Below the pieces are notes generated by a model. The model ran no database searches and was not told the origin of the DNA. It saw only the letters and a program-made list of their open reading frames with translations. Below are positions 1 through 64,000 of a DNA stretch of 64,000 bases, one piece after another. How positions within the stretch are numbered: the stretch's first letter is position 1; every line of letters begins with the position of its first letter. This DNA is from a virus. Taxonomy: Duplodnaviria; Caudoviricetes. A program made the position numbers and the translations under genes. The stretch lies in IMG/VR virus record IMGVR_UViG_3300029705_000042, one strand, 5' to 3'.

Positions 1-60
1 TATAACCTTATTTGTTATGTAAATTGGAATATATCTTTATACTTCCTCTTGACTGTATAT

Positions 61-89
61 ATTATATCACAATAATATTTACTTGTCAA
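61..89 (-). promoter_or_regulatory. sigmaA promoter TTGACA-17-TATAAT with extended -10 TG and upstream A-tracts
   Basis: Minus strand reads TTGACA agtaaatattattgtga TATAAT. Confidence 0.85.
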
Positions 90-130
90 TAGGTTTTTTG
101 AAATTTTTTAAAAATTTTTTATTTTTTATT

Positions 131-721
131 TTAGTTGTTTTCGTGGGCAGCAATAATCTCTTTTAATGTTCTCGGCGTCCAGTCAACATACGGCAGTGCA
201 GCACCAACATTATAGGCGGCGACGGGTGGACAATCGGTATACCCCTTCAAAGTCTTGTCTTTGAAAAAATCATTTACATATTGTAAAGATTGCCTATATA
301 CTTCCCATTCATCTGTCATATGTAGATGTCCGTAAAGATGGATAGTTCCTTTGTGTTGTCCGTTCCAAAATAGGATTGGATAATGACATAGAACCAAGTT
401 ATGATTAAGTCCATTATAGTTGTCGGTAATCTCTTTATACGGTGTGATTTCTACAAATAACTGTCTCAGTCTATTATCTTTTAATTTTTCATGATTACCT
501 TGAATCAAAATCTTATTGCCTTTGAGAGTGGAAATAATTTCACAAAGATATTCATTATCTTTATTGCCGCCTTCTCGACCAATATCACCAAGAATATAAA
601 CATTATCATTATTATGAACTACTGCATTCCATCTACTTTTAATTATTTGGTCGTGTTTTAAAGTTTTACCCTCGTATTTATTCTGACAACCAAAATGGGT
701 GTCGCTAATATAATAATTCAT
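131..721 (-). CDS. calcineurin-like metallophosphoesterase
   Basis: Motifs SDTHFG, LGDI, GNHE, HYP, GHLH. Confidence 0.9.
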   Translation of the reverse strand: MNYYISDTHFGCQNKYEGKTLKHDQIIKSRWNAVVHNNDNVYILGDIGREGGNKDNEYLCEIISTLKGNKILIQGNHEKLKDNRLRQLFVEITPYKEITDNYNGLNHNLVLCHYPILFWNGQHKGTIHLYGHLHMTDEWEVYRQSLQYVNDFFKDKTLKGYTDCPPVAAYNVGAALPYVDWTPRTLKEIIAAHENN

Positions 722-763
722 TTCTTATCCTTTTTTAATTATTTACCATTTAAAATTAGAATT

Positions 764-1216
764 TTAGTTGGTGCTTCCAAAACCGCCAATTCTCACATTG
801 TCAGTGTTGCCGTTATCTGCTCTCAAAAACTTAAAAAACGCACCTTGAGCAATTCTATCTCCTTTATGAATATCTTGCCAATCATCGCTAATATTCTTTA
901 AGAAAATGCCGATATTTCCATCGTTACTCTCATTAGAATAATAATCTTGGTCAATCCAGCCCTGTGTGTTTGCAAGCATCCACTTGCCGCCCATAGAACT
1001 GCGAACATTAAGGATTAAACATTCGTCATCCTGCATATATGCTTTTACATCAGTCCATACTTTTACAATGGCGTCTGGAGGAATCGCATAATTATTATCA
1101 TTTGCATAAAAATCATATGCCATTGCCTTGCTAGTACCTGCGGTTGGTAGTATTACATCGCCATTAGTTTTTCTTTTCTCGTCAATTACAACTTCAAAGC
1201 CTCTAATCTTTTCCAT
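764..1216 (-). CDS. dut: trimeric dUTPase (start at MEKIRG, downstream of RBS)
   Basis: Motifs AYDF, RSS, GWIDQDY, GDRIAQG, RIGGFGST. Confidence 0.93.
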   Translation of the reverse strand: MEKIRGFEVVIDEKRKTNGDVILPTAGTSKAMAYDFYANDNNYAIPPDAIVKVWTDVKAYMQDDECLILNVRSSMGGKWMLANTQGWIDQDYYSNESNDGNIGIFLKNISDDWQDIHKGDRIAQGAFFKFLRADNGNTDNVRIGGFGSTN

Positions 1217-1241
1217 TTTATTTCTACCTTTCTTTAATAAA

Positions 1242-1442
1242 CTACTCAATTATTAAAGTATATAAGCCACAGTGACATTCGCCAGATATACCTTCTGTGA
1301 TTCTGTCTCTGAACTCTTTACACATACATTTATTGTCTTCATTAAAAACAATAGCGCAAGCACAATGTCCATTGTTTTCTTTTATTTTTTCACGAATCTC
1401 TTCAACTAAAACTTTGTTCGAATTTGTTACTATTTTAATCAT
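1242..1442 (-). CDS. ferredoxin-thioredoxin reductase catalytic-subunit-like protein, 66 aa
   Basis: GHCAC...CMC...CHCGLY matches the FTR CPC/CPC/CHC pattern; start reassigned to MIKIV. Confidence 0.7.
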   Translation of the reverse strand: MIKIVTNSNKVLVEEIREKIKENNGHCACAIVFNEDNKCMCKEFRDRITEGISGECHCGLYTLIIE

Positions 1443-1926
1443 TGATTTTATCTTCTTTCCAGAATTTATATGTAATATCGTTCCATTTATTTTCACGCCA
1501 ATTCCATCTAAACATTTTTTGATTGGTATTTGGATTGTTAAGACTGCCATAAGCATTATCATAATGTCCTATTTTACAATAATCCAAATTACCCAATACT
1601 CTAATATTAAGATTGCTCATGGAGTCAGCACCAGTATACAAGGCGGTTTTTAATTTATGTTGCTTAATTTGAATTAATAGGTCGGTTAATTCTTTTTGGT
1701 TTTGGTCTCCTCCCATAAAGCAAACACAAGTAATAAGACCTTTATATTTTTCAATTAAACCACCTAAATCATCAGAGATATAATTGCCTTTATATTCCCA
1801 TAAATATTTGCTGTGGCAACCCACACATTTGTATGGGCAGCCACTAATATTAATTACAAGTGTTACTTCATCAGGAACTTCTTGAAATACAATACTATAT
1901 CCAAGATATTTTAATTTATTATTCAT
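1435..1926 (-). CDS. nrdG: anaerobic RNR activase (radical SAM)
   Basis: FQEVPDE, SGCPYKCVGCHS, GGD; adjacent to nrdD; start at MNNKL. Confidence 0.93.
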   Translation of the reverse strand: MNNKLKYLGYSIVFQEVPDEVTLVINISGCPYKCVGCHSKYLWEYKGNYISDDLGGLIEKYKGLITCVCFMGGDQNQKELTDLLIQIKQHKLKTALYTGADSMSNLNIRVLGNLDYCKIGHYDNAYGSLNNPNTNQKMFRWNWRENKWNDITYKFWKEDKIND

Positions 1927-3742
1927 AATATCTCTTCTTTGCTTCTTTTTGACGAGCTTCGGAAAATGCCGATACCCTCTTAAGATATCCGATAACTCTG
2001 GTAAGATAATCAATGTTCTCACTGCCACACTTTTCACAATGGTTCATTCGATGCTTGCTGATGTGTCCACAATTATTGCAAATAGTGTTAGGGATATTAA
2101 ATGTGAAATACGAACATCCAGTTTTAATGGCATCAAGCAAAAGAATTTTATACTGTTCTTTGGTTAAATGCTCGTTAAGATTGGCGTGAAGAGCACTACC
2201 ACCATCAAGATACTTTGTAAGCTTTTCGCCGTGAAGAATAAATTTATCTACCGTATTGGTTCCTTCGTCTTCTACCAAATAGAAGTAACTATTATAGCAA
2301 TCCCTTGGAACAAAATAACCATCTTCTTTATCCCATTTAGCATTCTTAACACCTAAATTTTCTGCTGGAACAAATTCTGTGTTAAACATTAACTCGTTGG
2401 TTCTCTCTGCCTTGTTAAGTTCGTAAATTGGCTTAAGTATCTTTTCACCATATTCAAAATACTTTGCATTTGTAGAAATATCAATGCCAAGAAATTCAGC
2501 GCCCTCTACAAATCCGTTGATGCCAAGAGTTAGGAACTGTTTATCCATAGCTATATAACCAGCATCATAAACAGGGAGTAGCTTTGCTTTAAAATTATCC
2601 ATCATAATTTCGTTAAACGCCTTGAGATAGCAATGAACTTTCTTAACTTGTTCCGTTACAACTGCAGAAATATCTCTACCTTCTTTTGTGGCATTCTGAA
2701 CAAGTCTGTTAATATTAATAGTGATAACACCCTTAGAACCCGTTGATACACCACCTGCTCCAAGAGTAAACGAGAAGGTGTTGTCTTGAAGTTCATTGCG
2801 AAGTCTACAACAACTTGCAAGCGAATCAACGCTTCCGCTTCTATATGTAAAGAACGAGTGACCCTCACTGTACATTTCAGCAGCAAAATCAAACCATTCA
2901 TCGTCAACATATTTGTTGCCATCATCTAAAAGGTTCATTGTTTCAACAGGGAATGTAAGAGGCGTCTTCAATCTCTCTGCGTTAAACCATTTCATAAATC
3001 TTTTCTGAATCCACTTTACGCTTTCCCACTGCGGCTCTGTGTCATCGGGGAATATAAATTCGTGGAAAATACCATCAAAATAATTCTTATCAAAGTAAGC
3101 TATGTTCCAAAAGACTGACTGGAAGTTTCTTGCGGCTGCGGGCTGATTCAAAGAATAAACAACCTGACTAAATTTGTCGGTGATAACCCTATCAATCGTC
3201 TTAGGTCTATTGCCAGTCGTCACAGTCTTATCGGCATTTAAATAATAGTCATCGCCATATTCTTTTCTAATAAAATAATCTAAATATGTAAGAAATTCTG
3301 GCGTTGACACTGCGCCAGCGAACTGCGAAGCAATGGCGAATACGAGATTGATGAATGTGCCACAAAAAGAATCAAGGTTTCGAGGAGGCTCAGAAAGACC
3401 GCCAATAGACTTAAGTCCTTCAAATAAGAACGGATACATTGTAATGGATACACAGTACGGCATAATGCTTGTTTCGTCATGCTTGTAAATTTCGTGTGAT
3501 TCAAGCTGACGGATGTATTCCATAGCCATATCTTCACCATACATTTCAGTGAGCTTATTAATCATCAGCAATCTGTTCGTACCAATAATATCCCTTTTAA
3601 TAAGTTCACCCTGCATAGTGGTGATGTTTTTGCTTTCTACATTAGCATTAGAATCAACCTCGCTACCACTAGATGCATTTGTTGCCTTTTTATACTTGTT
3701 AATAAAATTTATGTATTTTTCATAACTACTATATTTCGCCAT
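1919..3742 (-). CDS. nrdD: class III (anaerobic) ribonucleoside-triphosphate reductase, no ATP cone
   Basis: LASCCRL, PAENL, CxxC..CxxC Zn site, glycyl-radical loop TRVIGY. Confidence 0.96.
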   Translation of the reverse strand: MAKYSSYEKYINFINKYKKATNASSGSEVDSNANVESKNITTMQGELIKRDIIGTNRLLMINKLTEMYGEDMAMEYIRQLESHEIYKHDETSIMPYCVSITMYPFLFEGLKSIGGLSEPPRNLDSFCGTFINLVFAIASQFAGAVSTPEFLTYLDYFIRKEYGDDYYLNADKTVTTGNRPKTIDRVITDKFSQVVYSLNQPAAARNFQSVFWNIAYFDKNYFDGIFHEFIFPDDTEPQWESVKWIQKRFMKWFNAERLKTPLTFPVETMNLLDDGNKYVDDEWFDFAAEMYSEGHSFFTYRSGSVDSLASCCRLRNELQDNTFSFTLGAGGVSTGSKGVITININRLVQNATKEGRDISAVVTEQVKKVHCYLKAFNEIMMDNFKAKLLPVYDAGYIAMDKQFLTLGINGFVEGAEFLGIDISTNAKYFEYGEKILKPIYELNKAERTNELMFNTEFVPAENLGVKNAKWDKEDGYFVPRDCYNSYFYLVEDEGTNTVDKFILHGEKLTKYLDGGSALHANLNEHLTKEQYKILLLDAIKTGCSYFTFNIPNTICNNCGHISKHRMNHCEKCGSENIDYLTRVIGYLKRVSAFSEARQKEAKKRYYE

Positions 3743-3745
3743 ATT

Positions 3746-3946
3746 TTATCGCTCCTTAATCCATTCAACCGCTTCCTTAAAGCCATAAGCTACGCTGTCA
3801 ACCTCAAGTATTGGAGCAGTTTTGAATCCCTTTTGTACCATAAGGTCAATATCATTAACCTCTTCAAACTCAATATTGCTCTGCTTTAATTTCGCCTCAA
3901 GCACTTTACACTTTGGGCATTTTGTCGAATATAATACAATGCTCAT
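3746..3946 (-). CDS. glutaredoxin/NrdH-like redoxin
   Basis: LYSTKCPKC ... APIL; directly upstream of nrdD. Confidence 0.85.
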   Translation of the reverse strand: MSIVLYSTKCPKCKVLEAKLKQSNIEFEEVNDIDLMVQKGFKTAPILEVDSVAYGFKEAVEWIKER

Positions 3947-4061
3947 AGTTTTTCTCCTTTTATAATTTTATCAATTATTGTTATTACTCTAATAATAGCC
4001 AATAAAATTCAATATATTACTGAATTTCTTTTCACTGAATTTAAATTCAACTTAAAAATAC

Positions 4062-4262
4062 TTAAAAATAAACGAATTTATCTTTGACTAAATAACTATC
4101 ACATTTAGAGAAATTAACATTGGTCTGTCTTGTGCAGTTTTCAATATCCCTCTCCATGCAGTAATCCTCATCGTAGTCATAAAACTGACAAGTGCGACAT
4201 TTGATTTTGCATTTATTATTCTTCTTGTTTGACTTCTTTTGAGTTGACTTCTTATCACTCAT
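4062..4262 (-). CDS. small Cys-rich hypothetical protein
   Basis: CRTC..C..C..C; RBS and own promoter. Confidence 0.6.
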   Translation of the reverse strand: MSDKKSTQKKSNKKNNKCKIKCRTCQFYDYDEDYCMERDIENCTRQTNVNFSKCDSYLVKDKFVYF

Positions 4263-4302
4263 GTCTACTTTTGTCCTTTCTTTATTTTTTATAACTTTAT
4301 TT

Positions 4303-4345
4303 ATTAGAGTTTCTAAAAATATTGGTTGACTTTAGAAACTCTAAT
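4303..4345. repeat. 15-bp perfect inverted repeat (hairpin) just downstream of a promoter
   Basis: attagagtttctaaa ... tttagaaactctaat. Confidence 0.8.
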
Positions 4346-4358
4346 TTATTACGATAAT

Positions 4359-4387
4359 ATTATACACTATTTAATCTTTTTTGTCAA
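4359..4387 (-). promoter_or_regulatory. sigmaA promoter
   Basis: TTGACA-17-TATAAT overlapping the recD2 3' end. Confidence 0.8.
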
Positions 4388-6638
4388 TAGTTTTGTCGAA
4401 ATTTTTTAAAAGTTTTTGCATAAAAGTATGTCTAACGAGGTTTGCCTTTTTCTTAACGGCTTGATTTACACTTTGCAAAGTACCTAAATGATATAATTTT
4501 TCTTTCATTCGTGTAAGTCCAACATACAACAGATTGGAATTTAACATAAAAATGTGTGATTGTGGACTACATAAAATTACCGTTTTAAAACCGCCGCCCT
4601 GTGATTTATGAATTGAGATAGCGTAGCCTAACTTAACCATATTCATATCATTTCTATAATACTTAACACGAACACCGTTAAAATCGGCAATCACATATGT
4701 ATTATAAATTTCTTTTATAATGGCAGTTTCACCGTTTGCTACAAATGCTGTCTCTGGTTTGTCATCTAAAAACCAATCTTTATCGTCGCTATCTTTTACT
4801 AACTCTGCATTGTAGTTATTAACGGTCTGAAGTATTAAATCGCCCTCATAATAAGTTGTTTCACCAACTTTCATATTAACTTCGCTACCATAATTGGGAT
4901 TGGCAATTCTCTGAATCATATTGTTCAGTTGCACAGAACCACAATCACCAACATTTTTTGCCGTTAACACTTGAATGTCTTCAATACTGTTGCCATTGTC
5001 CAATAATTTTTTATACAAAGCAACAACATTTCTCGGAATTAATTCAGAGGCTAAATCAATAAACATATAGTCTTGATTGTCACCAAATACTGTTGCCTTA
5101 GCCTTCATATCTTTTGTTAGATATTCTTTACAACATCTTGCATCGGTTGCCACACGCATTAAACCGCCACTTGAATATCTAAAGATTTTATTTAGAGTAA
5201 CAGTAGGAATTATATTTGCTTCCATAAAATCATGAAGCAAATTACCACAAGATACGCTCGGTAACTGTGCATTGTCGCCAATCATAAGAAGCTTTGTATA
5301 CTTAAAATCAATTGCATCAAGTAGCTTCTTGAACAACCAAATATCAACCATCGAAAACTCATCGACAATTACAATATCACAATAAAGTTTATGTTCTTCG
5401 TTGTATGTCCAAGTGTTGGGCGGTATATAGCCTAAGCCTCTATGGATAGTTGAGGCAGATTCTTTGGTATTTTCATGCAAAACCTTAGCAGCTCGTCCTG
5501 TAGGTGACATTAGTTGGAAGGATTTATTATTATCTTTTAACATTTTAATCAATCCTTGCGTAGATGCAGTTTTACCACTACCAGCAAAACCATTCAAAAT
5601 GGAGATGTTGTTTTTGCATACCACATCAAGAATCTGAACTTGTTCGTCGGATAATTCAAAGTCGCCTACCGCCCTATACTTCTCAATGTCATAGTCCCAT
5701 ACATTGTTTACATTATTAATATTAGTAAGAATTGTATCGGCAATATACTTTTCAGTTTCATAGGTTTTACGAAGAGCAACCGTTATATCCTCTTTATTAT
5801 AATAAATATTATCGTCCTTGATAACATCAACAAAATGATTGGCACAAGCAGCTACTGTTTTTAAGCACTGCTGTCTAAGGTCAGCTAAATTCATATTGGT
5901 ATGTCCTTCGTTCTCATTCTCTTCTAACAGATACAATACGCAAGATAAACATCTATCTGGAGAGGTCTTAACATCATAACCAAAATCTATAATGTTTTCT
6001 TTTTGCAACTGAAGAATAATACTGTCTGCCTTCTTAAATCCTATTTGCGAAATCTGAGTCAAGGTTGTATATGGATTTGTTTTTAATTTTTCTTTTAATT
6101 TATCTACAGAAGAATATTTGTCGTAAATTTTCTTAATCATATTCATTGACAAAACATTCTTAAACTCAATTACCAAATCCATAAGTATAAAATTTGAAGC
6201 GATTTTATCTTTTATTTTTTCAAATGTCTTTTGACCAATTCCTTTAAGTTTGGAAAAATCAACATCAGATAAGTCATTGTTTCTGATTTTTTGAATAATA
6301 GTTGGATAATTTTCGATTAAGGTTTTTGCCTGATTTTCTGTTAAAATTTCTGAGAGAAAAATATATGTTTCTTCAGCCGTTGTTGGTACATCTCGTCTCA
6401 GATTAATAACTTTATAACTTGTTCCATATTTATTTATTTGTTCTTCTGCCGTTATCTCATATTCAACGCCTAAAACAAGGTCTGACAATTCTCCTATAAT
6501 TGACACATTTCCATAACGACTAAGTTTAAGCTCTGGATATTCGTTTTTATTAATATTAACGGCATATATTTTATAATCTGGAGTATTATAAATACATCTT
6601 TCGATTACGCCCTTGAATTTGTATTGCTTATTGTCCAT
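4371..6638 (-). CDS. recD2: RecD2-like SF1B helicase
   Basis: GFAGSGKT, SPTGRAA, TIHR, VDEFSM, GDNAQLPSV, YAISIHKSQG, LYVGLTR; N-terminal HhH region. Confidence 0.93.
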   Translation of the reverse strand: MDNKQYKFKGVIERCIYNTPDYKIYAVNINKNEYPELKLSRYGNVSIIGELSDLVLGVEYEITAEEQINKYGTSYKVINLRRDVPTTAEETYIFLSEILTENQAKTLIENYPTIIQKIRNNDLSDVDFSKLKGIGQKTFEKIKDKIASNFILMDLVIEFKNVLSMNMIKKIYDKYSSVDKLKEKLKTNPYTTLTQISQIGFKKADSIILQLQKENIIDFGYDVKTSPDRCLSCVLYLLEENENEGHTNMNLADLRQQCLKTVAACANHFVDVIKDDNIYYNKEDITVALRKTYETEKYIADTILTNINNVNNVWDYDIEKYRAVGDFELSDEQVQILDVVCKNNISILNGFAGSGKTASTQGLIKMLKDNNKSFQLMSPTGRAAKVLHENTKESASTIHRGLGYIPPNTWTYNEEHKLYCDIVIVDEFSMVDIWLFKKLLDAIDFKYTKLLMIGDNAQLPSVSCGNLLHDFMEANIIPTVTLNKIFRYSSGGLMRVATDARCCKEYLTKDMKAKATVFGDNQDYMFIDLASELIPRNVVALYKKLLDNGNSIEDIQVLTAKNVGDCGSVQLNNMIQRIANPNYGSEVNMKVGETTYYEGDLILQTVNNYNAELVKDSDDKDWFLDDKPETAFVANGETAIIKEIYNTYVIADFNGVRVKYYRNDMNMVKLGYAISIHKSQGGGFKTVILCSPQSHIFMLNSNLLYVGLTRMKEKLYHLGTLQSVNQAVKKKANLVRHTFMQKLLKNFDKTIDKKD

Positions 6639-7365
6639 TTACATCCCTCGTACTATTATCATAGCTAAATTCGCCAAAAAACTCTTCTTCCCATTCTTTT
6701 CTTTGTTTGATAGCATCCTCAAAATCAGAAAAGCTTTTTCTATATCGTTCTTTATTTGCCGATATTTCAACATACCATTTTTTATCTCTTTCACTCCAAC
6801 GAACACCAGTGACTCCAGATGTATTGTCGTTCCTTACACCTTTGTTCATATTATTTTGAGAATATGTTGCTATTCTCAAATTCGATTTTCTATTGTCGTA
6901 TTTTGCATCTTTATTTTTATGGTCTATATTTGGTACTTCTTTTAAGCTTGGTAGCCCCATAATAAGTCTATGTAATGTTAGTATTTTTTTACTATTAGAG
7001 GGGTAAGTAACTACATATCCATCGTTGTTGATGCACCAACAATAGTCCTTAATTAAATGATAATCTTCTAAATCGAACCAAAATTCTTCGTCTTTAGATG
7101 TATAACCGATACCATATTCACCAGATAAATCATATGCATTGTATTTTTTACTTCTCGCAATAATCATTTCTATATTGTGACAACCACAAGATTTAGAATG
7201 TCCCCTTTTAAGATTGCTGCCTAATACAATAACTTCATTACCGCAATCGCATTTACATAGCCATCGTACATGATGATGACCTTTTGGAGTTATATAATCT
7301 TCAGCTCTTTTTATAACTGTTAATTTGTGAAATTTTTGTCCCGTTAAATCTATAAATCTCCCCAT
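6628..7365 (-). CDS. free-standing HNH endonuclease with AP2-like C-terminus
   Basis: DLTGQKF..WLCKCDCG..SCGC; IDHKN..DNRKSNLR..N; NTSGVTGV. Confidence 0.88.
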   Translation of the reverse strand: MGRFIDLTGQKFHKLTVIKRAEDYITPKGHHHVRWLCKCDCGNEVIVLGSNLKRGHSKSCGCHNIEMIIARSKKYNAYDLSGEYGIGYTSKDEEFWFDLEDYHLIKDYCWCINNDGYVVTYPSNSKKILTLHRLIMGLPSLKEVPNIDHKNKDAKYDNRKSNLRIATYSQNNMNKGVRNDNTSGVTGVRWSERDKKWYVEISANKERYRKSFSDFEDAIKQRKEWEEEFFGEFSYDNSTRDVNGQ

Positions 7366-7367
7366 TG

Positions 7368-10300
7368 TTACTTTATAACCTCATATTCAGCCATCACGAC
7401 CCTCATTTCCTCGGAATCTACCCACTTATCTCCATCTTTAATTTTCTTATATTCATATGTAGTTACAGGCATATTGATTATTGAAAACAACCCAAATGGG
7501 CTTCTCTTAAATACTTCAGACCTATTAACTCTTGTATCTATTTTTTCGCCATCGCATATTCTATAAAGAGTGCAATATGGACGAGTTGCACTTCTACTAT
7601 CGTCAAAATTTGTAACAATGTAATAATGTTCGGATATATCCTTATTAGTATAGTTTGCATATCCAAGGAATTCAACTTCAGAAGCAATCTGTTCCACTAT
7701 GCCAAGCGATTCATTATTTATTTGACTACACAACTCCTTGATTAATCCTATGTTGTCAATATCACGATATTGGCTCGGAGTCTCTTTGCCAGAATACTTT
7801 GTCATAAGATATTCTGACACTCCCAACTCCTCCATTTTTTTCTTAGCAATAATTTTTGCATTAGCAAACTTATCGTAAATTTCATTTACGCCTAAAAGAT
7901 ATTTATTGTTGCCAAAATCAGAAAAGAAATTAAGTCGAATCAGAATATCAAGTTGTCTTGAATTTAAAGTCGTTTTTTCTTTTATATCTTTTAACAAGCT
8001 TATAAAAGAGTTATATTTGTTTTTAGCCAATTCTAATAACTCGTCAGCTATCTGAGCATTACAAAACTTAATACTGCTAATTCCTTTATAGATTGCTCCA
8101 TTTTCTTTGTCCATAGTATAGAAACTACCAGATTTACCAAAGCGAATTGGCTTAATTTCGATATTGTTTCTCTTTGCATATTGCAATATTTCCAAACACT
8201 TATCTGAATCGCCCTCATAAATATTCAAGGCGGTTGTCACTGTTTCTAGCTTGTAATAACATCTTAACCAGCCAACAACATATCCAAGAAAACTATAAGG
8301 TGTAGCGTGGTTCAAAGAAAACAAATATGAACTTGCATCAATGATAACTTGAATAAAGTTTTCAATGAGCTTATTTGACTCTTCTTCGCCAACGCCATAC
8401 TTTTCTTTCATAGTCTTATTAAAGCCTTCCTTAATCTTGGGTATAAACTTATCAGTACCAGTTTTCTTTGCAAAACCTCTTCGTACAATGTCGGCTTCGC
8501 CCATTGTATAACCACAAAAACTATGTAAGAACTCAATAATCTGCTCTTGATACACTAAGTATCCAAGTGTAGGAGCAAGGAATTTGTTTAATGCTTCGTG
8601 TCCATTATCACGGTATTCACCCCTTGATAGTTCATCACGATAACTCGCACCAGCAGGTCTAATAGCGCCATTTGCCATAGACATCAAATCTATATATGAG
8701 AAGTTTTCATTTTCTTCTTTTATCTTTGCAATTGTTTCGTCGCTAAGTAGCTGTTTAATGTAGTCACCAGCATATGACGATTCAAACTGAAATATCATTG
8801 TGCAGTCGTCTCTGATTTCGTCCCAAACCTTTTTATCATTAAATGAAATGTTATCTGGTGTAATTCTTTGAATACCAGCCAAATCGCAAGTTTCATTAAT
8901 TAGACCTACACAATCGAGACCAAGAACATCAAGCTTAACAAATTGTAAACCGTCTAATTCCTTCATATTAATTTGAGAAATCATATTTTCGTTTGTCTTT
9001 GTGCTACACAAACCAAACCACTCGTCTATCGGGAACGGCGATACAACAAGCCCTGCTGGATGGTTGCCAATAGAAACGATTGTGCCCTTTACAATGTCTA
9101 CATATTTGAATAGCTCTGGATATTTCTTTATATAAAATTCATCAATACAATCTTTTTTGTCTTCATCTTGATATACTGCATCGCTAATGGTCTGTGTTTC
9201 ATCAACACTTAAGCCTAATGCTCTGCCGACATCTTTAATAGCACCCTTTAAAGCAATGGTATTAAAGGTGATAATATCACAGCAATACAAACCCTCTTTA
9301 TTAAACAAGTATTCTCTTACTTTATATCTATCTTTCTTGCTCCAGTCCGTATCAACATCGGCAAGTGAAACTCTCTCCTTGTTCATAAATCGCTCAAAAT
9401 TAAGACCGTATTTAATAGAATCTACTTCTGTAATTCCAAGCAAATATGCGATTATACTTCCACTAACCGAACCTCTGGAATAACCATAACTTACACCTTG
9501 TCTCTTTAATTCGGATTTATAGTCTTCTTCAAGTAACAGAAAGTCAATTGCACCATTGTATTTATAGGTCTCTAACTCATACTGAATCTTCTTTTTGTAT
9601 TCATTAAAATTATTATACTTATCAACACCTCTATTTTTAATACCCTTTACAATCTTTTCTTTTAGAGCCTTTTCAGAATCGTTGTATAATTTAGGATACT
9701 TTTTCGAATAATCTAATTTAAATTCTTCGATAGAATTTGCCATTATATTAGTATTTTCAATGGCTTGCAAATAAATCTCTTCTGGCAAAGCACCCTGCTT
9801 TCTATATGCTTCAACCAATTCATCATATGTCTTAAAAGTTAAATCCCAAGATTCTTCGTCAGAAAAGAATACATTCTTAGCCTTTTGCAGAATACTTCTG
9901 CCCTCTATATGAGTATCGTTTAAGCAATGTGTATCGGTTCCTGCAATGAGCGGCACTCCTGTTTTTTGATGAATTGCATAAAGAATCTTATTATATGTAG
10001 CTTGGTCTGTGCAATTATGATGTTGCACTTCAAGATAGCACCTATGCTTATTTTTAATTAAGAATTTCAAAAACTCCGTTTTAAGATTGTTGTCGGCTTT
10101 GTTGATGACTCCGCCAAGACAAGCCGTAGTAATAATAATATTGTCCGATGTGGCATATAATTCATCAAAGCTAATACGAGGTGCATAATAATAATGATAA
10201 TCTTCTCTATTAAAAGAATGAGAAATCATTTTGTTTAACTCTTTAACACCGTCATAGTTCTTTGCAATTAAAACACAGTGATAGTTATCCCTATGCTTGT

Positions 10301-10697
10301 TTTCAACATCTTTATCCGTGGTCAAATAAATCTCGGCAGCATGAATGTATTTCATTCCAGCAGCTTCAATTGATTCTTTCTTGTGAACCCACTCAAAGAT
10401 GTTACCGTGCTCCGCAAAAGCCAAAGCGTTCATACCAAGAGACCTTGCATATTCTACATATTCTTTATATTTTGTAACAGAGTCAATGTTGGTAACTCCA
10501 TTGGACAAATCAGAATGTAAGTGGTATACAGTGTAATTTTGACCATTATCCTTTGCAGTTTCTTGTATTTCTTTTTCGCCATTTAACTCTTTTAATTCTT
10601 TTTCTGCTTCTGTAAAATTGTCATAATGGAATACAATGCTATTGTCCTCTTTTTTCTTTATAACATAATGGTCATAATACTTATCTATAAAATACAT
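7368..10697 (-). CDS. dnaE: DNA polymerase III alpha subunit (DnaE type)
   Basis: PHP motifs HLHSD, EHG, GTDTH; RGSVSGS; catalytic DVDTD; KLDVLGL; YQEQ. Confidence 0.95.
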   Translation of the reverse strand: MYFIDKYYDHYVIKKKEDNSIVFHYDNFTEAEKELKELNGEKEIQETAKDNGQNYTVYHLHSDLSNGVTNIDSVTKYKEYVEYARSLGMNALAFAEHGNIFEWVHKKESIEAAGMKYIHAAEIYLTTDKDVENKHRDNYHCVLIAKNYDGVKELNKMISHSFNREDYHYYYAPRISFDELYATSDNIIITTACLGGVINKADNNLKTEFLKFLIKNKHRCYLEVQHHNCTDQATYNKILYAIHQKTGVPLIAGTDTHCLNDTHIEGRSILQKAKNVFFSDEESWDLTFKTYDELVEAYRKQGALPEEIYLQAIENTNIMANSIEEFKLDYSKKYPKLYNDSEKALKEKIVKGIKNRGVDKYNNFNEYKKKIQYELETYKYNGAIDFLLLEEDYKSELKRQGVSYGYSRGSVSGSIIAYLLGITEVDSIKYGLNFERFMNKERVSLADVDTDWSKKDRYKVREYLFNKEGLYCCDIITFNTIALKGAIKDVGRALGLSVDETQTISDAVYQDEDKKDCIDEFYIKKYPELFKYVDIVKGTIVSIGNHPAGLVVSPFPIDEWFGLCSTKTNENMISQINMKELDGLQFVKLDVLGLDCVGLINETCDLAGIQRITPDNISFNDKKVWDEIRDDCTMIFQFESSYAGDYIKQLLSDETIAKIKEENENFSYIDLMSMANGAIRPAGASYRDELSRGEYRDNGHEALNKFLAPTLGYLVYQEQIIEFLHSFCGYTMGEADIVRRGFAKKTGTDKFIPKIKEGFNKTMKEKYGVGEEESNKLIENFIQVIIDASSYLFSLNHATPYSFLGYVVGWLRCYYKLETVTTALNIYEGDSDKCLEILQYAKRNNIEIKPIRFGKSGSFYTMDKENGAIYKGISSIKFCNAQIADELLELAKNKYNSFISLLKDIKEKTTLNSRQLDILIRLNFFSDFGNNKYLLGVNEIYDKFANAKIIAKKKMEELGVSEYLMTKYSGKETPSQYRDIDNIGLIKELCSQINNESLGIVEQIASEVEFLGYANYTNKDISEHYYIVTNFDDSRSATRPYCTLYRICDGEKIDTRVNRSEVFKRSPFGLFSIINMPVTTYEYKKIKDGDKWVDSEEMRVVMAEYEVIK

Positions 10698-10712
10698 TAG
10701 ACATTATCTCCT

Positions 10713-10729
10713 ATAACTTTAATTGTTAT
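10713..10729. promoter_or_regulatory. RTAAC-N7-GTTAY palindrome upstream of the dnaE RBS (putative operator)
   Basis: ATAAC tttaatt GTTAT; identical 17-mer at 33557-33573. Confidence 0.55.
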
Positions 10730-11513
10730 TAACAATCTCTTTATATGTATCATTTAATCTCTCAATGCTAAACTTGCACTGTTCTTCGGACAACTCACTG
10801 CCAATATAATTAAGCCCTAACTTGATACAAGCGACACCAGTAGTTCCAGTTCCATTAAAACTATCATAAACAATAGAATTGGGTTTTGCGTATATGCTTA
10901 ACAGTTGTTCGCAAAGTTCAGATGAATAAGTCGCCTTGTTTAATTTATTTGCACCGTCATTATTCTTTGCTTCAATGAAATTAAAAATATTTTCATAGTA
11001 ATTCTGTCCAGTTTTACTCTGGCTTTTAACTCGCTTATTTGCAATGAATGTTTTATATTCATCTTTTCTGCAAAATACAAAAACAAACTCACAAATCCTC
11101 GTAAGTTTATTATGACTAACATTATTGGGCAAAGCCGATTTCTTCTTCCATATGATTGTGTCAGCGATTGTAAAATTGGTTCTATTAATTACTTCGGCAA
11201 TAGTTAAATACATCTGTTCTGGATTTTCATTACCATAAGACATATTATACAGAATACATCCATTCTTCTTAAGAATAGAATCATAGTGGTTGAAAATATC
11301 TATTGTCCAATCAGTATATTCATCTGTGTTTCTCTGTTCAAGATAGATGTCATATCTTCTTTCATAATTATCCATTCCTCTTTCAATATTACTACTATTT
11401 CTACCCGTGTTATACGGAGGCGATGTAAGTACGATATCTACCTTCCCGCCAGCCTTATTAATTTTTTTCATTGTCTGTAAACAATCTTCGTTGTAAATCT
11501 TAAACATATGCAC
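10719..11513 (-). CDS. orphan beta-class amino DNA methyltransferase (probably m4C)
   Basis: TSPPY (motif IV) precedes DSFNGTGTTG (motif I). Confidence 0.9.
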   Translation of the reverse strand: MHMFKIYNEDCLQTMKKINKAGGKVDIVLTSPPYNTGRNSSNIERGMDNYERRYDIYLEQRNTDEYTDWTIDIFNHYDSILKKNGCILYNMSYGNENPEQMYLTIAEVINRTNFTIADTIIWKKKSALPNNVSHNKLTRICEFVFVFCRKDEYKTFIANKRVKSQSKTGQNYYENIFNFIEAKNNDGANKLNKATYSSELCEQLLSIYAKPNSIVYDSFNGTGTTGVACIKLGLNYIGSELSEEQCKFSIERLNDTYKEIVNNN

Positions 11514-11576
11514 CTCAACTTATTTTTATAACCTTAATACTTATAATTATAAAAGACACTAATCTCTTACGCTGAT

Positions 11577-11605
11577 ATTATATCACAATATTATGTCATT
11601 GTCAA
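11577..11605 (-). promoter_or_regulatory. sigmaA promoter
   Basis: TTGACA-17-TATAAT. Confidence 0.85.
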
Positions 11606-11640
11606 GTACTTTTCAGAAAATTCTTTAAATTTTTTATTTT

Positions 11641-11904
11641 TTATTCTGTCGGCAATGGATACATAATTATCGGCGCACCTTCTCCAAAATAAGGTATTGC
11701 TCTCAGGGTGTTGCACTCAATCCATTCAATTGCTTCTGTATCAGTCCAACCCTCTTCTTCCATCAGCCATTCTATCATCTTCTCAAAATCATAAACCGCT
11801 CTGCCATCTTCTGTAACGCCAATAAGAGCATCATCATAACTATAATCAGTTAAATATTTAATGCCTTCATAACCGTATTCCAACAATCTTTCTTCTGCGT
11901 TCAT
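11641..11904 (-). CDS. acidic phage hypothetical protein
   Basis: 87 aa ORF with RBS fused to a TAAAA-N6-TTTTA site. Confidence 0.7.
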   Translation of the reverse strand: MNAEERLLEYGYEGIKYLTDYSYDDALIGVTEDGRAVYDFEKMIEWLMEEEGWTDTEAIEWIECNTLRAIPYFGEGAPIIMYPLPTE

Positions 11905-11928
11905 TCTTTACCTCTTAAAACCTTTATT

Positions 11929-12594
11929 TTATGACCAGTCATCTTCTCTGTTAATCGGATGATTATTTTTGTATTCATCTAATTCCTTAAGAATACCTCT
12001 ATAGTAGTCCGTAGCATTTTCATTACCATCCTTTGTTTCTTTGACATCTTGGCAATGCAAACACCTATAGTCGCTTATACAAGCGTCCACTTCATTGTCC
12101 AACCTCTTTACGACCATATCTTTTGAGTATAGTCTTCCACAATCGCAACAAACCCTTAAATCATCTTCTTTGATACCAAGCTGTTCTTCAATCACTTTGC
12201 TTAAATCTCCAAGAATAAAACCTCGTTCAATCAACATCTCTGCAAGTTCGCCATCAAAAATATCTGAATCATACCAAGGAAGAGTTCTCCAATAATCTAA
12301 CAACACTTCTTTATGAGTTAACAAACAAGCCTTGCCAAAAGCAGCAAACCAACCGCTTGTAGATGTATTCATTGGAATACCGTCTTCTGCAAAAATTCCT
12401 AAACTATAATACTTGTGAATTCTGAATAACTGATTGCGAAACTCTTTCAAAAAGTCATCTGTAATTAAATTTTTAATATCTTGCGGAATTGTATATTCAA
12501 TACAAACGCCATCTCCATCTTTTACTATTGGCATATAAATCTCTTCCTTTCTGTGTATTAAAATCTTTGTTTTATAATCTCTCTTCGTATTCAT
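11929..12594 (-). CDS. hypothetical protein with Zn-finger-like Cys pairs
   Basis: CCDC ... CLHC; stop codon inside site 11916-11931. Confidence 0.65.
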   Translation of the reverse strand: MNTKRDYKTKILIHRKEEIYMPIVKDGDGVCIEYTIPQDIKNLITDDFLKEFRNQLFRIHKYYSLGIFAEDGIPMNTSTSGWFAAFGKACLLTHKEVLLDYWRTLPWYDSDIFDGELAEMLIERGFILGDLSKVIEEQLGIKEDDLRVCCDCGRLYSKDMVVKRLDNEVDACISDYRCLHCQDVKETKDGNENATDYYRGILKELDEYKNNHPINREDDWS

Positions 12595-14570
12595 TTACTA
12601 ATGAATTAATTTTCTTCCAGCAATCAAGACAAATATGGAACGGTTGAGAATGTAATCTAAATGACCTCAAATAAACAATGTCTTTGTCTCTTACATTTTC
12701 ATCACACACTTTGCAATTACAATCTCTTGTACATTTTCTGATTTCCAATTCATTAAAACTATCTACGAAATCATATTTCATATATCTTTCCCTCTTACCA
12801 ATCATAATCATAACTTAAATAATATCCTTCGTCTGAAAGCTCTTTAAACCATTCGATTCTATGTCTCATATCAACTTTGTCAACATCAGAGTTTTCTAAA
12901 ATTTTAGCACATACCTCAGACATTACTTTTGGCTTAATTAAATCTGGTTCATCATCATTACTGCGATTAAGTGTTTTAACATATGGTATGCTGATACCTC
13001 CATACTTTTCTAACAAATCTTGTACTTTGGTAATATTGCCAGCAGAATGAGAAGTTGAACTTCCATCAAGATATTTTAATTCGTACCAGTCGTACCAATG
13101 GTATGGCTCACAATGTATGATTTCATACTTTTTAAACCAATTAAACCCAGTGCTCATAATTACCTCTCAAAAGTTAGTTTTCTGCGTACTTACCGCTTCT
13201 TGCTACAGACTCCATATTGCCCTTTAATACATCGTCCATAAATTTTTGACTATAATCTGCCTTATATGCAAACCTACCAACGAAATATACAAAACACTTT
13301 TGATTACAGTTTATAGGAACGAATACATAAGTTCTTGCAGATGTCATTGCTTGACCACCGATACCGCCAAAGCCTAAAGCCGTACTGCCCCATATTTGTT
13401 CAAAAGTATATAGTTCAAAATCATCTAATGTTGGATATGGTTTCTCATTATAGTCAAATCTGAATGGTAAGTCTTCTTCAATAGATAAAATCTCTCTTGC
13501 CATTTGTGTAAGTTTATTACTCATAATTTACCTCTTAAAATGTTAGTTTAAATTGTTACAGAAATTTCACTATTGAAATTACATGGATATGTCTTAGTTG
13601 CATAGCACTTCTTACATCTATAAGTAGTTCCTGCCGTGGATAATCCAGTACATTCCCATTCGTGGTCTGATTCTTCTACACACATTTTATTGGCAAGTGC
13701 TTCTTTAAGCGAGTCATCCATAACATCGTCAACAGGATTGCACTTCGCCCTTTGTCCTCTTTCTGGGATTTTCTTATCACATTTTTTATCCCACTTAGAA
13801 CACCAACCACAAGGCGTTTCATAAACGCAGTTCATTGTTCCCATCATATTTTCTACCTCTTAAAATTAAACTTTTATCTGCTAAAATCATCTAGGTTACT
13901 TTCAACCAACTCATCGTCTTTATCAAGACTAAACTTCTTATCGCCAGTTTCCACATTAACATAATAAGTGAAAAAACCGTCTGAAAATTGATAATACTTA
14001 TTCATACTTAACACCTCTTAAAATTCAGCTTTTAATCCTTAAACAACTTATTGTCATAAGAACTCAAAGCAACTTTGCTTGCCGTTATGTTTGCCAATCT
14101 ACCAACCATTTTTAAAGACTCTCTAATGATAGTCCCGTTCGGATATCGCCCATCATAGCCTATATGACCATATTGCCAAAAATCGTTTCCTTCTTTTTTC
14201 TTAGTGTTTATATACTTTTCAGCATATTCAATTTCTGACTTTGCCAACTGCAAAGATTGAATCATATAATCAATCTGCTCTTTTACATTCATATATTTCA
14301 CCTCAAAAAATCACCTTTTTATGCTTCGGCTTCTTCGGTCTTATTTGCCTCTTCTGATTCTTCTGGTGTTGTCGGTAACACAACTTTATATCTATACTCT
14401 GACCCAGTATCTTCTTCTCGGTCATTAATCAATAGACAAGTAATATTTACAGTGCCATCTTTTGCCTTTTCAACATCTGTAAATACACACTTATTAAACT
14501 TATCCTTAAACTCGTCCGATAAGTTGTTTAAAATATCCTGTGGTTCAACATAAACTGTTGTAATATGCAT
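12572..14570 (-). other. array of small accessory genes (12572-12811, 12795-13157, 13174-13524, 13548-13847, 13874-14005, 14032-14301, 14319-14570)
   Basis: Contiguous minus-strand ORFs with RBS, most separated by TAAAA-N6-TTTTA sites. Confidence 0.75.
13874..14005 (-). CDS. 43-aa hypothetical protein absent from the ORF track (MNKYYQFSDG...DDFSR)
   Basis: Hand translation; RBS AAGAGGT; bounded by two perfect sites. Confidence 0.7.
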   Translation of the reverse strand: MNKYYQFSDGFFTYYVNVETGDKKFSLDKDDELVESNLDDFSR

Positions 14571-14584
14571 AATTAATTGCCTCC

Positions 14585-15781
14585 TTATATATTATCGAGC
14601 CAACTCAAATCCAGCTCATTATTTTTATTGTTTATAACATTACTACTTGAAGTAGAAACATTGTCGGCACTAAGTCCAAGACCAGCGAACATATCTGTTC
14701 CATTCTGAGCAGCCTCAAATCTTTTGCAATATTCATCGTATGGCTTATGAAGGTTTCTGCTATAGCCGCATAAATTTGAGAAGTAATAACTCTGTGCCTT
14801 TACCGATTCATCGGTATCCCAGAAACAAGCATCGCTATGAGTCTCTGCATAATCTGCTTCTCTTAATTCGATATCATTAATTACAGTAATTACATGCTTA
14901 GTCCACTTATTAATCAACTCGTCTGTTAAATCAACATATACATAGCAATCAGAAACAACATACTTTGCCTTTACTTCATCAGGCAAACAATCAATGCTAT
15001 TCGTATCAAGCATCTCTTTTAAGTATTCATCTGGTTCATAACCAAATACCTTGAGCCAAGTCTTTGCATTAGACTGTAAACTCTCACCAATCTTACAACG
15101 CTCAACCTCTCTTGTTTTGATTTCACCATTCTTCTGTTGATACTGAATAGATACATATTTGAGGAAGTTCCAACGAATTTTAATCTTATCCATTGGTATA
15201 CCCTGTTGATTTAGACCAATAGCATACAGCACTAACTGACCGCTCTCGTTTTCTGCCTTAGCACCCTTATAAATACTACTTGTCTTCCAGTCTTGAATGG
15301 TAATGCACCCTTCTTCATCTTTAAAAGCACAGTCGATATATCCTTGGAATAGATTGCCGCCAATATTAACTTTAACAAACTGTTCTATAATCGGCTTATT
15401 TTCTAATTTGGTATGATTGTTAAAGAAGTGGATAAGATTTTCATAATACTTATCTTTAATCTTGCCATTGCGCTCTTCATCGCTTCTATCAAATTTAAGG
15501 TCTGCAATTTCAGCAGCCACCATCCAACCGTCTTCAAACAGTTCAACCATTTGACCATATGTGATTTGGTCGGTATAAAGCTTTTCTAATATATCGTGTG
15601 CTATACCACCTGTAGTTACATAAATTGAATTCGCTCTATCTTCTTTTGCCTTCTTAATGTATTTAAGATAATACTCATAAGGACTGGTATGAAAGCAATT
15701 AATTTTACTCCAACTCCACAACTTATCAACGCCCTCTTTTTTCATAAGGGCTTGCAACTGTTCACTTGTTAATCTTGCCAT
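14585..15781 (-). CDS. PD-(D/E)XK (RecB/AddB-like) nuclease
   Basis: SWSKI, G.IAH, FQGYID...IQDWKT, QLVLY. Confidence 0.85.
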   Translation of the reverse strand: MARLTSEQLQALMKKEGVDKLWSWSKINCFHTSPYEYYLKYIKKAKEDRANSIYVTTGGIAHDILEKLYTDQITYGQMVELFEDGWMVAAEIADLKFDRSDEERNGKIKDKYYENLIHFFNNHTKLENKPIIEQFVKVNIGGNLFQGYIDCAFKDEEGCITIQDWKTSSIYKGAKAENESGQLVLYAIGLNQQGIPMDKIKIRWNFLKYVSIQYQQKNGEIKTREVERCKIGESLQSNAKTWLKVFGYEPDEYLKEMLDTNSIDCLPDEVKAKYVVSDCYVYVDLTDELINKWTKHVITVINDIELREADYAETHSDACFWDTDESVKAQSYYFSNLCGYSRNLHKPYDEYCKRFEAAQNGTDMFAGLGLSADNVSTSSSNVINNKNNELDLSWLDNI

Positions 15782-15806
15782 CTAATCACCTCTTAAAACT
15801 GCAATT

Positions 15807-15974
15807 TTACTTACACAAATCTTCGTACATATGCTTGTATTCAAGCAGTTCTTCTAATCTATTTGCCACATCAAAACACAATAAAGACCAATTTGTTGCA
15901 CAAGTATCAACTCTATCATTCTTGTGTTTTTCATATAATCTTCTTAATTCTCTAATCATTACTTCAGTATCCAT
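15807..15974 (-). CDS. 55-aa hypothetical protein absent from the ORF track (MDTEVMIREL...EDLCK)
   Basis: Hand translation; stop in site 15794, RBS next to site 15989. Confidence 0.7.
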   Translation of the reverse strand: MDTEVMIRELRRLYEKHKNDRVDTCATNWSLLCFDVANRLEELLEYKHMYEDLCK

Positions 15975-16001
15975 ATTTATACCTCTCTTAAAATCGTAAT
16001 T

Positions 16002-16160
16002 TTATATATTTACTTCATACACAACCAATATATCGCTAGACTTATTTAAACATGTATGAACTCTCCAACCATCTTCGATACGCTCTCGCATATCTTGTAG
16101 TATGACAGCCATACTTTCATAGTTTCTATACCATATGACTTCCTGTTTAACCTTGCTCAT
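16002..16160 (-). CDS. 52-aa hypothetical protein absent from the ORF track (MSKVKQEVIW...YEVNI)
   Basis: Hand translation; stop in site 15989, RBS next to site 16174. Confidence 0.7.
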   Translation of the reverse strand: MSKVKQEVIWYRNYESMAVILQDMRERIEDGWRVHTCLNKSSDILVVYEVNI

Positions 16161-16186
16161 TTATTTCACCCTTTAAAATCACCATT

Positions 16187-16402
16187 TTAAATTTCGTTTT
16201 TATCATCGAGATAAAAGAATTCTGTGTGACTTCCCACATCGAACACCTTAAGACCTTCTTTATCTCTCCAAGTTCTTGTATAATAAATTTTAAAATTTCT
16301 TTCTTCACAAAAGGCGTGGATTATTTCAACTGCTACCTCTTCTGTCGATGGTGCAGCAATAATTCTTCTTTCGCCTCTTGAATTTTCGAAATATAATTTC
16401 AT
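16187..16402 (-). CDS. hypothetical protein
   Basis: 71 aa; stop in site 16174. Confidence 0.7.
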   Translation of the reverse strand: MKLYFENSRGERRIIAAPSTEEVAVEIIHAFCEERNFKIYYTRTWRDKEGLKVFDVGSHTEFFYLDDKNEI

Positions 16403-16404
16403 AC

Positions 16405-16632
16405 TTAATCCTCACACAGTACATATTTACCATATATAGACTTAGTTCCATTTGAATCAACAAATGGAATATCTATGGTCTGTATCTTCACGCCTCTGTT
16501 TCTAAGTCTAAAAATAATATCGCTCAATCGAGTAGCCTTGTATAAATCAATCGCTTCTAAACTCGTAATACAGCCATATGTATGTAAATGCTCTAAGACC
16601 TTTTCTGTTTTATTCTTTTTCTTTTCACTCAT
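16405..16632 (-). CDS. winged helix-turn-helix protein
   Basis: VLEHL..G.ITSLEA..Y.ATRLSDIIFRLR..G pattern. Confidence 0.7.
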   Translation of the reverse strand: MSEKKKNKTEKVLEHLHTYGCITSLEAIDLYKATRLSDIIFRLRNRGVKIQTIDIPFVDSNGTKSIYGKYVLCED

Positions 16633-16680
16633 TTTTCTATCCTTCTTTTTTAAAACTTTCTTGATATATAAATTTAATTA

Positions 16681-17466
16681 TTAATCAGTAATTTCTACTT
16701 CGTACTTTAACATTGCTTCGTAACATTCCTTAGTTATATTACCTTGGTCATATTCTTCTTGAGCAGCTTGCTTAATAATTTTTTCTTTATTTATTTTATA
16801 ACATCGAAATGCCGATTCAGCGCCATCATATAGACCGAAATAATCTCTTGAATTATTCAAATAATTGCCACATCTTACCATGTATTTGTCGTCAGCAATA
16901 TCAATTCCAATAGGAAGGTTGCTTCGTGTAGCATCATTTTTGACAAATAAACTATTAACCCTTTGTGGTACTAAACAACAAAATTCGGGTCTATAAGTTT
17001 TATTCCCTTTAATCAGTATATCCTTATCAATTGCCCAGCCGTCATTGTTTAGCCATTTGTCGAAATTAGGTTGGCTATGTAGCCACTCATAGAAATTCTC
17101 GTAAAGCAACCATTCATCACAACACACTACATTTTGATAAGTTGGTTCTTTTCTTTTATACTTTTCATCATAACATCTTCCAAGCATATGTCTCCAAGCA
17201 TTATATTCTTTACTAATTTTATTATTTATTTTTACAGGATACTTAGAACCTGTAATACCTATATTATATACTGATGGATAATACGGATTTTTTACACCAC
17301 CATCTTTAAAATGTTGGTATGTTGTATGAACTTTTGCCAAGTATTCGTCTTGAAATTCTACTACAACATCTTTGCAATTATTATATATGATAATTTTCAT
17401 TAAACATTTTTGAAAGTTAACACTTGTTTCACCGACAATATTATCTTTTTTCTTCACAACAATCAC
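16681..17466 (-). CDS. putative homing-endonuclease-like protein with AP2-like C-terminus
   Basis: Y.AW..ML.RCY, CCDEWL.YENF.EW, IDKDILIKGNK.Y.P..CCLVP; paralog of 54823-55551. Confidence 0.6.
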   Translation of the reverse strand: MIVVKKKDNIVGETSVNFQKCLMKIIIYNNCKDVVVEFQDEYLAKVHTTYQHFKDGGVKNPYYPSVYNIGITGSKYPVKINNKISKEYNAWRHMLGRCYDEKYKRKEPTYQNVVCCDEWLLYENFYEWLHSQPNFDKWLNNDGWAIDKDILIKGNKTYRPEFCCLVPQRVNSLFVKNDATRSNLPIGIDIADDKYMVRCGNYLNNSRDYFGLYDGAESAFRCYKINKEKIIKQAAQEEYDQGNITKECYEAMLKYEVEITD

Positions 17467-18539
17467 CTCTCTCCCAACGACTTTAGATAAAGTTTATGCT
17501 CATTTTCATCATATTTAATACGATGCTTAAAAAGGAATTGATATATTTTATTACCTTTATCTGTTGGTGAATCTTTTGCTTCTAACAAATCCCATTTATC
17601 GTAAATATATGAAACTGGTCTTATACGATAAAACTTTTCGCAAATAAAACGAACCTCGTTGATATCCACATCCTTGTCAAGAGCAATTACAATTTCTGCG
17701 TTTAATCCGATAAGTATTCTCGCTTGCTCCTCACTCATTGATTTTCCTTGCAAAGAAACACAAGTGTCATCTCCCAGTGAAAACCTCTGCAATGTTGCTT
17801 TTTCACTTTCAAAAACAGCAACAATTTTCTTCTTTGCAATTGAATCATAATTCTCATACAATCCATACAAATTTAATGCCTTTGGATAAGTAGGGGTTAC
17901 AAAGAATTTTTTAATACCAAACTCTTTGTAATTCTCGATTGTTGTTCTTTGGTTAAACCCCAATAGCTCTCCTGTAAGCCAGTATCTTAGTGGAATGACC
18001 ACTCTTTTGTGTTTATAGCTATAACAAAGTCCAAATTTCTTTCTTGCTCTTTCAGTAACGCCTTGCTTTAGCCAGTCAATATGGAGCATCGGAATATAGT
18101 CATCTATCAACTTATCTTCTAAAATCTTAATATCCTCTACATTTACAACTCTTCTATTACACCTTAAAACTTTTTTGAAGACACTTAAGGGGTCATATTT
18201 CTTCTGCGGCTTTTCTTCTCGCTTTTTAAACTCAAAAGGCAAACCAAGAATTTTGTGAATGTATTTAACACTTTCAATGAATGACAACTTTTTAATAGTT
18301 TCTACAAGACTAATTAAATCTTGTCCGTCTTCGTAGTCAATACCTCTTGAAAAACTGCGATAATTTAAGTATTCATTGTTACGAATACAAACTCCCATTG
18401 GGTTGTCTCCGTCTGGCTGAGTGGCACTAATGTATTCCTTTTGGTCGTTACGCCTAATCTCATGACAACCAAGTTGTTCGAGTATATATTCTATTTTGTT
18501 ATTTTCAAAAATATATTCCTTCAGTTCACTAATTGTCAT
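17463..18539 (-). CDS. DNA primase (TOPRIM)
   Basis: NLYGL, VFESEK, IALDKD, KDSP.D; next to helicase. Confidence 0.85.
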   Translation of the reverse strand: MTISELKEYIFENNKIEYILEQLGCHEIRRNDQKEYISATQPDGDNPMGVCIRNNEYLNYRSFSRGIDYEDGQDLISLVETIKKLSFIESVKYIHKILGLPFEFKKREEKPQKKYDPLSVFKKVLRCNRRVVNVEDIKILEDKLIDDYIPMLHIDWLKQGVTERARKKFGLCYSYKHKRVVIPLRYWLTGELLGFNQRTTIENYKEFGIKKFFVTPTYPKALNLYGLYENYDSIAKKKIVAVFESEKATLQRFSLGDDTCVSLQGKSMSEEQARILIGLNAEIVIALDKDVDINEVRFICEKFYRIRPVSYIYDKWDLLEAKDSPTDKGNKIYQFLFKHRIKYDENEHKLYLKSLGER

Positions 18540-18573
18540 AATGTTTACCTTATAATATTATTTGTTGTTTATA

Positions 18574-20058
18574 TTAATAGTCTTGAACTACATTACAATA
18601 GCCAAGGTCTTTGTACTGATTAATAGAAAAATCTGCTTCGCTAACAATTTGTATGTCACTCATACCGTGTCTATTCTTGCTTATAAAGCCAATCATATAG
18701 TGTTTATCTTTATTCAATTTAAATTCAAGTCGGCTATTACTATTCTTAATAGGATTGTAACAATATAATTCATCCTTGCCGCCCTCAAATTCGGTTTGCA
18801 AAGGTCTTCTAAAGAAGATATTTAAACTAAAAATATCTAAGATTCCTTTAGAAATACCAATGTCCGCATTTGTAAGATACTTGCTTTTATTTTTAACGAG
18901 CTGATATGTGATTACCATACAAGTATTAGTGTGCTTAATACAATCATAGAAATCAACGCAATCGGTCATAAGAGATTTCCAAGATTCTTTGTCACGAGAA
19001 TCGTAACTTTCTTTAAGCGTATCTAAACATATAACATCGCATCCCATTTTTGTATACTTCTTAATAAGTTTAATAACCGTTCTTGCAGTATACTGTTCGA
19101 GAGGGATAATAGTAATATTATGATTTTCTTTTTGATTTTCAAACCACTCAGCAGCCTTGTACAACACTTCTTTGGTTTCTGCATCAAAGTTACCGTCTCT
19201 AAGAACTCTCTTTGGAATTGGATGTTTTAATATGTTTGAACAATACCAAACGATTGCTTCCTTTTTAAACTTATTTTGGTCTTCCTCATTGATAATAAAT
19301 AATGCCTTTAAGTTGTATTTTATCATTGACGGAAAGATGTAATTGATGCTCAAGGTTGACTTACCAACACCTGAAGCCGCTCCAAACCCTATGATGTTAC
19401 CGCCTAACATACCACCAGTCTCTCTATTAAGAATGTCACAGTTAGCAAATGGAATCCCCACATTCTTACCAGCGTCTAATTCATCAATTAGATTTTTCAT
19501 ATCGGCAAAACCATTATAAGATTTAATATTGTTATCAATGTTTGCAAAGATGTCATTGAGATAAACCGTATACTCATCATACAAATCCTCTGCCGACATA
19601 TCACATATTTCACTAAGTCTCGCTTTATCACAAGGGAATCCGTATTTAACTAGTCTGGCTACCACATTCCACTTTCTCAGGTCTCTGACATAGCTATCAA
19701 AGTTTTCTTCTTTAATATACGCACCAGCATTTTCAATAGTTTGATAACCACCATATTCGTTATAGTATTTGTCTGCTAACTTGGGATGCTTCTCTAAGTA
19801 GAGACCAATATCGACTTCTGAAAGTGTCACCTTTTTTTCATTGACAATTAAGTCTCTCGCAATTTCAAAGTAAACTCTCCAACAATTATTGTGTATGTCG
19901 TTGAGTTCCAAATTGGTTTCTCTAAGTAAATCTGGATTTTTATATATCATAGAAACAATAGAAGCCTCTGCTCCTAATTTATATTCAAGGATTTGCTTCG
20001 CTGCTTCTGCTTGCTTTTGTTCAAATGGGCTTAATTTACTAGTGTTCTTTTCTGCCAT
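18574..20058 (-). CDS. DnaB-like replicative helicase
   Basis: Walker A GAASGVGKS, INEE, LDTLK, YQL, KNRHG. Confidence 0.88.
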   Translation of the reverse strand: MAEKNTSKLSPFEQKQAEAAKQILEYKLGAEASIVSMIYKNPDLLRETNLELNDIHNNCWRVYFEIARDLIVNEKKVTLSEVDIGLYLEKHPKLADKYYNEYGGYQTIENAGAYIKEENFDSYVRDLRKWNVVARLVKYGFPCDKARLSEICDMSAEDLYDEYTVYLNDIFANIDNNIKSYNGFADMKNLIDELDAGKNVGIPFANCDILNRETGGMLGGNIIGFGAASGVGKSTLSINYIFPSMIKYNLKALFIINEEDQNKFKKEAIVWYCSNILKHPIPKRVLRDGNFDAETKEVLYKAAEWFENQKENHNITIIPLEQYTARTVIKLIKKYTKMGCDVICLDTLKESYDSRDKESWKSLMTDCVDFYDCIKHTNTCMVITYQLVKNKSKYLTNADIGISKGILDIFSLNIFFRRPLQTEFEGGKDELYCYNPIKNSNSRLEFKLNKDKHYMIGFISKNRHGMSDIQIVSEADFSINQYKDLGYCNVVQDY

Positions 20059-20814
20059 TTATACACCCTCTATTTGTTGTGAATTATCATAGCTATATTC
20101 ACCAAAATATATTTCTTCGGCTCTTTTCCTTGCCTGCACTGCTTCAGTAAATGTATCAAACAAACCCAAATGAAGTGTTTTATAATTAATCGTTATACTC
20201 GCACTCCATTTGTTTGCATTTTTATCAAAATAAACGCCAGTAACTCCAGATAGATTATTTTTTGATAAAGCACTATTCATATTATTTTGGCTTCGTGTTG
20301 CAATTCTTAAATTTTCTTTTCTATTATCATTTCTTGTTTTATTTCCGTGTATATGGTCAACATCAATTTTTTCATTGGTCAACCCCATCACCAGTCTATG
20401 AAAATGAATACGCCTACCCTTTCTATTTTTATCTCTTGTTGCAATGTATCCTCTATTTGTCATATGCCAACAATAATTTTTTATCTTGTCATAATCTTCT
20501 AAGTCAAAATAGAATTCTTCACCCTTCAGAGTATATCCGATGCCGTAATTCTGAGATGTTAAATCATATGTATTATATTCTTTGTTAAAATCTCTTGCCT
20601 GTTCTTTTTGCCAACAACCACATGAAAGCGTGTTGTTTTTTGTTAAATTATTGCCTATAACTATAATTCTATTATGTTCTTCACAACTGCACTCACATAA
20701 CCATTGGGTATGATGTTGTCCTTTGGGCGAAATATAATCTTCAACTCTTTTAATTACCGTTAATTTTCCAAAAGTTCTACCAGTTAAATCATTTAATTTA
20801 CCCATAACATACAC
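20059..20814 (-). CDS. free-standing HNH-AP2 endonuclease
   Basis: WLCECSC, SCGC, VDHIHG..DNRKENLR, SGVTGV. Confidence 0.88.
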   Translation of the reverse strand: MYVMGKLNDLTGRTFGKLTVIKRVEDYISPKGQHHTQWLCECSCEEHNRIIVIGNNLTKNNTLSCGCWQKEQARDFNKEYNTYDLTSQNYGIGYTLKGEEFYFDLEDYDKIKNYCWHMTNRGYIATRDKNRKGRRIHFHRLVMGLTNEKIDVDHIHGNKTRNDNRKENLRIATRSQNNMNSALSKNNLSGVTGVYFDKNANKWSASITINYKTLHLGLFDTFTEAVQARKRAEEIYFGEYSYDNSQQIEGV

Positions 20815-20818
20815 CTCG

Positions 20819-21271
20819 CTACCACAAATTTGAGAACTTATCCACCTTTTTTTCTTTTGGTTTAAATTCTACTGCTTCATTTTCAAAAGTTTCTATAATT
20901 GTATTTTTTGCTTCTTCTTTTGCTCTTTCAAGATTCTTCATCTTTATATATACATTGTTGATATTATTTTCTACGATTTTTGTTATATAAAGAAATTTAT
21001 GTTGTTCATTTTTAAAGTTGCAAGTTCTTAATGCTTTCTGAATATCAACAGAGCAAAATTTAAATGTGTTCAATATCACTTCGTAAGAATAATTAGCAGT
21101 AGATTCTATGGCGTTATTTTCTATAAACTTATTGGTCAACAAACCTTTTAGTCTAAGAACCATTGTGCTTGACAATGCTTGGTTTTCATCGTATCCCAAC
21201 AGATTCTTCACATAGAAGTAAAGCGTCTCCCAGTCTTGCTTATCTTTTTCACTCATCTTTTTCTTCGCCAT
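20819..21271 (-). CDS. replication-module hypothetical protein (position of SPbeta yorH; possible helicase loader)
   Basis: Synteny between AAA ATPase and DnaB. Confidence 0.5.
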   Translation of the reverse strand: MAKKKMSEKDKQDWETLYFYVKNLLGYDENQALSSTMVLRLKGLLTNKFIENNAIESTANYSYEVILNTFKFCSVDIQKALRTCNFKNEQHKFLYITKIVENNINNVYIKMKNLERAKEEAKNTIIETFENEAVEFKPKEKKVDKFSNLW

Positions 21272-21304
21272 ATTCTCACCTCATTTTATATATTTATATA
21301 CCCC

Positions 21305-21338
21305 TATACCCCTAAGACACGAATATCATAGGGGTATA
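21305..21338. repeat. inverted repeat/hairpin
   Basis: tataccccta ... taggggtata. Confidence 0.6.
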
Positions 21339-21358
21339 ATATGGTATAACTTTAATTA

Positions 21359-22471
21359 TTACTTACAAGCCTTAAGGACTTCTTTGGCAACAGAAATATC
21401 ATCAATTTCCATAGGGTTGCCAAAACCAGCGTTCTTACAAATCTTAAGTACAGGCTTAATCACATCAAGGTTTGTCTTATTATTATTGAAGAACTCTACA
21501 ATCTCTGCCTTGATTTCATTGAGTTCTTTTGCAATACGAGCAGCCTTTTCCGCTTCTGCAATACGCTTAAGATTCTCTGCATTTTCCTTGTCGTTTTCTT
21601 TCTTGCGGTCTTCTACCGAAGTGCCATTCTTATTAATCTCAGCCTTAATTGCATCAGTAATTGCCGTGATAAATTCATCTGCATCAAGATTAATTTCGGG
21701 AACAATATCAGAGAATCTTGAACCAGAATCAACCACGAAAGAGTCATCTCTAAACTTAATCTTTCTTGTTTCGTCCTTGATAGTAGTCTTAATCTCTTCC
21801 TTCTTGGTTACGATATTTTTCTTGCCAGTCTTTTCCTTCTGCAACTCTCTATCAAAGTATGCAAGGCAGAGGAAGTGAAGATTCTTCTTTAACGCATTAA
21901 AGTAGTTCTGCTGCTGGTCAGAAGTAAGAACCTGATATGTTTCATCGTTATAAATATTCTTTACTTCCTTGGTCTTTACATGACCAATCCACCAAACTTT
22001 GACGCCAACACTTTCAAGTCTATCAATTTGTTCAAACATCAAATCTATTACTTTCTGTCCAGAGCCAAATCCACCCCAGCTTTGATTGAGCGTTTTAGCT
22101 CTCTTATCGGGATTATCTTTATTCCAAAGTCGGATTGCCTCGTCGATAGCCATTAAAATATACTGGTCGTATGTATCCACAAAAACAACTCTAAGGTCTG
22201 CGTAATCCGTAGTCTTATTGTCTACGATATCATCAACAAACTCTATCCAATCATCCCAAGTGGGAAGATTTTCTGCGACAATGCCTTCAATTGCGTCGGC
22301 TCCTCGCTCTCTGAAAAGCTCGGCAAAGATATACCCGTCTTCACCTACGAGCTTTTCGGCAACTTGATAAAGCAAAGAGGTTTTGCCGATTTTGGGTTCG
22401 CCTAACATCATAAGCGAATAATTAAAAGGGTCAACCTTTACCTGATTCTTCTTACCAAATTTTCTTGCCAT
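21359..22471 (-). CDS. AAA_24/Sak4-like ATPase (SPbeta YorG-like)
   Basis: GEPKIGKTS, VFVDT, WIGH. Confidence 0.82.
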   Translation of the reverse strand: MARKFGKKNQVKVDPFNYSLMMLGEPKIGKTSLLYQVAEKLVGEDGYIFAELFRERGADAIEGIVAENLPTWDDWIEFVDDIVDNKTTDYADLRVVFVDTYDQYILMAIDEAIRLWNKDNPDKRAKTLNQSWGGFGSGQKVIDLMFEQIDRLESVGVKVWWIGHVKTKEVKNIYNDETYQVLTSDQQQNYFNALKKNLHFLCLAYFDRELQKEKTGKKNIVTKKEEIKTTIKDETRKIKFRDDSFVVDSGSRFSDIVPEINLDADEFITAITDAIKAEINKNGTSVEDRKKENDKENAENLKRIAEAEKAARIAKELNEIKAEIVEFFNNNKTNLDVIKPVLKICKNAGFGNPMEIDDISVAKEVLKACK

Positions 22472-22495
22472 TCTATCATTCTCCTATCTTTTACA

Positions 22496-22840
22496 TTAAT
22501 GCAAAAACTCACAACCGCCACAGCCGTTACAACAATCGCACTCATCTTCAATCAAAATATCTTCATATTCATTTATAAAAACTTCGTTCAATGCATCTAA
22601 CAATTCAAACATAGTGTCGCATACAAAAATAGCATCGTAAACGGTCAACTTGACTCGTTCATAATCAGACGGACAATTCATATCAAATTCCCAAACCCAA
22701 TCCTTCTCGCCATCATATACGCCTACAGCAAACTTTGGTTCGCTACCATACTTAACAAGTTCTACATACTGCGAAGTCGTAATATCATCTAAAGGGCGAA
22801 CTTCAATGTACTCCTTATTAAAAGTTTCACAATAAATCAT
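22496..22840 (-). CDS. acidic hypothetical protein with Cys-rich tail
   Basis: C-terminal CDCCNGCGGC. Confidence 0.65.
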   Translation of the reverse strand: MIYCETFNKEYIEVRPLDDITTSQYVELVKYGSEPKFAVGVYDGEKDWVWEFDMNCPSDYERVKLTVYDAIFVCDTMFELLDALNEVFINEYEDILIEDECDCCNGCGGCEFLH

Positions 22841-22866
22841 AATTTTCTCCCATATTTTCTTTTGTT

Positions 22867-22890
22867 GAGAGGGATTTAATAATCCCTCTC
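22867..22890. terminator. hairpin, possible terminator or processing stem
   Basis: gagagggatt taat aatccctctc. Confidence 0.55.
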
Positions 22891-22919
22891 TTATATAAAT
22901 TTAATTGTTATGTATTAAC

Positions 22920-24092
22920 TTAAAGATTATTGAGCCAGCTCATGCTATCGTCTGCGTCCGCTTCTTCATCCGTGTCAAACGGAGGTTCGTCATCCTTGGT
23001 ATTAGACTTCTTATTATCGTAGAGATAATCAAGTACAAGGTCATCCTCAGTAAATCTCTCCTCAAACTTCTGGATAACAGGAACCTTGTTATCGCCATTT
23101 TCTACCATTTTTATCTGAGGCTTTACAAGTACCATTCGTCTTTCACGACTACCGTTGGCGGTACACTTAGCAAGAGCCTCATCCTTTGTATAAACACCCA
23201 TCTCAACAAGGTCTTTTATATCGTCAGGAATATCATCCCAAGTTGCGGTTACGACGGCGCCACCTTCAATAAACTCGCCTTCAAAAGTAATCTGCGTAAT
23301 TCCCTTCTTAACCTTGAAAAGCTTTTCCATAATCTTCTTACAAGCAGTTTCATTAGAGAAATCCATTGCAAACTCAAACTGCTTATTATAAGGATACTGC
23401 CCCTTTACTTCGATGCCATTAACTTCCTTTACATAGTCAAGCACCCTCGCATCAATATACATAATGCCCTTGTCCTTGTCGATATTCTTAAGACTTGCGG
23501 ATTCCTTATCAATAAGAATGGACTGAGTAAAGGTTGCCTTATAATTAGCTGTGTCCTCTACCTTAGAAAGTACAACACTTGTAATATTCTTGCGAACCTG
23601 AACATTATCATTATATGTGCTATACTTAAGACTACCCTTAACATTAACCACTATATCTGCGCTAAGATGCTCCTTTATGTATGCGATGGCATCATAGGCT
23701 GAAAGAAACTTCTTATAAAAGGTGTTACCCTTATCTGTCTTTTCAAGCCCAACAGTGATAAACGAAAGGTCTCCGATTTCCTTAAGAACCTCATCATTGT
23801 CTCTATCATCCCAATCTACAATAATCTGGGATTCAAAATCATCAGACCCGTCTTCTTTCTTGCCATGTGCATAAATCTTGTTTTCGTTCTCTTCACTATA
23901 GCCGCCCATAAGCTCTGCGTATACAGTGCCATACTTCTCTCCGCAATCAACGCCAAGATTCAGTGCATTGTAAACCCAATTTGACTTATCAGACTTTTCA
24001 TCAATCTTGAATGTATAGTCGTTGATAACAGGCTTGCCAATGAGAGTGAAATTCGACACCCAATCGCTTCGTTTAATTGTCTTTTTTTCCAT
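22920..24092 (-). CDS. putative single-stranded DNA-binding protein (SPbeta YorF-like position)
   Basis: Beta-rich with acidic tail DDEPPFDTDEE..; first gene of the replication operon. Confidence 0.6.
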   Translation of the reverse strand: MEKKTIKRSDWVSNFTLIGKPVINDYTFKIDEKSDKSNWVYNALNLGVDCGEKYGTVYAELMGGYSEENENKIYAHGKKEDGSDDFESQIIVDWDDRDNDEVLKEIGDLSFITVGLEKTDKGNTFYKKFLSAYDAIAYIKEHLSADIVVNVKGSLKYSTYNDNVQVRKNITSVVLSKVEDTANYKATFTQSILIDKESASLKNIDKDKGIMYIDARVLDYVKEVNGIEVKGQYPYNKQFEFAMDFSNETACKKIMEKLFKVKKGITQITFEGEFIEGGAVVTATWDDIPDDIKDLVEMGVYTKDEALAKCTANGSRERRMVLVKPQIKMVENGDNKVPVIQKFEERFTEDDLVLDYLYDNKKSNTKDDEPPFDTDEEADADDSMSWLNNL

Positions 24093-24125
24093 ACATTTTT
24101 CTCCTTAATAAATAAATTAATATAT

Positions 24126-24172
24126 ATAACCTTATTGGTTACTAAGAAATGATATGTAACACAAATTGTTAC
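24126..24172. promoter_or_regulatory. two RTAAC-N7-GTTAC palindromes just downstream of the replication-operon promoter
   Basis: ATAACcttattgGTTAC (24126) and GTAACacaaattGTTAC (24156). Confidence 0.6.
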
Positions 24173-24178
24173 ACTAAT

Positions 24179-24207
24179 ATTATACTACGATAACATTTAA
24201 ATGTCAA
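24179..24207 (-). promoter_or_regulatory. sigmaA promoter
   Basis: TTGACA-17-TATAAT with upstream A-tracts. Confidence 0.85.
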
Positions 24208-24237
24208 TAGTATTTTTAAAATTTTTTTAAAAATTTT

Positions 24238-24663
24238 TTAATTCAAATAAAAGTTCACAGCATACTCGACAGCTTCTCTAATACTTTCACACATTCGAGT
24301 TGTAAATTCGATAAGCCACGGATGAAGCTCTTGATTACCAAGGTTGATTCCAATAATTGGTATGTGCAACTCCTTAGCAATTGCCAATTCGGCGGCAGTA
24401 CCTATGCTCTTTGGGTCATTAAAATTTACTATAACCAAATCGGAATTTCTTAAAGCATTTAAATCAAACTCCATGACCTCACGCTCTGAACGATGTCTAA
24501 TTTCTTCAAAATTATAATAATTAACTGGGTTAAAAAATATAGGTTTCTTCTCGCAATCATAATTAAACTTAATGGCATCAATTACCTGCTGCCTCCACTT
24601 TGACTGCTCTTCGTAAGATAATGCGCCCATACCTCCACTAAGGTATATACGAACCTTCTCCAT
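24238..24663 (-). CDS. nucleoside 2-deoxyribosyltransferase / nucleotide N-glycosidase family protein
   Basis: IYLSGGM, WR, FNP, FDL..L..SD, SIGTAAEL. Confidence 0.85.
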   Translation of the reverse strand: MEKVRIYLSGGMGALSYEEQSKWRQQVIDAIKFNYDCEKKPIFFNPVNYYNFEEIRHRSEREVMEFDLNALRNSDLVIVNFNDPKSIGTAAELAIAKELHIPIIGINLGNQELHPWLIEFTTRMCESIREAVEYAVNFYLN

Positions 24664-24696
24664 ACACTCACCTCTTCTCCACTTAAAATCGCTATT

Positions 24697-25014
24697 TTAT
24701 AACTTGTTATATCCTAAAATATTATGTTGTCTTGCCAACTTTAAAATATTTTCATATTCTAAAGGCGGTTTTCTTTCGAAGGATTCATAATATCTTTTTA
24801 TTTGCTGAGGTCGTGCCAAAAGTTTCGTAACAAGTTTTCCACTATTAAAATTGTATACAATGATAACGCCTTCGTTTGTTATACAATGGCGTTCTACACC
24901 TTTAGGATGACCTTTATCAACAATAAATTCATCAACTATATAGCCGTTGCCAAAATGCTCGTCAATAAACTTTTCTCGTCTGTGCCTTTCGGTTTCATAG
25001 TGTTTGCTGACCAT
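24697..25014 (-). CDS. hypothetical protein (start MVSKHY)
   Basis: 105 aa; stop in site 24684. Confidence 0.6.
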   Translation of the reverse strand: MVSKHYETERHRREKFIDEHFGNGYIVDEFIVDKGHPKGVERHCITNEGVIIVYNFNSGKLVTKLLARPQQIKRYYESFERKPPLEYENILKLARQHNILGYNKL

Positions 25015-25402
25015 CTTTCTTTTCCTCTTTGTAACCATCAAACACATTGCCAATAACTTCAATAAATTCTGTAGTTTCAGAACCCAAAGTGTAGAATTCG
25101 TCGCTATTAACACACAAAATTACCCAAGCGGAAAGCTCTACGGCGAATGCAACTAATCCTATTACAGACTTATCTTCTGACACCTGAGCGAGAATGTAGT
25201 CTCCTTCATGAACCTGCTTCTGATTTTTATCCCACAAATCAATTGCTTTGTGATAAACATACCTATCTTGAGAAAGTGCAAGTGGAACTTTGACCGCCCC
25301 AAAAACTGACTTCTTAATCAAAAAGAGTTCGCCTTCTGGATTTAGATAAATATTATCTTTTATCCATTTTTTCTGTTCATTGTCATATACACGATACGCC
25401 AT
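24995..25402 (-). CDS. YopX-family protein
   Basis: YRVYD...KW; DKN.K.V.EGDYI; EVIGNVFD. Confidence 0.8.
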   Translation of the reverse strand: MAYRVYDNEQKKWIKDNIYLNPEGELFLIKKSVFGAVKVPLALSQDRYVYHKAIDLWDKNQKQVHEGDYILAQVSEDKSVIGLVAFAVELSAWVILCVNSDEFYTLGSETTEFIEVIGNVFDGYKEEKKDGQQTL

Positions 25403-25411
25403 AATGCCTCC

Positions 25412-26542
25412 TTATATTTCTATTAATTTAATCGCTTTGTCGATTTCGCCTATCACATAATCAATATCTTCATATGTAATATCATCGGATATGGTGATAC
25501 GAATCGTTTTCATTGCTTCCTCGTCTGTTAAACCTATTGCTCTAAGCACATGAGATGGAGCAATTGATTTACTATTACACGCTGAGCCTGTTGAAATTTG
25601 AATGCCACTCAAATCTAAAGTGTATAACAATGACTCTCCAGTTATATTCTGTGGAAAGGTTACATTGATGTTGTTTGGTAATCTATTAACCACAGAACCA
25701 TTAATTGTACAATCAAACTTCTCAACAAGTCTTCGCATAAAATACAATTGCTTTTCACATAATTCCATGAATTTATTATAATCTATAACTTTAATAGCTT
25801 CTCCCAATGCAACAATGCCAACCGTGTTCTCTGTACCGCCTCGATTTTTATTTTCTTGTTCACCGTATATTAAAGGTGACAACTCAACATTTTTTGACTT
25901 ATAAAGAAATCCTGTCCCTTTTAAAGCACCTAATTTATGAGCTGAAGCTGTCATTAAATCTATACCAAGCTCTTTTACATCTATTTGGATATGAGGCAAT
26001 GCCTGTGTACAATCTGTATGCAATACGGCGTTATACGAATGAACTAAATATGAGATTTCTTTAAGGCTTTGTACAGTGCCTATTTCGTTTTGGGCATAAA
26101 TAATAGATACTAAAACCTTTTTCTCTTTGCAAGATTTCAGCAGAACTTCTAAATGTTGTAAGTTAACAAACCCTTCTTTATTTACATCACAAAACAAAAC
26201 TGTAGACCTTAATGCTGGATTTTTTAATGCGTTCAAAATAGACGAATGCTCAAGATGTGTTGTAATTATTACCGATTCATTTTGATAATTAAGGTCATCA
26301 AAACCACGAATAATATGATTGTTACTTTCAGAAGCTCCAGAAGAAAATACAATTTCTTCTGCGTCCGCATTTATAAGCTTTGCAACATTATTTCTTACTT
26401 CTTCAATTTTCTTTTTTATATCTATAGATGAGCCATATAAAGAAGAAGGATTATACCATTTTTCAGTTAAGTATGGGATTATTGCTGCAATAATTTCTTG
26501 CTTGGGTTTTGTAGTGGCGGCAGTATCTAAGTATAAACTCAA
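25412..26542 (-). CDS. iscS: cysteine desulfurase (IscS/NifS type)
   Basis: YLDTAATT, NPSS, EHSS, NEIG, HTDCTQ, SAHK (PLP Lys), RGGTEN, STGSAC. Confidence 0.93.
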   Translation of the reverse strand: MSLYLDTAATTKPKQEIIAAIIPYLTEKWYNPSSLYGSSIDIKKKIEEVRNNVAKLINADAEEIVFSSGASESNNHIIRGFDDLNYQNESVIITTHLEHSSILNALKNPALRSTVLFCDVNKEGFVNLQHLEVLLKSCKEKKVLVSIIYAQNEIGTVQSLKEISYLVHSYNAVLHTDCTQALPHIQIDVKELGIDLMTASAHKLGALKGTGFLYKSKNVELSPLIYGEQENKNRGGTENTVGIVALGEAIKVIDYNKFMELCEKQLYFMRRLVEKFDCTINGSVVNRLPNNINVTFPQNITGESLLYTLDLSGIQISTGSACNSKSIAPSHVLRAIGLTDEEAMKTIRITISDDITYEDIDYVIGEIDKAIKLIEI

Positions 26543-27273
26543 AATTCCACCTCCTCTACACTGTTACCATAAGAATATTCGCCAAAAAATATATTTTCCC
26601 ATATTTTTCGTTGTGCAACAGCGTCTTCAAAATTGTCAAACCCTCTCTGATGGCGTTGTTTATTTGCAGAAATGTTCGCTATCCATTTATTTTTTGACTT
26701 ATCCCAACTGACACCCGTAACGCCAGAAGTATTATTTATATATTCTTTTTTATTCATCATATTAACAGCGTGAGTAACAGGTCGTAGATTGATTTTTCGA
26801 TTATCATTTGTTTTGTGATTTTTATGGTCAACTTCCTCAGCGTTTGGGAATAATATTTCATGAAATTTTACTTTTGTTTTATTTCTTTTTGCACAAACAT
26901 AACCATCATTAAACCACCAACAATAGTCTTTAATTAAATCATAATCTTCTAAATCAAAATAGAACTCTTCTCCTTTGGTTGTATAACCGATTCCAAATTC
27001 GCCAGATAAATCGTATGTATTATATTTTTTATTTTCATTGTTGTACTTTGTAATTTTCTTAATCGAAGATTCAATTATCAAACATCCGCAAGATTGTGTA
27101 CTTTTTGACTTTAATTTCTTACCTTGAACAACAACATTTTTATTCCCACAATCACATTGACAAATCCATTGAGCAAGATGGCTGCCATCTCTGTTTATAT
27201 AGTCTTCAGTTTGTTTAATTACCAACAATCTTCCAAATTTTTGACCAGTTAAATCCTTTTTGACTTTAACCAA
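26539..27273 (-). CDS. free-standing HNH-AP2 endonuclease
   Basis: DLTGQKFGRL, WICQCDCG, SCGC, VDHKN..DNRKINLR, NTSGVTGV. Confidence 0.88.
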   Translation of the reverse strand: MVKVKKDLTGQKFGRLLVIKQTEDYINRDGSHLAQWICQCDCGNKNVVVQGKKLKSKSTQSCGCLIIESSIKKITKYNNENKKYNTYDLSGEFGIGYTTKGEEFYFDLEDYDLIKDYCWWFNDGYVCAKRNKTKVKFHEILFPNAEEVDHKNHKTNDNRKINLRPVTHAVNMMNKKEYINNTSGVTGVSWDKSKNKWIANISANKQRHQRGFDNFEDAVAQRKIWENIFFGEYSYGNSVEEVEF

Positions 27274-27303
27274 ATTAGACCACCTCTCTTTCTATTTATT
27301 TTT

Positions 27304-27355
27304 ATAACATTATTTGTTACGAAAATATTATAACACATAAAGTTATAAATGTCAA
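27304..27355 (-). promoter_or_regulatory. sigmaA promoter (27327-27355) with two RTAAC-N7-GTTAY palindromes (27304, 27330)
   Basis: TTGACA-17-TATAAT; ATAACattatttGTTAC and ATAACacataaaGTTAT. Confidence 0.75.
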
Positions 27356-27384
27356 TATATATTTTAAATTTTCTAAAAATATTT

Positions 27385-27921
27385 TTACTCAGGCATTACA
27401 AATACCTCTGCGTATTGAACCCCAAAATTCAAGGCATCTTGATGGTTATTAAAATAAACATCAATTCGGTTTCCCTTAATTGCACCGCCACAATCTTGTG
27501 CCTTATATGTATGTCCGTTTATAACAACTTCGGTTCGATATGGAATAACTTTAGGGTCTACCGCTATACTATATCCCTCTTTTAATCTTTCACCGATAGC
27601 GCCGTAAACAATCTCATTCCCGTTCTCATCTACTGGTCTATTATTAGCCCATTTCCCACAACATAGGGAACAACTACAATATGCGGTCAATTTAAAATTT
27701 CCCAAACTAACAGGCTCAACAGCCTGATTAGCATCATCCTCCTTGTCGGTCTCTATCTCTATTGTTCTTTTATTCTCTACCATTGTTCTTTTGTCGCTAT
27801 CTATTGTTCTTTGTATTGTTCTTTCAGCTTCACGCTGCCAAAATATACACCCAGCAATCATTACTATTGTAAGAACAACAATCACACACAAAATATTTTT
27901 TGATTTTGTCCACATAGACAT
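27385..27921 (-). CDS. membrane-anchored 3D-domain (lytic transglycosylase-like) protein
   Basis: N-terminal TM helix; LTAY, IAVDPKVIP, AQDCGGAIKGNRIDVY. Confidence 0.88.
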   Translation of the reverse strand: MSMWTKSKNILCVIVVLTIVMIAGCIFWQREAERTIQRTIDSDKRTMVENKRTIEIETDKEDDANQAVEPVSLGNFKLTAYCSCSLCCGKWANNRPVDENGNEIVYGAIGERLKEGYSIAVDPKVIPYRTEVVINGHTYKAQDCGGAIKGNRIDVYFNNHQDALNFGVQYAEVFVMPE

Positions 27922-27941
27922 GTCCTTTTCATATAATTTTT

Positions 27942-28316
27942 TCAGTTAAAAACAGTTATTCTATAATATATATTCTGAATATTTAAGACAAATTCAAAAA
28001 AGCCATTAGACACACTATAGTAACACTCTTTTATTTCCGATAACAAAACATTCATAAAGTATGTATCATAACTATCAATATTCTTTTTTAGAACAAGTCT
28101 AGTTCCGCTATTCTTAACCAGCATTTTCTTTTCGATTGTTCTCAGTAGAAGCATATATGGAATTGAAGAAGAAATAAGAGGATTTGATGGGTAAACATCT
28201 ATATGTACTTCTTTTAATTTCGTATCGTCTTTAAATATTTCGTTTAATTTCGTATTTTTTTCGTCTTTTGCGAAACCAAGTTTCATCATAGTTTTTTCAG
28301 CCATATTGTATGTCAA
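27942..28316 (-). CDS. hypothetical protein
   Basis: 124 aa with RBS. Confidence 0.6.
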   Translation of the reverse strand: MTYNMAEKTMMKLGFAKDEKNTKLNEIFKDDTKLKEVHIDVYPSNPLISSSIPYMLLLRTIEKKMLVKNSGTRLVLKKNIDSYDTYFMNVLLSEIKECYYSVSNGFFEFVLNIQNIYYRITVFN

Positions 28317-28341
28317 TTCCTTCCTTACTATGTATAGTAGT

Positions 28342-28382
28342 GTATTACCACAGAATACATATTTAACGCTCTGTGGTAATAC
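28342..28382. repeat. 13-bp inverted repeat
   Basis: gtattaccacaga ... tctgtggtaatac. Confidence 0.75.
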
Positions 28383-28461
28383 TCCCTGAAATTATACTAC
28401 TATAATATTTAGAAAATTACAATACTAAATAGAACATTTGTTTGATGATAATTTTATCCAA

Positions 28462-29409
28462 TTAGAAAGAGTCAAGGTGTCCCTTAACGAGTTCACGAAA
28501 ATTGCCAATTTCAATACCGCTATTTGAACGAATCAATTCTTTTTCTATTATCATATGAGCCGTTCTATTTCGTGAGTTTTGCGCAAAAGCTTCTTCTAAT
28601 GGAATGCGACTCTTTTCTAATTCCACTTTAATTCTATGCATAATTCCACTTGCATATAATTGTAACGGAAGTAAAGAATATTCTAAATACTCTTTTGCTA
28701 TCTTTCTTAGCTTGGCATAGTATGTGAACTTATAACTATCATTTGAAGCAGTTGACCTATTCTCAATTTTAAACACACTATCTGAATAAACGCCTCTCAT
28801 ATCAACTTTGCATATACCAAACCTATTTCTACGCTCCCAAATATTAATATCTGCAAGTTTCTTTAAATCAGTTGCAAGTTTTTCTGGTACTTTCAATTTG
28901 TAACTATGTCCGTTGTCTTCTTGTAAAGTTATTACACCATCGTCATTAATATCGGACTTTCTTAGATTCTTTAGAACGCTTAAATCATCATTGTATATAC
29001 CAAAATAAATACAAGAAAAAAGTAATTCATAATACAATGCATTGTATTCTTCATATGTAGCAATTTCTTTAATCACTCTTTTATATTGCTCATTAGATAT
29101 AAATTTCTTTTTTGCGTTAGGCTTTGCTTTCTTCCACAACAACTTCTTGTCCAATGATTGAATTATTTGATAAAGACTATCATCAGAAACTATGCCTTGT
29201 TCTTGCAACCACTTTGCATACATTCCTAATACATAAGTAATAGTGATTATTGTTTTAGGGCTACTCGGTTTTAAATCAAGTATAAACTGTTCTAATTCCA
29301 TTAAACCATAATTTTCGATATTGACATCAGTATCTCTCAGTACAAACTTCACAACCTTTAATGTGTTCGATACTTCGATTGATTCAATAAATCGCTCGAT
29401 ATTGTTCAC
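28462..29409 (-). CDS. degenerate tyrosine-recombinase-fold protein, MrpR/YopR-like repressor candidate
   Basis: Y..WL, KFIS, LLF..IY.GI...L..LKNLRKSDI; no HxxR or catalytic Tyr pattern. Confidence 0.55.
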   Translation of the reverse strand: MNNIERFIESIEVSNTLKVVKFVLRDTDVNIENYGLMELEQFILDLKPSSPKTIITITYVLGMYAKWLQEQGIVSDDSLYQIIQSLDKKLLWKKAKPNAKKKFISNEQYKRVIKEIATYEEYNALYYELLFSCIYFGIYNDDLSVLKNLRKSDINDDGVITLQEDNGHSYKLKVPEKLATDLKKLADINIWERRNRFGICKVDMRGVYSDSVFKIENRSTASNDSYKFTYYAKLRKIAKEYLEYSLLPLQLYASGIMHRIKVELEKSRIPLEEAFAQNSRNRTAHMIIEKELIRSNSGIEIGNFRELVKGHLDSF

Positions 29410-29555
29410 AGTTTATTCCTTCTTTCATATGATATTGTTTTAATATATAATATCACATTATAGACAAACCAATCAACAATATAGACTTATGATTGCTAAA
29501 ATTTATATATTTAGGAATTAGACGGCAAATAAAACTATGTTTTTAAGTGGTGAAT

Positions 29556-30305
29556 TTACGGCTGAAAACGTGGAATAGGCTGAAGCTTGAAAAGATTTTT
29601 CTGATGCATTTCGTCAATTCTTCTTCTTGTTTCTTCATCTTCACATATGCCTGTACGAATATATTTATTCAGAACTTCATAAGTAAAACCAAATCTATCT
29701 TCGTCTGTCTTACCACAAAGTCCATCAGAAGGAATTTTATGTGTGAGTTCATAAGGAAGACCACAAGCATCACCAACTGCAACTACTTCTTCGCTTGTGA
29801 GATTTGCAAGCGGACAAAAATCACCAACATTATCTCCCCAACGAGTTGAGTAGCCGATATAACTCTCAGAAGCATTATCTGTGCAAGCTACTCTGCCATT
29901 AACAGACTGAGATATTGCATAGAGAGTTGCCATACGAATACGAGGAGGGAGATTGATAGCAGTCTGCTGAGAAATATTTTTATCAAATACAAGTTTGAGC
30001 TGTTCACTAATTGCTTCTTTTACTCCGCAAACTGCGTCGCTAATATCTGCCATAATACAATGAATATCAAGATAGTTAACTAAATAAATAGAATCATTAA
30101 TATCTAATTGCTCTCCATTTGGCATCAATACACCAATAACTCTATCATTGCCAAGAGCTTCTGCACAAAGTGCAGCAACTACACTCGAATCCTTACCACC
30201 AGAAATGCCAATTACGGCGTTGCAACCATTACCGTTTTCCTCAAACCAATCTCTAATCCAAGCAACGATTCTATCTTTTACTTCTACTGCATTAAAATTA
30301 TTCAT
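29556..30305 (-). CDS. nadE: NH3-dependent NAD+ synthetase
   Basis: GISGGKDS, RIRM, GYSTRWGD, PSDGL, TDE; start MNNF after RBS. Confidence 0.95.
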   Translation of the reverse strand: MNNFNAVEVKDRIVAWIRDWFEENGNGCNAVIGISGGKDSSVVAALCAEALGNDRVIGVLMPNGEQLDINDSIYLVNYLDIHCIMADISDAVCGVKEAISEQLKLVFDKNISQQTAINLPPRIRMATLYAISQSVNGRVACTDNASESYIGYSTRWGDNVGDFCPLANLTSEEVVAVGDACGLPYELTHKIPSDGLCGKTDEDRFGFTYEVLNKYIRTGICEDEETRRRIDEMHQKNLFKLQPIPRFQP

Positions 30306-30705
30306 ATACAATCTCCTCATTTTCAATCTTAGTGATTAACTTGTCCAACATTCTATATACAGAAGGCAAACCGCCTCTATCATCAATATAAACATTTCCA
30401 TAAGTCTTACGACCACCGACACATACGGAGCTGTCACAATTAATACCTTTATATTTAATGTTGTTATCTGCCAAATACTTTTCTATTTCAGGATACTCCT
30501 CTTCTCCATTACCAGTTAAAACCACAACTTCTGAATAATTTTCCCATCTATGAAGCAAAGAAATAACATCGTCATATCTTCTTCCTACTTTATGAAAATC
30601 ATAAATTGTATCGTCAAAGTCAACACAGAAGATGAGCCTTCCATATTTCTTAAACTCATCTTCTATTCTTTGATAACAATTTTCTTCTGAAAGATAAAAA
30701 TCCAT
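30298..30705 (-). CDS. HAD-superfamily phosphatase-like protein
   Basis: VDFDDT, LTG, K, YIDDR. Confidence 0.75.
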   Translation of the reverse strand: MDFYLSEENCYQRIEDEFKKYGRLIFCVDFDDTIYDFHKVGRRYDDVISLLHRWENYSEVVVLTGNGEEEYPEIEKYLADNNIKYKGINCDSSVCVGGRKTYGNVYIDDRGGLPSVYRMLDKLITKIENEEIVYE

Positions 30706-32201
30706 TAAAACTTACCTCCGTGCAATATATCTCTAATTTCTGCGAGAGACTGTTCTTTAACCATCACTCCGTCCTTAAACACAGAGACCAATCTATTGTA
30801 ATTATTCTCATAAGCTTCCTGCCAAGAATAACCATCCTCATATGTAAGTTCTTTTGTATATCCTCTCCAATCAATAGACTCAAGTTGGTCAACAATACAA
30901 CAGCCCTTCTGAGACTTCTTGAAGCCACCATCTTTTGGATTCTTAAAAATAGGAGTTGGCTTACCATCAATCTCACAATAAGTTGCCTTGATGCAAGAAC
31001 TGAAAGTATCACGAGTAAAAGGCTTCAGAATACCGTCTTCTTCGACACACTGGAATGAGAAAGAACCAACACCAAGAGCAACATTAGAACAAGCAAAACC
31101 GTTCTCCATAAGAATCTGATAAATCTGTTCACAACGCTGGATAGTAATGCTATCTCCATAAATTGCCTTTACATGAGGGTCAAGAACCTTATAACCCTTG
31201 CTATTGATAGTGCCACCAAAAATATCCCAAAGTTTAAATACAGTCTTGGTTACGACTTCAACACAATCACCAGAATCTCCACGCATAAGCATACAACCAT
31301 TATGTGCAAGGATTTCATTCTTAAGCTTAGGAAGAATATTATCAATCACATTCCAATAATCATAAGAATCGAGTACGGCAGAAAAACTTGTGTTGGGATA
31401 AATTTCTGTGAGCAATCTTCTGAGAAGAGTTTCTTCATCACCATCAACAGCATAGTTACTACACATTACGGAGTGCTCGGTAGAAGGTGAACCAAAAGCC
31501 ACAGGTTCTTTTGTGCAATCACAATTGTAATAAGCCTCAAGATAAGGAATGGTAGGAACAGTTGCAGTAAGCAAGAATGACAGACACCATCCAGCACCTG
31601 CCTTTTCAGCAGACTGAAGACATTCTTCTCCTCTGAAGTCAAATGCACCAAGTGCTTTTGCTCTCGGAATACTATCATCACAAGTAAGGTCGTAATACTT
31701 ATTAACAATCTCTCTGTATGTATAACCTACCGTTGCAGCAAGCATAAGATGCCACATTTCAGCAGAAATAAGAGATTCAAGAGACTGAGGCAACCAAGCA
31801 AAATCAGGATGAGTATTGGTTATGCCAAACATTGGTACATGCATCGGCACGAGAGTACCTTCGGGAAGGGCAATAATTTCGATAGGAAGATAACCGAGCT
31901 GATGGAGCTTTTCAATCTTATCAATCTTATAAGCATCTTTGCCGAGAGTAGTATCCATTATTCTCTTGTATTCAGAGATAACCTCATCAAAGGGCTTGTT
32001 GAAAAACTCATCATTAAAGTAATCAATCAGATAGGTCTTGATGAATCCCTGCAAACCGAACATAACTACTTTGTCCCATCTCTTCACTCGGCTCATACGA
32101 GGAGTAAAGTAAGATACAGACTTAGTAATATTTTTAGGGAGCATTTCAGCGTGTACCGCCTTGTAAAAATCAATTAGCAACATAGGATTTGTTCTTCTCA
32201 T
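30705..32201 (-). CDS. NAMPT/NadV-fold phosphoribosyltransferase (Namat-like), probably nicotinate-preferring
   Basis: DFYK, FRG, TEHSV, DSYD, RGDSGD, IYGDSIT, KS.KG. Confidence 0.9.
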   Translation of the reverse strand: MRRTNPMLLIDFYKAVHAEMLPKNITKSVSYFTPRMSRVKRWDKVVMFGLQGFIKTYLIDYFNDEFFNKPFDEVISEYKRIMDTTLGKDAYKIDKIEKLHQLGYLPIEIIALPEGTLVPMHVPMFGITNTHPDFAWLPQSLESLISAEMWHLMLAATVGYTYREIVNKYYDLTCDDSIPRAKALGAFDFRGEECLQSAEKAGAGWCLSFLLTATVPTIPYLEAYYNCDCTKEPVAFGSPSTEHSVMCSNYAVDGDEETLLRRLLTEIYPNTSFSAVLDSYDYWNVIDNILPKLKNEILAHNGCMLMRGDSGDCVEVVTKTVFKLWDIFGGTINSKGYKVLDPHVKAIYGDSITIQRCEQIYQILMENGFACSNVALGVGSFSFQCVEEDGILKPFTRDTFSSCIKATYCEIDGKPTPIFKNPKDGGFKKSQKGCCIVDQLESIDWRGYTKELTYEDGYSWQEAYENNYNRLVSVFKDGVMVKEQSLAEIRDILHGGKF

Positions 32202-33004
32202 AATTCAAATACCTCAATCTTTTCATGTTCTTTTGTAAAAATACTATTAGTTGTATAAACTCTTTCAATTAAACCGCTTGTAAGAAGTTCTCCTTCAAGG
32301 ATGGTGTTCTCGCAATGAGTTATATAAAGATATACGTTCTTAGCACCAGCTTCTTTTAACGCCTTGGCAGAGTGATAGAAAGTACCACCACGAGAACAAA
32401 TATCATCAATAATTAAGACATCTTTATCTCTTACAATATCTCTATTCATTAGTTCAAGACCAAGAATCTTACCCGTTTCCCAATCACGCTTTTTAATTCC
32501 GAAAGCATAAGCACCCTTTACATAATCCGTACCACGCTTCATTGCACCTTCATCTGGATAAAAAGCAACTAAATTAGTTTTATTCGGGATAGCTGCAATT
32601 GTTTTATCAATCATTTCCTGCGGATGTTTAACCTTAACATTATTGATAAGTGCCGTACAAACATTGCTATGTGGGTCAAGGATTCTAACCTCAGTAAAAT
32701 TAAGACTATTAATCACATCGGCAAAATGCTTCAAAGTAAAAAATTCATTAGGACTTTTAACTCTATCCATACGAGCGTGTGGACAATAAGGCATTTCAAG
32801 AATCATATCTTGTTTATCGAAATGTTTACGAATACAGATTATGGTAAACAGTTCGGCATCATTTTCATAATGCCAAGTAAGCCTCTTTGCACTTTTACCA
32901 AACCAATCTAAACTAAAAATAGGCTCTGCATAGTCAGTTTCAATTCTTAAAGAGTTATCTGGAAAATGAGCCTGTGTTACAAGCTTGTCGTTTATTTTAA
33001 TCAT
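32198..33004 (-). CDS. PRPP-synthetase-like protein (Adps-like candidate)
   Basis: FPD, PY.P.ARMDR, DPHS, PDEGA, K.RD..TG, IIDDICSRGGTF. Confidence 0.9.
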   Translation of the reverse strand: MIKINDKLVTQAHFPDNSLRIETDYAEPIFSLDWFGKSAKRLTWHYENDAELFTIICIRKHFDKQDMILEMPYCPHARMDRVKSPNEFFTLKHFADVINSLNFTEVRILDPHSNVCTALINNVKVKHPQEMIDKTIAAIPNKTNLVAFYPDEGAMKRGTDYVKGAYAFGIKKRDWETGKILGLELMNRDIVRDKDVLIIDDICSRGGTFYHSAKALKEAGAKNVYLYITHCENTILEGELLTSGLIERVYTTNSIFTKEHEKIEVFEL

Positions 33005-33006
33005 AA

Positions 33007-33525
33007 TTACTCTCCAATTATATTAATCTGGCACATCTTCATAGTTGTAAGTGCTGCCTTGTGCGTTTCGGGAGTTACACCAGCACAACAACTTGCATCA
33101 ACTGTAATGTTAGCGTTGGGGAACTGCGCCTTAAGGATAAGTGCGTTAGATACTACACATATATCAGTACAAAGACCTACAAGTTCAATGTCTTCGAAAT
33201 CGTCAAATTCACATTCATAATTCCAAAGAGTATAGCCAAAAGTTCTTTTGTTGATATGCTTGTATTCAGGATAATTTACTGCATCGGCAATTATCCAACC
33301 ATATGTTCCATTAATACAATGCTCAACAGGAAGATGCTTACCCTCGTTTGTTTCAAGATAATTAGTCTGATGGGTGTCTCTCGTAAAAATAATCTCATCG
33401 CCACGAGCCTTATATTCTTCAATCTTCTTTTTTACATTCGGTACAATAGCCTGTGCCTCTTTAGTGCCAAGAGCACCGTCAATAAAGTCGTTCTGCATGT
33501 CTACTACAATTAATGTTCTTTTCAT
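33007..33525 (-). CDS. pncA: nicotinamidase (isochorismatase family)
   Basis: VVDMQNDF, DTH, HC, K.TF, GLCTDICV. Confidence 0.88.
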   Translation of the reverse strand: MKRTLIVVDMQNDFIDGALGTKEAQAIVPNVKKKIEEYKARGDEIIFTRDTHQTNYLETNEGKHLPVEHCINGTYGWIIADAVNYPEYKHINKRTFGYTLWNYECEFDDFEDIELVGLCTDICVVSNALILKAQFPNANITVDASCCAGVTPETHKAALTTMKMCQINIIGE

Positions 33526-33556
33526 TTCATTTTTCTCCTTTTGTTACCTTAATAGT

Positions 33557-33639
33557 ATAACTTTAATTGTTATTAAGTGATAAAACCGTAAAATGTTTTA
33601 TACCAATGATATTATAACATAAATACTCTGAATTGTCAA
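33557..33639 (-). promoter_or_regulatory. sigmaA promoter (33611-33639) and downstream ATAAC-N7-GTTAT palindrome (33557) of the NAD operon
   Basis: TTGACA-17-TATAAT; ATAACtttaattGTTAT. Confidence 0.8.
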
Positions 33640-33676
33640 TACTTTTTTTAAAAAAATATCATTTAAAATTAAGTTT

Positions 33677-36532
33677 TTAAAGCTCTTCGGTATAATGATT
33701 GATGGTGTATATAATATCATCTGCACAATTTTTACAATACATTACTTGTGAGCTTAATTTTTCATATGGACTTTTTTCTAACTCACGACTGTATGACGAT
33801 ATAGCATTTGCACAGTCACTAATATCATATTCATACTTGGGCTTAGGATTAAGCTCTGCTTCACCGACAGTGATTGTATAATAATGTTTTCCCACAATCT
33901 CTTTTCCACATCTATCACAATGCAACTTAACCATAGATTACTCTCCCCACTTTCCAGTGTATCTTTCAATAAACTTTTCAGGAACAAATTCTGTATTTAC
34001 ACTAATATACGGACTTCTTTCAGTTTCATCTACATAACAAGTAATGGTAATACCACATCTGTACTTATAATCATTAACAATCTTTTCTGCATTATCAATC
34101 AAAGACTGACCACAATCCTTAATATTCTGAATGATATCATTATTCATCTTAGCCATCTAACTTACCTCTTAAAATATAATTTTTATGTATCCTTCTTTTC
34201 TTCTCTGCAATGTACACTGTCCCAATCATAATCTGCATCCCTTACCATTTTCGCAATCTCTCTCAAGACATCATTGTATGCAGCATGTTTCCCATTGACA
34301 AAGCCCCTTTCGTAATCGGTTTTACAATGTCCAAAATTCATTAGCCTCTTTGAACGAGAACAAAAATACTGCAAATTATATAAAAGTTTTCTGTATTTTT
34401 TTATATTAATACTTCTCATTATCGTACTCTTTCCCAACGAATAGTTTCAGGGAATATATGGTTGGAATCAAAAAACTTAATAGTGTTATGACAAACAGGA
34501 CAATTTATGCAATTGTAATGCTGCTTGTAAACATTAATATATTCTTCGGTTGGTCTAAAAAGATGTTCACAAGTCTTCCTTAGACCACCTCGTTTTTCTT
34601 CTACCAAGTGAAACATATCCGAATCCGTATATTCCAAATCGGTGTTACAAAATCGACAGGTTGTTCTGTGAACTTTTTCATATCCTTTTTTAACTACTCT
34701 CATATTAGCCTCTTTAATATCTTCAATTCACAATGCAAACAGGTGTTACATCTTCTTTGGTCAATTCATATTCCTCAAGGTATTCTTCAAGGTCTTCTTC
34801 TCTGTACATCTCGCCATCTTCGTCAACATATCTAAAACTTGGGTCAAAATATACTTCGTGATATCCATTACCTTCGTCATCCGTAGCATACCAACAATCA
34901 AGGTCGCCATGCTCTGCCATAAACTCCTGCAAATTCTTAATCATCTCTGAAATCTTCATAATTAGTTCTCCTTTAAAAATATTATCAACTTGATATTGTT
35001 AACTTCTCAATAAAACCCTTCATTAATTCCTTAATGAAATCTTTGTCTTCGTTATCGTCCATACATTCGGATTGAGCATACCATTCATCGGAACCAACAG
35101 ATTTATAAATCACATATTCACCAAATCCAATATCAGAAGCCCATCTAATAACGAAGCCAACAAATTTATCGTTTACAAATGGTTCAATGTCATAAGCTTC
35201 TAAATTAATCTTATTAACCTCATGCTTTCTTGCCATATTTACACCTCTTAAAAGTATATTTTTATTTGTTCAGGCTCTTTTAAATCCCAATCGTTATGCC
35301 CAAGACTATACATTTCTTCGTAACATTGTTCGGTTATTGGTATAGCAATACAATTAGGACATCCAATTTGTTTGCACAATTCTTCTGGTGTTATAGGTAA
35401 TTCATTTTTAACATAACAAAGAGGAACTTGTGAACTTGTGCAAATTTTATAATACTTCATATTCTTATCACCACTTAAAGTTTCATTTTTTATGTTGCCA
35501 ATCCAATACTCTCAATTCTAAAATCAGATATCTTTCCATCTTCAATTTTATTAATAATAATATTAGCACCACTATGAAATACAACGCCATCTAATGTCAT
35601 TCTGCAAACTTGATTCTCATAATCCCAAGTACTAATATTATCGGTAACAAAACCAATAACCTTATCTTGATATCTACTCTCCTTATCTTTGTAAATAATC
35701 GGAGTGTTTATACTAAAATTACTAATAGCATTTTCAACAGCTTCTTTGGTAAATACAGTTCCATTCTTATTTGGCGTATCAAATGCAATAGGCATTGTAA
35801 TTTTTATCTTAATCAAATCATCTTTCATAATTGTTCATCCATTAAAACTCTATTTTTATTAGATACCAGATTACTTTTCTTTACAGTTTACATAGGCAGC
35901 TTTAAAATATGTTTCTGTATATTCGCCCATACCATATCCCTTGGTTCTTGAACTAACTGAAATATCAACATTATCAGTTGTAACTGTATATCCTTCTCTA
36001 TTTAAATAATCTGCAATAATTTCTTTTACATCACTTTCTGAAAGTTCAATTCTAATATTCTTTTTAATCTTCATATTATTCACCTTTTAAATTCTTTTGC
36101 TTCTTATCCAAACATTCACCTAAATCTTTTAAAACATTATAGATGTTACGATAAAATCCATATTTTGATACAACTTCTACTCCAAGTTCTTCCAGATGGT
36201 TTATTGCTAAATCCAATTTTCGTTTCTCTTCCATTTCTTCTTCGAAGGTTTGGTCATACGCTAAAACTCCAAAATTGAGGTCTAAAGCTCTCTCTACATA
36301 TTTATCGCTTGAAATACTACTAATACTACTCATGTTTTTATCTCCTTTTAAAATTTTATTTTTATTAGCTCTTTACTATCTTTCTACGCTTGCATTTCTT
36401 ACAAACATATACCCATTTATGATATGAAGGTATACTATCGTAGTAACTATCATACACTGGAACCTTTTCCATCAAACATTCCCATTCGTGCTTGCAAAAC
36501 CAAGAGCGAATTATATCGATTATATATCCCAT
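33677..36532 (-). other. array of small accessory genes (33677, 33938, 34183, 34419, 34723, 34985, 35248, 35490, 35871, 36076, 36365-36532)
   Basis: Packed 55-112 aa ORFs with RBS, several Zn-ribbon-like, punctuated by palindromic sites. Confidence 0.75.
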
Positions 36533-36535
36533 AAT

Positions 36536-37198
36536 CTACCTCTTAAAGTTTGTTTTTATAGCCTTAATTCTTTTGCAACATACAACGCATAGCCCCAATT
36601 CAATTCTTTTGGTTGATTACAAATTTGCCTGTATGCCAAGAACATCATTTTTGCAATTACATCATACGAAACTCTACCAGTTAAACCACCAAAAGCAGGA
36701 ATTACTATACTGTCCACATCTTGTTTTAATGCTTCGATAAGTGTAGTTCTCATACATTGATAAACAATTCTGCTATCTACAATTTGCTCAGGAGTTCTCA
36801 TGCTTGGAGTATGAATTAGAATTGGATTACATTGCAGTATTCTTCCGTTATCTATTTGCTTATCATAAAACCTGCTTACAATTGGAACACTGATACTTGT
36901 TCCCACTGGTTGCTCTCCATACCAATCCATAAGAATTACATCTTGGACATCTTTCATAAGTTGCTTTCCAAAGTAATCTGTAATTGCTTTGTCGTAGCCA
37001 CCGTCCATAAGACCAAATGAGTTGGCAGGAGATACAATGGCTTCAATGTCTGGATGCTTACCCATAAAAGTTGCAAAATCTTCGTTTACGATTTCGACAT
37101 TTGGCAAATCAAAATATTTGTACCAAGCATCTGTCATTGATTTGTTGATATCCAATAAATATATCTTCATAATACTACCTCTTAAAAGTTTGTTTTTA
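36536..37198. repeat. 23/24-bp direct repeat flanking the macrodomain gene
   Basis: ctacctcttaaa(a)gtttgttttta at 36536-36558 and 37175-37198. Confidence 0.9.
36556..37170 (-). CDS. macrodomain (ADP-ribose binding/hydrolase) protein
   Basis: IVSPANSFGLMDGGYD.AI, HTPSM, PAFGGLTG. Confidence 0.9.
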   Translation of the reverse strand: MKIYLLDINKSMTDAWYKYFDLPNVEIVNEDFATFMGKHPDIEAIVSPANSFGLMDGGYDKAITDYFGKQLMKDVQDVILMDWYGEQPVGTSISVPIVSRFYDKQIDNGRILQCNPILIHTPSMRTPEQIVDSRIVYQCMRTTLIEALKQDVDSIVIPAFGGLTGRVSYDVIAKMMFLAYRQICNQPKELNWGYALYVAKELRL

Positions 37199-40100
37199 AG
37201 TGTTGCTTATAATCTCTTCAACTACGAATTTAGGGATATAAACAACTCCGTATTCTTCGTTAGTATCAAGATAATATTTTAAAGTTTTCTTTATATGGTC
37301 TGTATTGTAAATAAAATCTTTGCAAGTAATTTCTTTATCTGCAATTGTGCTATATTCACATATTGCATAATGCAAACATTTTTTACACTTCATGTTATCA
37401 CCACTTAAAATTCGTATTTTAAAATGCCATAATATGTCCCGATTCAACACCAAGTCGAGTAAGTTGTTCAACCTTGCGTTCAAGTTCGTCTACTTTTAAT
37501 CTAAGACTATCTCGCTCTTCAAGCACAACAGAATATTCTTCCATTGCTCTTGCTACCTTTAGACTTTGATTCTCTTTTGCCCTTAAAATCTCACATTCAG
37601 CATCAATATTCTTTTCTGCATTTTCCATAAGAAACTTGTAGTGTTTTCTACTAATCCACATAACTTCACCTCACAAATATTCTTTTTTTACTTTTTCCCA
37701 AAATTCTATTCGTTCTTTTGTAAGAACCTTCTTTGCAACATGTTTATCCGACACTCTTTTACCAATATAAGCGTGTCGGTGACAATAATGATACACATTG
37801 TTATCAATATTACAATGGAATGACTTTGGATGATTAGCTTCTCTGCAACATATACAACAGTATTCTTTTACCGTCATTCTCTCATTTGTAGTTTTAATTA
37901 AATCGGATTCACTTTTGAACTCTGAACAGCTCTCGCCATTAACCAGAACATCGTTGAAATTCGGTGCATAAACCGCACAAACTACATGATGAATACAATC
38001 CCTGCAAGTTGACATTATCAGCTTCCTCCAATATTTCTTCTGTGATTCGGCTTATTACTCTTATTACATCTGAAACTTTTACTTCATCTTTGTCGGTATA
38101 TGTTCCAAAGTATATTGCCACATCTTCTTGTATCTTTCGTACAATATTTACCCTGAGTTGTACAATACCATCATATATTTCATCAAGCATTCTCATTTGA
38201 TTTTGATGTTCTATTCTCGATTCTTCGCTTTGTTTTTTAAGAAGGATTACAGAACTATCAATATCATATTTTAAATCTTCGTTTTCTTTGATAAGTTCCT
38301 TGATAAGTTGTAAAACAATATCTGCCAAATCGCTCGAACAATTCTGTTCACAAATGCCTTTTGTTTCAAAATAACAGCCAACACAATTTGAAAAATTAGG
38401 CTGCGATGCAAAACATTCCAAAGCCTTTATAATTTTTTCTTTATCCATATTTACTTATTATACCTTTCAGTAAGTTTGTCAAGCTCATGAATGCATTCCC
38501 ATACCGCCTCTGCTCTTCCTTGATAAAACATTTGCCATTTTTCATCAAGTCTGCGTTTATCTGCATGATTTCTATATTTATGGTAGAGTTCAACGAGATG
38601 GATTCTTGTCTGCCACAAATCATTTACAATTTCACTCTGTTTATGGTAGCCCTGTTCTTTTACAATTCTCTCAATCGTTATACATTGAGTCATAGGCAAC
38701 TTTGTTTCATTCCATAGTTTCCAAGCAAATTTAGAATAACCACTCATACCCATCTCATTAAGATTTTGATAGTCATTTGTTGTACTTATATCAATATGTT
38801 TTTCTCTATCCATATCAACCTCTTAAAATATGTTTTTTATTCGTTTAAATCTTTCCATTCTGCATTGCCTGTTAATAAAGCATATATGCCAAGAGCTTTA
38901 TCTCCATGAAATATATTTACAATCTTTAAGTCGTTTTCTCTGATTCTTCCGACACATAAAGTTGGCGCATCAGACAAAGTGCAATCATAAGTTATCGTTA
39001 AGTAATCTTCCATATCAACCTCACAATGCTTCTAACTGCTTTTCAAGTTCATTAATTTTTTTATCGCAATACTCACGAATTATATTGGTTAATTCATTGT
39101 CGCACAAAGTAATTTCATCTTTACAATAAGCAGACAGCCATAAAAACTTCTTCATTAAGATATATTTCTTATAAGCACTATCACATATCCTTCGAAGCTT
39201 ACGATAATTCTTTAGCTCTTCGTGTATCTCTTCTGCCTTTTTATATGTTGCAATTGTCATATAATCTTACCTCTTAAAACACCCATTTTATTATTCTTCA
39301 TTCCAAACAATGCTCTCGTATTCTTCGGGCATTAACCAATAAGGATAAGCGTCACCAAATTCCTGTTCGCCATAATTATAATCAATGGCAACAATGCCAA
39401 GACCCTTTTCATCATATCGAACAGTCATAACATACTCGGCATTAAGCAAGAATATAACCGCATCTCTGATAGCGTTTTCAAATTCTTCCTGAGAATCATA
39501 TTTATTTCTACAAATTACAATCTGATTAACTTTGTTCATATATCTTTACCCCTTATTCCTTTATCTTTCTAAATCCGTAAACATACTTTGCAAACCGCTC
39601 CCAGTTCAAATGTAATTGGTCATAAAAATCTACCTTCTCACCGACATCAAGATTAACATAATACCTATAAGTTCGACGCTCTTCTCGCTCTTTATTCAAT
39701 CTGTCAAGCTCTTCATTGTCAATGTGAGGCACCCACGAAGTAATTACAATCTCACATTCCGCTCTGCTCCAAAAATGATACCGTGCAATACGATTTAATT
39801 TTTCAGAGAACTCATCATAGGTTAAATTTTCCTTTAATAGTTTTTCAACATCCTCTCTAAAAGAATGATGTTTAAACACATTATATATCTTTATCTCTCT
39901 ACCATTAATATCGTGGTCATATACATTCCAAATCATCTGATTCTTTTCGTTCATACTTTGCGCCCTCCTTTGATTTGGTCATAAATCTACTACACACCTT
40001 ACCGCCGCAAGCTGTTTCACAACCAACGAAATATTTACATTCAGGACACTCTCGCTTTATGTTTATTGCTTCGCTTTCTAACCACATCTTGATTACTTGT

Positions 40101-42069
40101 TTATTGTCTGGAATATCATCCATATCTTGAAAAAATCTACACTTATTATTTAGTTCGCAGTAAGCACACATATGTTCAAAATCTAAGTCCTTTTCGTAAA
40201 CAACCTCTGGCTTACATTTGTTACAATAATTTGTTTCCCACCACTTTAAATAAGGGGTATCATCATTGAATACAAAATATTCATCTATCCAATCAACAAG
40301 CTCGTCAATATTTTTGTTTTTAATATTCTCAAATACTGTCATGATATCATTAGCCTTTCTTAACTCTAATCACAAAATCATCTGCGTCTTCGCACGAATA
40401 CCAATCATATCCATTATAGATTTCAATGTCGGTAATGTTTTTCATATCGTCATCGCATAAAACATTCATTACAGGCTCAACTTGATAAATCTCTTTGCCG
40501 TTCTTAAACCAAACCGCCTCAAGCATCATAATATCATCCTCCATAAAATAAACTTTTTAAGTGCTTATATATTTAATTCATATTTTTCTTTGAGTCTTGC
40601 TAACTCAGCTAACTCTTTTTGTCTAAGTTCTTCTTGCTTCTTTTGTTCTGCTTTTAATTTATATGGCGCTATAAATTGGTCATTCATTAATTTAATATAT
40701 TCGTCATAAACCTTTCTACTATTACCATATGCCAAAAGCTGATATAAATAATCTTGTGCAATTTTTTCTGCTAATTTTCTATTATCCTTCTCAATATTTA
40801 CATGAAAAGCAATCCAAAATCCACCATTTCGTATATTATTAGGTTTTAGTTCATCGGAAATATAACATTTATATCTGTTTGGTTCGTCTCTCATAATCCA
40901 TTCATTGTCCTTAGAATCAAAAACAATTTCGTGGTCGTACTTTAAAGTAATCTTAGACAAATCCTTTTCATTTTGAAGGTCTTTTATTTCTCGGACATAA
41001 TAGTCACCAGCACCATAAGCTGCACAATATTTGTCTGCATCCAAACGATTGTTAAAGTAACCAACTACATACCAATCACTGTAACAACCACCAAAAACTC
41101 CATATACCATATTACTTACCTCTTAAAATATTCTTTTTATTTGTTTTAATCACAATCTAAAACAATGACCTTGCTACTATGACCAATATCAGCAATGCCA
41201 TTTATATTGAAGGTGTGATATGTTCCCCAAGAACTCTCTATCGTACATTGCGAATCATCATAGAATATACCTTCAACTTCAAAGTCTGGATACTTTAACA
41301 ACAATTCAGCCAAATCTTTTGCTTTCATGCCCTTACCTCACTCTATCCAAAAATAAGTTACATCCTGCAAATCTTTGAGCCAACTGTCTTCACAGAATTT
41401 TTCCCAATCATTAATAATGGTTACGAAAAATCTTTTGCAACCTTCGATTGTACCCCAACCATTTTCGGCTTCGTACTTCTTATATTTTTCTGGATACTTT
41501 AACAACTCGGCATAACCATCTATGATACGAGGAATAACATCTTTGCACAGCCCATTGTTCTCTTCATTCTTCCATTCAAGACCAGTAGACTTTACAATCA
41601 TATCTCTAAGATTCCAAGTGATATTGGCATCGCTGTCATAAACTCCAACATAACGATTATCAAGACCTTCAACTTTTACCTTAAAACTAATATCGTATGA
41701 CATATTCTTACCTCATGTATATTTTAAGTAATCTCTTTACAAATTCTCAGTGCTTCTTCAAGGTCGGATATCAAAGGTTTTACCCAATAAGGACTGAAAC
41801 AATTTATAAATTGACCGTACTTTCTCTTGAAAAATATAGTTCCATCGTCTTCTGTACCAAGAACCAATAAGGGATGCTTACTATCCTTATTAATTATCAT
41901 TACAGGCATAACAGCATCGCCACTTGTCATAAAAACAATATCGTATTCTTCCTTCAACTGTTTTAATGTATCGTCATCCCAACACTGGTCTTCTGCGCTA
42001 AACATCATAGGCTCATCATCTTCTAAATTTTCGTTAAAAATAAAGCTCAACATATCTATTACCTCATAA

Positions 42070-42307
42070 AATCTCGATTTTAATTTCTTTCGAGTATCAA
42101 TTTTCTATAACAATCTTCAAATCGCCAATCATATTCATCGACGCCATCAATAAATCGCACCTTATATGATTCTACACCATATAAATAATAATCAATATCT
42201 ACAATTTCACCAATCTGTAGATACCTCTTGTGCGATTCATCTGTAATAAGTATATAATCTCCACTTCTTAACATGTGCGCTCCTCATCAATCTCGATTTT
42301 AATTTCT
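42070..42307. repeat. 19-bp direct repeat flanking gene 42080-42274
   Basis: aatctcgattttaatttct at 42070-42088 and 42289-42307. Confidence 0.9.
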
Positions 42308-42610
42308 ATTATCAGCAATTTGAATTTTTGCTCTGTAATGAACCTGCTCTTCAAAAAACTCAGGGTTAAAACTTGTTGTATACGATATGTCCATATGGTC
42401 GATTATTTGTTCGCCTAATCGTTGTGCTAATCTATCTCTAAAACATCCTTCTGGCAACCTCTCAACATCTCGCTTATTCACAACAATATTTTCTTCGAGA
42501 GTTATAAGCGGTTTATACGAATGTGTAATTGTAACCTCTTCAAAAACAGTAGGTTCAAGTTTTCTTAATATCTTTTTAAGAATTTTAATTAACCATTTTC
42601 TCATATACAT

Positions 42611-42817
42611 TTACCACACTTTCTTTGTTGGTGCTATCAAAGGTGTCCAATGAGTAACCTTGTAACAATGTAGTAGCCCATCTTTGCACCACACATTAAT
42701 ATCGCTTCTAAAATAACCTATAAAGAAATAACCACCATTTTTATCCGAATAACAAAGCACCTCTTCGTTATCTTCTGGCAGCTCATCTCTTACATCAATC
42801 CAATCTTCCATATACAT
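42611..42817 (-). CDS. DUF551-like phage protein
   Basis: WIDVRDELPE..EVL ... VTHWTPL. Confidence 0.75.
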   Translation of the reverse strand: MYMEDWIDVRDELPEDNEEVLCYSDKNGGYFFIGYFRSDINVWCKDGLLHCYKVTHWTPLIAPTKKVW

Positions 42818-44102
42818 TTACCTCTTACGATTTATTTCTGTATATATTATACTCCTTAAATATGTACTCCACTTGAATAAATTGTAAACAATTTGTAAAC
42901 GCTTACAATTTTTCTGTTACATATTTCTTTTTGAGTTCAGCAATGTCGTTTTTAAGTTCCTCGAAATAATGCGGTATTGGGTAATCAGTCCCATCATCAA
43001 CACAATGATTGTTAAACAAGGCTTCCTCAATCTCCTCAAAAATTTCCTCTGCAAGCTCTACATCCCAGCCCTCAACCCAACTTTTCGGTATAACATCGGC
43101 AGTAGAAAGTGTTTCTGCAAAAGATATTGCAGACTTCAAACCAAGCACAGTTCCATAAGCAACGCTTTTTCCATTAATTCTTCCACCATAATGTGGCTCA
43201 CAACACCCCTCAATTTCGTCTTTGAGATGTGCTATAAGTTTATCTGCATCTATATATCTCATATTACTTACCTTCCATATATTTCTCTTTGAGATTGTCA
43301 AAATCGTATATCATCTCGCCTGTTGAATATTCCTTATCATTAAGATACTTAAATGTGATTTTATCAATCTCTTCAAAGATTTCATTTTTAAATTTCTGCA
43401 AATCTCCGCATAATTTATCAAGCTGCTCAATTCTTTCGTGTGCTCCTTTGAGCAAATGTTCTGACATTTCAAGGTAACTTCTTGGTACGACATCGGCAAT
43501 GGGCATATTTTTAATTTCGCTTGCAAATGCTATTTCTCTAATATCGTATTGGTTTACACGGTCTCCAACATCTCGAATATAAAATGGTATTCTATCTGCA
43601 TCAATATATCGTGCCATATCAATCTCCATTCTTTACTATTACAATTTTGCCCTCGTAAATATCCTTATAAATATTCTGTATCTTACGGTATCCCATATTA
43701 TAAAGTTTTTCTGCAGTGTAAGTTGCCTCGCCTATGTTCATATCGGGCGTTGGGCAACTCGTCCAGATATCGTTTGCCATTTCCTCAATCTCTTTATTGC
43801 GTTTTCTCATGCTTGCTTACCCTATAAAAATTTGATTTTAATTGTTTCTTCCGACTGTGCAAATAAATTTAATGAATTTACAAAACCACCAAATTATTGA
43901 AAAAACAGGGCAAAGTAGATTAAAGATTAGACATACTACTCCTGTTCCAAAATAATTTAATTCCCATTCATCATATATCCAGATAGGACTCAGTATATTA
44001 TTATCGTCCGAAGGTCTAAGCTTATTTACCCAGAATATCAGAAGAAACAATCCTCCAAATATATGCCAGACAAGCAAAACAGCTATATACCAAGGCATCA
44101 TT

Positions 44103-44150
44103 TCATTTTATCTCCTTCCAGCCATTTCTCTCAATAATTGTTCGCATATT
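44103..44150 (-). pseudogene. orphaned 3' end of a receiver-domain gene homolog
   Basis: Encodes NMRTIIERNGWKEIK* versus NMRAIIQRNNWKEVF* at the end of 44282-44587. Confidence 0.7.
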
Positions 44151-44281
44151 AATGAAGCATTCGAAACCATCTTAACTGTTGGCTGTTTCGTTGTGCTGCT
44201 TTTGTATTAAGACTGAGCAATATTGCTAATACAATATTTAAAACTACTGAACAAATTAATCCGATAATAAGCCAAACCATA

Positions 44282-44587
44282 TCAAAATACCTCTTTCCAA
44301 TTATTCCTCTGTATAATTGCCCGCATATTAGCAACGCCGACAGGATTCATACTGTGGATGCGAATAGGGTAGTTGCGACTAGTCTCTTCAAGCCAATCAA
44401 GGAGTTTGATGTAGTCACCACCGAAACAAACATAGTCTCCAGCATCATGGTCTATGTCGATGAGTTCAAAAGGTTCTCCTAAACTTTCCCGTACCTCAAT
44501 CCACTGTTTAGCATTCTCAACACTCATAGACCAAACATCGTAACCTTCAGGTGCAGGTCTTACATCGTCTATCCAAAGTTTCATCAC
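44282..44587 (-). CDS. cyclic-phosphate-processing receiver-like domain protein
   Basis: LWIDDVRPAP, IDIDHDAG, IHSMNPVG. Confidence 0.8.
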   Translation of the reverse strand: MMKLWIDDVRPAPEGYDVWSMSVENAKQWIEVRESLGEPFELIDIDHDAGDYVCFGGDYIKLLDWLEETSRNYPIRIHSMNPVGVANMRAIIQRNNWKEVF

Positions 44588-44785
44588 TTAAAATCCTTCT
44601 TTTATAATCTCTAACCTTTTCAAGTCTTCCCAATGTGCATTTTGAAATCTCTTGATTGCTTCTTCTTTAGAAAATGATGGTTGCTTTTCTACATATGCAA
44701 CACCCATTTCGTATGAACTTCTTATGACCTGATATATATATCGTTTAAACACTTCTACATCAAAAAGTATAGTACTCTTTTCCAT
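44588..44785 (-). CDS. hypothetical protein
   Basis: 65 aa in operon. Confidence 0.55.
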   Translation of the reverse strand: MEKSTILFDVEVFKRYIYQVIRSSYEMGVAYVEKQPSFSKEEAIKRFQNAHWEDLKRLEIIKEGF

Positions 44786-44801
44786 CGCTTAAACCTTTCT
44801 T

Positions 44802-45698
44802 TTATCTCCCATTCAGAATTTTCTGAAACATTTCGTCAATGCTATCCATAATAGGATATCTTTCAGTTGCCAAAGAATTCTTGCCAAAAGTTCCGTCTAC
44901 CATGTCAATATAAAAAGTATAATTACCATCGTCTCCCATGTAGAATTCTTCCCACTGCTCTTCGGGCAAATGCTTTTGTACATTAAGCTGCTTAATTGCA
45001 AGGTTATCAAAACTTACAACCTTGAACCAGCCAGTGTTAATAATCTCAGGGAACAGATATTTATCCAAGTCTTCCTGCAAGGCATTAACAATCTCGTCAT
45101 TCTGTTCATAATAACTTTCTCCACGACGAAGGTTCTTGTATCCAAGAATAAGAATCTTAAGGTCATATCCAGCAAGGCGAATCAAGTCACATACAGAAAC
45201 TACACCATTAATAACATGAATAACAGCGTTCGGAATCTGAGTAATCATACTAATAAATTCATCGGTAGACTCTCTCAAAGAAACACCAAGACCGTAGATT
45301 AAACCCTCATCAATCCATTCTTTGATAGTATCAAAGTGTCTCTCAAAGTGAATTTGATTGACCGTCATATTCAAAATGATTTTCTTTTCCTTCATCTTCT
45401 GCATAAAAGGAATTAAATCAGGGTGGGAAAGGTCATTACCATTAATGGCAAGTTCAGTATAAGGGTGTAAAGTATCGAGGAATTTATAGTTTAAGATGTC
45501 ACCGTGTCTGCCGTTAGGAGTACATCCTTCATAGCAGAACGGACATCCGCCATCACACTTATCAGTAATTTTTACATCGCAATTTTCCGCAAAAGAAGGA
45601 ATGAATTCATCATCATTCGTCTCTCTAATCTTAGTTCCGTCAGACAGAATCTTAACGGAATAATTACCATTCTTATATACTCCTAACAGCTTCACCAT
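44802..45698 (-). CDS. radical SAM enzyme
   Basis: CDGGCPFC (CxxxCxxC), ING, MTVN; start MVKLL after AGGAG. Confidence 0.9.
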   Translation of the reverse strand: MVKLLGVYKNGNYSVKILSDGTKIRETNDDEFIPSFAENCDVKITDKCDGGCPFCYEGCTPNGRHGDILNYKFLDTLHPYTELAINGNDLSHPDLIPFMQKMKEKKIILNMTVNQIHFERHFDTIKEWIDEGLIYGLGVSLRESTDEFISMITQIPNAVIHVINGVVSVCDLIRLAGYDLKILILGYKNLRRGESYYEQNDEIVNALQEDLDKYLFPEIINTGWFKVVSFDNLAIKQLNVQKHLPEEQWEEFYMGDDGNYTFYIDMVDGTFGKNSLATERYPIMDSIDEMFQKILNGR

Positions 45699-45712
45699 AT
45701 CAATTCTCCTTA

Positions 45713-46081
45713 TCAATCATAACCATACTCGCCAAAGGCAACAATTGTTTCGCCAGAGGGAGTCGTAAATTCTTCATAAAAACCTTCGAGATATTCGTTG
45801 CCCTCGTCATCCCAAGAGATAAAGCCAATATCTTTCAGAATCTCGTCATCAATTTCTTCTTTGTCCTTATAATATTTATTCCTCTTTGCAAATTCTACTG
45901 CTTCATCTCTTGTATAAAGCTGATTCTCAACAGGCTTGCTAAATTCCCATCCCCAACCATCTCTATACAGATAAAGATGTTCTTTATGCCATCTATCGTA
46001 ATCGCTCTTCATCATCATTGTAATAGAATGGGTGCTGCTACTATTAGTTTCAAAAACGCTTCGTCTAATCTGTCTCTTCAT
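45713..46081 (-). CDS. acidic protein with N-terminal MKRQIRRSVFETNSSSTHSI motif
   Basis: First 20 aa nearly identical to the neighbour, remainder unrelated by eye. Confidence 0.8.
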   Translation of the reverse strand: MKRQIRRSVFETNSSSTHSITMMMKSDYDRWHKEHLYLYRDGWGWEFSKPVENQLYTRDEAVEFAKRNKYYKDKEEIDDEILKDIGFISWDDEGNEYLEGFYEEFTTPSGETIVAFGEYGYD

Positions 46082-46095
46082 ATTAATTTTCCTCC

Positions 46096-46644
46096 TTAGT
46101 TTCCTTTGTAAAAATAATCATAATTTTCGGGGTCATGATATGGATTTAGCTTTTCAACATATTTGCCATTCTCATATTCCCAAGTTGTTCTATCGGCAAT
46201 ATTACATCCTGCGGGACAAGAGTCTTGATTGTCATTCCCAGTATAAACACTACTATCGCCAAACAGATATCTCATAAGTAAATCTTCGTTTCCAAGAACG
46301 GCGAAGATGAATTCTCTTGCTTCGTTGCTATGGTCAACATATCCATAATCAAGCCACTTATATCCAGACTCGCTATCAATATACTTAGGCTCTTCAAATT
46401 CGTATTCAATTGAATAGCTATCCAGTATGTTCTTAAGCTGTTCAAGCAATTCATCAGAATCATTCTGTTCAAGAATAGCAGTATAAAGATAATCTGCCGT
46501 GTCTACACAGTCATTTTCCCAACCGAATTCTCCGATTCTGAAATGAATATATTTTCCAATCACAGGATTCTTCTTTGAAATGGCAATGCTGTGCGTACTA
46601 CTTGAATTTGTTTCAAACACACTATTTCTAATCTGTCTTTTCAT
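46096..46644 (-). CDS. acidic protein with N-terminal MKRQIRNSVFETNSSSTHSI motif
   Basis: Same leader; GEFGW and GYVDH motifs. Confidence 0.8.
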   Translation of the reverse strand: MKRQIRNSVFETNSSSTHSIAISKKNPVIGKYIHFRIGEFGWENDCVDTADYLYTAILEQNDSDELLEQLKNILDSYSIEYEFEEPKYIDSESGYKWLDYGYVDHSNEAREFIFAVLGNEDLLMRYLFGDSSVYTGNDNQDSCPAGCNIADRTTWEYENGKYVEKLNPYHDPENYDYFYKGN

Positions 46645-46682
46645 ATAAATTTATTCCTTTCTTATTTATTAAAAACCTTATT

Positions 46683-46823
46683 TTATTTGCTCTTTATTTT
46701 CTTATACCGAGGGCAATCTTTTGTTGACTTATTTCCACAAACAACATTATCCATATACCAAATACAACAACCGCCCTCTTTAATTGCTTTCTGATATATC
46801 TTACAGTTCTTACATTTACTCAT
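46683..46823 (-). CDS. 46-aa Cys-rich protein absent from the ORF track
   Basis: MSKCKNCKIYQKAIKEGGCCIWYMDNVVCGNKSTKDCPRYKKIKSK; paralog at 49801. Confidence 0.8.
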   Translation of the reverse strand: MSKCKNCKIYQKAIKEGGCCIWYMDNVVCGNKSTKDCPRYKKIKSK

Positions 46824-46833
46824 AACTTACCTC

Positions 46834-47418
46834 TTAAAACTCTCTTCGTCCAATCATCGTATTTACCACATCAGCCACATCTTTATTCGCCTGAGCAACC
46901 TTGACATTATTGTTGTCTACAATGGTTCTATATCCAACACAAAGCTCCTCAAGATTCTTAATCATAGTTCGATACTCTTTAATCTGAGTCTCGGCATCAG
47001 TAATCATTTCTTTATATGTATTGGATTCTGTCTGCACCTGCTGCTTTGTATTTTCCAAGACCTCTTTATATGTATTTAACTTTTCCATCATCTTGGATAC
47101 ATACAATTTGTTAAACTCCTCGTCAAATCCAAGGTCAATCTTATAAAGAGTGACAACATTCTTTGCTCTACTATCTAAAAGAACAACCCAACAATCTTTG
47201 AGATACACATCAATCACATTACCCTTGCCATCCTTCTGCGACTGCTTACCTGTGTAAATAAGTTCTCCATAGTTTATAAGCTTATGTATATCGGTTTTAA
47301 TTTTTTCCTCGTTCAAGGTAATAAAACGATTTACATCCATATCGTTTTCTTTGCCCATAATGCGCTCAGCATAACGAGTTTTGCAATGTGCCGAAATTTG
47401 ATAATCTATAACTTCCAC
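46834..47418 (-). CDS. hypothetical protein with C-terminal coiled coil
   Basis: HC..RY.ER N-terminal motif; heptad-rich C-terminal half. Confidence 0.65.
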   Translation of the reverse strand: MEVIDYQISAHCKTRYAERIMGKENDMDVNRFITLNEEKIKTDIHKLINYGELIYTGKQSQKDGKGNVIDVYLKDCWVVLLDSRAKNVVTLYKIDLGFDEEFNKLYVSKMMEKLNTYKEVLENTKQQVQTESNTYKEMITDAETQIKEYRTMIKNLEELCVGYRTIVDNNNVKVAQANKDVADVVNTMIGRREF

Positions 47419-47430
47419 AATATACCTCCG

Positions 47431-48189
47431 CTACATTATTTGAGAATTGTCATAAGACCAAGTTCCAAAATATATTTCTTCTGCTTTCTTTCGTGCCTTA
47501 ACAGCATCTTCAAACTTATCAAAAAATCCTAAATGCATTTCATTTCTGTCCTTTGATATTCTCGCATGCCATTTCCCAATTCTTTTATTCCAACTAACAC
47601 CAGTTACACCACTTGTATTATCACTCTTCAAACCTTTGTTCATTTGATTTTGACTGTTGGTTGCAACTCTAAGATTATACTTCCTATTATCATTTCTTGT
47701 CTCTTTTCCATGGATATGGTCAACTTCTACTTTTTTATATGAAACTTCAGTTAATCCCATTACGAGCCTATGCATCTGAATGTTTTTCTTTGAATTTTTT
47801 ATGTCTTTTGCGACAATATATCTATTGGCACCGATATGCCAACTATAATCTTTTATCTTTTCATAATCTTCTAAGTCAAAATAAAATTCTTCGCCATTAG
47901 CAGTATATCCTATTCCATATTCACCAGATAAATCGTATGTATTATATTTCTTTTTCTTTATTGCATTACTTTCTTTTGTTCTTTCCGTCTTAAGACATCC
48001 ACAAGATTGTGTTTTCTTGCTATGTAACTGTGTGGCACGAACAATGACTTTAGTTTTATTTTCGCAACTACATTCGCACAACCACTGCGAATCGTGCCTC
48101 CCTTTCGGTGAAATATAATCTTCTACTTGTTCTAAAACGGTTAATCTATTAAACTTTTGTCCAGTTAAATCTTTTTTCACTTTAACCAT
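47431..48189 (-). CDS. free-standing HNH-AP2 endonuclease
   Basis: DLTGQKF, WLCECSC, SCGC, VDHIHG..DNRKYNLR, NTSGVTGV. Confidence 0.88.
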   Translation of the reverse strand: MVKVKKDLTGQKFNRLTVLEQVEDYISPKGRHDSQWLCECSCENKTKVIVRATQLHSKKTQSCGCLKTERTKESNAIKKKKYNTYDLSGEYGIGYTANGEEFYFDLEDYEKIKDYSWHIGANRYIVAKDIKNSKKNIQMHRLVMGLTEVSYKKVEVDHIHGKETRNDNRKYNLRVATNSQNQMNKGLKSDNTSGVTGVSWNKRIGKWHARISKDRNEMHLGFFDKFEDAVKARKKAEEIYFGTWSYDNSQIM

Positions 48190-49772
48190 ATTATTAACCT
48201 CTTAAAATCCCCTATTGTGTGTTCCATTTGATATATCTGACCATTGAAAAATACATTGCTTGCCATCATCTTAATAATTTCTCTTGCTTCTTCTAGTGTT
48301 TTAATTTCATCAATTGCTTTTACATCGTGCTTCATAATGCGTTTATACAATTCACATACTCTATCAAACATATTTTCCATCCCTTACAAAACCTTTAATT
48401 GTCAACATTATATTTCTCATAATCAATTATTCCAAACTGGTCATCCTGGTCAAATATATTAGGATAAAAAATTCCAACCCAAAAATCATCTTGAAGTGCT
48501 TGGTAAGCTTTAAATTCTTCGTTCCATTTTTGTACCTCAGCAACAACCTCTTCGTTCAATGCACCTGATTCATCACAATAATCGCCACTTGTTACCTTAT
48601 ATTCAAGCGTCTCGTAAGTTTCTTTGTCCACAAATCTATTAGCTAAATATATTCCCGTATGCATACAACCAAGGATAAATATCATAATTGCAAGCACAAC
48701 GCCTGAAATGCGATATATCAACGCTCCAACACACACAATACCATCACTATCTATTCTGAATCCCCAGATAAGCAATCCAACACCTATGATAAATATAATT
48801 GCAAACAACCACAACAACATAATAAATAATAACCCCTTTCTACATTTAAAATTCTTGTTTTATATTCCGTAAAATTCCTTCATAGAAATAATTGAGTTAT
48901 CATAATGGCAAACATAATATGCCTCACCATTATTTTCAAATACATCAATATTTGAAATATGTACACAACGATAATACATATCATCGTCTTTAGATTGCCC
49001 TTCATCTAAAACCAACCAGCCATCAACGATATTGCCAGCATCTGTTGGTTTAAATAGTCGCACATCCCAAGCGTGTCTATCATATGGTGAATAAAAACAT
49101 TTTCCCTGTAATATTCTTGTCATATCTTTTACCTCTAAAGCTTTAAAAATCTTCTTTTATGTCGTCTTTTGGAATCCAATTAGAATATGCATCATAATCT
49201 TTCATACAATCATTAACATATTCACCACAACCATGAGTTTCTTCGTTGCAACGACCACAGTTTGCACATTTTCTTCCATCCTTAAAACATACAACACGAA
49301 CAATTTCATAAACCTGAATCTCCTTGTTCTTAAAAGGAAACTCTTTGCACTTTGGACACTTAATTGTTTCTACCATTTCTTCTTCGGTCATTTCATATCC
49401 AGTCCAACTATTATTCGTTTCAAAATATACTGCATCTTGTTCACACTCTTCAATAGAGTGCATATAATATCCGTCAGACCCATTATCATTAAATAAATTA
49501 ACTGCTACTGTTTTTATTGGCATTCCGCATTTTTCACAATACATACTCTCACCTATTAAAACTCTGCTTTTATGTCATTATCTATTGATTATTCTTTCGA
49601 TATCTTCCAAAGAATATTTTATTGAATCTATCAGACGGAAGATTTCATCTCGTCCTCTTTCCGTCTCATATCCAATTCTCAATATCTCTATTACCGCACA
49701 GTGAAACTTACTTGAAACTTCATTTTCTTTATTCAATAACATATCAACAATCTGCTTTGTGTTCATACTCAC
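48177..49772 (-). other. accessory genes (48177, 48395 membrane protein, 48860, 49143 Zn-finger-like, 49578)
   Basis: ORFs with RBS, mostly separated by palindromic sites. Confidence 0.7.
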
Positions 49773-49800
49773 CTCAAAATTTCCACTTAAAACTTTACTT

Positions 49801-49944
49801 TTAAGTCCCCTTTTTATATTTATATTCCGTACAATCTTTTACAGATTTATTTCCGCAAACAACATTGTCCATATACCACTTACAACAAGCAAACTTGTTC
49901 AAGGTCTTGTTGTATGTCTTACAAGTCTTACATCTATTATCCAT
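49801..49944 (-). CDS. 47-aa Cys-rich protein absent from the ORF track
   Basis: MDNRCKTCKTYNKTLNKFACCKWYMDNVVCGNKSVKDCTEYKYKKGT. Confidence 0.8.
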   Translation of the reverse strand: MDNRCKTCKTYNKTLNKFACCKWYMDNVVCGNKSVKDCTEYKYKKGT

Positions 49945-49957
49945 ATAACATTGCCTC

Positions 49958-50602
49958 TTAATCTTCCGTTTCTTCGTCTTCCATCTTCATGACTACATCG
50001 CAGATACCACACTTGATAGTCATATCTCTCTTACCCTTAACTTCTGCTCCACAATCTGGACAAGTGTACTTGAAGACGCTCTTCTTTCTTCCGCCACCGC
50101 CACTAGACGGCTTCATAGGGACACTTCTGAAATACTCGAATGCTTCTTCATTGGGCTTAACAACTTCGTTCATATAGGCTTCCAAAGCTTCAGACATAGA
50201 AGTGTAGCCATAGCCAACACCCTTGCCCTTTTCAACTACCAGACCAACTTTTTCCGCAGAACTCTTGAACTTCTTATTATGTACGTTACCGCTACAATCC
50301 TTAATGTCATTCATCTTATTATAGTAATGGCACATCTCATGCAGAAGAGTTTCTGCTACATCAGCAGGAGTGCGAGTATTGAACCATCTGGGGTCGATAT
50401 TAATTTCATAGTAAGAAGTTTCTTCCGACTCAACATCATTCTTATCTCGCCAAGTTCTGTCTACTGTGAAATGTCCAAGGACGTTTCCTCTGGTCTTCTG
50501 AATGGTAATGACAGGTTCAGGCAGTTCCCCATTGAACTTATCACGATTCAGGATGTCAAAGATTCTATACAATTCTTCCAGTGCCTTGCCAATAATGTTC
50601 AT
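49958..50602 (-). CDS. SprT-like zinc metalloprotease with C-terminal Zn ribbon
   Basis: TLLHEMCH, HNKKF, CPDC...CGIC. Confidence 0.85.
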   Translation of the reverse strand: MNIIGKALEELYRIFDILNRDKFNGELPEPVITIQKTRGNVLGHFTVDRTWRDKNDVESEETSYYEINIDPRWFNTRTPADVAETLLHEMCHYYNKMNDIKDCSGNVHNKKFKSSAEKVGLVVEKGKGVGYGYTSMSEALEAYMNEVVKPNEEAFEYFRSVPMKPSSGGGGRKKSVFKYTCPDCGAEVKGKRDMTIKCGICDVVMKMEDEETED

Positions 50603-50634
50603 AATAATTGTTCCTTTCTTTAATTTACACTTGT

Positions 50635-50663
50635 ATTATATCACAAAATTTTCCATCTGTCAA
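50635..50663 (-). promoter_or_regulatory. sigmaA promoter
   Basis: TTGACA-17-TATAAT. Confidence 0.85.
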
Positions 50664-50749
50664 GTAGTTATAAGAATATTCTGATAATTAAAGTTGCACA
50701 TTTTTTTAATATTTAAAAACAAACTTATTTTGGCTTTAAAATCTGTCTT

Positions 50750-51517
50750 TTAATCTTTTTTCTCTTCGGTCTTCTCGCAGTAAATTGTTCCTTTTAACTC
50801 CGCAAAACTATGTAACATCCAATGATGGTGGATATTATACGGATGTCTGAAGCAGGATTTATTATTGCATTTCGAAGAACAGAAAGTAATATCATCACTT
50901 GTCCATGAACTTTTCTTTTTCATATTTTCCACCTCATTGCTCTACATCACAGAACGCACCGTTCACATACATCTTTTCAAGATTGTGTGCAATTCGTAAT
51001 TCTCTGTCCGTCATTTCCCAAATAAGTTTCCATCTATCATTTTTATCTCTAATATAAATCATAGGCATTTTCTTTTCGTCATCCCAACACCAAAAGTTTG
51101 AGAATGCGTCAAGAGAGTTTGTATATACCTTTGTATCAAAAGAGCAATGGTCTTTGATATATCTTAATTTTCTACGACAATTGCTAAACCCCATTCCTGC
51201 ATCAATTTCAATAAGGTCTTCGCCAGTCTCTAATAATGCTCTATGGTGATTAAGCCAACCATCTTCAAAATAAACTATCATATTTTCCACCTCACAAGGC
51301 TATAAAATTCGCCTTTTATTTATTACATACCGCTCTTAATGTAATAAATTTTCGACTGAAGCCTACCAACTCTATCCATAACGGACAGATGCCAACCGCA
51401 CTTACTTCTTCCTTTTTCCATCTGTCGCTTGTATTCTTCATTGTGCTTCAAAAAATATTCCGTAAGAGCAGCGTCAATCAATTCAAGTTCTTCCTTATTA
51501 AACATAGCTACCTCCAC
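50750..51517 (-). other. three small accessory genes (50750, 50934, 51323)
   Basis: Sites at 50737, 51303 and 51519. Confidence 0.65.
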
Positions 51518-51565
51518 TTAAAATTTATCTTTTATGTTATGTTTATAACCTTATCTTTTATGTAT

Positions 51566-51634
51566 TCGGTAAGTGGAATTATCTTCCACTTCCGATTGCA
51601 GATATATTATACACTATGTTTAACTACTTGTCAA
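51566..51634 (-). promoter_or_regulatory. sigmaA promoter (51606-51634) followed by a leader hairpin (51566-51594)
   Basis: TTGACA-17-TATAAT; tcgg(t)aagtggaa ... ttccacttccga. Confidence 0.8.
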
Positions 51635-51656
51635 TAGTTTTTCTAAAATTTTCTTA

Positions 51657-52715
51657 TTATTTTTTGAAAAATTCCGTATAGGATTTTCCAATAGCGTTAT
51701 GTCTTGCTGTGATTGAGGCATTACGAGCGATTCCATTTGAACAAGCCTCCATATATGCAGAGTATGTTTCAGAATCGTTTTCAGTTTTGAAAAAGTTTAC
51801 CATAAACTCTGCAAACATTGCTTCGTTAATTTTCCCAATGGATTGTTTAATATACGGAATAAGGGAAATTAAATGTGTTTCCGTATATAGCTTTTTCGCC
51901 ACATCCTTCTCCTTATTACCTACTAATTCTTCATGTACACTCACCACATAATCAAATACTTTAGCAAGCTCTAATTTTTCACTATCGGAAATTTCCGCTT
52001 CCTCAATCATAGGATTAAACTGTTTACTTGCAAAAGAAATATCTTCTATATCTTTATTAAGCATCGTCCAAGCCTTCATCACAAGGGTTACTTGATTCTT
52101 GCTTGCTCTTGCTTTTTCCGTCAACATTTCTTCAAAGAGTTTGTGCGAACCAATATCAAGTAGCTCTTCAATATTCCGAGCAGATGCCAATGTCCTTGCC
52201 TTAGTTGACAAAGGTTTCCCATTATTTAACCGCTTAAACAACTCCCTTTCTTCTTCTTTGGTAAGATTGTCAAAGTATGTTACTGCAAATGTTACGGTAT
52301 TGAGATAATCCTTTAATCCCTCTGGCAGCTCACTAAATTTCTTATTAGAAATATCTACGACAACTTCTTTATCTTCATCTGTATCAAAGTAGGTAATAGG
52401 TTGTAACTTGGATAAAGCAAACTCATCGTTCAAAAATTCCTTTACAGTTGAAAGTCTTTGCTTACCGTCCATAATATAGTATGTGTTACTACCTCTTTTA
52501 CCGCTTCCATCGTCAATCCGTTTTGCATATACTGTTGGTATAGGATAACCAAGAATCATACTTTCAATTAGCGAAGATTTTCTTGCCCTCTCCCAAACAA
52601 AGCTTCTCTGGATAATGTGTTCAAAATTAATTTTTTCGTTCTTAACCATTCCGCTTAATTGTTTTGCCGACCAAACAATACTTGCTTTCTCTAATGACAT
52701 AAAGAACAACCCCAT
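51657..52715 (-). CDS. DUF262 (ParB/Srx-like, GmrSD N-terminal) protein
   Basis: QRSFVW, LIES...YPIP, MDGKQRL, FKRLNNGKPL. Confidence 0.85.
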   Translation of the reverse strand: MGLFFMSLEKASIVWSAKQLSGMVKNEKINFEHIIQRSFVWERARKSSLIESMILGYPIPTVYAKRIDDGSGKRGSNTYYIMDGKQRLSTVKEFLNDEFALSKLQPITYFDTDEDKEVVVDISNKKFSELPEGLKDYLNTVTFAVTYFDNLTKEEERELFKRLNNGKPLSTKARTLASARNIEELLDIGSHKLFEEMLTEKARASKNQVTLVMKAWTMLNKDIEDISFASKQFNPMIEEAEISDSEKLELAKVFDYVVSVHEELVGNKEKDVAKKLYTETHLISLIPYIKQSIGKINEAMFAEFMVNFFKTENDSETYSAYMEACSNGIARNASITARHNAIGKSYTEFFKK

Positions 52716-52739
52716 TCATATATTTTTATTTATTATAAC

Positions 52740-53540
52740 TTAATTATCAAGAAAATCCAATCCAAGATTCAAGCTGTTAAATACATCTTCAATTTCTTCA
52801 TCCATAATTCCAATATACCTTTTCGTGATAGCCACAGATGAGTGGTTGAAGATTGTCATTAACATTACCAAAGCCTTTTCTTTATCTTCTGCGTTATGCC
52901 ATACATGATAACCAAATGTTTTACGCAAGCTATGTGTTCCAATATTGCGTTCAATTCCAACTTCAATAGCGGTATTGGAAATAATTTTCCAAACACTTCT
53001 TTCAGAAATTGCATTGTCACCTTTTCTGGATTTGAAAACAAAATCGTTCATATCCTCAATCGGATATTGTTTTGTATATTCAATGATTGTTTTCTTTACA
53101 ACATCATTAAAATACAATGTAACAAACTTACGATGCTTCTTAGTTTTCTTTGGCTGAACCTTATAAGAATCTTTAAATGTCATATCATCTTTTAAGAAAA
53201 AATTCCAACGAAGTGTGATAAGGTCGCTGATACGAAGAGAAAGATTGATACCGATTAAAAACAGCATTTTATTCCGACAAGCAATCTGTTTCTTATTTTC
53301 ATCAGGAGCTTCTTCAATGCGTTTATTAAATACATCAATCATAGACTTAATCTCTTCTTCAGAAGTGAATGGATAAACCTCGCTTGATACACCAGCAACC
53401 TTATTACTATGTCGTTTGTCAATAGTTCCATCCTTATTAAGTCTAACTTCTTTTTTGGATAGTCCGCCACGAATAACCCTTCCAGAAAATCCGTTAAATT
53501 CTATAACATTGCTTGTTGAAGTTTTTGGTAAAGCACTCAT
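52740..53540 (-). CDS. tyrosine recombinase with complete catalytic set
   Basis: LRISD (R), KKTKK (K), HSLRKTF (HxxR), FNHSS..IT.RY (H, Y). Confidence 0.93.
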   Translation of the reverse strand: MSALPKTSTSNVIEFNGFSGRVIRGGLSKKEVRLNKDGTIDKRHSNKVAGVSSEVYPFTSEEEIKSMIDVFNKRIEEAPDENKKQIACRNKMLFLIGINLSLRISDLITLRWNFFLKDDMTFKDSYKVQPKKTKKHRKFVTLYFNDVVKKTIIEYTKQYPIEDMNDFVFKSRKGDNAISERSVWKIISNTAIEVGIERNIGTHSLRKTFGYHVWHNAEDKEKALVMLMTIFNHSSVAITKRYIGIMDEEIEDVFNSLNLGLDFLDN

Positions 53541-53575
53541 TTATCTCACTCCTTATCTTCTATCTTTATGTCTTT

Positions 53576-53604
53576 ATTATACCACAACTCACTTGGTTTG
53601 TCAA
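53576..53604 (-). promoter_or_regulatory. sigmaA promoter of the recombinase gene
   Basis: TTGACA-17-TATAAT with extended -10 TG. Confidence 0.85.
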
Positions 53605-53612
53605 GTAGTTTT

Positions 53613-54026
53613 CTAAAAATTTTTACATTTATATTTTTCTCTATGTTTTTCTCTCTCCTTCTCCAACTCTTCCGATGTTAAATTATATCTTCCTTGCTTT
53701 GCCCACTCCATTATTTGATAACCGTTATATTTCATTATATCTTGATTATATAATGTACAGTTTTCTATAACAATTTTTCCATCAATAGAATCTCTATGTG
53801 GTTCTGGATATTCTACTTTAGTTTGTGGCTCTGTTAATTTGTATTTGCCATTCTTAATGTTTTGCTGTATTTGTTTATATGGTACTCCTCTAATAATATC
53901 TCGGTCTAAAAGTTTTTTGTTGGCTCGTTGCTCGGCTGTAATTGTCGGCTCAAACATTCTTTTAATTTCATCAATACAAGTACTAATTAACGCTGCGGTA
54001 AATAATCCGTGTAACATATCTATCAC
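53613..54026 (-). CDS. hypothetical protein
   Basis: 137 aa ORF. Confidence 0.6.
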   Translation of the reverse strand: MIDMLHGLFTAALISTCIDEIKRMFEPTITAEQRANKKLLDRDIIRGVPYKQIQQNIKNGKYKLTEPQTKVEYPEPHRDSIDGKIVIENCTLYNQDIMKYNGYQIMEWAKQGRYNLTSEELEKEREKHREKYKCKNF

Positions 54027-54409
54027 TCCTTCCGATTATTCGCTACATATTCCATAATCAAATCTTTCTTTACATAATCTTCAACAAAGGCACTAATGAC
54101 ATGTTTGATAAAATATCCGTCATATTTAACTGCATCTTTAAATTTATTATAAACTTCTTTATTAAATGTGCTGTTAAGCGTTTCTGTTTCTCCATTATCT
54201 TCCTTCCATCTAAGTATATCTTCTCTATCTAAAGAATATTTTCTGTTTGCATATTGCCTCATAAAAACTTCAATCACAATATTTAGTGGTAAGTTTCTTT
54301 CTTTACACTTTACTTTAAACTCATAGAAAATATCCTTATTTATTTGCATATTTAATGCTTTTGTCGGTAATTTTTTGGCTTCGACCTTAATAAATCCTGC
54401 CATATACAC
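54023..54409 (-). CDS. tandem ribbon-helix-helix DNA-binding protein
   Basis: Internal repeat LNMQINKDIFYEFK..IEVFMRQY / LNSTFNKEVYNKFK..ISAFVEDY. Confidence 0.6.
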   Translation of the reverse strand: MYMAGFIKVEAKKLPTKALNMQINKDIFYEFKVKCKERNLPLNIVIEVFMRQYANRKYSLDREDILRWKEDNGETETLNSTFNKEVYNKFKDAVKYDGYFIKHVISAFVEDYVKKDLIMEYVANNRKE

Positions 54410-54492
54410 TCACTTCCTTAAATTGTTTATCTCTTTTTCTAATTTAATTATATCACAATTATCATAGTTATCAACTATTTTATTAACACTTA

Positions 54493-54813
54493 TCAGCAAT
54501 ACCAATCAAACTCTGTATAACCGCCAGATTCTTCTATATAACGGAAACATTCTTCTAAAGTAAATTCTTCGCCATATCCACCAAAGCCAGTATCTTCATC
54601 GTATTCTCCGTAATTATCGTCGCAATCAAACGAAAGAATAATCATAGAAATTAAATTATCCATTGAAGTTTTCGGTTTATAGCCATCGGCAACAATTTTC
54701 TTTTTGATGTCATTGTAATACATTACATAAGTTCCCTCTGGATTGCTTGCACAATCAATAAACACTGACATGCCTCCAACTTTTCTTGTATAACTCATTA
54801 TAATAACCTCCAA
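54493..54813 (-). CDS. acidic hypothetical protein
   Basis: ORF with RBS. Confidence 0.6.
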   Translation of the reverse strand: MEVIIMSYTRKVGGMSVFIDCASNPEGTYVMYYNDIKKKIVADGYKPKTSMDNLISMIILSFDCDDNYGEYDEDTGFGGYGEEFTLEECFRYIEESGGYTEFDWYC

Positions 54814-54822
54814 TTATTTTAA

Positions 54823-55551
54823 TCATAATATCACTTCGTAATTCATCATTGCTTCATAACATTGCTTTGATATATTACTGTTTGCATACTCCTGTTCTGC
54901 AACTCGTTTAATTTGTTTTTCTCTATACTCTTTATACTTCTGCAACACCGCCTCGCTTGAATCTTCTATATTTAAATCTTGTTCCATAAACAATCTGTTT
55001 ACATTCTGCGGTACTAAACAACAAGTTTCTGGAGAATAAATATCATTATCTTTAACTATTATATTTCTATTTAAAATCCAATTATTTCCTTTTAAAAAGT
55101 TTTCTGCATTAGACTGTTTGTGTATCCATTCATAGAAATTCTCAAAACATAACCATTCTTCACAACAAACTGCATTAAAATGTGTTTGATATTTCTCTTT
55201 GTATTCATCGTCATAACATTTATATAACATATTTCTCCAAGTATAATATTCTCTGCAAACTTTTCCATTTGGTCTGGCAGGATATTTATTACCTCTCATT
55301 CCCACACCATAAATAGTTGGATGATAAGGATTTTTAATGCTTCCATTAGTAAATTCCCTATATGTGCTTTTAATTCTTGCTTGCCGTTTGTCTTGAAACT
55401 CAACTACAATATCGGATGATTTATTATATTCAACAATCTTCATCGAACAACCTTGTTTGTTTAATCGTTCTTCTCCAAGCCTTTCTCTCTTTTGTCTTTC
55501 TTGCGTTTCTTTAGATGTACTATGATTACTGTTATTTCCCATAATAAACAC
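54823..55551 (-). CDS. paralog of 16681-17466, apparently internally deleted
   Basis: Shares MKI..Y...D.VVEFQD, KNPY, CCEEWL.FENFYEW, CCLVPQ; lacks the AP2-like segment. Confidence 0.6.
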   Translation of the reverse strand: MFIMGNNSNHSTSKETQERQKRERLGEERLNKQGCSMKIVEYNKSSDIVVEFQDKRQARIKSTYREFTNGSIKNPYHPTIYGVGMRGNKYPARPNGKVCREYYTWRNMLYKCYDDEYKEKYQTHFNAVCCEEWLCFENFYEWIHKQSNAENFLKGNNWILNRNIIVKDNDIYSPETCCLVPQNVNRLFMEQDLNIEDSSEAVLQKYKEYREKQIKRVAEQEYANSNISKQCYEAMMNYEVIL

Positions 55552-55567
55552 AACCTTTATAAGTTTA

Positions 55568-55891
55568 TTAGTGTTCTTCTTTTAATTTTCCATCTTTGTA
55601 CAAAGAATGTTTATATCGTCTTGTATTTTTAATTGCCTCCCTATGTTCTTCTTTTGTGCCTTGCCATTCTCTCCAATGTTCTTTTCGGTATTCTTTTGCT
55701 TTTTCCGCACTTTCTTTATTTACAATTAGAAGAATTGTTTTCTTGCTAACTTCAAACATTTTAGCTAAACCATTCAAACTATACTGACCAGTTCCATATA
55801 GCTTCTTAATTTCTTCTCTCTGTGCATCGGTTAATCTTTTCCGTCTATCTTGCAATCCTTGCAGTTTAATCTTTTCACTCTTATAAGGCAT
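55568..55891 (-). CDS. helix-turn-helix DNA-binding protein
   Basis: LTDAQREEIKKLY..G.YSLNGLAKMFEVSKKTI. Confidence 0.75.
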   Translation of the reverse strand: MPYKSEKIKLQGLQDRRKRLTDAQREEIKKLYGTGQYSLNGLAKMFEVSKKTILLIVNKESAEKAKEYRKEHWREWQGTKEEHREAIKNTRRYKHSLYKDGKLKEEH

Positions 55892-55948
55892 TTAGTCCAC
55901 CTTCTTTATTTATATATATTTATTAGTTATAATGGCAGTTATACCACC

Positions 55949-56317
55949 TTAATCAAACTCTGGAATAATAACTGCGTCATAATATCTATCAATGTCATAA
56001 TCAGGTTCTTCCATTTGATACATTAAAACCTTTTCACATCTTTGAATTTCTCCAAATGCTTTTAAATACTTGATTAAAGCATCCTTTGCATCTAATTCAC
56101 AATAAACTGTTACATCGTTGCTACCATAATAATTTTTAACTTTAATTAATTCAGAGCTTTCTCTTACATTATTAAAGATGTGTAAAAAATTCTCTGCATA
56201 TTCTTTAACATCTCCTTCTACATTTACTGTAATCGCATAACCTTCCACTTCGTATACTTTTGTTTCCACTTGTTTCATTCCAATAACCTCCTCTATAATA
56301 TCTATCTTTATCCTCAA
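55949..56317 (-). CDS. hypothetical protein (true start probably MKQVE)
   Basis: RBS GGAGG and own promoter. Confidence 0.6.
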   Translation of the reverse strand: MRIKIDIIEEVIGMKQVETKVYEVEGYAITVNVEGDVKEYAENFLHIFNNVRESSELIKVKNYYGSNDVTVYCELDAKDALIKYLKAFGEIQRCEKVLMYQMEEPDYDIDRYYDAVIIPEFD

Positions 56318-56321
56318 TCAT

Positions 56322-56350
56322 ATTATAACATAGATTTAATTATCCGTCAA
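56322..56350 (-). promoter_or_regulatory. sigmaA promoter
   Basis: TTGACG-17-TATAAT. Confidence 0.75.
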
Positions 56351-56367
56351 GTAGTTTTAATTTTGTA

Positions 56368-56410
56368 AATAAAGGCGCAGAAAATAGAATCTAAATTCTA
56401 CGCCTTTATT
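56368..56410 (-). terminator. hairpin immediately 3' of the tRNA
   Basis: aataaaggcg ... cgcctttatt. Confidence 0.65.
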
Positions 56411-56411
56411 C

Positions 56412-56498
56412 TGGTGCTGGAGAAGGGATTTGAACCCTCACGCTTGTAAAAGCACAAGATTTTAAGTCTCGGATGTCTGCCAATTCCATCACTCCAGC
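56412..56498 (-). tRNA. tRNA-Leu, anticodon TAA, 87 nt, encoded CCA
   Basis: GCTGGAG/CTCCAGC acceptor stem, CGAGA-CTTAAAA-TCTTG anticodon arm, long variable arm, GTTCAAATC T-loop. Confidence 0.95.
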
Positions 56499-56521
56499 AT
56501 ATTTCTTTTTATTACACAAAC

Positions 56522-56550
56522 ATTATATCACAATAATTTCCACTTGTCAA
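56522..56550 (-). promoter_or_regulatory. sigmaA promoter of the tRNA
   Basis: TTGACA-17-TATAAT. Confidence 0.85.
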
Positions 56551-56682
56551 CACTTTTTTGAAATTTTCTAAAATTTTTTAAGGTAAATTTAATTTACCTT
56601 ATACGCTATAAGGTACAATTATATATATATATTCATTTTTAATTACACCCTATGGCGTATAAGGTCTTGTTTTTTATTTGTA

Positions 56683-58795
56683 TCAATAAAAAAGCTCCGT
56701 CATCACATTAGACTTGGATACATTATATTTATCTGCAATGTATTCAATAATCTGTTTCTGTATATGTTTGCTTCTTTCCCCAATGGCTTCGCCAATAATG
56801 TGAATTAGTTCAATAGCCTCATCATAATTAGTAAACAATGCTCCGCAATCAGAACTATCGTCTTGCTTTAATTTTTCAAGACCAGACTCGGTATAACATT
56901 CTGTTTTTCTTGCACAAGCATAACAGTTTCTATTCATTATCTAATTCCTCCATATAAAATTGTGTTTTTATCTATTAAGTAAAGAGATTTTCCTTAACAT
57001 AATCAAACCAATATATCTTTACATCTTCCTCGTCAATTTCAAATCCGTCAATCTCTTTTATTGCTTCTTCGTGGTCTTTTTCCCAACTACTTGTGATATA
57101 ATTTACACAATAATCATCATAAGGAAAGTCCAAATTATCCAAAATTTCAATAACTAAATCCGCTCTCATAATTTAATCCTCCTAAATAATTTTTTTATCC
57201 GTAATAAGTTCCGCAAATATGACAGATTCTACTTCTGTAATCAAAATCTTCCGTCAAATACTCACCAAGTTTTGATTTAAGTTCATCTATAATTTCTTCT
57301 ATATCATTATATGCTTTCTTAAACAATGTGGGATAATGTGTCAGCGGTACATAGGCAATGATATCGCCTCTATAAGATTCATAATCTCTGCCCCAATCAA
57401 AATATCCATCATCGTTGATTGTCCGTGCTTCGCCAGTAAACTCACTTATATATTCACAAATTCCTTCATCAAAAAGAATGTATGCAAGGTCTGTATCTTC
57501 ATCCAGAGGCTCAACATCTAACTTTGATATGACTATTTTCATCGTTTCCTTATCAAATACCAAACCGTAATCATCAATCGCCCAATCTCTCGTACTCATA
57601 ATAATTTCCTCCTATATATTTATTAATTAAAATCATTATTTTATTTGTTGTTAATCATAAGATGTGCGTACTTTTCAACAACGCCATAAGTTAATTTAGT
57701 CGGCTCTTCTGTATCGTAATAATCTACTTCCGTATATTTATCCAACACAATAAGATACAAAGGAATACAACCAAACAAAAACCATCCAATATAATCCGTA
57801 ACAATCATATGTTCATACTTGTTTCGTTTCTTGTTCCAAAACTCAAATCTAATTTTCCGATAAGGCTTTTTAACAATCATAAATCCTCCGCTTAAAACCA
57901 CACTTTTATATCTTATCTATATGCTCTTGTTCTGTATCAATAGTCATTGTTTCAAAGTCTAACCAATATCCATTATCCAAACGCAGACTACCATTTTGAT
58001 TTTTTACCATAATGTCAAAACAATACATAAACTTTGTCCAAGTCGGCATAAGTCTATATATAAATTTATATTCCATCAATTTATATAAAAACTTTTTCAT
58101 ATATCATTACCTCTTTAAAATCACTCTTTTATGTGGCTTTCTATTTTCTTTCCCACAAACATCAACACAATGTCAAACATTATTACAAATATTATCCATA
58201 TTGCCAAATCAATTGTGCCTGCAAAATCAAGTTGACAACCATTGATAAAATAGATAAATATAATAGTCAAACAACACATAGAAATTGCAATTGGTTTAAT
58301 ATATTTATTAAATGAAAGCATTTCTAATAACAAGGCGATAACAAAAGCCATTAGTATATCTGTAATCATATATCTTTACCTCTTAAAATCGTCATTTTAA
58401 CACGCCACAATTCGCAACATATTTAATCTTGCATATCTTATGGCACTTTTAACTATATCCATACTCGCTTGTTCATACTTCGTAAAATCAAAAGTAACAT
58501 CTTTAACCTTAAAAGAGCCACCTTGATTTTCTTCTACACTCTTAAGGCAATCACATACAGTTTCGATTTCGTCCATTGTTTTAAGTGACACAGAAATTTT
58601 ACTTCCAGTATACTCCCAATCTCCAATCTTTTCTGTACAACCATCATTCCAAATCTTTGTTCCTGCTCCCTGCGGAGGCTTAATCCCCTTGAATATAATC
58701 GTTTGACCTATCACACCTACATCAATACCACCATATCCAAAAAAACAAGTGTTTGTTTTTATATCCACATAATCAACCATTACAAAATCCTCCAT
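56683..58795 (-). other. array of small accessory genes (56683, 56975, 57195, 57641, 57906, 58121 membrane protein, 58397)
   Basis: Nearly every junction is a TAAAA-N6-TTTTA site. Confidence 0.75.
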
Positions 58796-58822
58796 TTAAA
58801 ATTATCCTTTTAAGATATAAGC

Positions 58823-59476
58823 TTAATAGTTTAAGCAAACACATCTGCCATCATTCAACTGCATATACTGTTCTTCTTCCAACAAGTCCTCGCCAAACTT
58901 TTCAAAGTCAAAGTATCTTTCTGCAACCGAATTACTATCTACATATCCAAGGCTATATGCTTCGTCATAACCCAAATCATAAACACTATCAAACACACAA
59001 CCTACAATTCCTCTATCTCTATAATCAAGATAGTATTCATCGAAAATCTGTTCAATATCTTCTTCGTCAAATCCGTATTCGTCCATCAAATACTCTTTTT
59101 CTTCTTCGATTACTTCATTAAACAGCTTTTTATTCTCTGCGGACAACAGCTTGTCATATACGGATTGAATTGCGTTACAAAGTTCAATACCTTTGTTGTA
59201 TCTTTCATCACCTTTAGTTATTCCATAACCCAAATCGTTTATATCCTTATTAAACTTAATAAGCTGATTATATTCATCTTCTGTTAAAACAGTTTTAATA
59301 TCCTCATAGTTAGCAAAATCGTGTCCGCTATAACAAGCACCATGCAATATCACACTTCCAAAATAATGGTCGCACTCCCATCTTTTAGGCGTTGTTTCAA
59401 TGTATGCACAACAATCTCTGCCTTCCGCATATTCCTTATACAAAAATACATATCTTTTCATTTTAAATCCCTCCAT
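58823..59476 (-). CDS. acidic protein with ArdA-like (antirestriction) C-terminus
   Basis: DLGY.E...GY.....ERYFDFEKFGEDL resembles the ArdA YxDyexxgrDl motif. Confidence 0.5.
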   Translation of the reverse strand: MEGFKMKRYVFLYKEYAEGRDCCAYIETTPKRWECDHYFGSVILHGACYSGHDFANYEDIKTVLTEDEYNQLIKFNKDINDLGYGITKGDERYNKGIELCNAIQSVYDKLLSAENKKLFNEVIEEEKEYLMDEYGFDEEDIEQIFDEYYLDYRDRGIVGCVFDSVYDLGYDEAYSLGYVDSNSVAERYFDFEKFGEDLLEEEQYMQLNDGRCVCLNY

Positions 59477-59482
59477 ATAAAA

Positions 59483-60664
59483 TTAGTCTTTTAATTTATT
59501 TGCTATGACGGACAATTCCAAAAGCACCTCGGAATTTCTGTCATACTTTTCAATTTCTTCATCCGTAAATCTTTCGGTCTTTTCATCCATCTTCCAGTTC
59601 TCTTGTTGTCTCTTGATTTCTTCCATCCTAACCAAGCACATAAGAATTGTTTGCTCTCTGTTTGTTAATTCAACTGTTTTCATATTTGAATACTCCTATA
59701 AATTTTCTTATGTATGGTTGAACGGATTTTATTCCGTTCAACCTATTCTTAATGTTTTATAAATCACCAGTTTTCCTTATCAATTACTGCGTTATGCTTC
59801 ATAGCATATTCATAAAAATCTTCCGTATCATCTGCGGTATATTCTGTTAGAAAATCTTCCAAGTCTTTGAAGTATTCGCCTTTGTTGCATTCTTTGAAGT
59901 ATTGTTCGGCAAATTCTTTTGTGACTAAAACTTCCGTTAAGTTTTCACTTTCATCATGTTCCTCAATCGTATCACGATAAACGCAAATCCATAGTTTTTC
60001 CATGATTATTCACTCCTTATAAAATTATGTCTTATTCTTCGACAACTTCTACTGTTTTAGTGTGGATAAAATTGTTAATATTCCAATCATAACCGCTATT
60101 ATTACTTCCATATAAATCTACATAAGGCATACCATATACATTTGTTCCGTTTACAAATTTATCTTCACCAAAACCCATAACCTTATGTTTTACAAACTTT
60201 TCATTACATTCCTTGATGAAAACTGTATCACCAACATTTAAATCTTCCGTTGGGATTTCTTTTGCTTTAATATATTCTCCAATCTGTTCCTTCTCTGGCA
60301 TAGCTACATCAATTCCCATCAGCATATCTTCCATATCGTGATTCATTTGTTCACAACCTTTGAAATGCTTGCGGTCAACGATTTCCCAACCTTTGATGAT
60401 ATAAGTTCCGTTATCATAATTGTTGCAATCTAACTTGTCTACTGTATCAATTCCAACTGATAATGAACCACCAAAGAAATTTCCGATTACTTGACACAAT
60501 CTTGCCCATCCGTAACAATCTGCATCAGGACTACGATACCCTTTAAGTTCGCAATACTTTAGGAAAGCACTTACGCTATCATAGCCTCCGTTCCAATGTA
60601 AATAAACTCCAACACCATTGTTCTCAAAATTTTCTTTCGTTGTGATTACTGCACGATTACCCAT
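59483..60664 (-). other. hypothetical genes 59483-59683, 59764-60003, 60032-60664
   Basis: ORFs with RBS; 60032-60664 begins MGNRAVI...YLHWNGG, a pattern seen in phage proteins. Confidence 0.65.
59716..59743 (-). terminator. 11-bp inverted repeat
   Basis: ggttgaacgga ... tccgttcaacc. Confidence 0.6.
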
Positions 60665-60712
60665 GATTCATCACTCCTGATGTTTTTTATTTACTTCTTA
60701 CCTTACACCTAT

Positions 60713-60741
60713 ATTATAGCATATAAAACATACATCGTCAA
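60713..60741 (-). promoter_or_regulatory. sigmaA promoter
   Basis: TTGACG-17-TATAAT. Confidence 0.75.
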
Positions 60742-60812
60742 GTAGTTTTCAGAATATTTTCTGTAAAATATTACACAAATTTTCCGTTAAGTTTTTGTAT
60801 ATTTTAACTAAA

Positions 60813-60851
60813 AAAGTTTGGACAGATAGACTTTCCATCTATCCAAACTTT
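60813..60851 (-). terminator. rho-independent terminator
   Basis: aaagtttgga ... tccaaacttt stem followed by a U-run on the minus strand. Confidence 0.7.
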
Positions 60852-60861
60852 CAATCAATGC

Positions 60862-61257
60862 TTATACAAACAATGCTTTGACTTTAAATTCCGCTCCATT
60901 TGGATATGTTATATTAATATCCATTTGCAACTCTTGTTTTACAATCTTCACTTGTTTATCGTTCAATTCTATTGTATTTCCTTCTTTGTCGTGACTTGCA
61001 AATACACAATTACCAAAGATGACATCTAAAACTTGTTTAGTCTTTCCGTCAACAACGGCAATCTCTGCTTTTAATCCTTCGATATATTTACCTTCCTCGT
61101 TGATAATTACATCAATTACATTGTCACGAAACTCCTTGCTTATAAACGGAAATTCAATATAACCGCCTACAATGGTTTGTAATTCCTCCAAAGTGTTTTT
61201 AATTTCTTGCTCCTTGAATTGTCCGTTGCTTAATATCAACACCTTCATAGGAAACAC
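60862..61257 (-). CDS. DUF3846-like protein
   Basis: NTLEELQ.IVGGYIE, INEEGK, IFGN. Confidence 0.75.
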   Translation of the reverse strand: MFPMKVLILSNGQFKEQEIKNTLEELQTIVGGYIEFPFISKEFRDNVIDVIINEEGKYIEGLKAEIAVVDGKTKQVLDVIFGNCVFASHDKEGNTIELNDKQVKIVKQELQMDINITYPNGAEFKVKALFV

Positions 61258-61272
61258 ATCCTTTATTATAGT

Positions 61273-61467
61273 TTATCCTTCTATATGCTCCGTTACCTCA
61301 CCAGTTAAGATATGACTTTTAAGTGATATATATTTTCCATCACGCTTAAATACAATTACATTTACGGCTGGCTGCTCAAACCATTCGTCCGTTTCTCTTT
61401 CACCATAATGCTCTACATAATACTTGTACAAATTACTGTTAAATTGTTCTTTAGTTAAAATTGCCAT
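61273..61467 (-). CDS. small hypothetical protein, paralog of 61493-61678
   Basis: Shared YY..H.GER.TD.W...PAVN...F.RDGK ... TGEVTE. Confidence 0.75.
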   Translation of the reverse strand: MAILTKEQFNSNLYKYYVEHYGERETDEWFEQPAVNVIVFKRDGKYISLKSHILTGEVTEHIEG

Positions 61468-61492
61468 TACAACACCTCTTATATATTTTTAA

Positions 61493-61678
61493 TTATTTTT
61501 CCGTTACTTCCCCAGTTTGCATATCACAAACAAGAATAATTGTTTTGCCATCACGGTCAAATTTCCAAGTGTTGACCGCAGGATTTACATACCAAGCATC
61601 CGTATCACGCTCTCCAAAATGCTTTTTATAGTATCTGTCAAGTCGTGTGTGCAACTGTTTTTCCGTTAAAGTTTTCAT
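61493..61678 (-). CDS. small hypothetical protein, paralog of 61273-61467
   Basis: Same shared motifs. Confidence 0.75.
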   Translation of the reverse strand: MKTLTEKQLHTRLDRYYKKHFGERDTDAWYVNPAVNTWKFDRDGKTIILVCDMQTGEVTEK

Positions 61679-61903
61679 TATATCTCACTCCTTATTTATA
61701 ATATACTTTAAAATATTGTCTTACATTGTTTTGGATAGCAGAACAAACAACCCACGCATATCCTTCCGATTTGATTTTTCCAATACAAATCACTTCACCA
61801 AGTTTTGCTTCGATTGCTGGAGATTCTTTAATACATTCCATATAGATATTATACCAAACCTTTTTCATGTTTCATCACTCCTTATATATTTTCCAAGCAA
61901 TAT

Positions 61904-63868
61904 TTAAATTGCATTGTCATCAATGATAAAATCCAATCTTGTTAATACATCGTCTTGTTCATTTGTAAACGGATTATAGATATAATATGTTAAGATTTTA
62001 TCTCCTTCTTTTGCTCCGTCTACACGCTCATAACTGATATAATTTCCACCATCTTTATTTGTATAACCACCATCATCAGTATTACAATTAAGGATTTCTC
62101 CATCTAACTTATGACTTGTAACCTTACCAATGATTTTTTCCACAACGATTTTTCCTTTTCTGTTCGCCATGACTTGCGGTGTTAGTTCGCTTGTATCATA
62201 GATTTCGATTGCGTTTACATCTTTAATCATATTGTCGTAAAATTCCATTTGTGAAACATTATCAACATATATTCCGTCATGTACTTTAGTTTCAGTTATT
62301 GATACATCATCTTTGAAATTCAAACCTATTGAAAATCCAACTGATAAACATATTCCAGTATGCAATACTTTTTGCAAGATTTTGTTCATCATCCTTCATT
62401 CCCTTCGGCTTTGTTTAATGATTCAAAACTGGATGGAAGGTGTATAATTATTCAATTTTCCATCCAATGTTCAATCATTAAATGTCATTCGCAAGGCTTC
62501 CAAACCTCTACATATTTTCCGTTTGATTTTTCGTCTATAAAATCCTTCTCGTTGCAATGATAATATCCAGTAGCACTTAAAACTTCCGCATCATTATCAC
62601 TAACAAAAGCAACTCCGATTTCTTTAGTTTCTGCGTTCTTGTAGACTAAAAGCATTTTCCATCACTCCTTTAATTATTTTTGAGTTCCATCATTGCTTTT
62701 ATTAACACTTCATTCTCTGCATACTTTTTGATATAACGATAGCTCTTATAATTCGTCATGTTCTTATAAACATTGCCGATAATCAAATCTCCGTTATAGT
62801 CAAAGTAGAAAAGTATACCAACAGATTTTCCATCTTCTTTAAATTCTATGTGATACTTGTCACCTAACAGCTCTTTGTATACTTTCATTCCGTCAACTTC
62901 TTTATAGAAATGATAGTGAACAGTTTTGGTCATAATTAAAACCTCCGTTTAATCTTCATCATCGTATTCGCAACAATCGTTGATAATATCCACTATATCT
63001 TTAACAGATAACCATTCATATTTTCCGTTGACATAAACGCTACATCCGCATTCATCGTTTAAATCTCCGTACTTTCTCTCTAACAGTTCTAACAATTCTT
63101 CTTTTTCAATAAACATTTTCCAATCTCCGTTTTAAAATGATATTTTTATATGCTTGACAATATATTGTTTATTGAATATGTCATAATCCAATAATTAAAT
63201 CCTTGCATTTTTCTTCTGTTGTTGTTCATCTCTGTTGAATAATCGCAACAATCAATAAATTTATCCGTGATTTTCGCAAATTCTTTTTGTCCAAAATTCT
63301 CGTAAATTCCGTTTTCTTTTGCTTTTTTAGTTAATATCTTTTTTGCTCTGCTTATTGCTGTGTCAATCTTTTTACAGTTTAAATAATTTTCCATAATATT
63401 CTCCTTTAAAATAGTAGTTTTATAACCTTATATTTTATACTTCTTCTCCGTATGCTTCGAGAAATTCCATCTTCAAATCATCGACATTTTCTCCAATGCT
63501 TTCAAGGATTTTAATTGCCCTTCGTGTCATTTCCTTTGTGTCTTGTTCTTGCCTAATCTGTTCTGCAATACTCATATTAAAATCCTCCGTCAAACCAAAC
63601 CTTGTAAATTCATTACTCTTACACATAAAGCATCAAATTCTGCCTTTGTGATTTTCTTCCATTTCCAGAGCCAATCAATAGAACAAATACACCAGTAAAG
63701 GTCTAAACCAGTATATTTACTTGTTTCCAAGCAATCAAGAGTATCAAGTACAAGAGCATATCTCTTGTTGATTTCCTTTGCCTTATCGGTTTTCTTATTT
63801 GTTACCTTTTTCATAACTGCCTCCAAAATAATGAACATTCCCTTTGTTCTGCATACATTATACCACAA
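61904..63868 (-). other. hypothetical genes (61904-62392 with signal-like N-terminus, 62670, 62949-63116, 63146, 63435, 63590)
   Basis: Minus-strand ORFs with RBS. Confidence 0.65.
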
Positions 63869-63885
63869 ACAATCTACTTTGTCAA
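63857..63885 (-). promoter_or_regulatory. sigmaA promoter
   Basis: TTGACA-17-TATAAT with extended -10 TG. Confidence 0.85.
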
Positions 63886-64000
63886 GTAGTTTTTAGAATT
63901 TTCTAACTGTTATTTTGCACAAAATTTTGACTTGTTTGTTGTGAAATTTGACTAATCCTCCGCTTAAAATGCGATTTTTATGTGGCGGTTTAAATTCTAC

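Follow-up and report, generated by a model that had tools for sequence, protein, structure and literature searches.

In integrons, the attC sites are long, imperfect palindromes that recombine in folded, single-stranded form; cassettes leave as circles and enter at attI, their order being free. Known tyrosine recombinases read 9–13 bp per arm of their sites, and heterospecific lox and FRT spacer variants, in which the arms measure 13 bp and the spacer 8 bp, are used for cassette exchange in the laboratory. Cluster A mycobacteriophages have stoperators, asymmetric operators to which a repressor binds as a monomer.

The SPBRE/SroF boxes of phage SPβ are likewise asymmetric operators, recognized by a monomeric repressor with a tyrosine-recombinase fold (PMC10516654; bioRxiv 10.1101/2025.11.27.690993). 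SPβ integrates via a serine recombinase and carries, in addition, the tyrosine-recombinase-type genes yopP and yomM without assigned recombination sites (PMC8612738); yopQ, next after the XerC-like yopP, is ParB_N-like and required for lysogeny (PMC8612738; bioRxiv 10.1101/2025.11.27.690993). The PeSLs (promoter-early stem-loops) of T4-type phages are composite promoter and terminator cassettes, for which homologous recombination is the proposed route (Arbiol et al. 2010, PMC2839356; Comeau et al. 2014, PMC4122927). The pdif sites of Acinetobacter plasmids are XerC/XerD sites of 28 bp that resemble chromosomal dif and depend on the Xer system of the host (Mindlin et al. 2019, PMC6449649).

The 64,000-nt stretch of phage DNA analyzed here (the window) carries many copies of the interrupted palindrome TAAAA-N6-TTTTA, a motif for which a literature search found no describing paper. 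Comparison of related sequences gives about an even chance that these copies are spacer-matched, site-specific exchange points for gene cassettes, served by a protein for which we have a candidate only; if this reading is true, a large gut phage swaps genes with other phages at addressed joints. As with PeSLs, short repeated motifs lie between non-essential genes in the hyperplastic regions of large phages and mark the points of insertion, deletion and replacement of unrelated genes between relatives. PeSL copies, in contrast, are all alike, so that circles can form when neighboring ones exchange, whereas the sites described here have neither promoter nor stable stem and combine invariant arms with a conserved spacer that is individual to each copy and kept in a fixed order. 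With pdif, they share many core-type sites (arms and a 6-bp spacer) flanking accessory genes, and modules found in different replicons, but here the sites have one polarity and form a lineage-specific ordered address set. The likeness to lox/FRT variants is that identical arms with incompatible spacers would allow exchange between like sites only, an in-register swap without deletion; those variants are engineered, whereas the behavior proposed here is read from comparative genomics alone. Promoterless cassette arrays behind an upstream promoter and a nearby tyrosine recombinase gene recall integrons. A single short motif repeated dozens of times across the intergenic spaces of a temperate phage recalls stoperators and SPBRE boxes, although nothing in those operators is slot-specific.

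An interrupted palindrome at gene junctions

Forty-four perfect copies of this 16-bp palindrome occur in the window, against a chance expectation of 1.16 (sd 1.17, maximum 4, in 100 dinucleotide shuffles). The original prediction, made from the sequence, had rightly seen the enrichment and expected 1–2 chance copies, but it counted 40 copies and took A and T to be each near 0.34, the actual plus-strand composition being T 0.37 and A 0.30. The spacing is strictly N6, with counts of 2, 0, 3, 4, 1, 0, 44, 0, 1, 0, 3, 0 and 0 for N0 to N12; N5 and N7 versions are thus absent from the window, which bears out the N6-specific enrichment, and the reversed arm order TTTTA-N-TAAAA is not enriched there. 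All 44 spacers are distinct, as had been claimed. One-mismatch copies as a class are not enriched (17 versus 19.6 ± 3.8 in Markov controls), indicating that recognition of the motif is very sharp. Three of the degenerate copies listed earlier (13536, 14306 and 36543) do lie at junctions with a ribosome-binding site behind them.

The arms are 5-bp perfect inverted repeats (6 bp with the flanking W) around a 6-bp spacer in 44/44 copies, and their centers are 11 bp, or one helical turn, apart. Beyond the 5–6 bp arms, the upstream side shows no conservation and the downstream side nothing but a generic ribosome-binding site. A pdif/dif identity (28-bp, 11-6-11) is not supported, for want of conservation beyond these arms.

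All genes in the window are on the minus strand, and 41/44 copies lie at gene junctions on this coding strand, not all of them as had been proposed; exceptions include 4572 and 53256, which are inside ORFs. The sites are given below with the six-base spacer, termed the address, read on the coding strand; G and L numbers are relative contigs, and WIN denotes the window.

751–766 (−) junction site, TTCTAA; TAA is the stop of ORF 764–1249; not seen in relatives
4572–4587 (−) motif inside recD2 ORF, CGGTAA; no stop or ribosome-binding site; probably no joint; flanks 39–40/50 identical to G003 because the recD2 gene is homologous
11916–11931 (−) junction site, TAAAGG; address and order kept in G002 and G003 beside unrelated flanks
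12559–12574 (−) junction site, CAAAGA; common to G002, G003, L204
13861–13876 (−) junction site, GTTTAA; common to G002, G003, L015, L060
14019–14034 (−) junction site, GCTGAA; common to G002; one-base variant in the same slot of G003, downstream of the PD-(D/E)XK gene
15794–15809 (−) junction site, TTGCAG; common to G003, L060
15989–16004 (−) junction site, TTACGA; common to G003
16174–16189 (−) junction site, TGGTGA; common to G002, G003
24684–24699 (−) junction site in replication block, TAGCGA; not seen elsewhere
29530–29545 (−) site after nadE stop, ACATAG; no ribosome-binding site behind; common to G003
33664–33679 (−) operon-closing site, ACTTAA; consensus promoter next
34170–34185 (−) junction site, ATTATA
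35249–35264 (−) junction site, ATATAC
35843–35858 (−) junction site, ATAGAG; 6 or more different flank contexts; present in G005 too
36349–36364 (−) junction site, ATAAAA
37183–37198 (−) junction site, ACAAAC; 6 contexts; absent from G002, G003
37406–37421 (−) junction site, TACGAA; at least 9 contexts in IMG/VR
38824–38839 (−) junction site, AACATA; one-sided breakpoints in three relatives (see below)
39275–39290 (−) junction site, TGGGTG; not seen elsewhere
40544–40559 (−) junction site, AGTTTA
41124–41139 (−) junction site, AGAATA
42067–42082 (−) junction site, TCGAGA
43825–43840 (−) junction site, TCAAAT; common to L252, L253
44589–44604 (−) junction site, GAAGGA
46670–46685 (−) junction site, TAAGGT
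48847–48862 (−) junction site, CAAGAA
49144–49159 (−) junction site, GAAGAT
49557–49572 (−) junction site, GCAGAG
49788–49803 (−) junction site, GTAAAG; common to G002, G003, G004, G005
50737–50752 (−) operon-closing site, GACAGA; promoter next
51303–51318 (−) junction site, GGCGAA
51519–51534 (−) junction site, GATAAA; directly downstream of the recombinase/DUF262 pair; the 98% identical block of L252 and L253 stops 6 nt past it
53256–53271 (−) motif inside recombinase ORF; probably chance; same gene of L252, L253 without copy
56955–56970 (−) junction site, ACACAA
57628–57643 (−) junction site, TAATGA
57893–57908 (−) junction site, GTGTGG
58116–58131 (−) junction site, GAGTGA
58384–58399 (−) junction site, TGACGA
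58797–58812 (−) junction site, GGATAA
59478–59493 (−) junction site, GACTAA
63133–63148 (−) junction site, ATATCA
63407–63422 (−) junction site, CTACTA
63965–63980 (−) site at window edge, ATCGCA

At 24 sites (23 in the earlier count) the upstream ORF stops at the first-arm TAA, and at the remaining sites the stop codon lies within −15 to +14 nt. A ribosome-binding signature follows most sites (A at +1 in 35/43; G at +4 and +5 in 30–33/43), with an ATG 10–29 nt downstream, as had been noted, except that sites 33664 and 50737 end operons and precede a promoter rather than a ribosome-binding site. By crude ORF calling, the 33.6–64 kb accessory arm has about 82 junctions, of which 30 carry a site, and sites occupy 7/15 in the 11.5–16.7 kb island, compared with 2/20 in the replication/NAD block and 1/9 in the nrd/recD2/dnaE block. 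Six perfect sigma-A promoters head cassette arrays:

33611–33639 (−) consensus sigma-A promoter, 12/12 with TG
50635–50663, 51606–51634, 53576–53604, 56522–56550, 63857–63885: the other five perfect sigma-A promoters, driving cassette arrays

The junctions themselves hold a ribosome-binding site only. Consensus promoters are few and the sites bound the units, in agreement with the proposal of promoterless units read from sigma-A promoters. Neither promoter hexamers nor a G+C-rich stem occur within the site, and terminator-like sites are not enriched; a PeSL identity was rejected on these grounds.

The tight abutment to stop codon and ribosome-binding site in the window would equally agree with a function in gene expression. 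An mRNA element acting in termination/re-initiation coupling, as a processing mark or in translation tuning, with the DNA patterns as by-products, would account for this position on the transcribed strand and for the purine bias of spacer positions 5–6 on the coding strand. However, an A-U stem of 5 bp is unstable (forced, it costs +1.35 kcal/mol, and 2/44 sites fold at all), the arms are invariant with no compensatory or G-U variants, the two operon-ending sites have no gene start behind them, and in SPβ the ribosome-binding site is 10–25 nt off the motif. Such an element would, moreover, leave unexplained why conserved, ordered and well-separated loops stand beside unrelated genes, and we regard it as highly improbable. 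An attC identity was rejected on the 16-bp length of the site and the same stem energy.

Spacers as ordered addresses across relatives

The window and G003 have 24 addresses in common, versus 1.9 expected, and 24/24 are collinear. The corresponding figures are 20 (about 2 expected; 19 collinear) for the window and G002, and 17 (16 collinear) for G002 and G003. Address order is also kept in L204, L221, L232, L252, L253 and G005, and 36/44 window addresses are found again in other contigs. Around the shared sites, the 50–80 nt on either side are unrelated between the window and G002/G003, with a flank identity of about 30%, the same as at non-matching sites. The neighboring proteins are non-homologous at 15/17 (window–G003), 16/16 (window–G002) and 11/12 (G002–G003) scorable shared sites. 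Spacer conservation is about 98%, with about 3 changes across some 156 spacer bases when the window is compared with its positional counterparts in G003, whereas the third codon positions of dnaE, recD2, PD-(D/E)XK, helicase and Sak4 are 55–64% identical. A few homologous genes do have different flanking addresses from one contig to another. Where a block is inverted, site polarity tracks gene direction (e.g. G005).

Comparison of the spacers within each of seven genomes by Hamming distance gave 0 distance-0 pairs versus 6.1 expected and a depletion of distance-1 pairs (18 versus 76.5 expected), while distance-2 pairs are as expected. The distance-1 depletion is individually significant in the window, G002, G003 and Bacillus phage PJN02. 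Palindromic spacers are absent from the window, G002, G003 and SPβ (0 versus about 4 expected).

Unique spacers fixed in order across phages point to position-specific exchange between genomes rather than to excision and capture. The integron-like array proposed originally is only partly supported, as no attC-like fold, attI or IntI was recognized; free cassette order of the integron type was rejected because the addresses are unique and collinear across genomes. The proposed mobile cassettes are indeed replaced between sites, but they show no apparent free movement and are position-specific. A fixed gene order with fixed spacers had been named as speaking against mobility; the spacers are fixed, the genes are not.

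The sites could be fixed crossover points through which related SPβ-like phages swap promoterless gene cassettes. The two invariant 5–6 bp arms would be docking sites for a dimeric DNA enzyme and the asymmetric 6-bp spacer the strand-exchange region, in which partners must match (cf. Cre/lox, FLP/FRT, Xer/dif). Each junction having its own spacer, at least two bases from all others in the genome, sites of one genome would not recombine with one another and no deletions or inversions would arise, while recombination would occur with the corresponding junction of a relative that co-infects or is resident, two crossovers replacing everything between two addresses. Frequent exchange, or compatibility within the pool, may keep addresses identical and ordered as the genes turn over. 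Motif statistics, junction position, address conservation and order, unrelated flanks, edge breakpoints and spacer-code spacing were observed here; a site-specific catalysis of exchange, a protein responsible for it and a position of the cut are inferred.

An interrupted-palindrome endonuclease of the BglI, SfiI or BstXI type would cut in N6 and leave sticky ends specific to each junction, by which segments of co-infecting genomes would be re-ligated in order, a natural counterpart of ordered restriction-ligation assembly. The motif has a restriction-like sharpness (invariant arms, free spacer, exact spacing), the spacers are unique and well separated, and SPβ encodes the ligase-like LigB; yet no candidate nuclease was recognized next to the arrays, 40–60 cuts of its own genome per cycle seem costly, and nothing specifically favors cutting and ligation over strand exchange, making this explanation improbable.

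Breakpoints in close pairs

Spacer-matched exchange is consistent with genes gained, lost and replaced between sites in relatives, with breaks at site edges, as had been anticipated. At address AACATA, nucleotide-level breakpoints are found in L023, L067 and L081. L252 and L253 have identical recombinases and a 98% identical core, and their identity stops at or no more than 6 nt from sites TCAGGA and GATAAA; about half of the ends of their blocks fall on site-less junctions, which argues against our reading. SPβ and phi3T have 22 addresses in common, in the same order, with both flanks replaced at 5 and one flank at 8, identity being 100% up to the site. Among 46 high-identity block ends of this pair, 7 are within 25 nt of a site; random positions would give 0.8 and gene ends drawn at random 3.9 (P = 0.06). 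The majority of mosaic joints in this pair are away from sites, again contrary to our reading, and the flanks of the late-operon sites are fully identical, indicating that these sites persist without visible exchange.

Around site 33664, 36 bp are covered at 20–100 times the level of the flanking sequence, with contig breaks to either side.

The candidate recombinase and a possible docking site

Two adjacent genes in the window may bear on the nature of the protein:

52740–53540 (−) 266-aa tyrosine recombinase, Pfam Phage_integrase; candidate enzyme for the sites
51657–52715 (−) DUF262/GmrSD_N protein; conserved partner gene downstream of the recombinase

Residues R103, K131/K132, H203, R206, H233 and Y242 are invariant in 20 recombinase homologues, and the model contains a catalytic domain only, residues 1–52 being disordered, with XerH, XerA and Cre as nearest folds. 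The protein is weakly YopP-like and strongly conserved across many 150–165 kb contigs. Sequence and model indicate that it is a minimal, catalytically intact enzyme within the array. The sites have the geometry of tyrosine-recombinase core sites (inverted arms, 6–8 bp spacer), and the inverted arms, asymmetric 6-bp spacer and intact recombinase fit the geometry originally suggested. Core arms of about 9–13 conserved bp were not found in them, and the 5–6 conserved bp per arm are a point against tyrosine-recombinase-type exchange. The distribution of the family also speaks against our reading: it occurs in G004, a genome with few sites, has only distant representatives in G005 and SPβ, and tyrosine recombinases are also carried by related motif-less phages. 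Co-occurrence of recombinase and motif across genomes is therefore non-discriminating.

As the main alternative, possible but less probable, the motif would be primarily a dsDNA docking site of a dimeric regulator or DNA-organizing protein, for instance a stoperator-type roadblock repressor or, like SroE/YopQ, a clamp loader of the ParB kind, and would be reused by short-homology recombination. Sak4 with an exonuclease, or RecA, would take the 16–22 identical bases as a landing pad, exchange would homogenize the spacers, and near-identical spacers would be purged as deletion-prone. The 11-bp distance between arm centers is typical of helix-turn-helix dimers, and the short arms, the sites hugging stop codon and ribosome-binding site, the late-operon sites without visible exchange and the mostly off-site SPβ/phi3T joints all agree with docking. 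The phage encodes Sak4 (AAA_24), a PD-(D/E)XK exonuclease and SSB, the DUF262 protein, of the ParB-like clan, follows the recombinase as yopQ follows yopP in SPβ, and PeSLs offer a precedent (PMC2839356, PMC4122927). A regulator, however, needs no spacer, and the spacers are far better conserved than third codon positions. Operator sets are normally degenerate, whereas one-mismatch copies are unenriched here, and homologous recombination would have very little to work with in 16 bp. The scarcity of spacers one base apart and the lack of palindromic ones fit a base-by-base reading of the spacer, and SroF/MrpR, the only mapped regulator of these phages, binds a different motif.

The SPBRE core was recovered as a k-mer common to 9/10 published SPβ target promoters. 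Identity of the sites with the SPBRE/SroF (MrpR) operator was rejected: the sequences differ, and at aimR, yorE and yosX the operator adjoins the palindrome rather than lying within it.

Number, sharpness and placement of the palindromic sites

The window carries 44 perfect copies of the 16-bp palindrome TAAAA-N6-TTTTA, as compared with 1.16 (maximum 4) in dinucleotide shuffles, and the enrichment is restricted to the six-base spacer: N5 and N7 forms were both found zero times, and swapping the arm order gave no enrichment. The dense array announced by the original prediction is therefore confirmed against both the shuffled control and other spacer lengths. One-mismatch copies are at the level of Markov controls (17 versus 19.6), which makes the motif unusually sharp. 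Literature searches did not find a description of it.

The plus strand of the window is rich in T and C, and the minus strand carries all long ORFs. Read on this coding strand, the TAA of the first arm is the stop codon of the upstream ORF at 24 sites, and at the remaining ones the stop codon lies −15 to +14 nt from the site. Behind the second arm come an A and a ribosome-binding site of the GAGG type, with the ATG 10–29 nt further on. The exceptions are two copies located inside ORFs, at 4572 (recD2) and 53256 (a tyrosine recombinase gene), and two sites, at 33664 and 50737, that end an operon and have a promoter behind them. Sites occupy about 30 of the 82 junctions in the accessory arm (33.6–64 kb) and 7 of 15 in the island at 11.5–16.7 kb, and only 3 of 29 in the replication, NAD and nrd/recD2/dnaE blocks together.

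The small-gene arrays are headed by six perfect sigma-A promoters (TTGACA-17-TATAAT), five of which have an upstream TG:

33611-33639, minus strand, sigma-A promoter, 12/12 consensus match
50635-50663, minus strand, sigma-A promoter, 12/12 consensus match
51606-51634, minus strand, sigma-A promoter, 12/12 consensus match
53576-53604, minus strand, sigma-A promoter, 12/12 consensus match
56522-56550, minus strand, sigma-A promoter, 12/12 consensus match
63857-63885, minus strand, sigma-A promoter, 12/12 consensus match

In four faecal DNA runs, read depth reaches 20–100 times that of the surroundings at 36 bp around 33643-33678 and around 51628-51665, and contigs break on both sides of the two peaks. 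Together, the peaks and breaks point to promoter-proximal joints common to many different phages in those samples, and the peak and breaks around 33643-33678 are the only informative features of the contigs of these runs. Contig "joints" were also considered as recombination products and rejected, their sides of 20–29 letters being the motif and ribosome-binding site of other phages.

Several known kinds of element were compared with the motif and rejected. A stable RNA hairpin is not expected, the forced stem having an energy of +1.35 kcal/mol, and an attC or dif-like site was ruled out. Taking the site for a promoter, with TAAAA serving as the −10-like box and the start in the second arm, leaves the perfect dyad and the behaviour of the spacers unexplained and suits poorly the sites that overlap stop codons within operons. 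Nor is the motif SPBRE, the operator box of the MrpR/SroF repressor: the box bound is a longer, asymmetric sequence (PMC10516654; bioRxiv 10.1101/2025.11.27.690993), and the SPBRE core recovered from ten published target promoters differs from the palindrome, which it merely adjoins at aimR, yorE and yosX.

Spacers as ordered addresses

Motif-bearing relatives in IMG/VR are the complete 153-kb genome G002 with 57 sites (G001 being the same phage), G003 with 44 and G005 with 12, and no spacer is repeated within a genome. The window and G003 have 24 identical spacers (1.9 expected), all 24 of them collinear; the window and G002 have 20, of which 19 are collinear, and G002 and G003 have 17, of which 16 are. 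The flanks of shared sites are about 30% identical per position, the same as for non-matching site pairs, and among the shared sites that could be scored in these three comparisons, 15 of 17, 16 of 16 and 11 of 12, respectively, have non-homologous proteins as neighbours. The distance between the same two addresses varies widely from genome to genome (1057, 160 and 207 bp in one example).

Altogether, 36 of the 44 window addresses, that is, the six-base spacers read on the coding strand, recur in other contigs, and many further contigs carry the same addresses with different neighbours and with local order maintained. The run TACGAA, ACAAAC, ATAAAA, ATAGAG, ATGAAG, ATATAC, ATTATA, ACTTAA is found again in contigs L204, L221, L232 and L102 and in G005, and order is likewise kept further along the array in contigs L252 and L253. 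Two blocks of G005 are oppositely oriented, their addresses flipping together with the genes. Two contigs depart from the order: in L100 it is cyclically permuted, ATAGAG and ATGAAG preceding AGCGTA and TACGAA, and in L088 ACAAAC follows ATAAAA. A 120-aa gene, moreover, occupies different slots in L088 and in contig L077. These exceptions show that cassettes are occasionally able to change slots. The arrays also suggest that new slots arise through local site duplication followed by divergence of the spacer. Adjacent addresses are often alike: at 33664-38839 a run of them begins with A (several with AT), and at 49144-51534 another run begins with G.

Between positional counterparts in the window and G003, about 3 of 156 spacer bases have changed. 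Over five core genes of the same pair, third codon positions are only 55–64% identical and second positions 80–97%, a divergence at which a neutral 6-mer has a chance of about 5% of staying unchanged. The estimated conservation of the spacers is thus far above the neutral expectation. Spacers are also set apart from one another within genomes, as testified by a deficit of pairs one base apart relative to column-shuffled controls: 1 versus 15.4 in the window, 2 versus 13.4 in G003 and 8 versus 23.2 in G002 (these three are not independent, having addresses in common), 1 versus 9.2 in the independent Bacillus phage PJN02, and 18 versus 76.5 in seven genomes pooled. Identical pairs within genomes number 0 versus 6.1 expected, and pairs two bases apart match expectation. 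Palindromic spacers are absent from the window, G002, G003 and SPbeta, with about 4 expected, and pCD1602_4, a Clostridioides phage, has one. Such conservation and spacing are useless to a regulator and useful to a mechanism that pairs spacer with spacer.

Breakpoints at sites and reach in cultured phages

Phage genomes are mosaics, and the clean exchange of unrelated genes at gene borders is a matter of debate that goes back to the modular theory. Proposals made decades ago invoked short "linker" sequences for phage gene exchange, and to our knowledge only the promoter-early stem-loops (PeSLs) of T4-type phages came close to them. In the present family, breakpoints between genomes can be placed at individual sites. 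At address AACATA, contigs L023 and L067 have the upstream gene in common and part from each other 8 nt beyond the site, and L023 and L081 have the downstream gene in common and diverge 1–3 nt before it. L252 and L253 have an identical recombinase and a 98% identical core; their identity stops with the final base of site TCAGGA and 6 nt past site GATAAA, and the GATAAA-TAAGGT interval holds three extra addressed slots in one and an unrelated block in the other. About half of the block ends between these two contigs fall at junctions without a site.

Occurrence of TAAAA-N6-TTTTA in cultured phages; the control is the motif pattern read backwards.
Bacillus phage SPbeta: 34 sites, no control figure
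phi3T: 30 sites, control 2
Bacillus phage PJN02: 31 sites, control 2
Clostridioides phage pCD1602_4: 21 sites, control 4
Enterocloster phage CB473P1: 1 site, control 6, not enriched
Thomasclavelia phage TR-TP1: 4 sites, control 5, not enriched
Fusobacterium phage phiKSUM: 7 sites, control 9, not enriched

The N6-specific enrichment holds in SPbeta, phi3T, PJN02 and pCD1602_4. Addresses common to the window family and the Bacillus and Clostridioides phages do not exceed the chance number, and judging from these genomes the address sets are lineage-specific. SPbeta and phi3T have 22 addresses in common, in the same order; their flanks are identical at 9, both are replaced at 5 and one is replaced at 8, with 100% identity reaching the site. 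Of the 46 ends of their high-identity blocks, just 7 come within 25 nt of a site, as compared with 0.8 for random positions and 3.9 for random gene ends (P = 0.06). The sites are not the sole joints between the two phages and account, by this estimate, for a minority of them. In front of the yorE region, the same 16-mer is oppositely oriented in SPbeta (L238, record 99498) and phi3T (record 89340); on one side it is accompanied by some 16 similar bases, and apart from these both flanks are unrelated.

The original prediction had proposed an integron-like array of promoterless mobile cassettes. The comparisons support the cassette idea in a modified form: the sites would be addressed, ordered exchange joints, unlike integron sites. 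We give an even chance to site-specific recombination between sites of matching spacer. Short-homology recombination that exploits a protein docking site, as with PeSLs (PMC2839356, PMC4122927), seems distinctly less probable, and an interrupted-palindrome nuclease and an RNA role jointly take the small share left beside these two. Marginally short of even odds, in our estimate, is a natural addressable cassette-exchange system, in which each lineage (the gut phage group, the Bacillus SPbeta group, PJN02 and pCD1602_4) would keep, within one universal recombinase site, dozens of 6-bp spacers as its own "address book", any two of them at least two bases apart in each genome. Such a system would let co-infecting relatives swap blocks in register, with the backbone never scrambled or deleted.

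The element is concrete and countable, with addresses conserved amid gene turnover and spacers set apart as in a code, and its presence in the genetically tractable SPbeta and phi3T makes the question directly testable in Bacillus subtilis. A site-specific mechanism would represent a new principle by which genes are shuffled in an ordered way in nature, would explain the rapid turnover of early accessory genes, which probably serve counter-defence, and could give genome engineering a set of recombination sites orthogonal to one another.

Candidate proteins and gene content

Two adjacent genes are candidates for a role at the sites:

52740-53540, minus strand, 266-aa tyrosine recombinase
51657-52715, minus strand, DUF262 protein, encoded behind the recombinase

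The catalytic residues of the recombinase are invariant in 20 homologues. Its predicted structure comprises the catalytic domain only, after a disordered but conserved N-terminus, and the closest folds are XerH, XerA and Cre. Both genes are strongly conserved on many 150–165 kb contigs. The pair resembles yopP and yopQ of SPbeta, which encode XerC-like and ParB_N-like proteins (PMC8612738), but sequence links are weak: the recombinase matches YopP with an E value of 3e-4 only and has no similarity to YopR and YomM, and the match of the DUF262 protein to YopQ is not significant. Co-occurrence of the motif with PF00589 or PF03235 did not discriminate among five cultured relatives, and a search for an alternative palindrome in G004, a related genome with the recombinase and few sites, found none. 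The two proteins are candidates only, the tests run having tied neither to the sites.

The window also encodes genes of a large phage, namely NrdD, RecD2, a DnaE-type polymerase, a DNA methylase, a PD-(D/E)XK nuclease, a DnaB-like helicase and a Sak4-type AAA_24 protein, together with NAD salvage genes and HNH-AP2 endonucleases. Its DNA is found in animal faeces metagenomes, and no close relative was found among deposited phages. One product without a Pfam match is a homologue of SroF (PDB 9RD5/9RGL, E = 2.6e-8), the integrase-fold master repressor of phi3T (bioRxiv 10.1101/2025.11.27.690993), and is kept in G002 (68%) and G003 (84%). Judging from this homologue, the phage is probably temperate and a member of the SPbeta-like group. 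The NAD salvage block is likely a counter to NAD-depleting host defences. The four HNH-AP2 paralogues, of the homing-endonuclease type, cross-match by blastn and are dispersed among core genes.

28462-29409, minus strand, 315-aa SroF homologue
29556-33004, minus strand, NAD salvage block (NadE, NAMPT-like phosphoribosyltransferase, PRPP-synthetase-like protein)
25412-26542, class-V aminotransferase/cysteine desulfurase
6628-7365, minus strand, HNH-AP2 endonuclease
20059-20814, minus strand, HNH-AP2 endonuclease
26539-27273, minus strand, HNH-AP2 endonuclease
47431-48189, minus strand, HNH-AP2 endonuclease
44802-46644, minus strand, three genes conserved in G002, G004 and G005

The last three genes are conserved despite hypervariable surroundings. 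One of them encodes a 304-aa Fe-S oxidoreductase-like protein with 69–86% identity, and its G004 copy is flanked by different addresses than in the window.

Follow-up and report, generated by a model that had tools for sequence, protein, structure and literature searches.

A five-gene phage operon as a candidate nicotinate-type variant of the NAD+-restoring pathway NARP1

NARP1, described in Bacillus phage SPbetaL1 and Vibrio phage ICP1, consists of the enzymes Adps and Namat (bioRxiv 10.1101/2024.02.11.579819; PMC12774641; PMC13586617). Extended forms include NARP1-AP of Vibrio phage Gary, which comprises Adps, the Macro-domain phosphatase Adpp, and Namat (bioRxiv 10.64898/2026.01.28.702374), and the RyDEP-extended NARP1 of Mycobacterium phage DyoEdafos (bioRxiv 10.64898/2026.05.28.727677). 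NARP2 (Vibrio phage KVP40 type) is made up of Nampt and NMNAT/Nudix, and NARP3 of PnuC and a NadR-like protein (PMC13464706). In the crystal structure of SPbetaL1 Namat, Asp215 hydrogen-bonds nicotinamide; the D215A substitution lowers activity 8-fold, double mutation of Arg40 and Phe392 hits the use of ADPR-PP hardest, and the enzyme also accepts PRPP in vitro (PMC12774641). The equivalent residue of NAMPT, Asp219, sets its substrate specificity (PMC7096376).

The window analyzed here is a 64,000-nt stretch of DNA from a gut phage of the Caudoviricetes (IMG/VR record IMGVR_UViG_3300029705_000042). Between positions 33525 and 29556 it carries five closely packed genes, all on the minus strand, encoding in order a PncA-like hydrolase, an Adps-like enzyme, a Namat-clade transferase, a HAD-like protein, and NadE, which confirms the tight five-gene operon reported in a preliminary description of this DNA. 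The successive junctions are a 2-nt gap and overlaps of 4, 1, and 8 nt. Direct reading of the sequence together with pattern matching located a minus-strand sigma-70-type promoter at 33611..33639 (TTGACA, 17 nt, TG-extended TATAAT), which is the only 12/12 match within 28300–37400, lies approximately 85 nt 5′ of the first gene, and is followed by an AAGGAG ribosome-binding site. The palindrome TAAAA-N6-TTTTA occurs directly 5′ of this promoter (33664..33679) and again 11 nt past the NadE stop codon (29530..29545); a pattern search found 44 copies in the window vs. 1.2 expected, and none inside the operon between the copies at 33664 and 29530. The NAD+ operon is bracketed by these two cassette-type palindromes, a new observation, and because it has one promoter, overlapping genes, and a palindrome at each boundary, we consider it a single unit.

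The third gene (30705..32201, minus strand) encodes a 498-aa protein of the NAMPT family (phrog_448, 2e-154) that is 44% identical to SPbetaL1 Namat and has 9w5x and 9w5w as its best solved structures (1e-119, vs. 1e-43 for human NAMPT). Phylogeny, which had been suggested earlier as a check on this enzyme, placed it inside the Namat clade and apart from Nampt, with a support of 100/100 for the split. It retains the catalytic core (Phe189, Arg192, Arg306, Asp308, and the EHS histidine) together with Arg40, Phe392, and Thr-Arg-Asp 398–400; the adenine clamp is altered, with the adenine-contacting Tyr396 replaced by Cys and followed by a conserved 9-aa insertion. In the base pocket, Asp215 of SPbetaL1 Namat has become Ala213 (motif GTDT to LTAT) and Ala242 has become Ser240 (motif ATEHS to STEHS). 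A change in this pocket is to be expected if the enzyme uses nicotinate, and it could not have been visible to the preliminary description, whose proposal that nicotinate is joined to ADPR-PP it supports. Judging from these residues, we propose that the protein is a nicotinate ADP-ribose transferase with a remodeled base pocket. That its second substrate would be ADPR-PP rather than PRPP is our assumption, drawn from the clade to which the enzyme belongs, a clamp that is retained in part, and its linkage to an Adps-like gene; given the in vitro use of PRPP by Namat, the transferase might also form NaMN.

The Ala/Ser pair was present in all 99 transferases of this type examined, down to the 33% identity of the transferase from gut phage Phass-1; the partner proteins have diverged to 41–57% identity. 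PncA, Adps, and NadE genes lie within 6 kb in approximately 90 of the 99 loci, with eight of the nine exceptions at contig ends, whereas the canonical Namat/Nampt genes (nine of nine) retain Asp/Glu plus Ala and are accompanied by neither PncA nor NadE. The Ala/Ser transferases form one clade (support 98/95), so the correlation with PncA and NadE represents one evolutionary event rather than convergence. This association across some 100 loci, and the recurrence of the gene set in Phass-1, also fit the use of nicotinate. The transferase could instead use nicotinamide as in ordinary NARP1, with PncA and NadE as unrelated helpers that boost the host's deamidated salvage or detoxify nicotinamide. 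Although approximately one eighth of the activity is left in SPbetaL1 Namat D215A, and PncA-like and NadE genes are also found on phage scaffolds without Namat (on four fragmentary gut-phage scaffolds, a PncA-like gene is present and Namat absent from the scaffold), we find this explanation improbable: Ala213/Ser240 is invariant among the 99 sequences against Asp/Glu plus Ala in all canonical enzymes, and a nicotinamide-using Namat would lose its substrate to the phage nicotinamidase from its own operon.

The product of the second gene (32198..33004, minus strand) is a 268-aa Adps-like Prs homologue (phrog_619, 2.9e-69) and a candidate ADP-ribose diphosphokinase, with 38% identity to SPbetaL1 Adps (1e-48) and 36% to ICP1 Adps (3e-31). 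It is shorter than canonical Prs, from which it differs in missing the C-terminal Prs region, scores 92 bits against TIGR01251 (cut-off 113 bits), and reaches the cut-off of no ribose-phosphate diphosphokinase model. With the residues of ICP1 Adps as reference (PMC13586617), it retains Phe18, Arg87, His121, Asp161, Lys185, Asp212, and Asp213, and among the catalytic and ADPR-contact residues tested only Phe92 is not kept. Its PP loop, DDICSRGGTF, is of the Adps type, and its catalytic core is one common to PRPS.

The earlier finding that the window contains no recognizable adenylyltransferase held up in both searches. The cytidylyl/adenylyltransferase domain PF01467 was found in none of the 40 open reading frames scanned (most of those of at least 150 aa, leaving out one of 162 aa, one of 210 aa, and all shorter frames), and an NMNAT-like protein of a related phage, used as query in tblastn and phmmer, had no match in the window. 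Nine of 14 related phage records likewise had no PF01467/NMNAT-type gene; six of these nine, the closest relative among them, have a completeness rating of 100%, and a further one is the complete genome of Phass-1. A nadD or nadM gene elsewhere in the genome, which the preliminary description had named as evidence against its reading, is represented by an NMNAT-like gene in the remaining five relatives, not in the nine.

These data bear on a phage-boosted Preiss-Handler route, in which PncA would supply nicotinate, the transferase would convert it with PRPP to NaMN, and host NadD and phage NadE would follow; PRPP would be supplied by the host or by the Prs-like enzyme, which would then be a true PRPP synthetase, and no new reaction would be involved. 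NadD is nearly universal in bacteria, and a host enzyme could complete the route. The NMNAT-like gene in five of 14 relatives, the PRPS core of the Prs-like enzyme, the loss of clamp Tyr396 in the window clade, and the PRPP-dependent activity kept by Namat in vitro (PMC12774641) all agree with such a route, yet the transferase falls within the Namat clade with Arg40 and Phe392 kept, and Phass-1 combines a full aromatic clamp with Ala/Ser. Its partner, moreover, is under all Prs cut-offs, lacks the C-terminal Prs region, and matches SPbetaL1 Adps at 1e-48, and the phage's need for PRPP is small, yet a Prs-like gene always sits beside the transferase. We therefore regard the Preiss-Handler route as unlikely, though as the strongest of the alternatives.

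The outermost genes encode the enzymes of the deamidated steps. The first (33007..33525, minus strand) specifies a 172-aa nicotinamidase-like hydrolase of the isochorismatase family (PF00857, 8e-26), with the pyrazinamidase/nicotinamidase of Pyrococcus horikoshii (1ilw) as best solved relative (9e-13); alignment recovers both the catalytic triad (Asp9, Lys89, Cys123) and the metal site of nicotinamidases (Asp50, His52, His69), and the protein falls below the NCBIfam PncA equivalog cut-off (39 vs. 174 bits). The last (29556..30305, minus strand) encodes a single-domain, ammonia-type NadE (TIGR00552, 164 bits with a cut-off of 63.65 bits; PF02540, 1.9e-48) that carries the PP-loop motif SGGKDS and no glutaminase domain. 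Its mechanically called frame begins at TTG 30326 (30326..29556), and the true start is probably the ATG at 30305, which is preceded by GAGGAG. By the established chemistry of both families, PncA frees ammonia and a glutaminase-less NadE requires it. The second-best solved relative of the window NadE is Francisella NadE (3fiu), known for NMN synthetase activity (PMC3376133), so NaAD may not be the preferred substrate of the window enzyme.

The fourth gene (30298..30705, minus strand) encodes a 135-aa candidate for a small HAD-like phosphatase (phrog_1238, 5e-21). HAD-type motifs are present, with DFDDT (29–33), Thr64, Lys100, and Asp108-Asp109 invariant across seven homologues, and the protein belongs to an Atlas "HAD-like" cluster (score 0.94). 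It had no Pfam, NCBIfam, or PDB sequence match; its AlphaFold2 model is weak (pLDDT 64.6), and the top Foldseek matches, also weak, are the HAD phosphatases 2hhl and 1xpj. The label "HAD" given previously is thus plausible by motif and unmatched at the family level. The gene occurs in approximately a quarter of related operons, and Bacillus phage Nemo has it in third place in its canonical NARP1 operon; we newly recognize it as a recurrent, optional accessory of NARP1-type operons. The same strand also encodes, 3 kb upstream, a 204-aa Macro-domain protein (36556..37170, minus strand; PF01661 Macro, 1.2e-8; PF14519 Macro_2, 1.4e-7), whose gene lies at a distance of more than two genes from the operon proper and does not belong to it. 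Osterman et al. (2026) called Adpp by three families, including PF01661 and PF14519 (bioRxiv 10.64898/2026.01.28.702374), and this protein is a possible ADPR-1″-phosphate phosphatase (Adpp-like) feeding the pathway.

On in silico evidence and with moderate confidence, we interpret the operon as most likely a nicotinate-type NARP1 variant that would rebuild NAD+ from ADP-ribose and nicotinate through deamido-NAD; its substrates, products, and counter-defense role are all ones that we infer. Nicotinamide freed from NAD+ by host defense NADases would be split by the PncA-like enzyme into nicotinate and ammonia, while the Adps-like enzyme would convert ADP-ribose and ATP to ADPR-PP. The transferase, having lost the amide-binding Asp and gained Ser240, would join nicotinate and ADPR-PP directly into NaAD without an adenylyltransferase, and NadE would turn NaAD into NAD+, spending a second ATP. 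By analogy with the NARP1 add-ons Adpp and RyDEP, the HAD-like phosphatase may be an optional helper that makes usable ADP-ribose from a phosphorylated derivative, or removes pyrophosphate. If this is true, it implies the enzyme reaction nicotinate + ADPR-PP to NaAD; we found no publication describing either this reaction or such an operon pathway. The proposed route would cost one ATP more than NARP1, a point against it. The preliminary description raised the hypothetical idea that a deamido intermediate escapes defense NADases.

The operon's neighborhood is one of nucleotide metabolism and replication, with genes for NrdD, NrdG, dUTPase, and DNA polymerase III alpha. Such a location, and the gut hosts inferred from sample sources, would suit general auxiliary metabolism, lifting NAD+ from environmental niacin for replication in NAD-poor gut anaerobes with no NADase link. 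We give this little credence: the Adps-like enzyme implies a feedstock of ADP-ribose, which builds up when NAD+ is cleaved, and NARP1 and its add-ons have been experimentally linked to NADase defenses (bioRxiv 10.1101/2024.02.11.579819). It concerns purpose rather than chemistry, and can coexist with the nicotinate-type NARP1 reading.

Like NARP1, the window has adjoining Adps-like and Namat-clade genes with conserved Adps catalytic residues; unlike NARP1, it has Ala for Asp215, Ser for Ala242, and Cys for Tyr396 plus the 9-aa insertion in the clamp helix, and the pair is accompanied by a nicotinamidase and a NAD synthetase, neither of which is required in NARP1. As in the NARP1-AP and RyDEP operons, where NARP1 is joined by an extra enzyme feeding ADP-ribose, a phosphatase-like gene is present, here between the transferase and NadE, but it is HAD-like rather than Macro or RyR; the Macro/Macro_2 gene recalls NARP1-AP, but stands outside the operon. 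NARP2 and NARP3 share with this operon the phage-encoded restoration of NAD+ against NAD-depleting defenses, a role proposed for the window, but they require an NMN adenylyltransferase, found neither in the window nor in most complete relatives, and the transferase lies outside the Nampt clade of NARP2. The Preiss-Handler pathway (PncA, PncB, NadD, NadE) has the same first and last enzymes, the same deamidated logic, and the same reuse of first-step ammonia in the last; here, however, an Adps-like kinase and a Namat-clade transferase replace PncB and NadD, the route would avoid NaMN, and the remainder of the molecule would derive from ADP-ribose instead of PRPP and ATP. Phass-1 (OQ749652), for which "nicotinamidase" is a table entry only and the pathway is not discussed (PMC10607447), uses genetic code 15 and has the same order of nicotinamidase, Prs-like, NAMPT-like, 139-aa HAD-like, and NadE genes, with 33–47% identity over the five-gene cluster. 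It shares the Ala/Ser pocket, and its transferase, unlike that of the window, has the full aromatic clamp without the 9-aa insertion.

The five genes of the operon lie on the minus strand (33525..29556) with nearly zero spacing. A PncA-like gene (33525..33007; isochorismatase domain, 8e-26) is followed by a Prs-like gene, here called Adps-like (33004..32198), which matches phrog_619 at 2.9e-69 and falls under every ribose-phosphate diphosphokinase cut-off. This gene overlaps by 4 nt a NAMPT-family transferase gene recognized by profile matches (32201..30705), behind which stand a 135-aa HAD-like gene (30705..30298) and NadE. As we read the junction, the most likely start of NadE is ATG 30305, with GAGGAG ahead of it and an 8-nt overlap with the preceding gene. 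Upstream of the operon is a perfect promoter (33639..33611; TTGACA, 17 nt, TG-TATAAT), the sole 12/12 match within 9 kb, with AAGGAG downstream of it. Of the 16-base palindrome TAAAA-N6-TTTTA, 1.2 copies would be expected in the window and 44 are present; one stands beyond each end of the operon (33664-33679 and 29530-29545) and none within the 4.1 kb between them. The near-zero spacing, the promoter and the bracketing palindromes together mark a single promoter-equipped unit, and because the palindromes bracket it exactly, the operon resembles the small-gene cassettes of this phage on a larger scale. These sites did not recur around related operons of other phages, so the flanking palindromes are a trait of the window phage lineage and not of the operon. 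No near-identical published phage was found when the operon was searched by megablast against 50,697 phage records.

The operon is set among the replication and accessory genes of a large phage. The stretches 764-11513, 14585-26542, and 49958-53540 encode dUTPase, an NrdG-like radical SAM protein, NrdD, a RecD-like helicase, DNA polymerase III alpha, an N6/N4 DNA methylase, a PD-(D/E)XK nuclease, a DnaB-like helicase, a class-V aminotransferase (cysteine desulfurase-like), and SprT-like, GmrSD_N and tyrosine recombinase proteins. A single tRNA gene, tRNA-Leu(TAA), lies on the minus strand (56412-56498). Three paralogous homing-endonuclease-like genes with HNH and AP2 domains are also on the minus strand (20059-20814, 26539-27273, and 47431-48189); in related phages, insertions of 0.4-1.5 kb separate PncA from Adps and may likewise be homing-endonuclease-like.

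The transferase belongs with Namat, the NARP1 enzyme that joins nicotinamide to ADPR-PP. Its best solved chains are 9w5x/9w5w (1e-119, vs. 1e-43 for human NAMPT), which share length and residue numbering with SPbetaL1 Namat and probably correspond to that protein. In a maximum-likelihood tree of 28 sequences, Namat and Nampt were split with support of 100/100, and the window enzyme fell within Namat. In crystal structures of SPbetaL1 Namat, nicotinamide is hydrogen-bonded by Asp215 and Ala242 lines the same pocket; the D215A mutation lowers activity eight-fold (PMC12774641). The counterpart of Asp215 in NAMPT, Asp219, sets substrate specificity (PMC7096376). Both pocket positions differ in the window enzyme, where GTDT has become LTAT (Ala213) and ATEHS has become STEHS (Ser240). 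At the Asp215 position, the window enzyme and all 99 relatives of the Ala/Ser type have Ala, and 9/9 canonical enzymes have Asp or Glu. A D219S mutant of NAMPT is reportedly able to accept nicotinic acid. To bind a carboxylate, a pocket would need just such changes, with a negative charge lost and a hydroxyl gained. If so, the Asp-to-Ala and Ala-to-Ser pair offers a simple sequence rule for telling nicotinate-type from nicotinamide-type enzymes, which databases annotate alike. A Ser190-to-Asp change, found only within the window's clade, was rejected as part of the base switch, being absent from the related locus L001 and from the gut phage Phass-1.

The window clade appears to preserve only part of the adenine clamp behind Namat's preference for ADPR-PP. 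In Namat this clamp consists of the motif G-S-X-phi-X-phi-X-phi-T-R-D, in which X is aromatic, plus the Arg40 loop (PMC12774641). The window enzyme reads GSFSFQC, a 9-aa insertion, and then F-TRD, such that of the three X residues the first two (positions 3 and 5) are aromatic and the third (position 7) is Cys. Arg40 and Phe392, whose double mutant is the most damaging of the Namat clamp mutants (PMC12774641), are retained in the window clade, and Tyr396 is replaced by Cys. The insertion that follows (VEEDGILKP, residues 386-394 of the transferase encoded at 30705-32201) falls within the selectivity-clamp helix. Its conservation is strong throughout the clade of the window enzyme, and neither Phass-1 nor any canonical Namat or Nampt has it. 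Phass-1 itself has a complete clamp with the full aromatic motif (GAYTYQYVTRD). Namat also accepts PRPP in vitro (PMC12774641).

NadE, of ~250 aa in a single domain, scored 164 bits against TIGR00552 (cut-off 63.65) and has an SGGKDS PP-loop at residue 42; no glutaminase domain was found in it, and from these features it reads as a single-domain, ammonia-type enzyme. The PncA-like protein aligned best with Pyrococcus horikoshii nicotinamidase (PncA 1ilw), its Asp9/Lys89/Cys123 and Asp50/His52/His69 matching residues that we take to be the catalytic triad and metal site, respectively, of that enzyme and, by extension, of the phage protein. It does not reach the cut-off of the curated PncA equivalog NF008623, scoring 39 bits vs. 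174 with a match limited to residues 1-56. The Adps-like protein shares 38% identity with SPbetaL1 Adps (1e-48) and 36% with ICP1 Adps (3e-31). Aligned with both, it keeps ICP1 Phe18, Arg87, His121, Asp161, Lys185, Asp212 and Asp213, which in ICP1 Adps structures contact ADPR or serve catalysis (PMC13586617); Phe92 is Lys in the window and varies in SPbetaL1 as well. The second-best solved relative of NadE is Francisella NadE (3fiu), which works as an NMN synthetase (PMC3376133), so the phage enzyme may act on NaAD or on NaMN.

To place the pocket change in its genomic setting, we surveyed 108 transferase genes of IMG/VR and GenBank phages together with the 6 kb on either side. All Ala/Ser transferases (99/99) were in loci of the window type, and in around 90 of the 99 loci PncA, Adps and NadE were all present inside 6 kb. 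Of the nine exceptions, eight are truncated by the end of a contig and one genuinely has no PncA nearby. This last locus (L009, IMGVR_UViG_3300035497_000375) is the sole full-flank locus with an Ala/Ser transferase, Adps and NadE and no PncA-like gene within 6 kb. By comparison, PncA and NadE were absent from the 6-kb flanks of 9/9 Asp/Glu enzymes, those of SPbetaL1, Alicyclobacillus KKP_3916, Manatee Spring phage, Staphylococcus G1, ICP1, Gordonia SpeedDemon, Bacteroides DAC15, RB43, and Vibrio D483. The adjoining Adps/Namat pair was conserved in ~100 loci, and the gene set was retained while its partner proteins diverged to 41-57% identity. In the code-15 gut phage Phass-1, the set reappears in unchanged order with a transferase only 33% identical. 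The Ala/Ser enzymes formed one clade (support 98/95) in which Phass-1 has a long branch, and no independent origin of the Ala/Ser state was found in the sampled tree; the association of pocket, PncA and NadE is thus best read as one event kept over deep divergence and not as repeated convergence. The stricter statement that a PncA-like gene always stands beside Namat was rejected as an absolute rule, since four fragmentary scaffolds carry a PncA-like gene without Namat and L009 lacks PncA within 6 kb.

The absence of NadD and NadM from the window, noted in the preliminary description, was borne out: no PF01467 domain, as expected of the NMN adenylyltransferase on which NARP2 and NARP3 depend, was present in the 40 ORFs scanned, and tblastn with an NMNAT-like protein of a relative as query gave no match in the window. 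The same description held that a nadD or nadM gene elsewhere in the genome would speak against a route from nicotinate and ADPR-PP to NaAD (deamido-NAD). Among 14 related records with the operon, nine were without a PF01467 match, including six rated 100% complete (the closest relative, L006's contig, among them) and the complete Phass-1 genome; the other five do have a PF01467 gene, at a distance from the operon. We conclude from the nine that a phage adenylyltransferase is not required by the pathway. A rival reading is Preiss-Handler salvage, in which host NadD may perform the adenylylation step. The five carriers are L070 (1480-2073), L069, L120, L121, and L122; the PF01467 protein examined (197 aa) is archaeal NadM/NMNAT-like and well under its family cut-offs, another open frame of 416 aa could be NadR-like, and in one 245-kb record the gene lies ~8 kb from the operon.

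The 135-aa protein had no Pfam, NCBIfam or PDB sequence match, and a PDB profile search returned chance-level matches only. Its DFDDT (29-33), Thr64, Lys100 and Asp108-Asp109 are invariant in seven homologues and correspond to HAD motifs I-IV (DxDxT, Thr/Ser, Lys, DD). The structural model was weak (pLDDT 64.6), and Foldseek returned nothing at E ≤ 0.001, its top weak matches being HAD phosphatases; the neighbor cluster in the Atlas is labeled HAD-like (score 0.94). The gene is optional, occurring in roughly a quarter of the surveyed operons, and its distribution extends beyond the nicotinate type: it stands third in a canonical Adps-Namat operon of Bacillus phage Nemo (L123, 1563-4393) and adjoins Namat in Bacteroides phage DAC15 (L056, 3989-6730) and in Phass-1. 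Homologues in 92 phage records, labeled "phosphoheptose isomerase," "hydrolase" or "polynucleotide kinase" in databases, apparently form a recurrent and so far undescribed NARP1 accessory family, which points to one more unexplored accessory of these operons. The known add-ons Adpp and RyDEP turn other NAD-derived molecules into ADPR (bioRxiv 10.64898/2026.01.28.702374; bioRxiv 10.64898/2026.05.28.727677), and by analogy our guess is that the HAD-like protein would feed ADPR in the same way or remove pyrophosphate. Its identification as a Macro-domain Adpp was rejected, given the HAD motifs and the lack of a Macro match. A separate 204-aa Macro/Macro_2 protein is encoded on the minus strand at 37170..36556, upstream of the operon and separated from it by ~3 kb with some ten small ORFs. 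Macro and Macro_2 are among the families used to call Adpp, the ADPR-1''-phosphate phosphatase of NARP1-AP (bioRxiv 10.64898/2026.01.28.702374), for which the gene is expected within two genes of the NARP1 pair; the window gene stands farther away. The nearest phage homologues of the window protein are annotated as Appr-1-p processing or macro-domain proteins and, among the matches listed, do not stand beside NARP1 genes.

Taken as a pathway, with substrates that we infer at all four steps, the PncA-like enzyme would convert nicotinamide to nicotinate and ammonia, the Adps-like enzyme would form ADPR-PP from ADPR and ATP, the transferase would join nicotinate and ADPR-PP to give NaAD, and NadE would use ATP and ammonia to turn NaAD into NAD+. 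A nicotinamidase in the operon would starve a Namat that uses nicotinamide, which counts toward the nicotinate-type reading. We see an even chance that the transferase is a nicotinate ADP-ribose transferase making NaAD in one step, within a "deamidated NARP1" of four enzymes that many gut phages share as a mobile, promoter-equipped cassette, and that the HAD-like protein represents a second class of NARP1 feeder phosphatase, not homologous to the first. To our knowledge, formation of deamido-NAD from nicotinate and ADPR-PP has been described for no enzyme. We found no literature linking NARP1 or Namat with nicotinamidase, NadE, nicotinate or NaAD, nor any on a phage pathway of nicotinamidase and NAD synthetase; in the Phass-1 paper, "nicotinamidase" is merely a table entry (PMC10607447).

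Other phages carry related gene combinations. In a 735-kb uncultured phage (L124, LR756501; 3623-9991), NadE, a homologue of the HAD-like protein and a distant PncA-like protein are encoded within 6.5 kb, with neither Adps nor Namat detected in the 14-kb stretch, and this cluster may be a different deamidated NAD module. In a gut-phage scaffold (L125, MT836475; ~7490-7675), NadE adjoins a 604-aa open frame with faint transferase similarity, which may be a PncB-type enzyme. If the proposed chemistry holds, the operon would rebuild NAD+ from ADP-ribose with no need for either nicotinamide or an adenylyltransferase, which would account for the success of phages of gut anaerobes in settings where nicotinamide is rapidly deamidated or niacin is the available base. 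NAD metabolism would also gain a new reaction, and the known means by which phages counter NAD-depleting immunity, NARP1 (Adps and Namat) and NARP2 (Nampt and NMNAT) among them, would gain a fourth branch.
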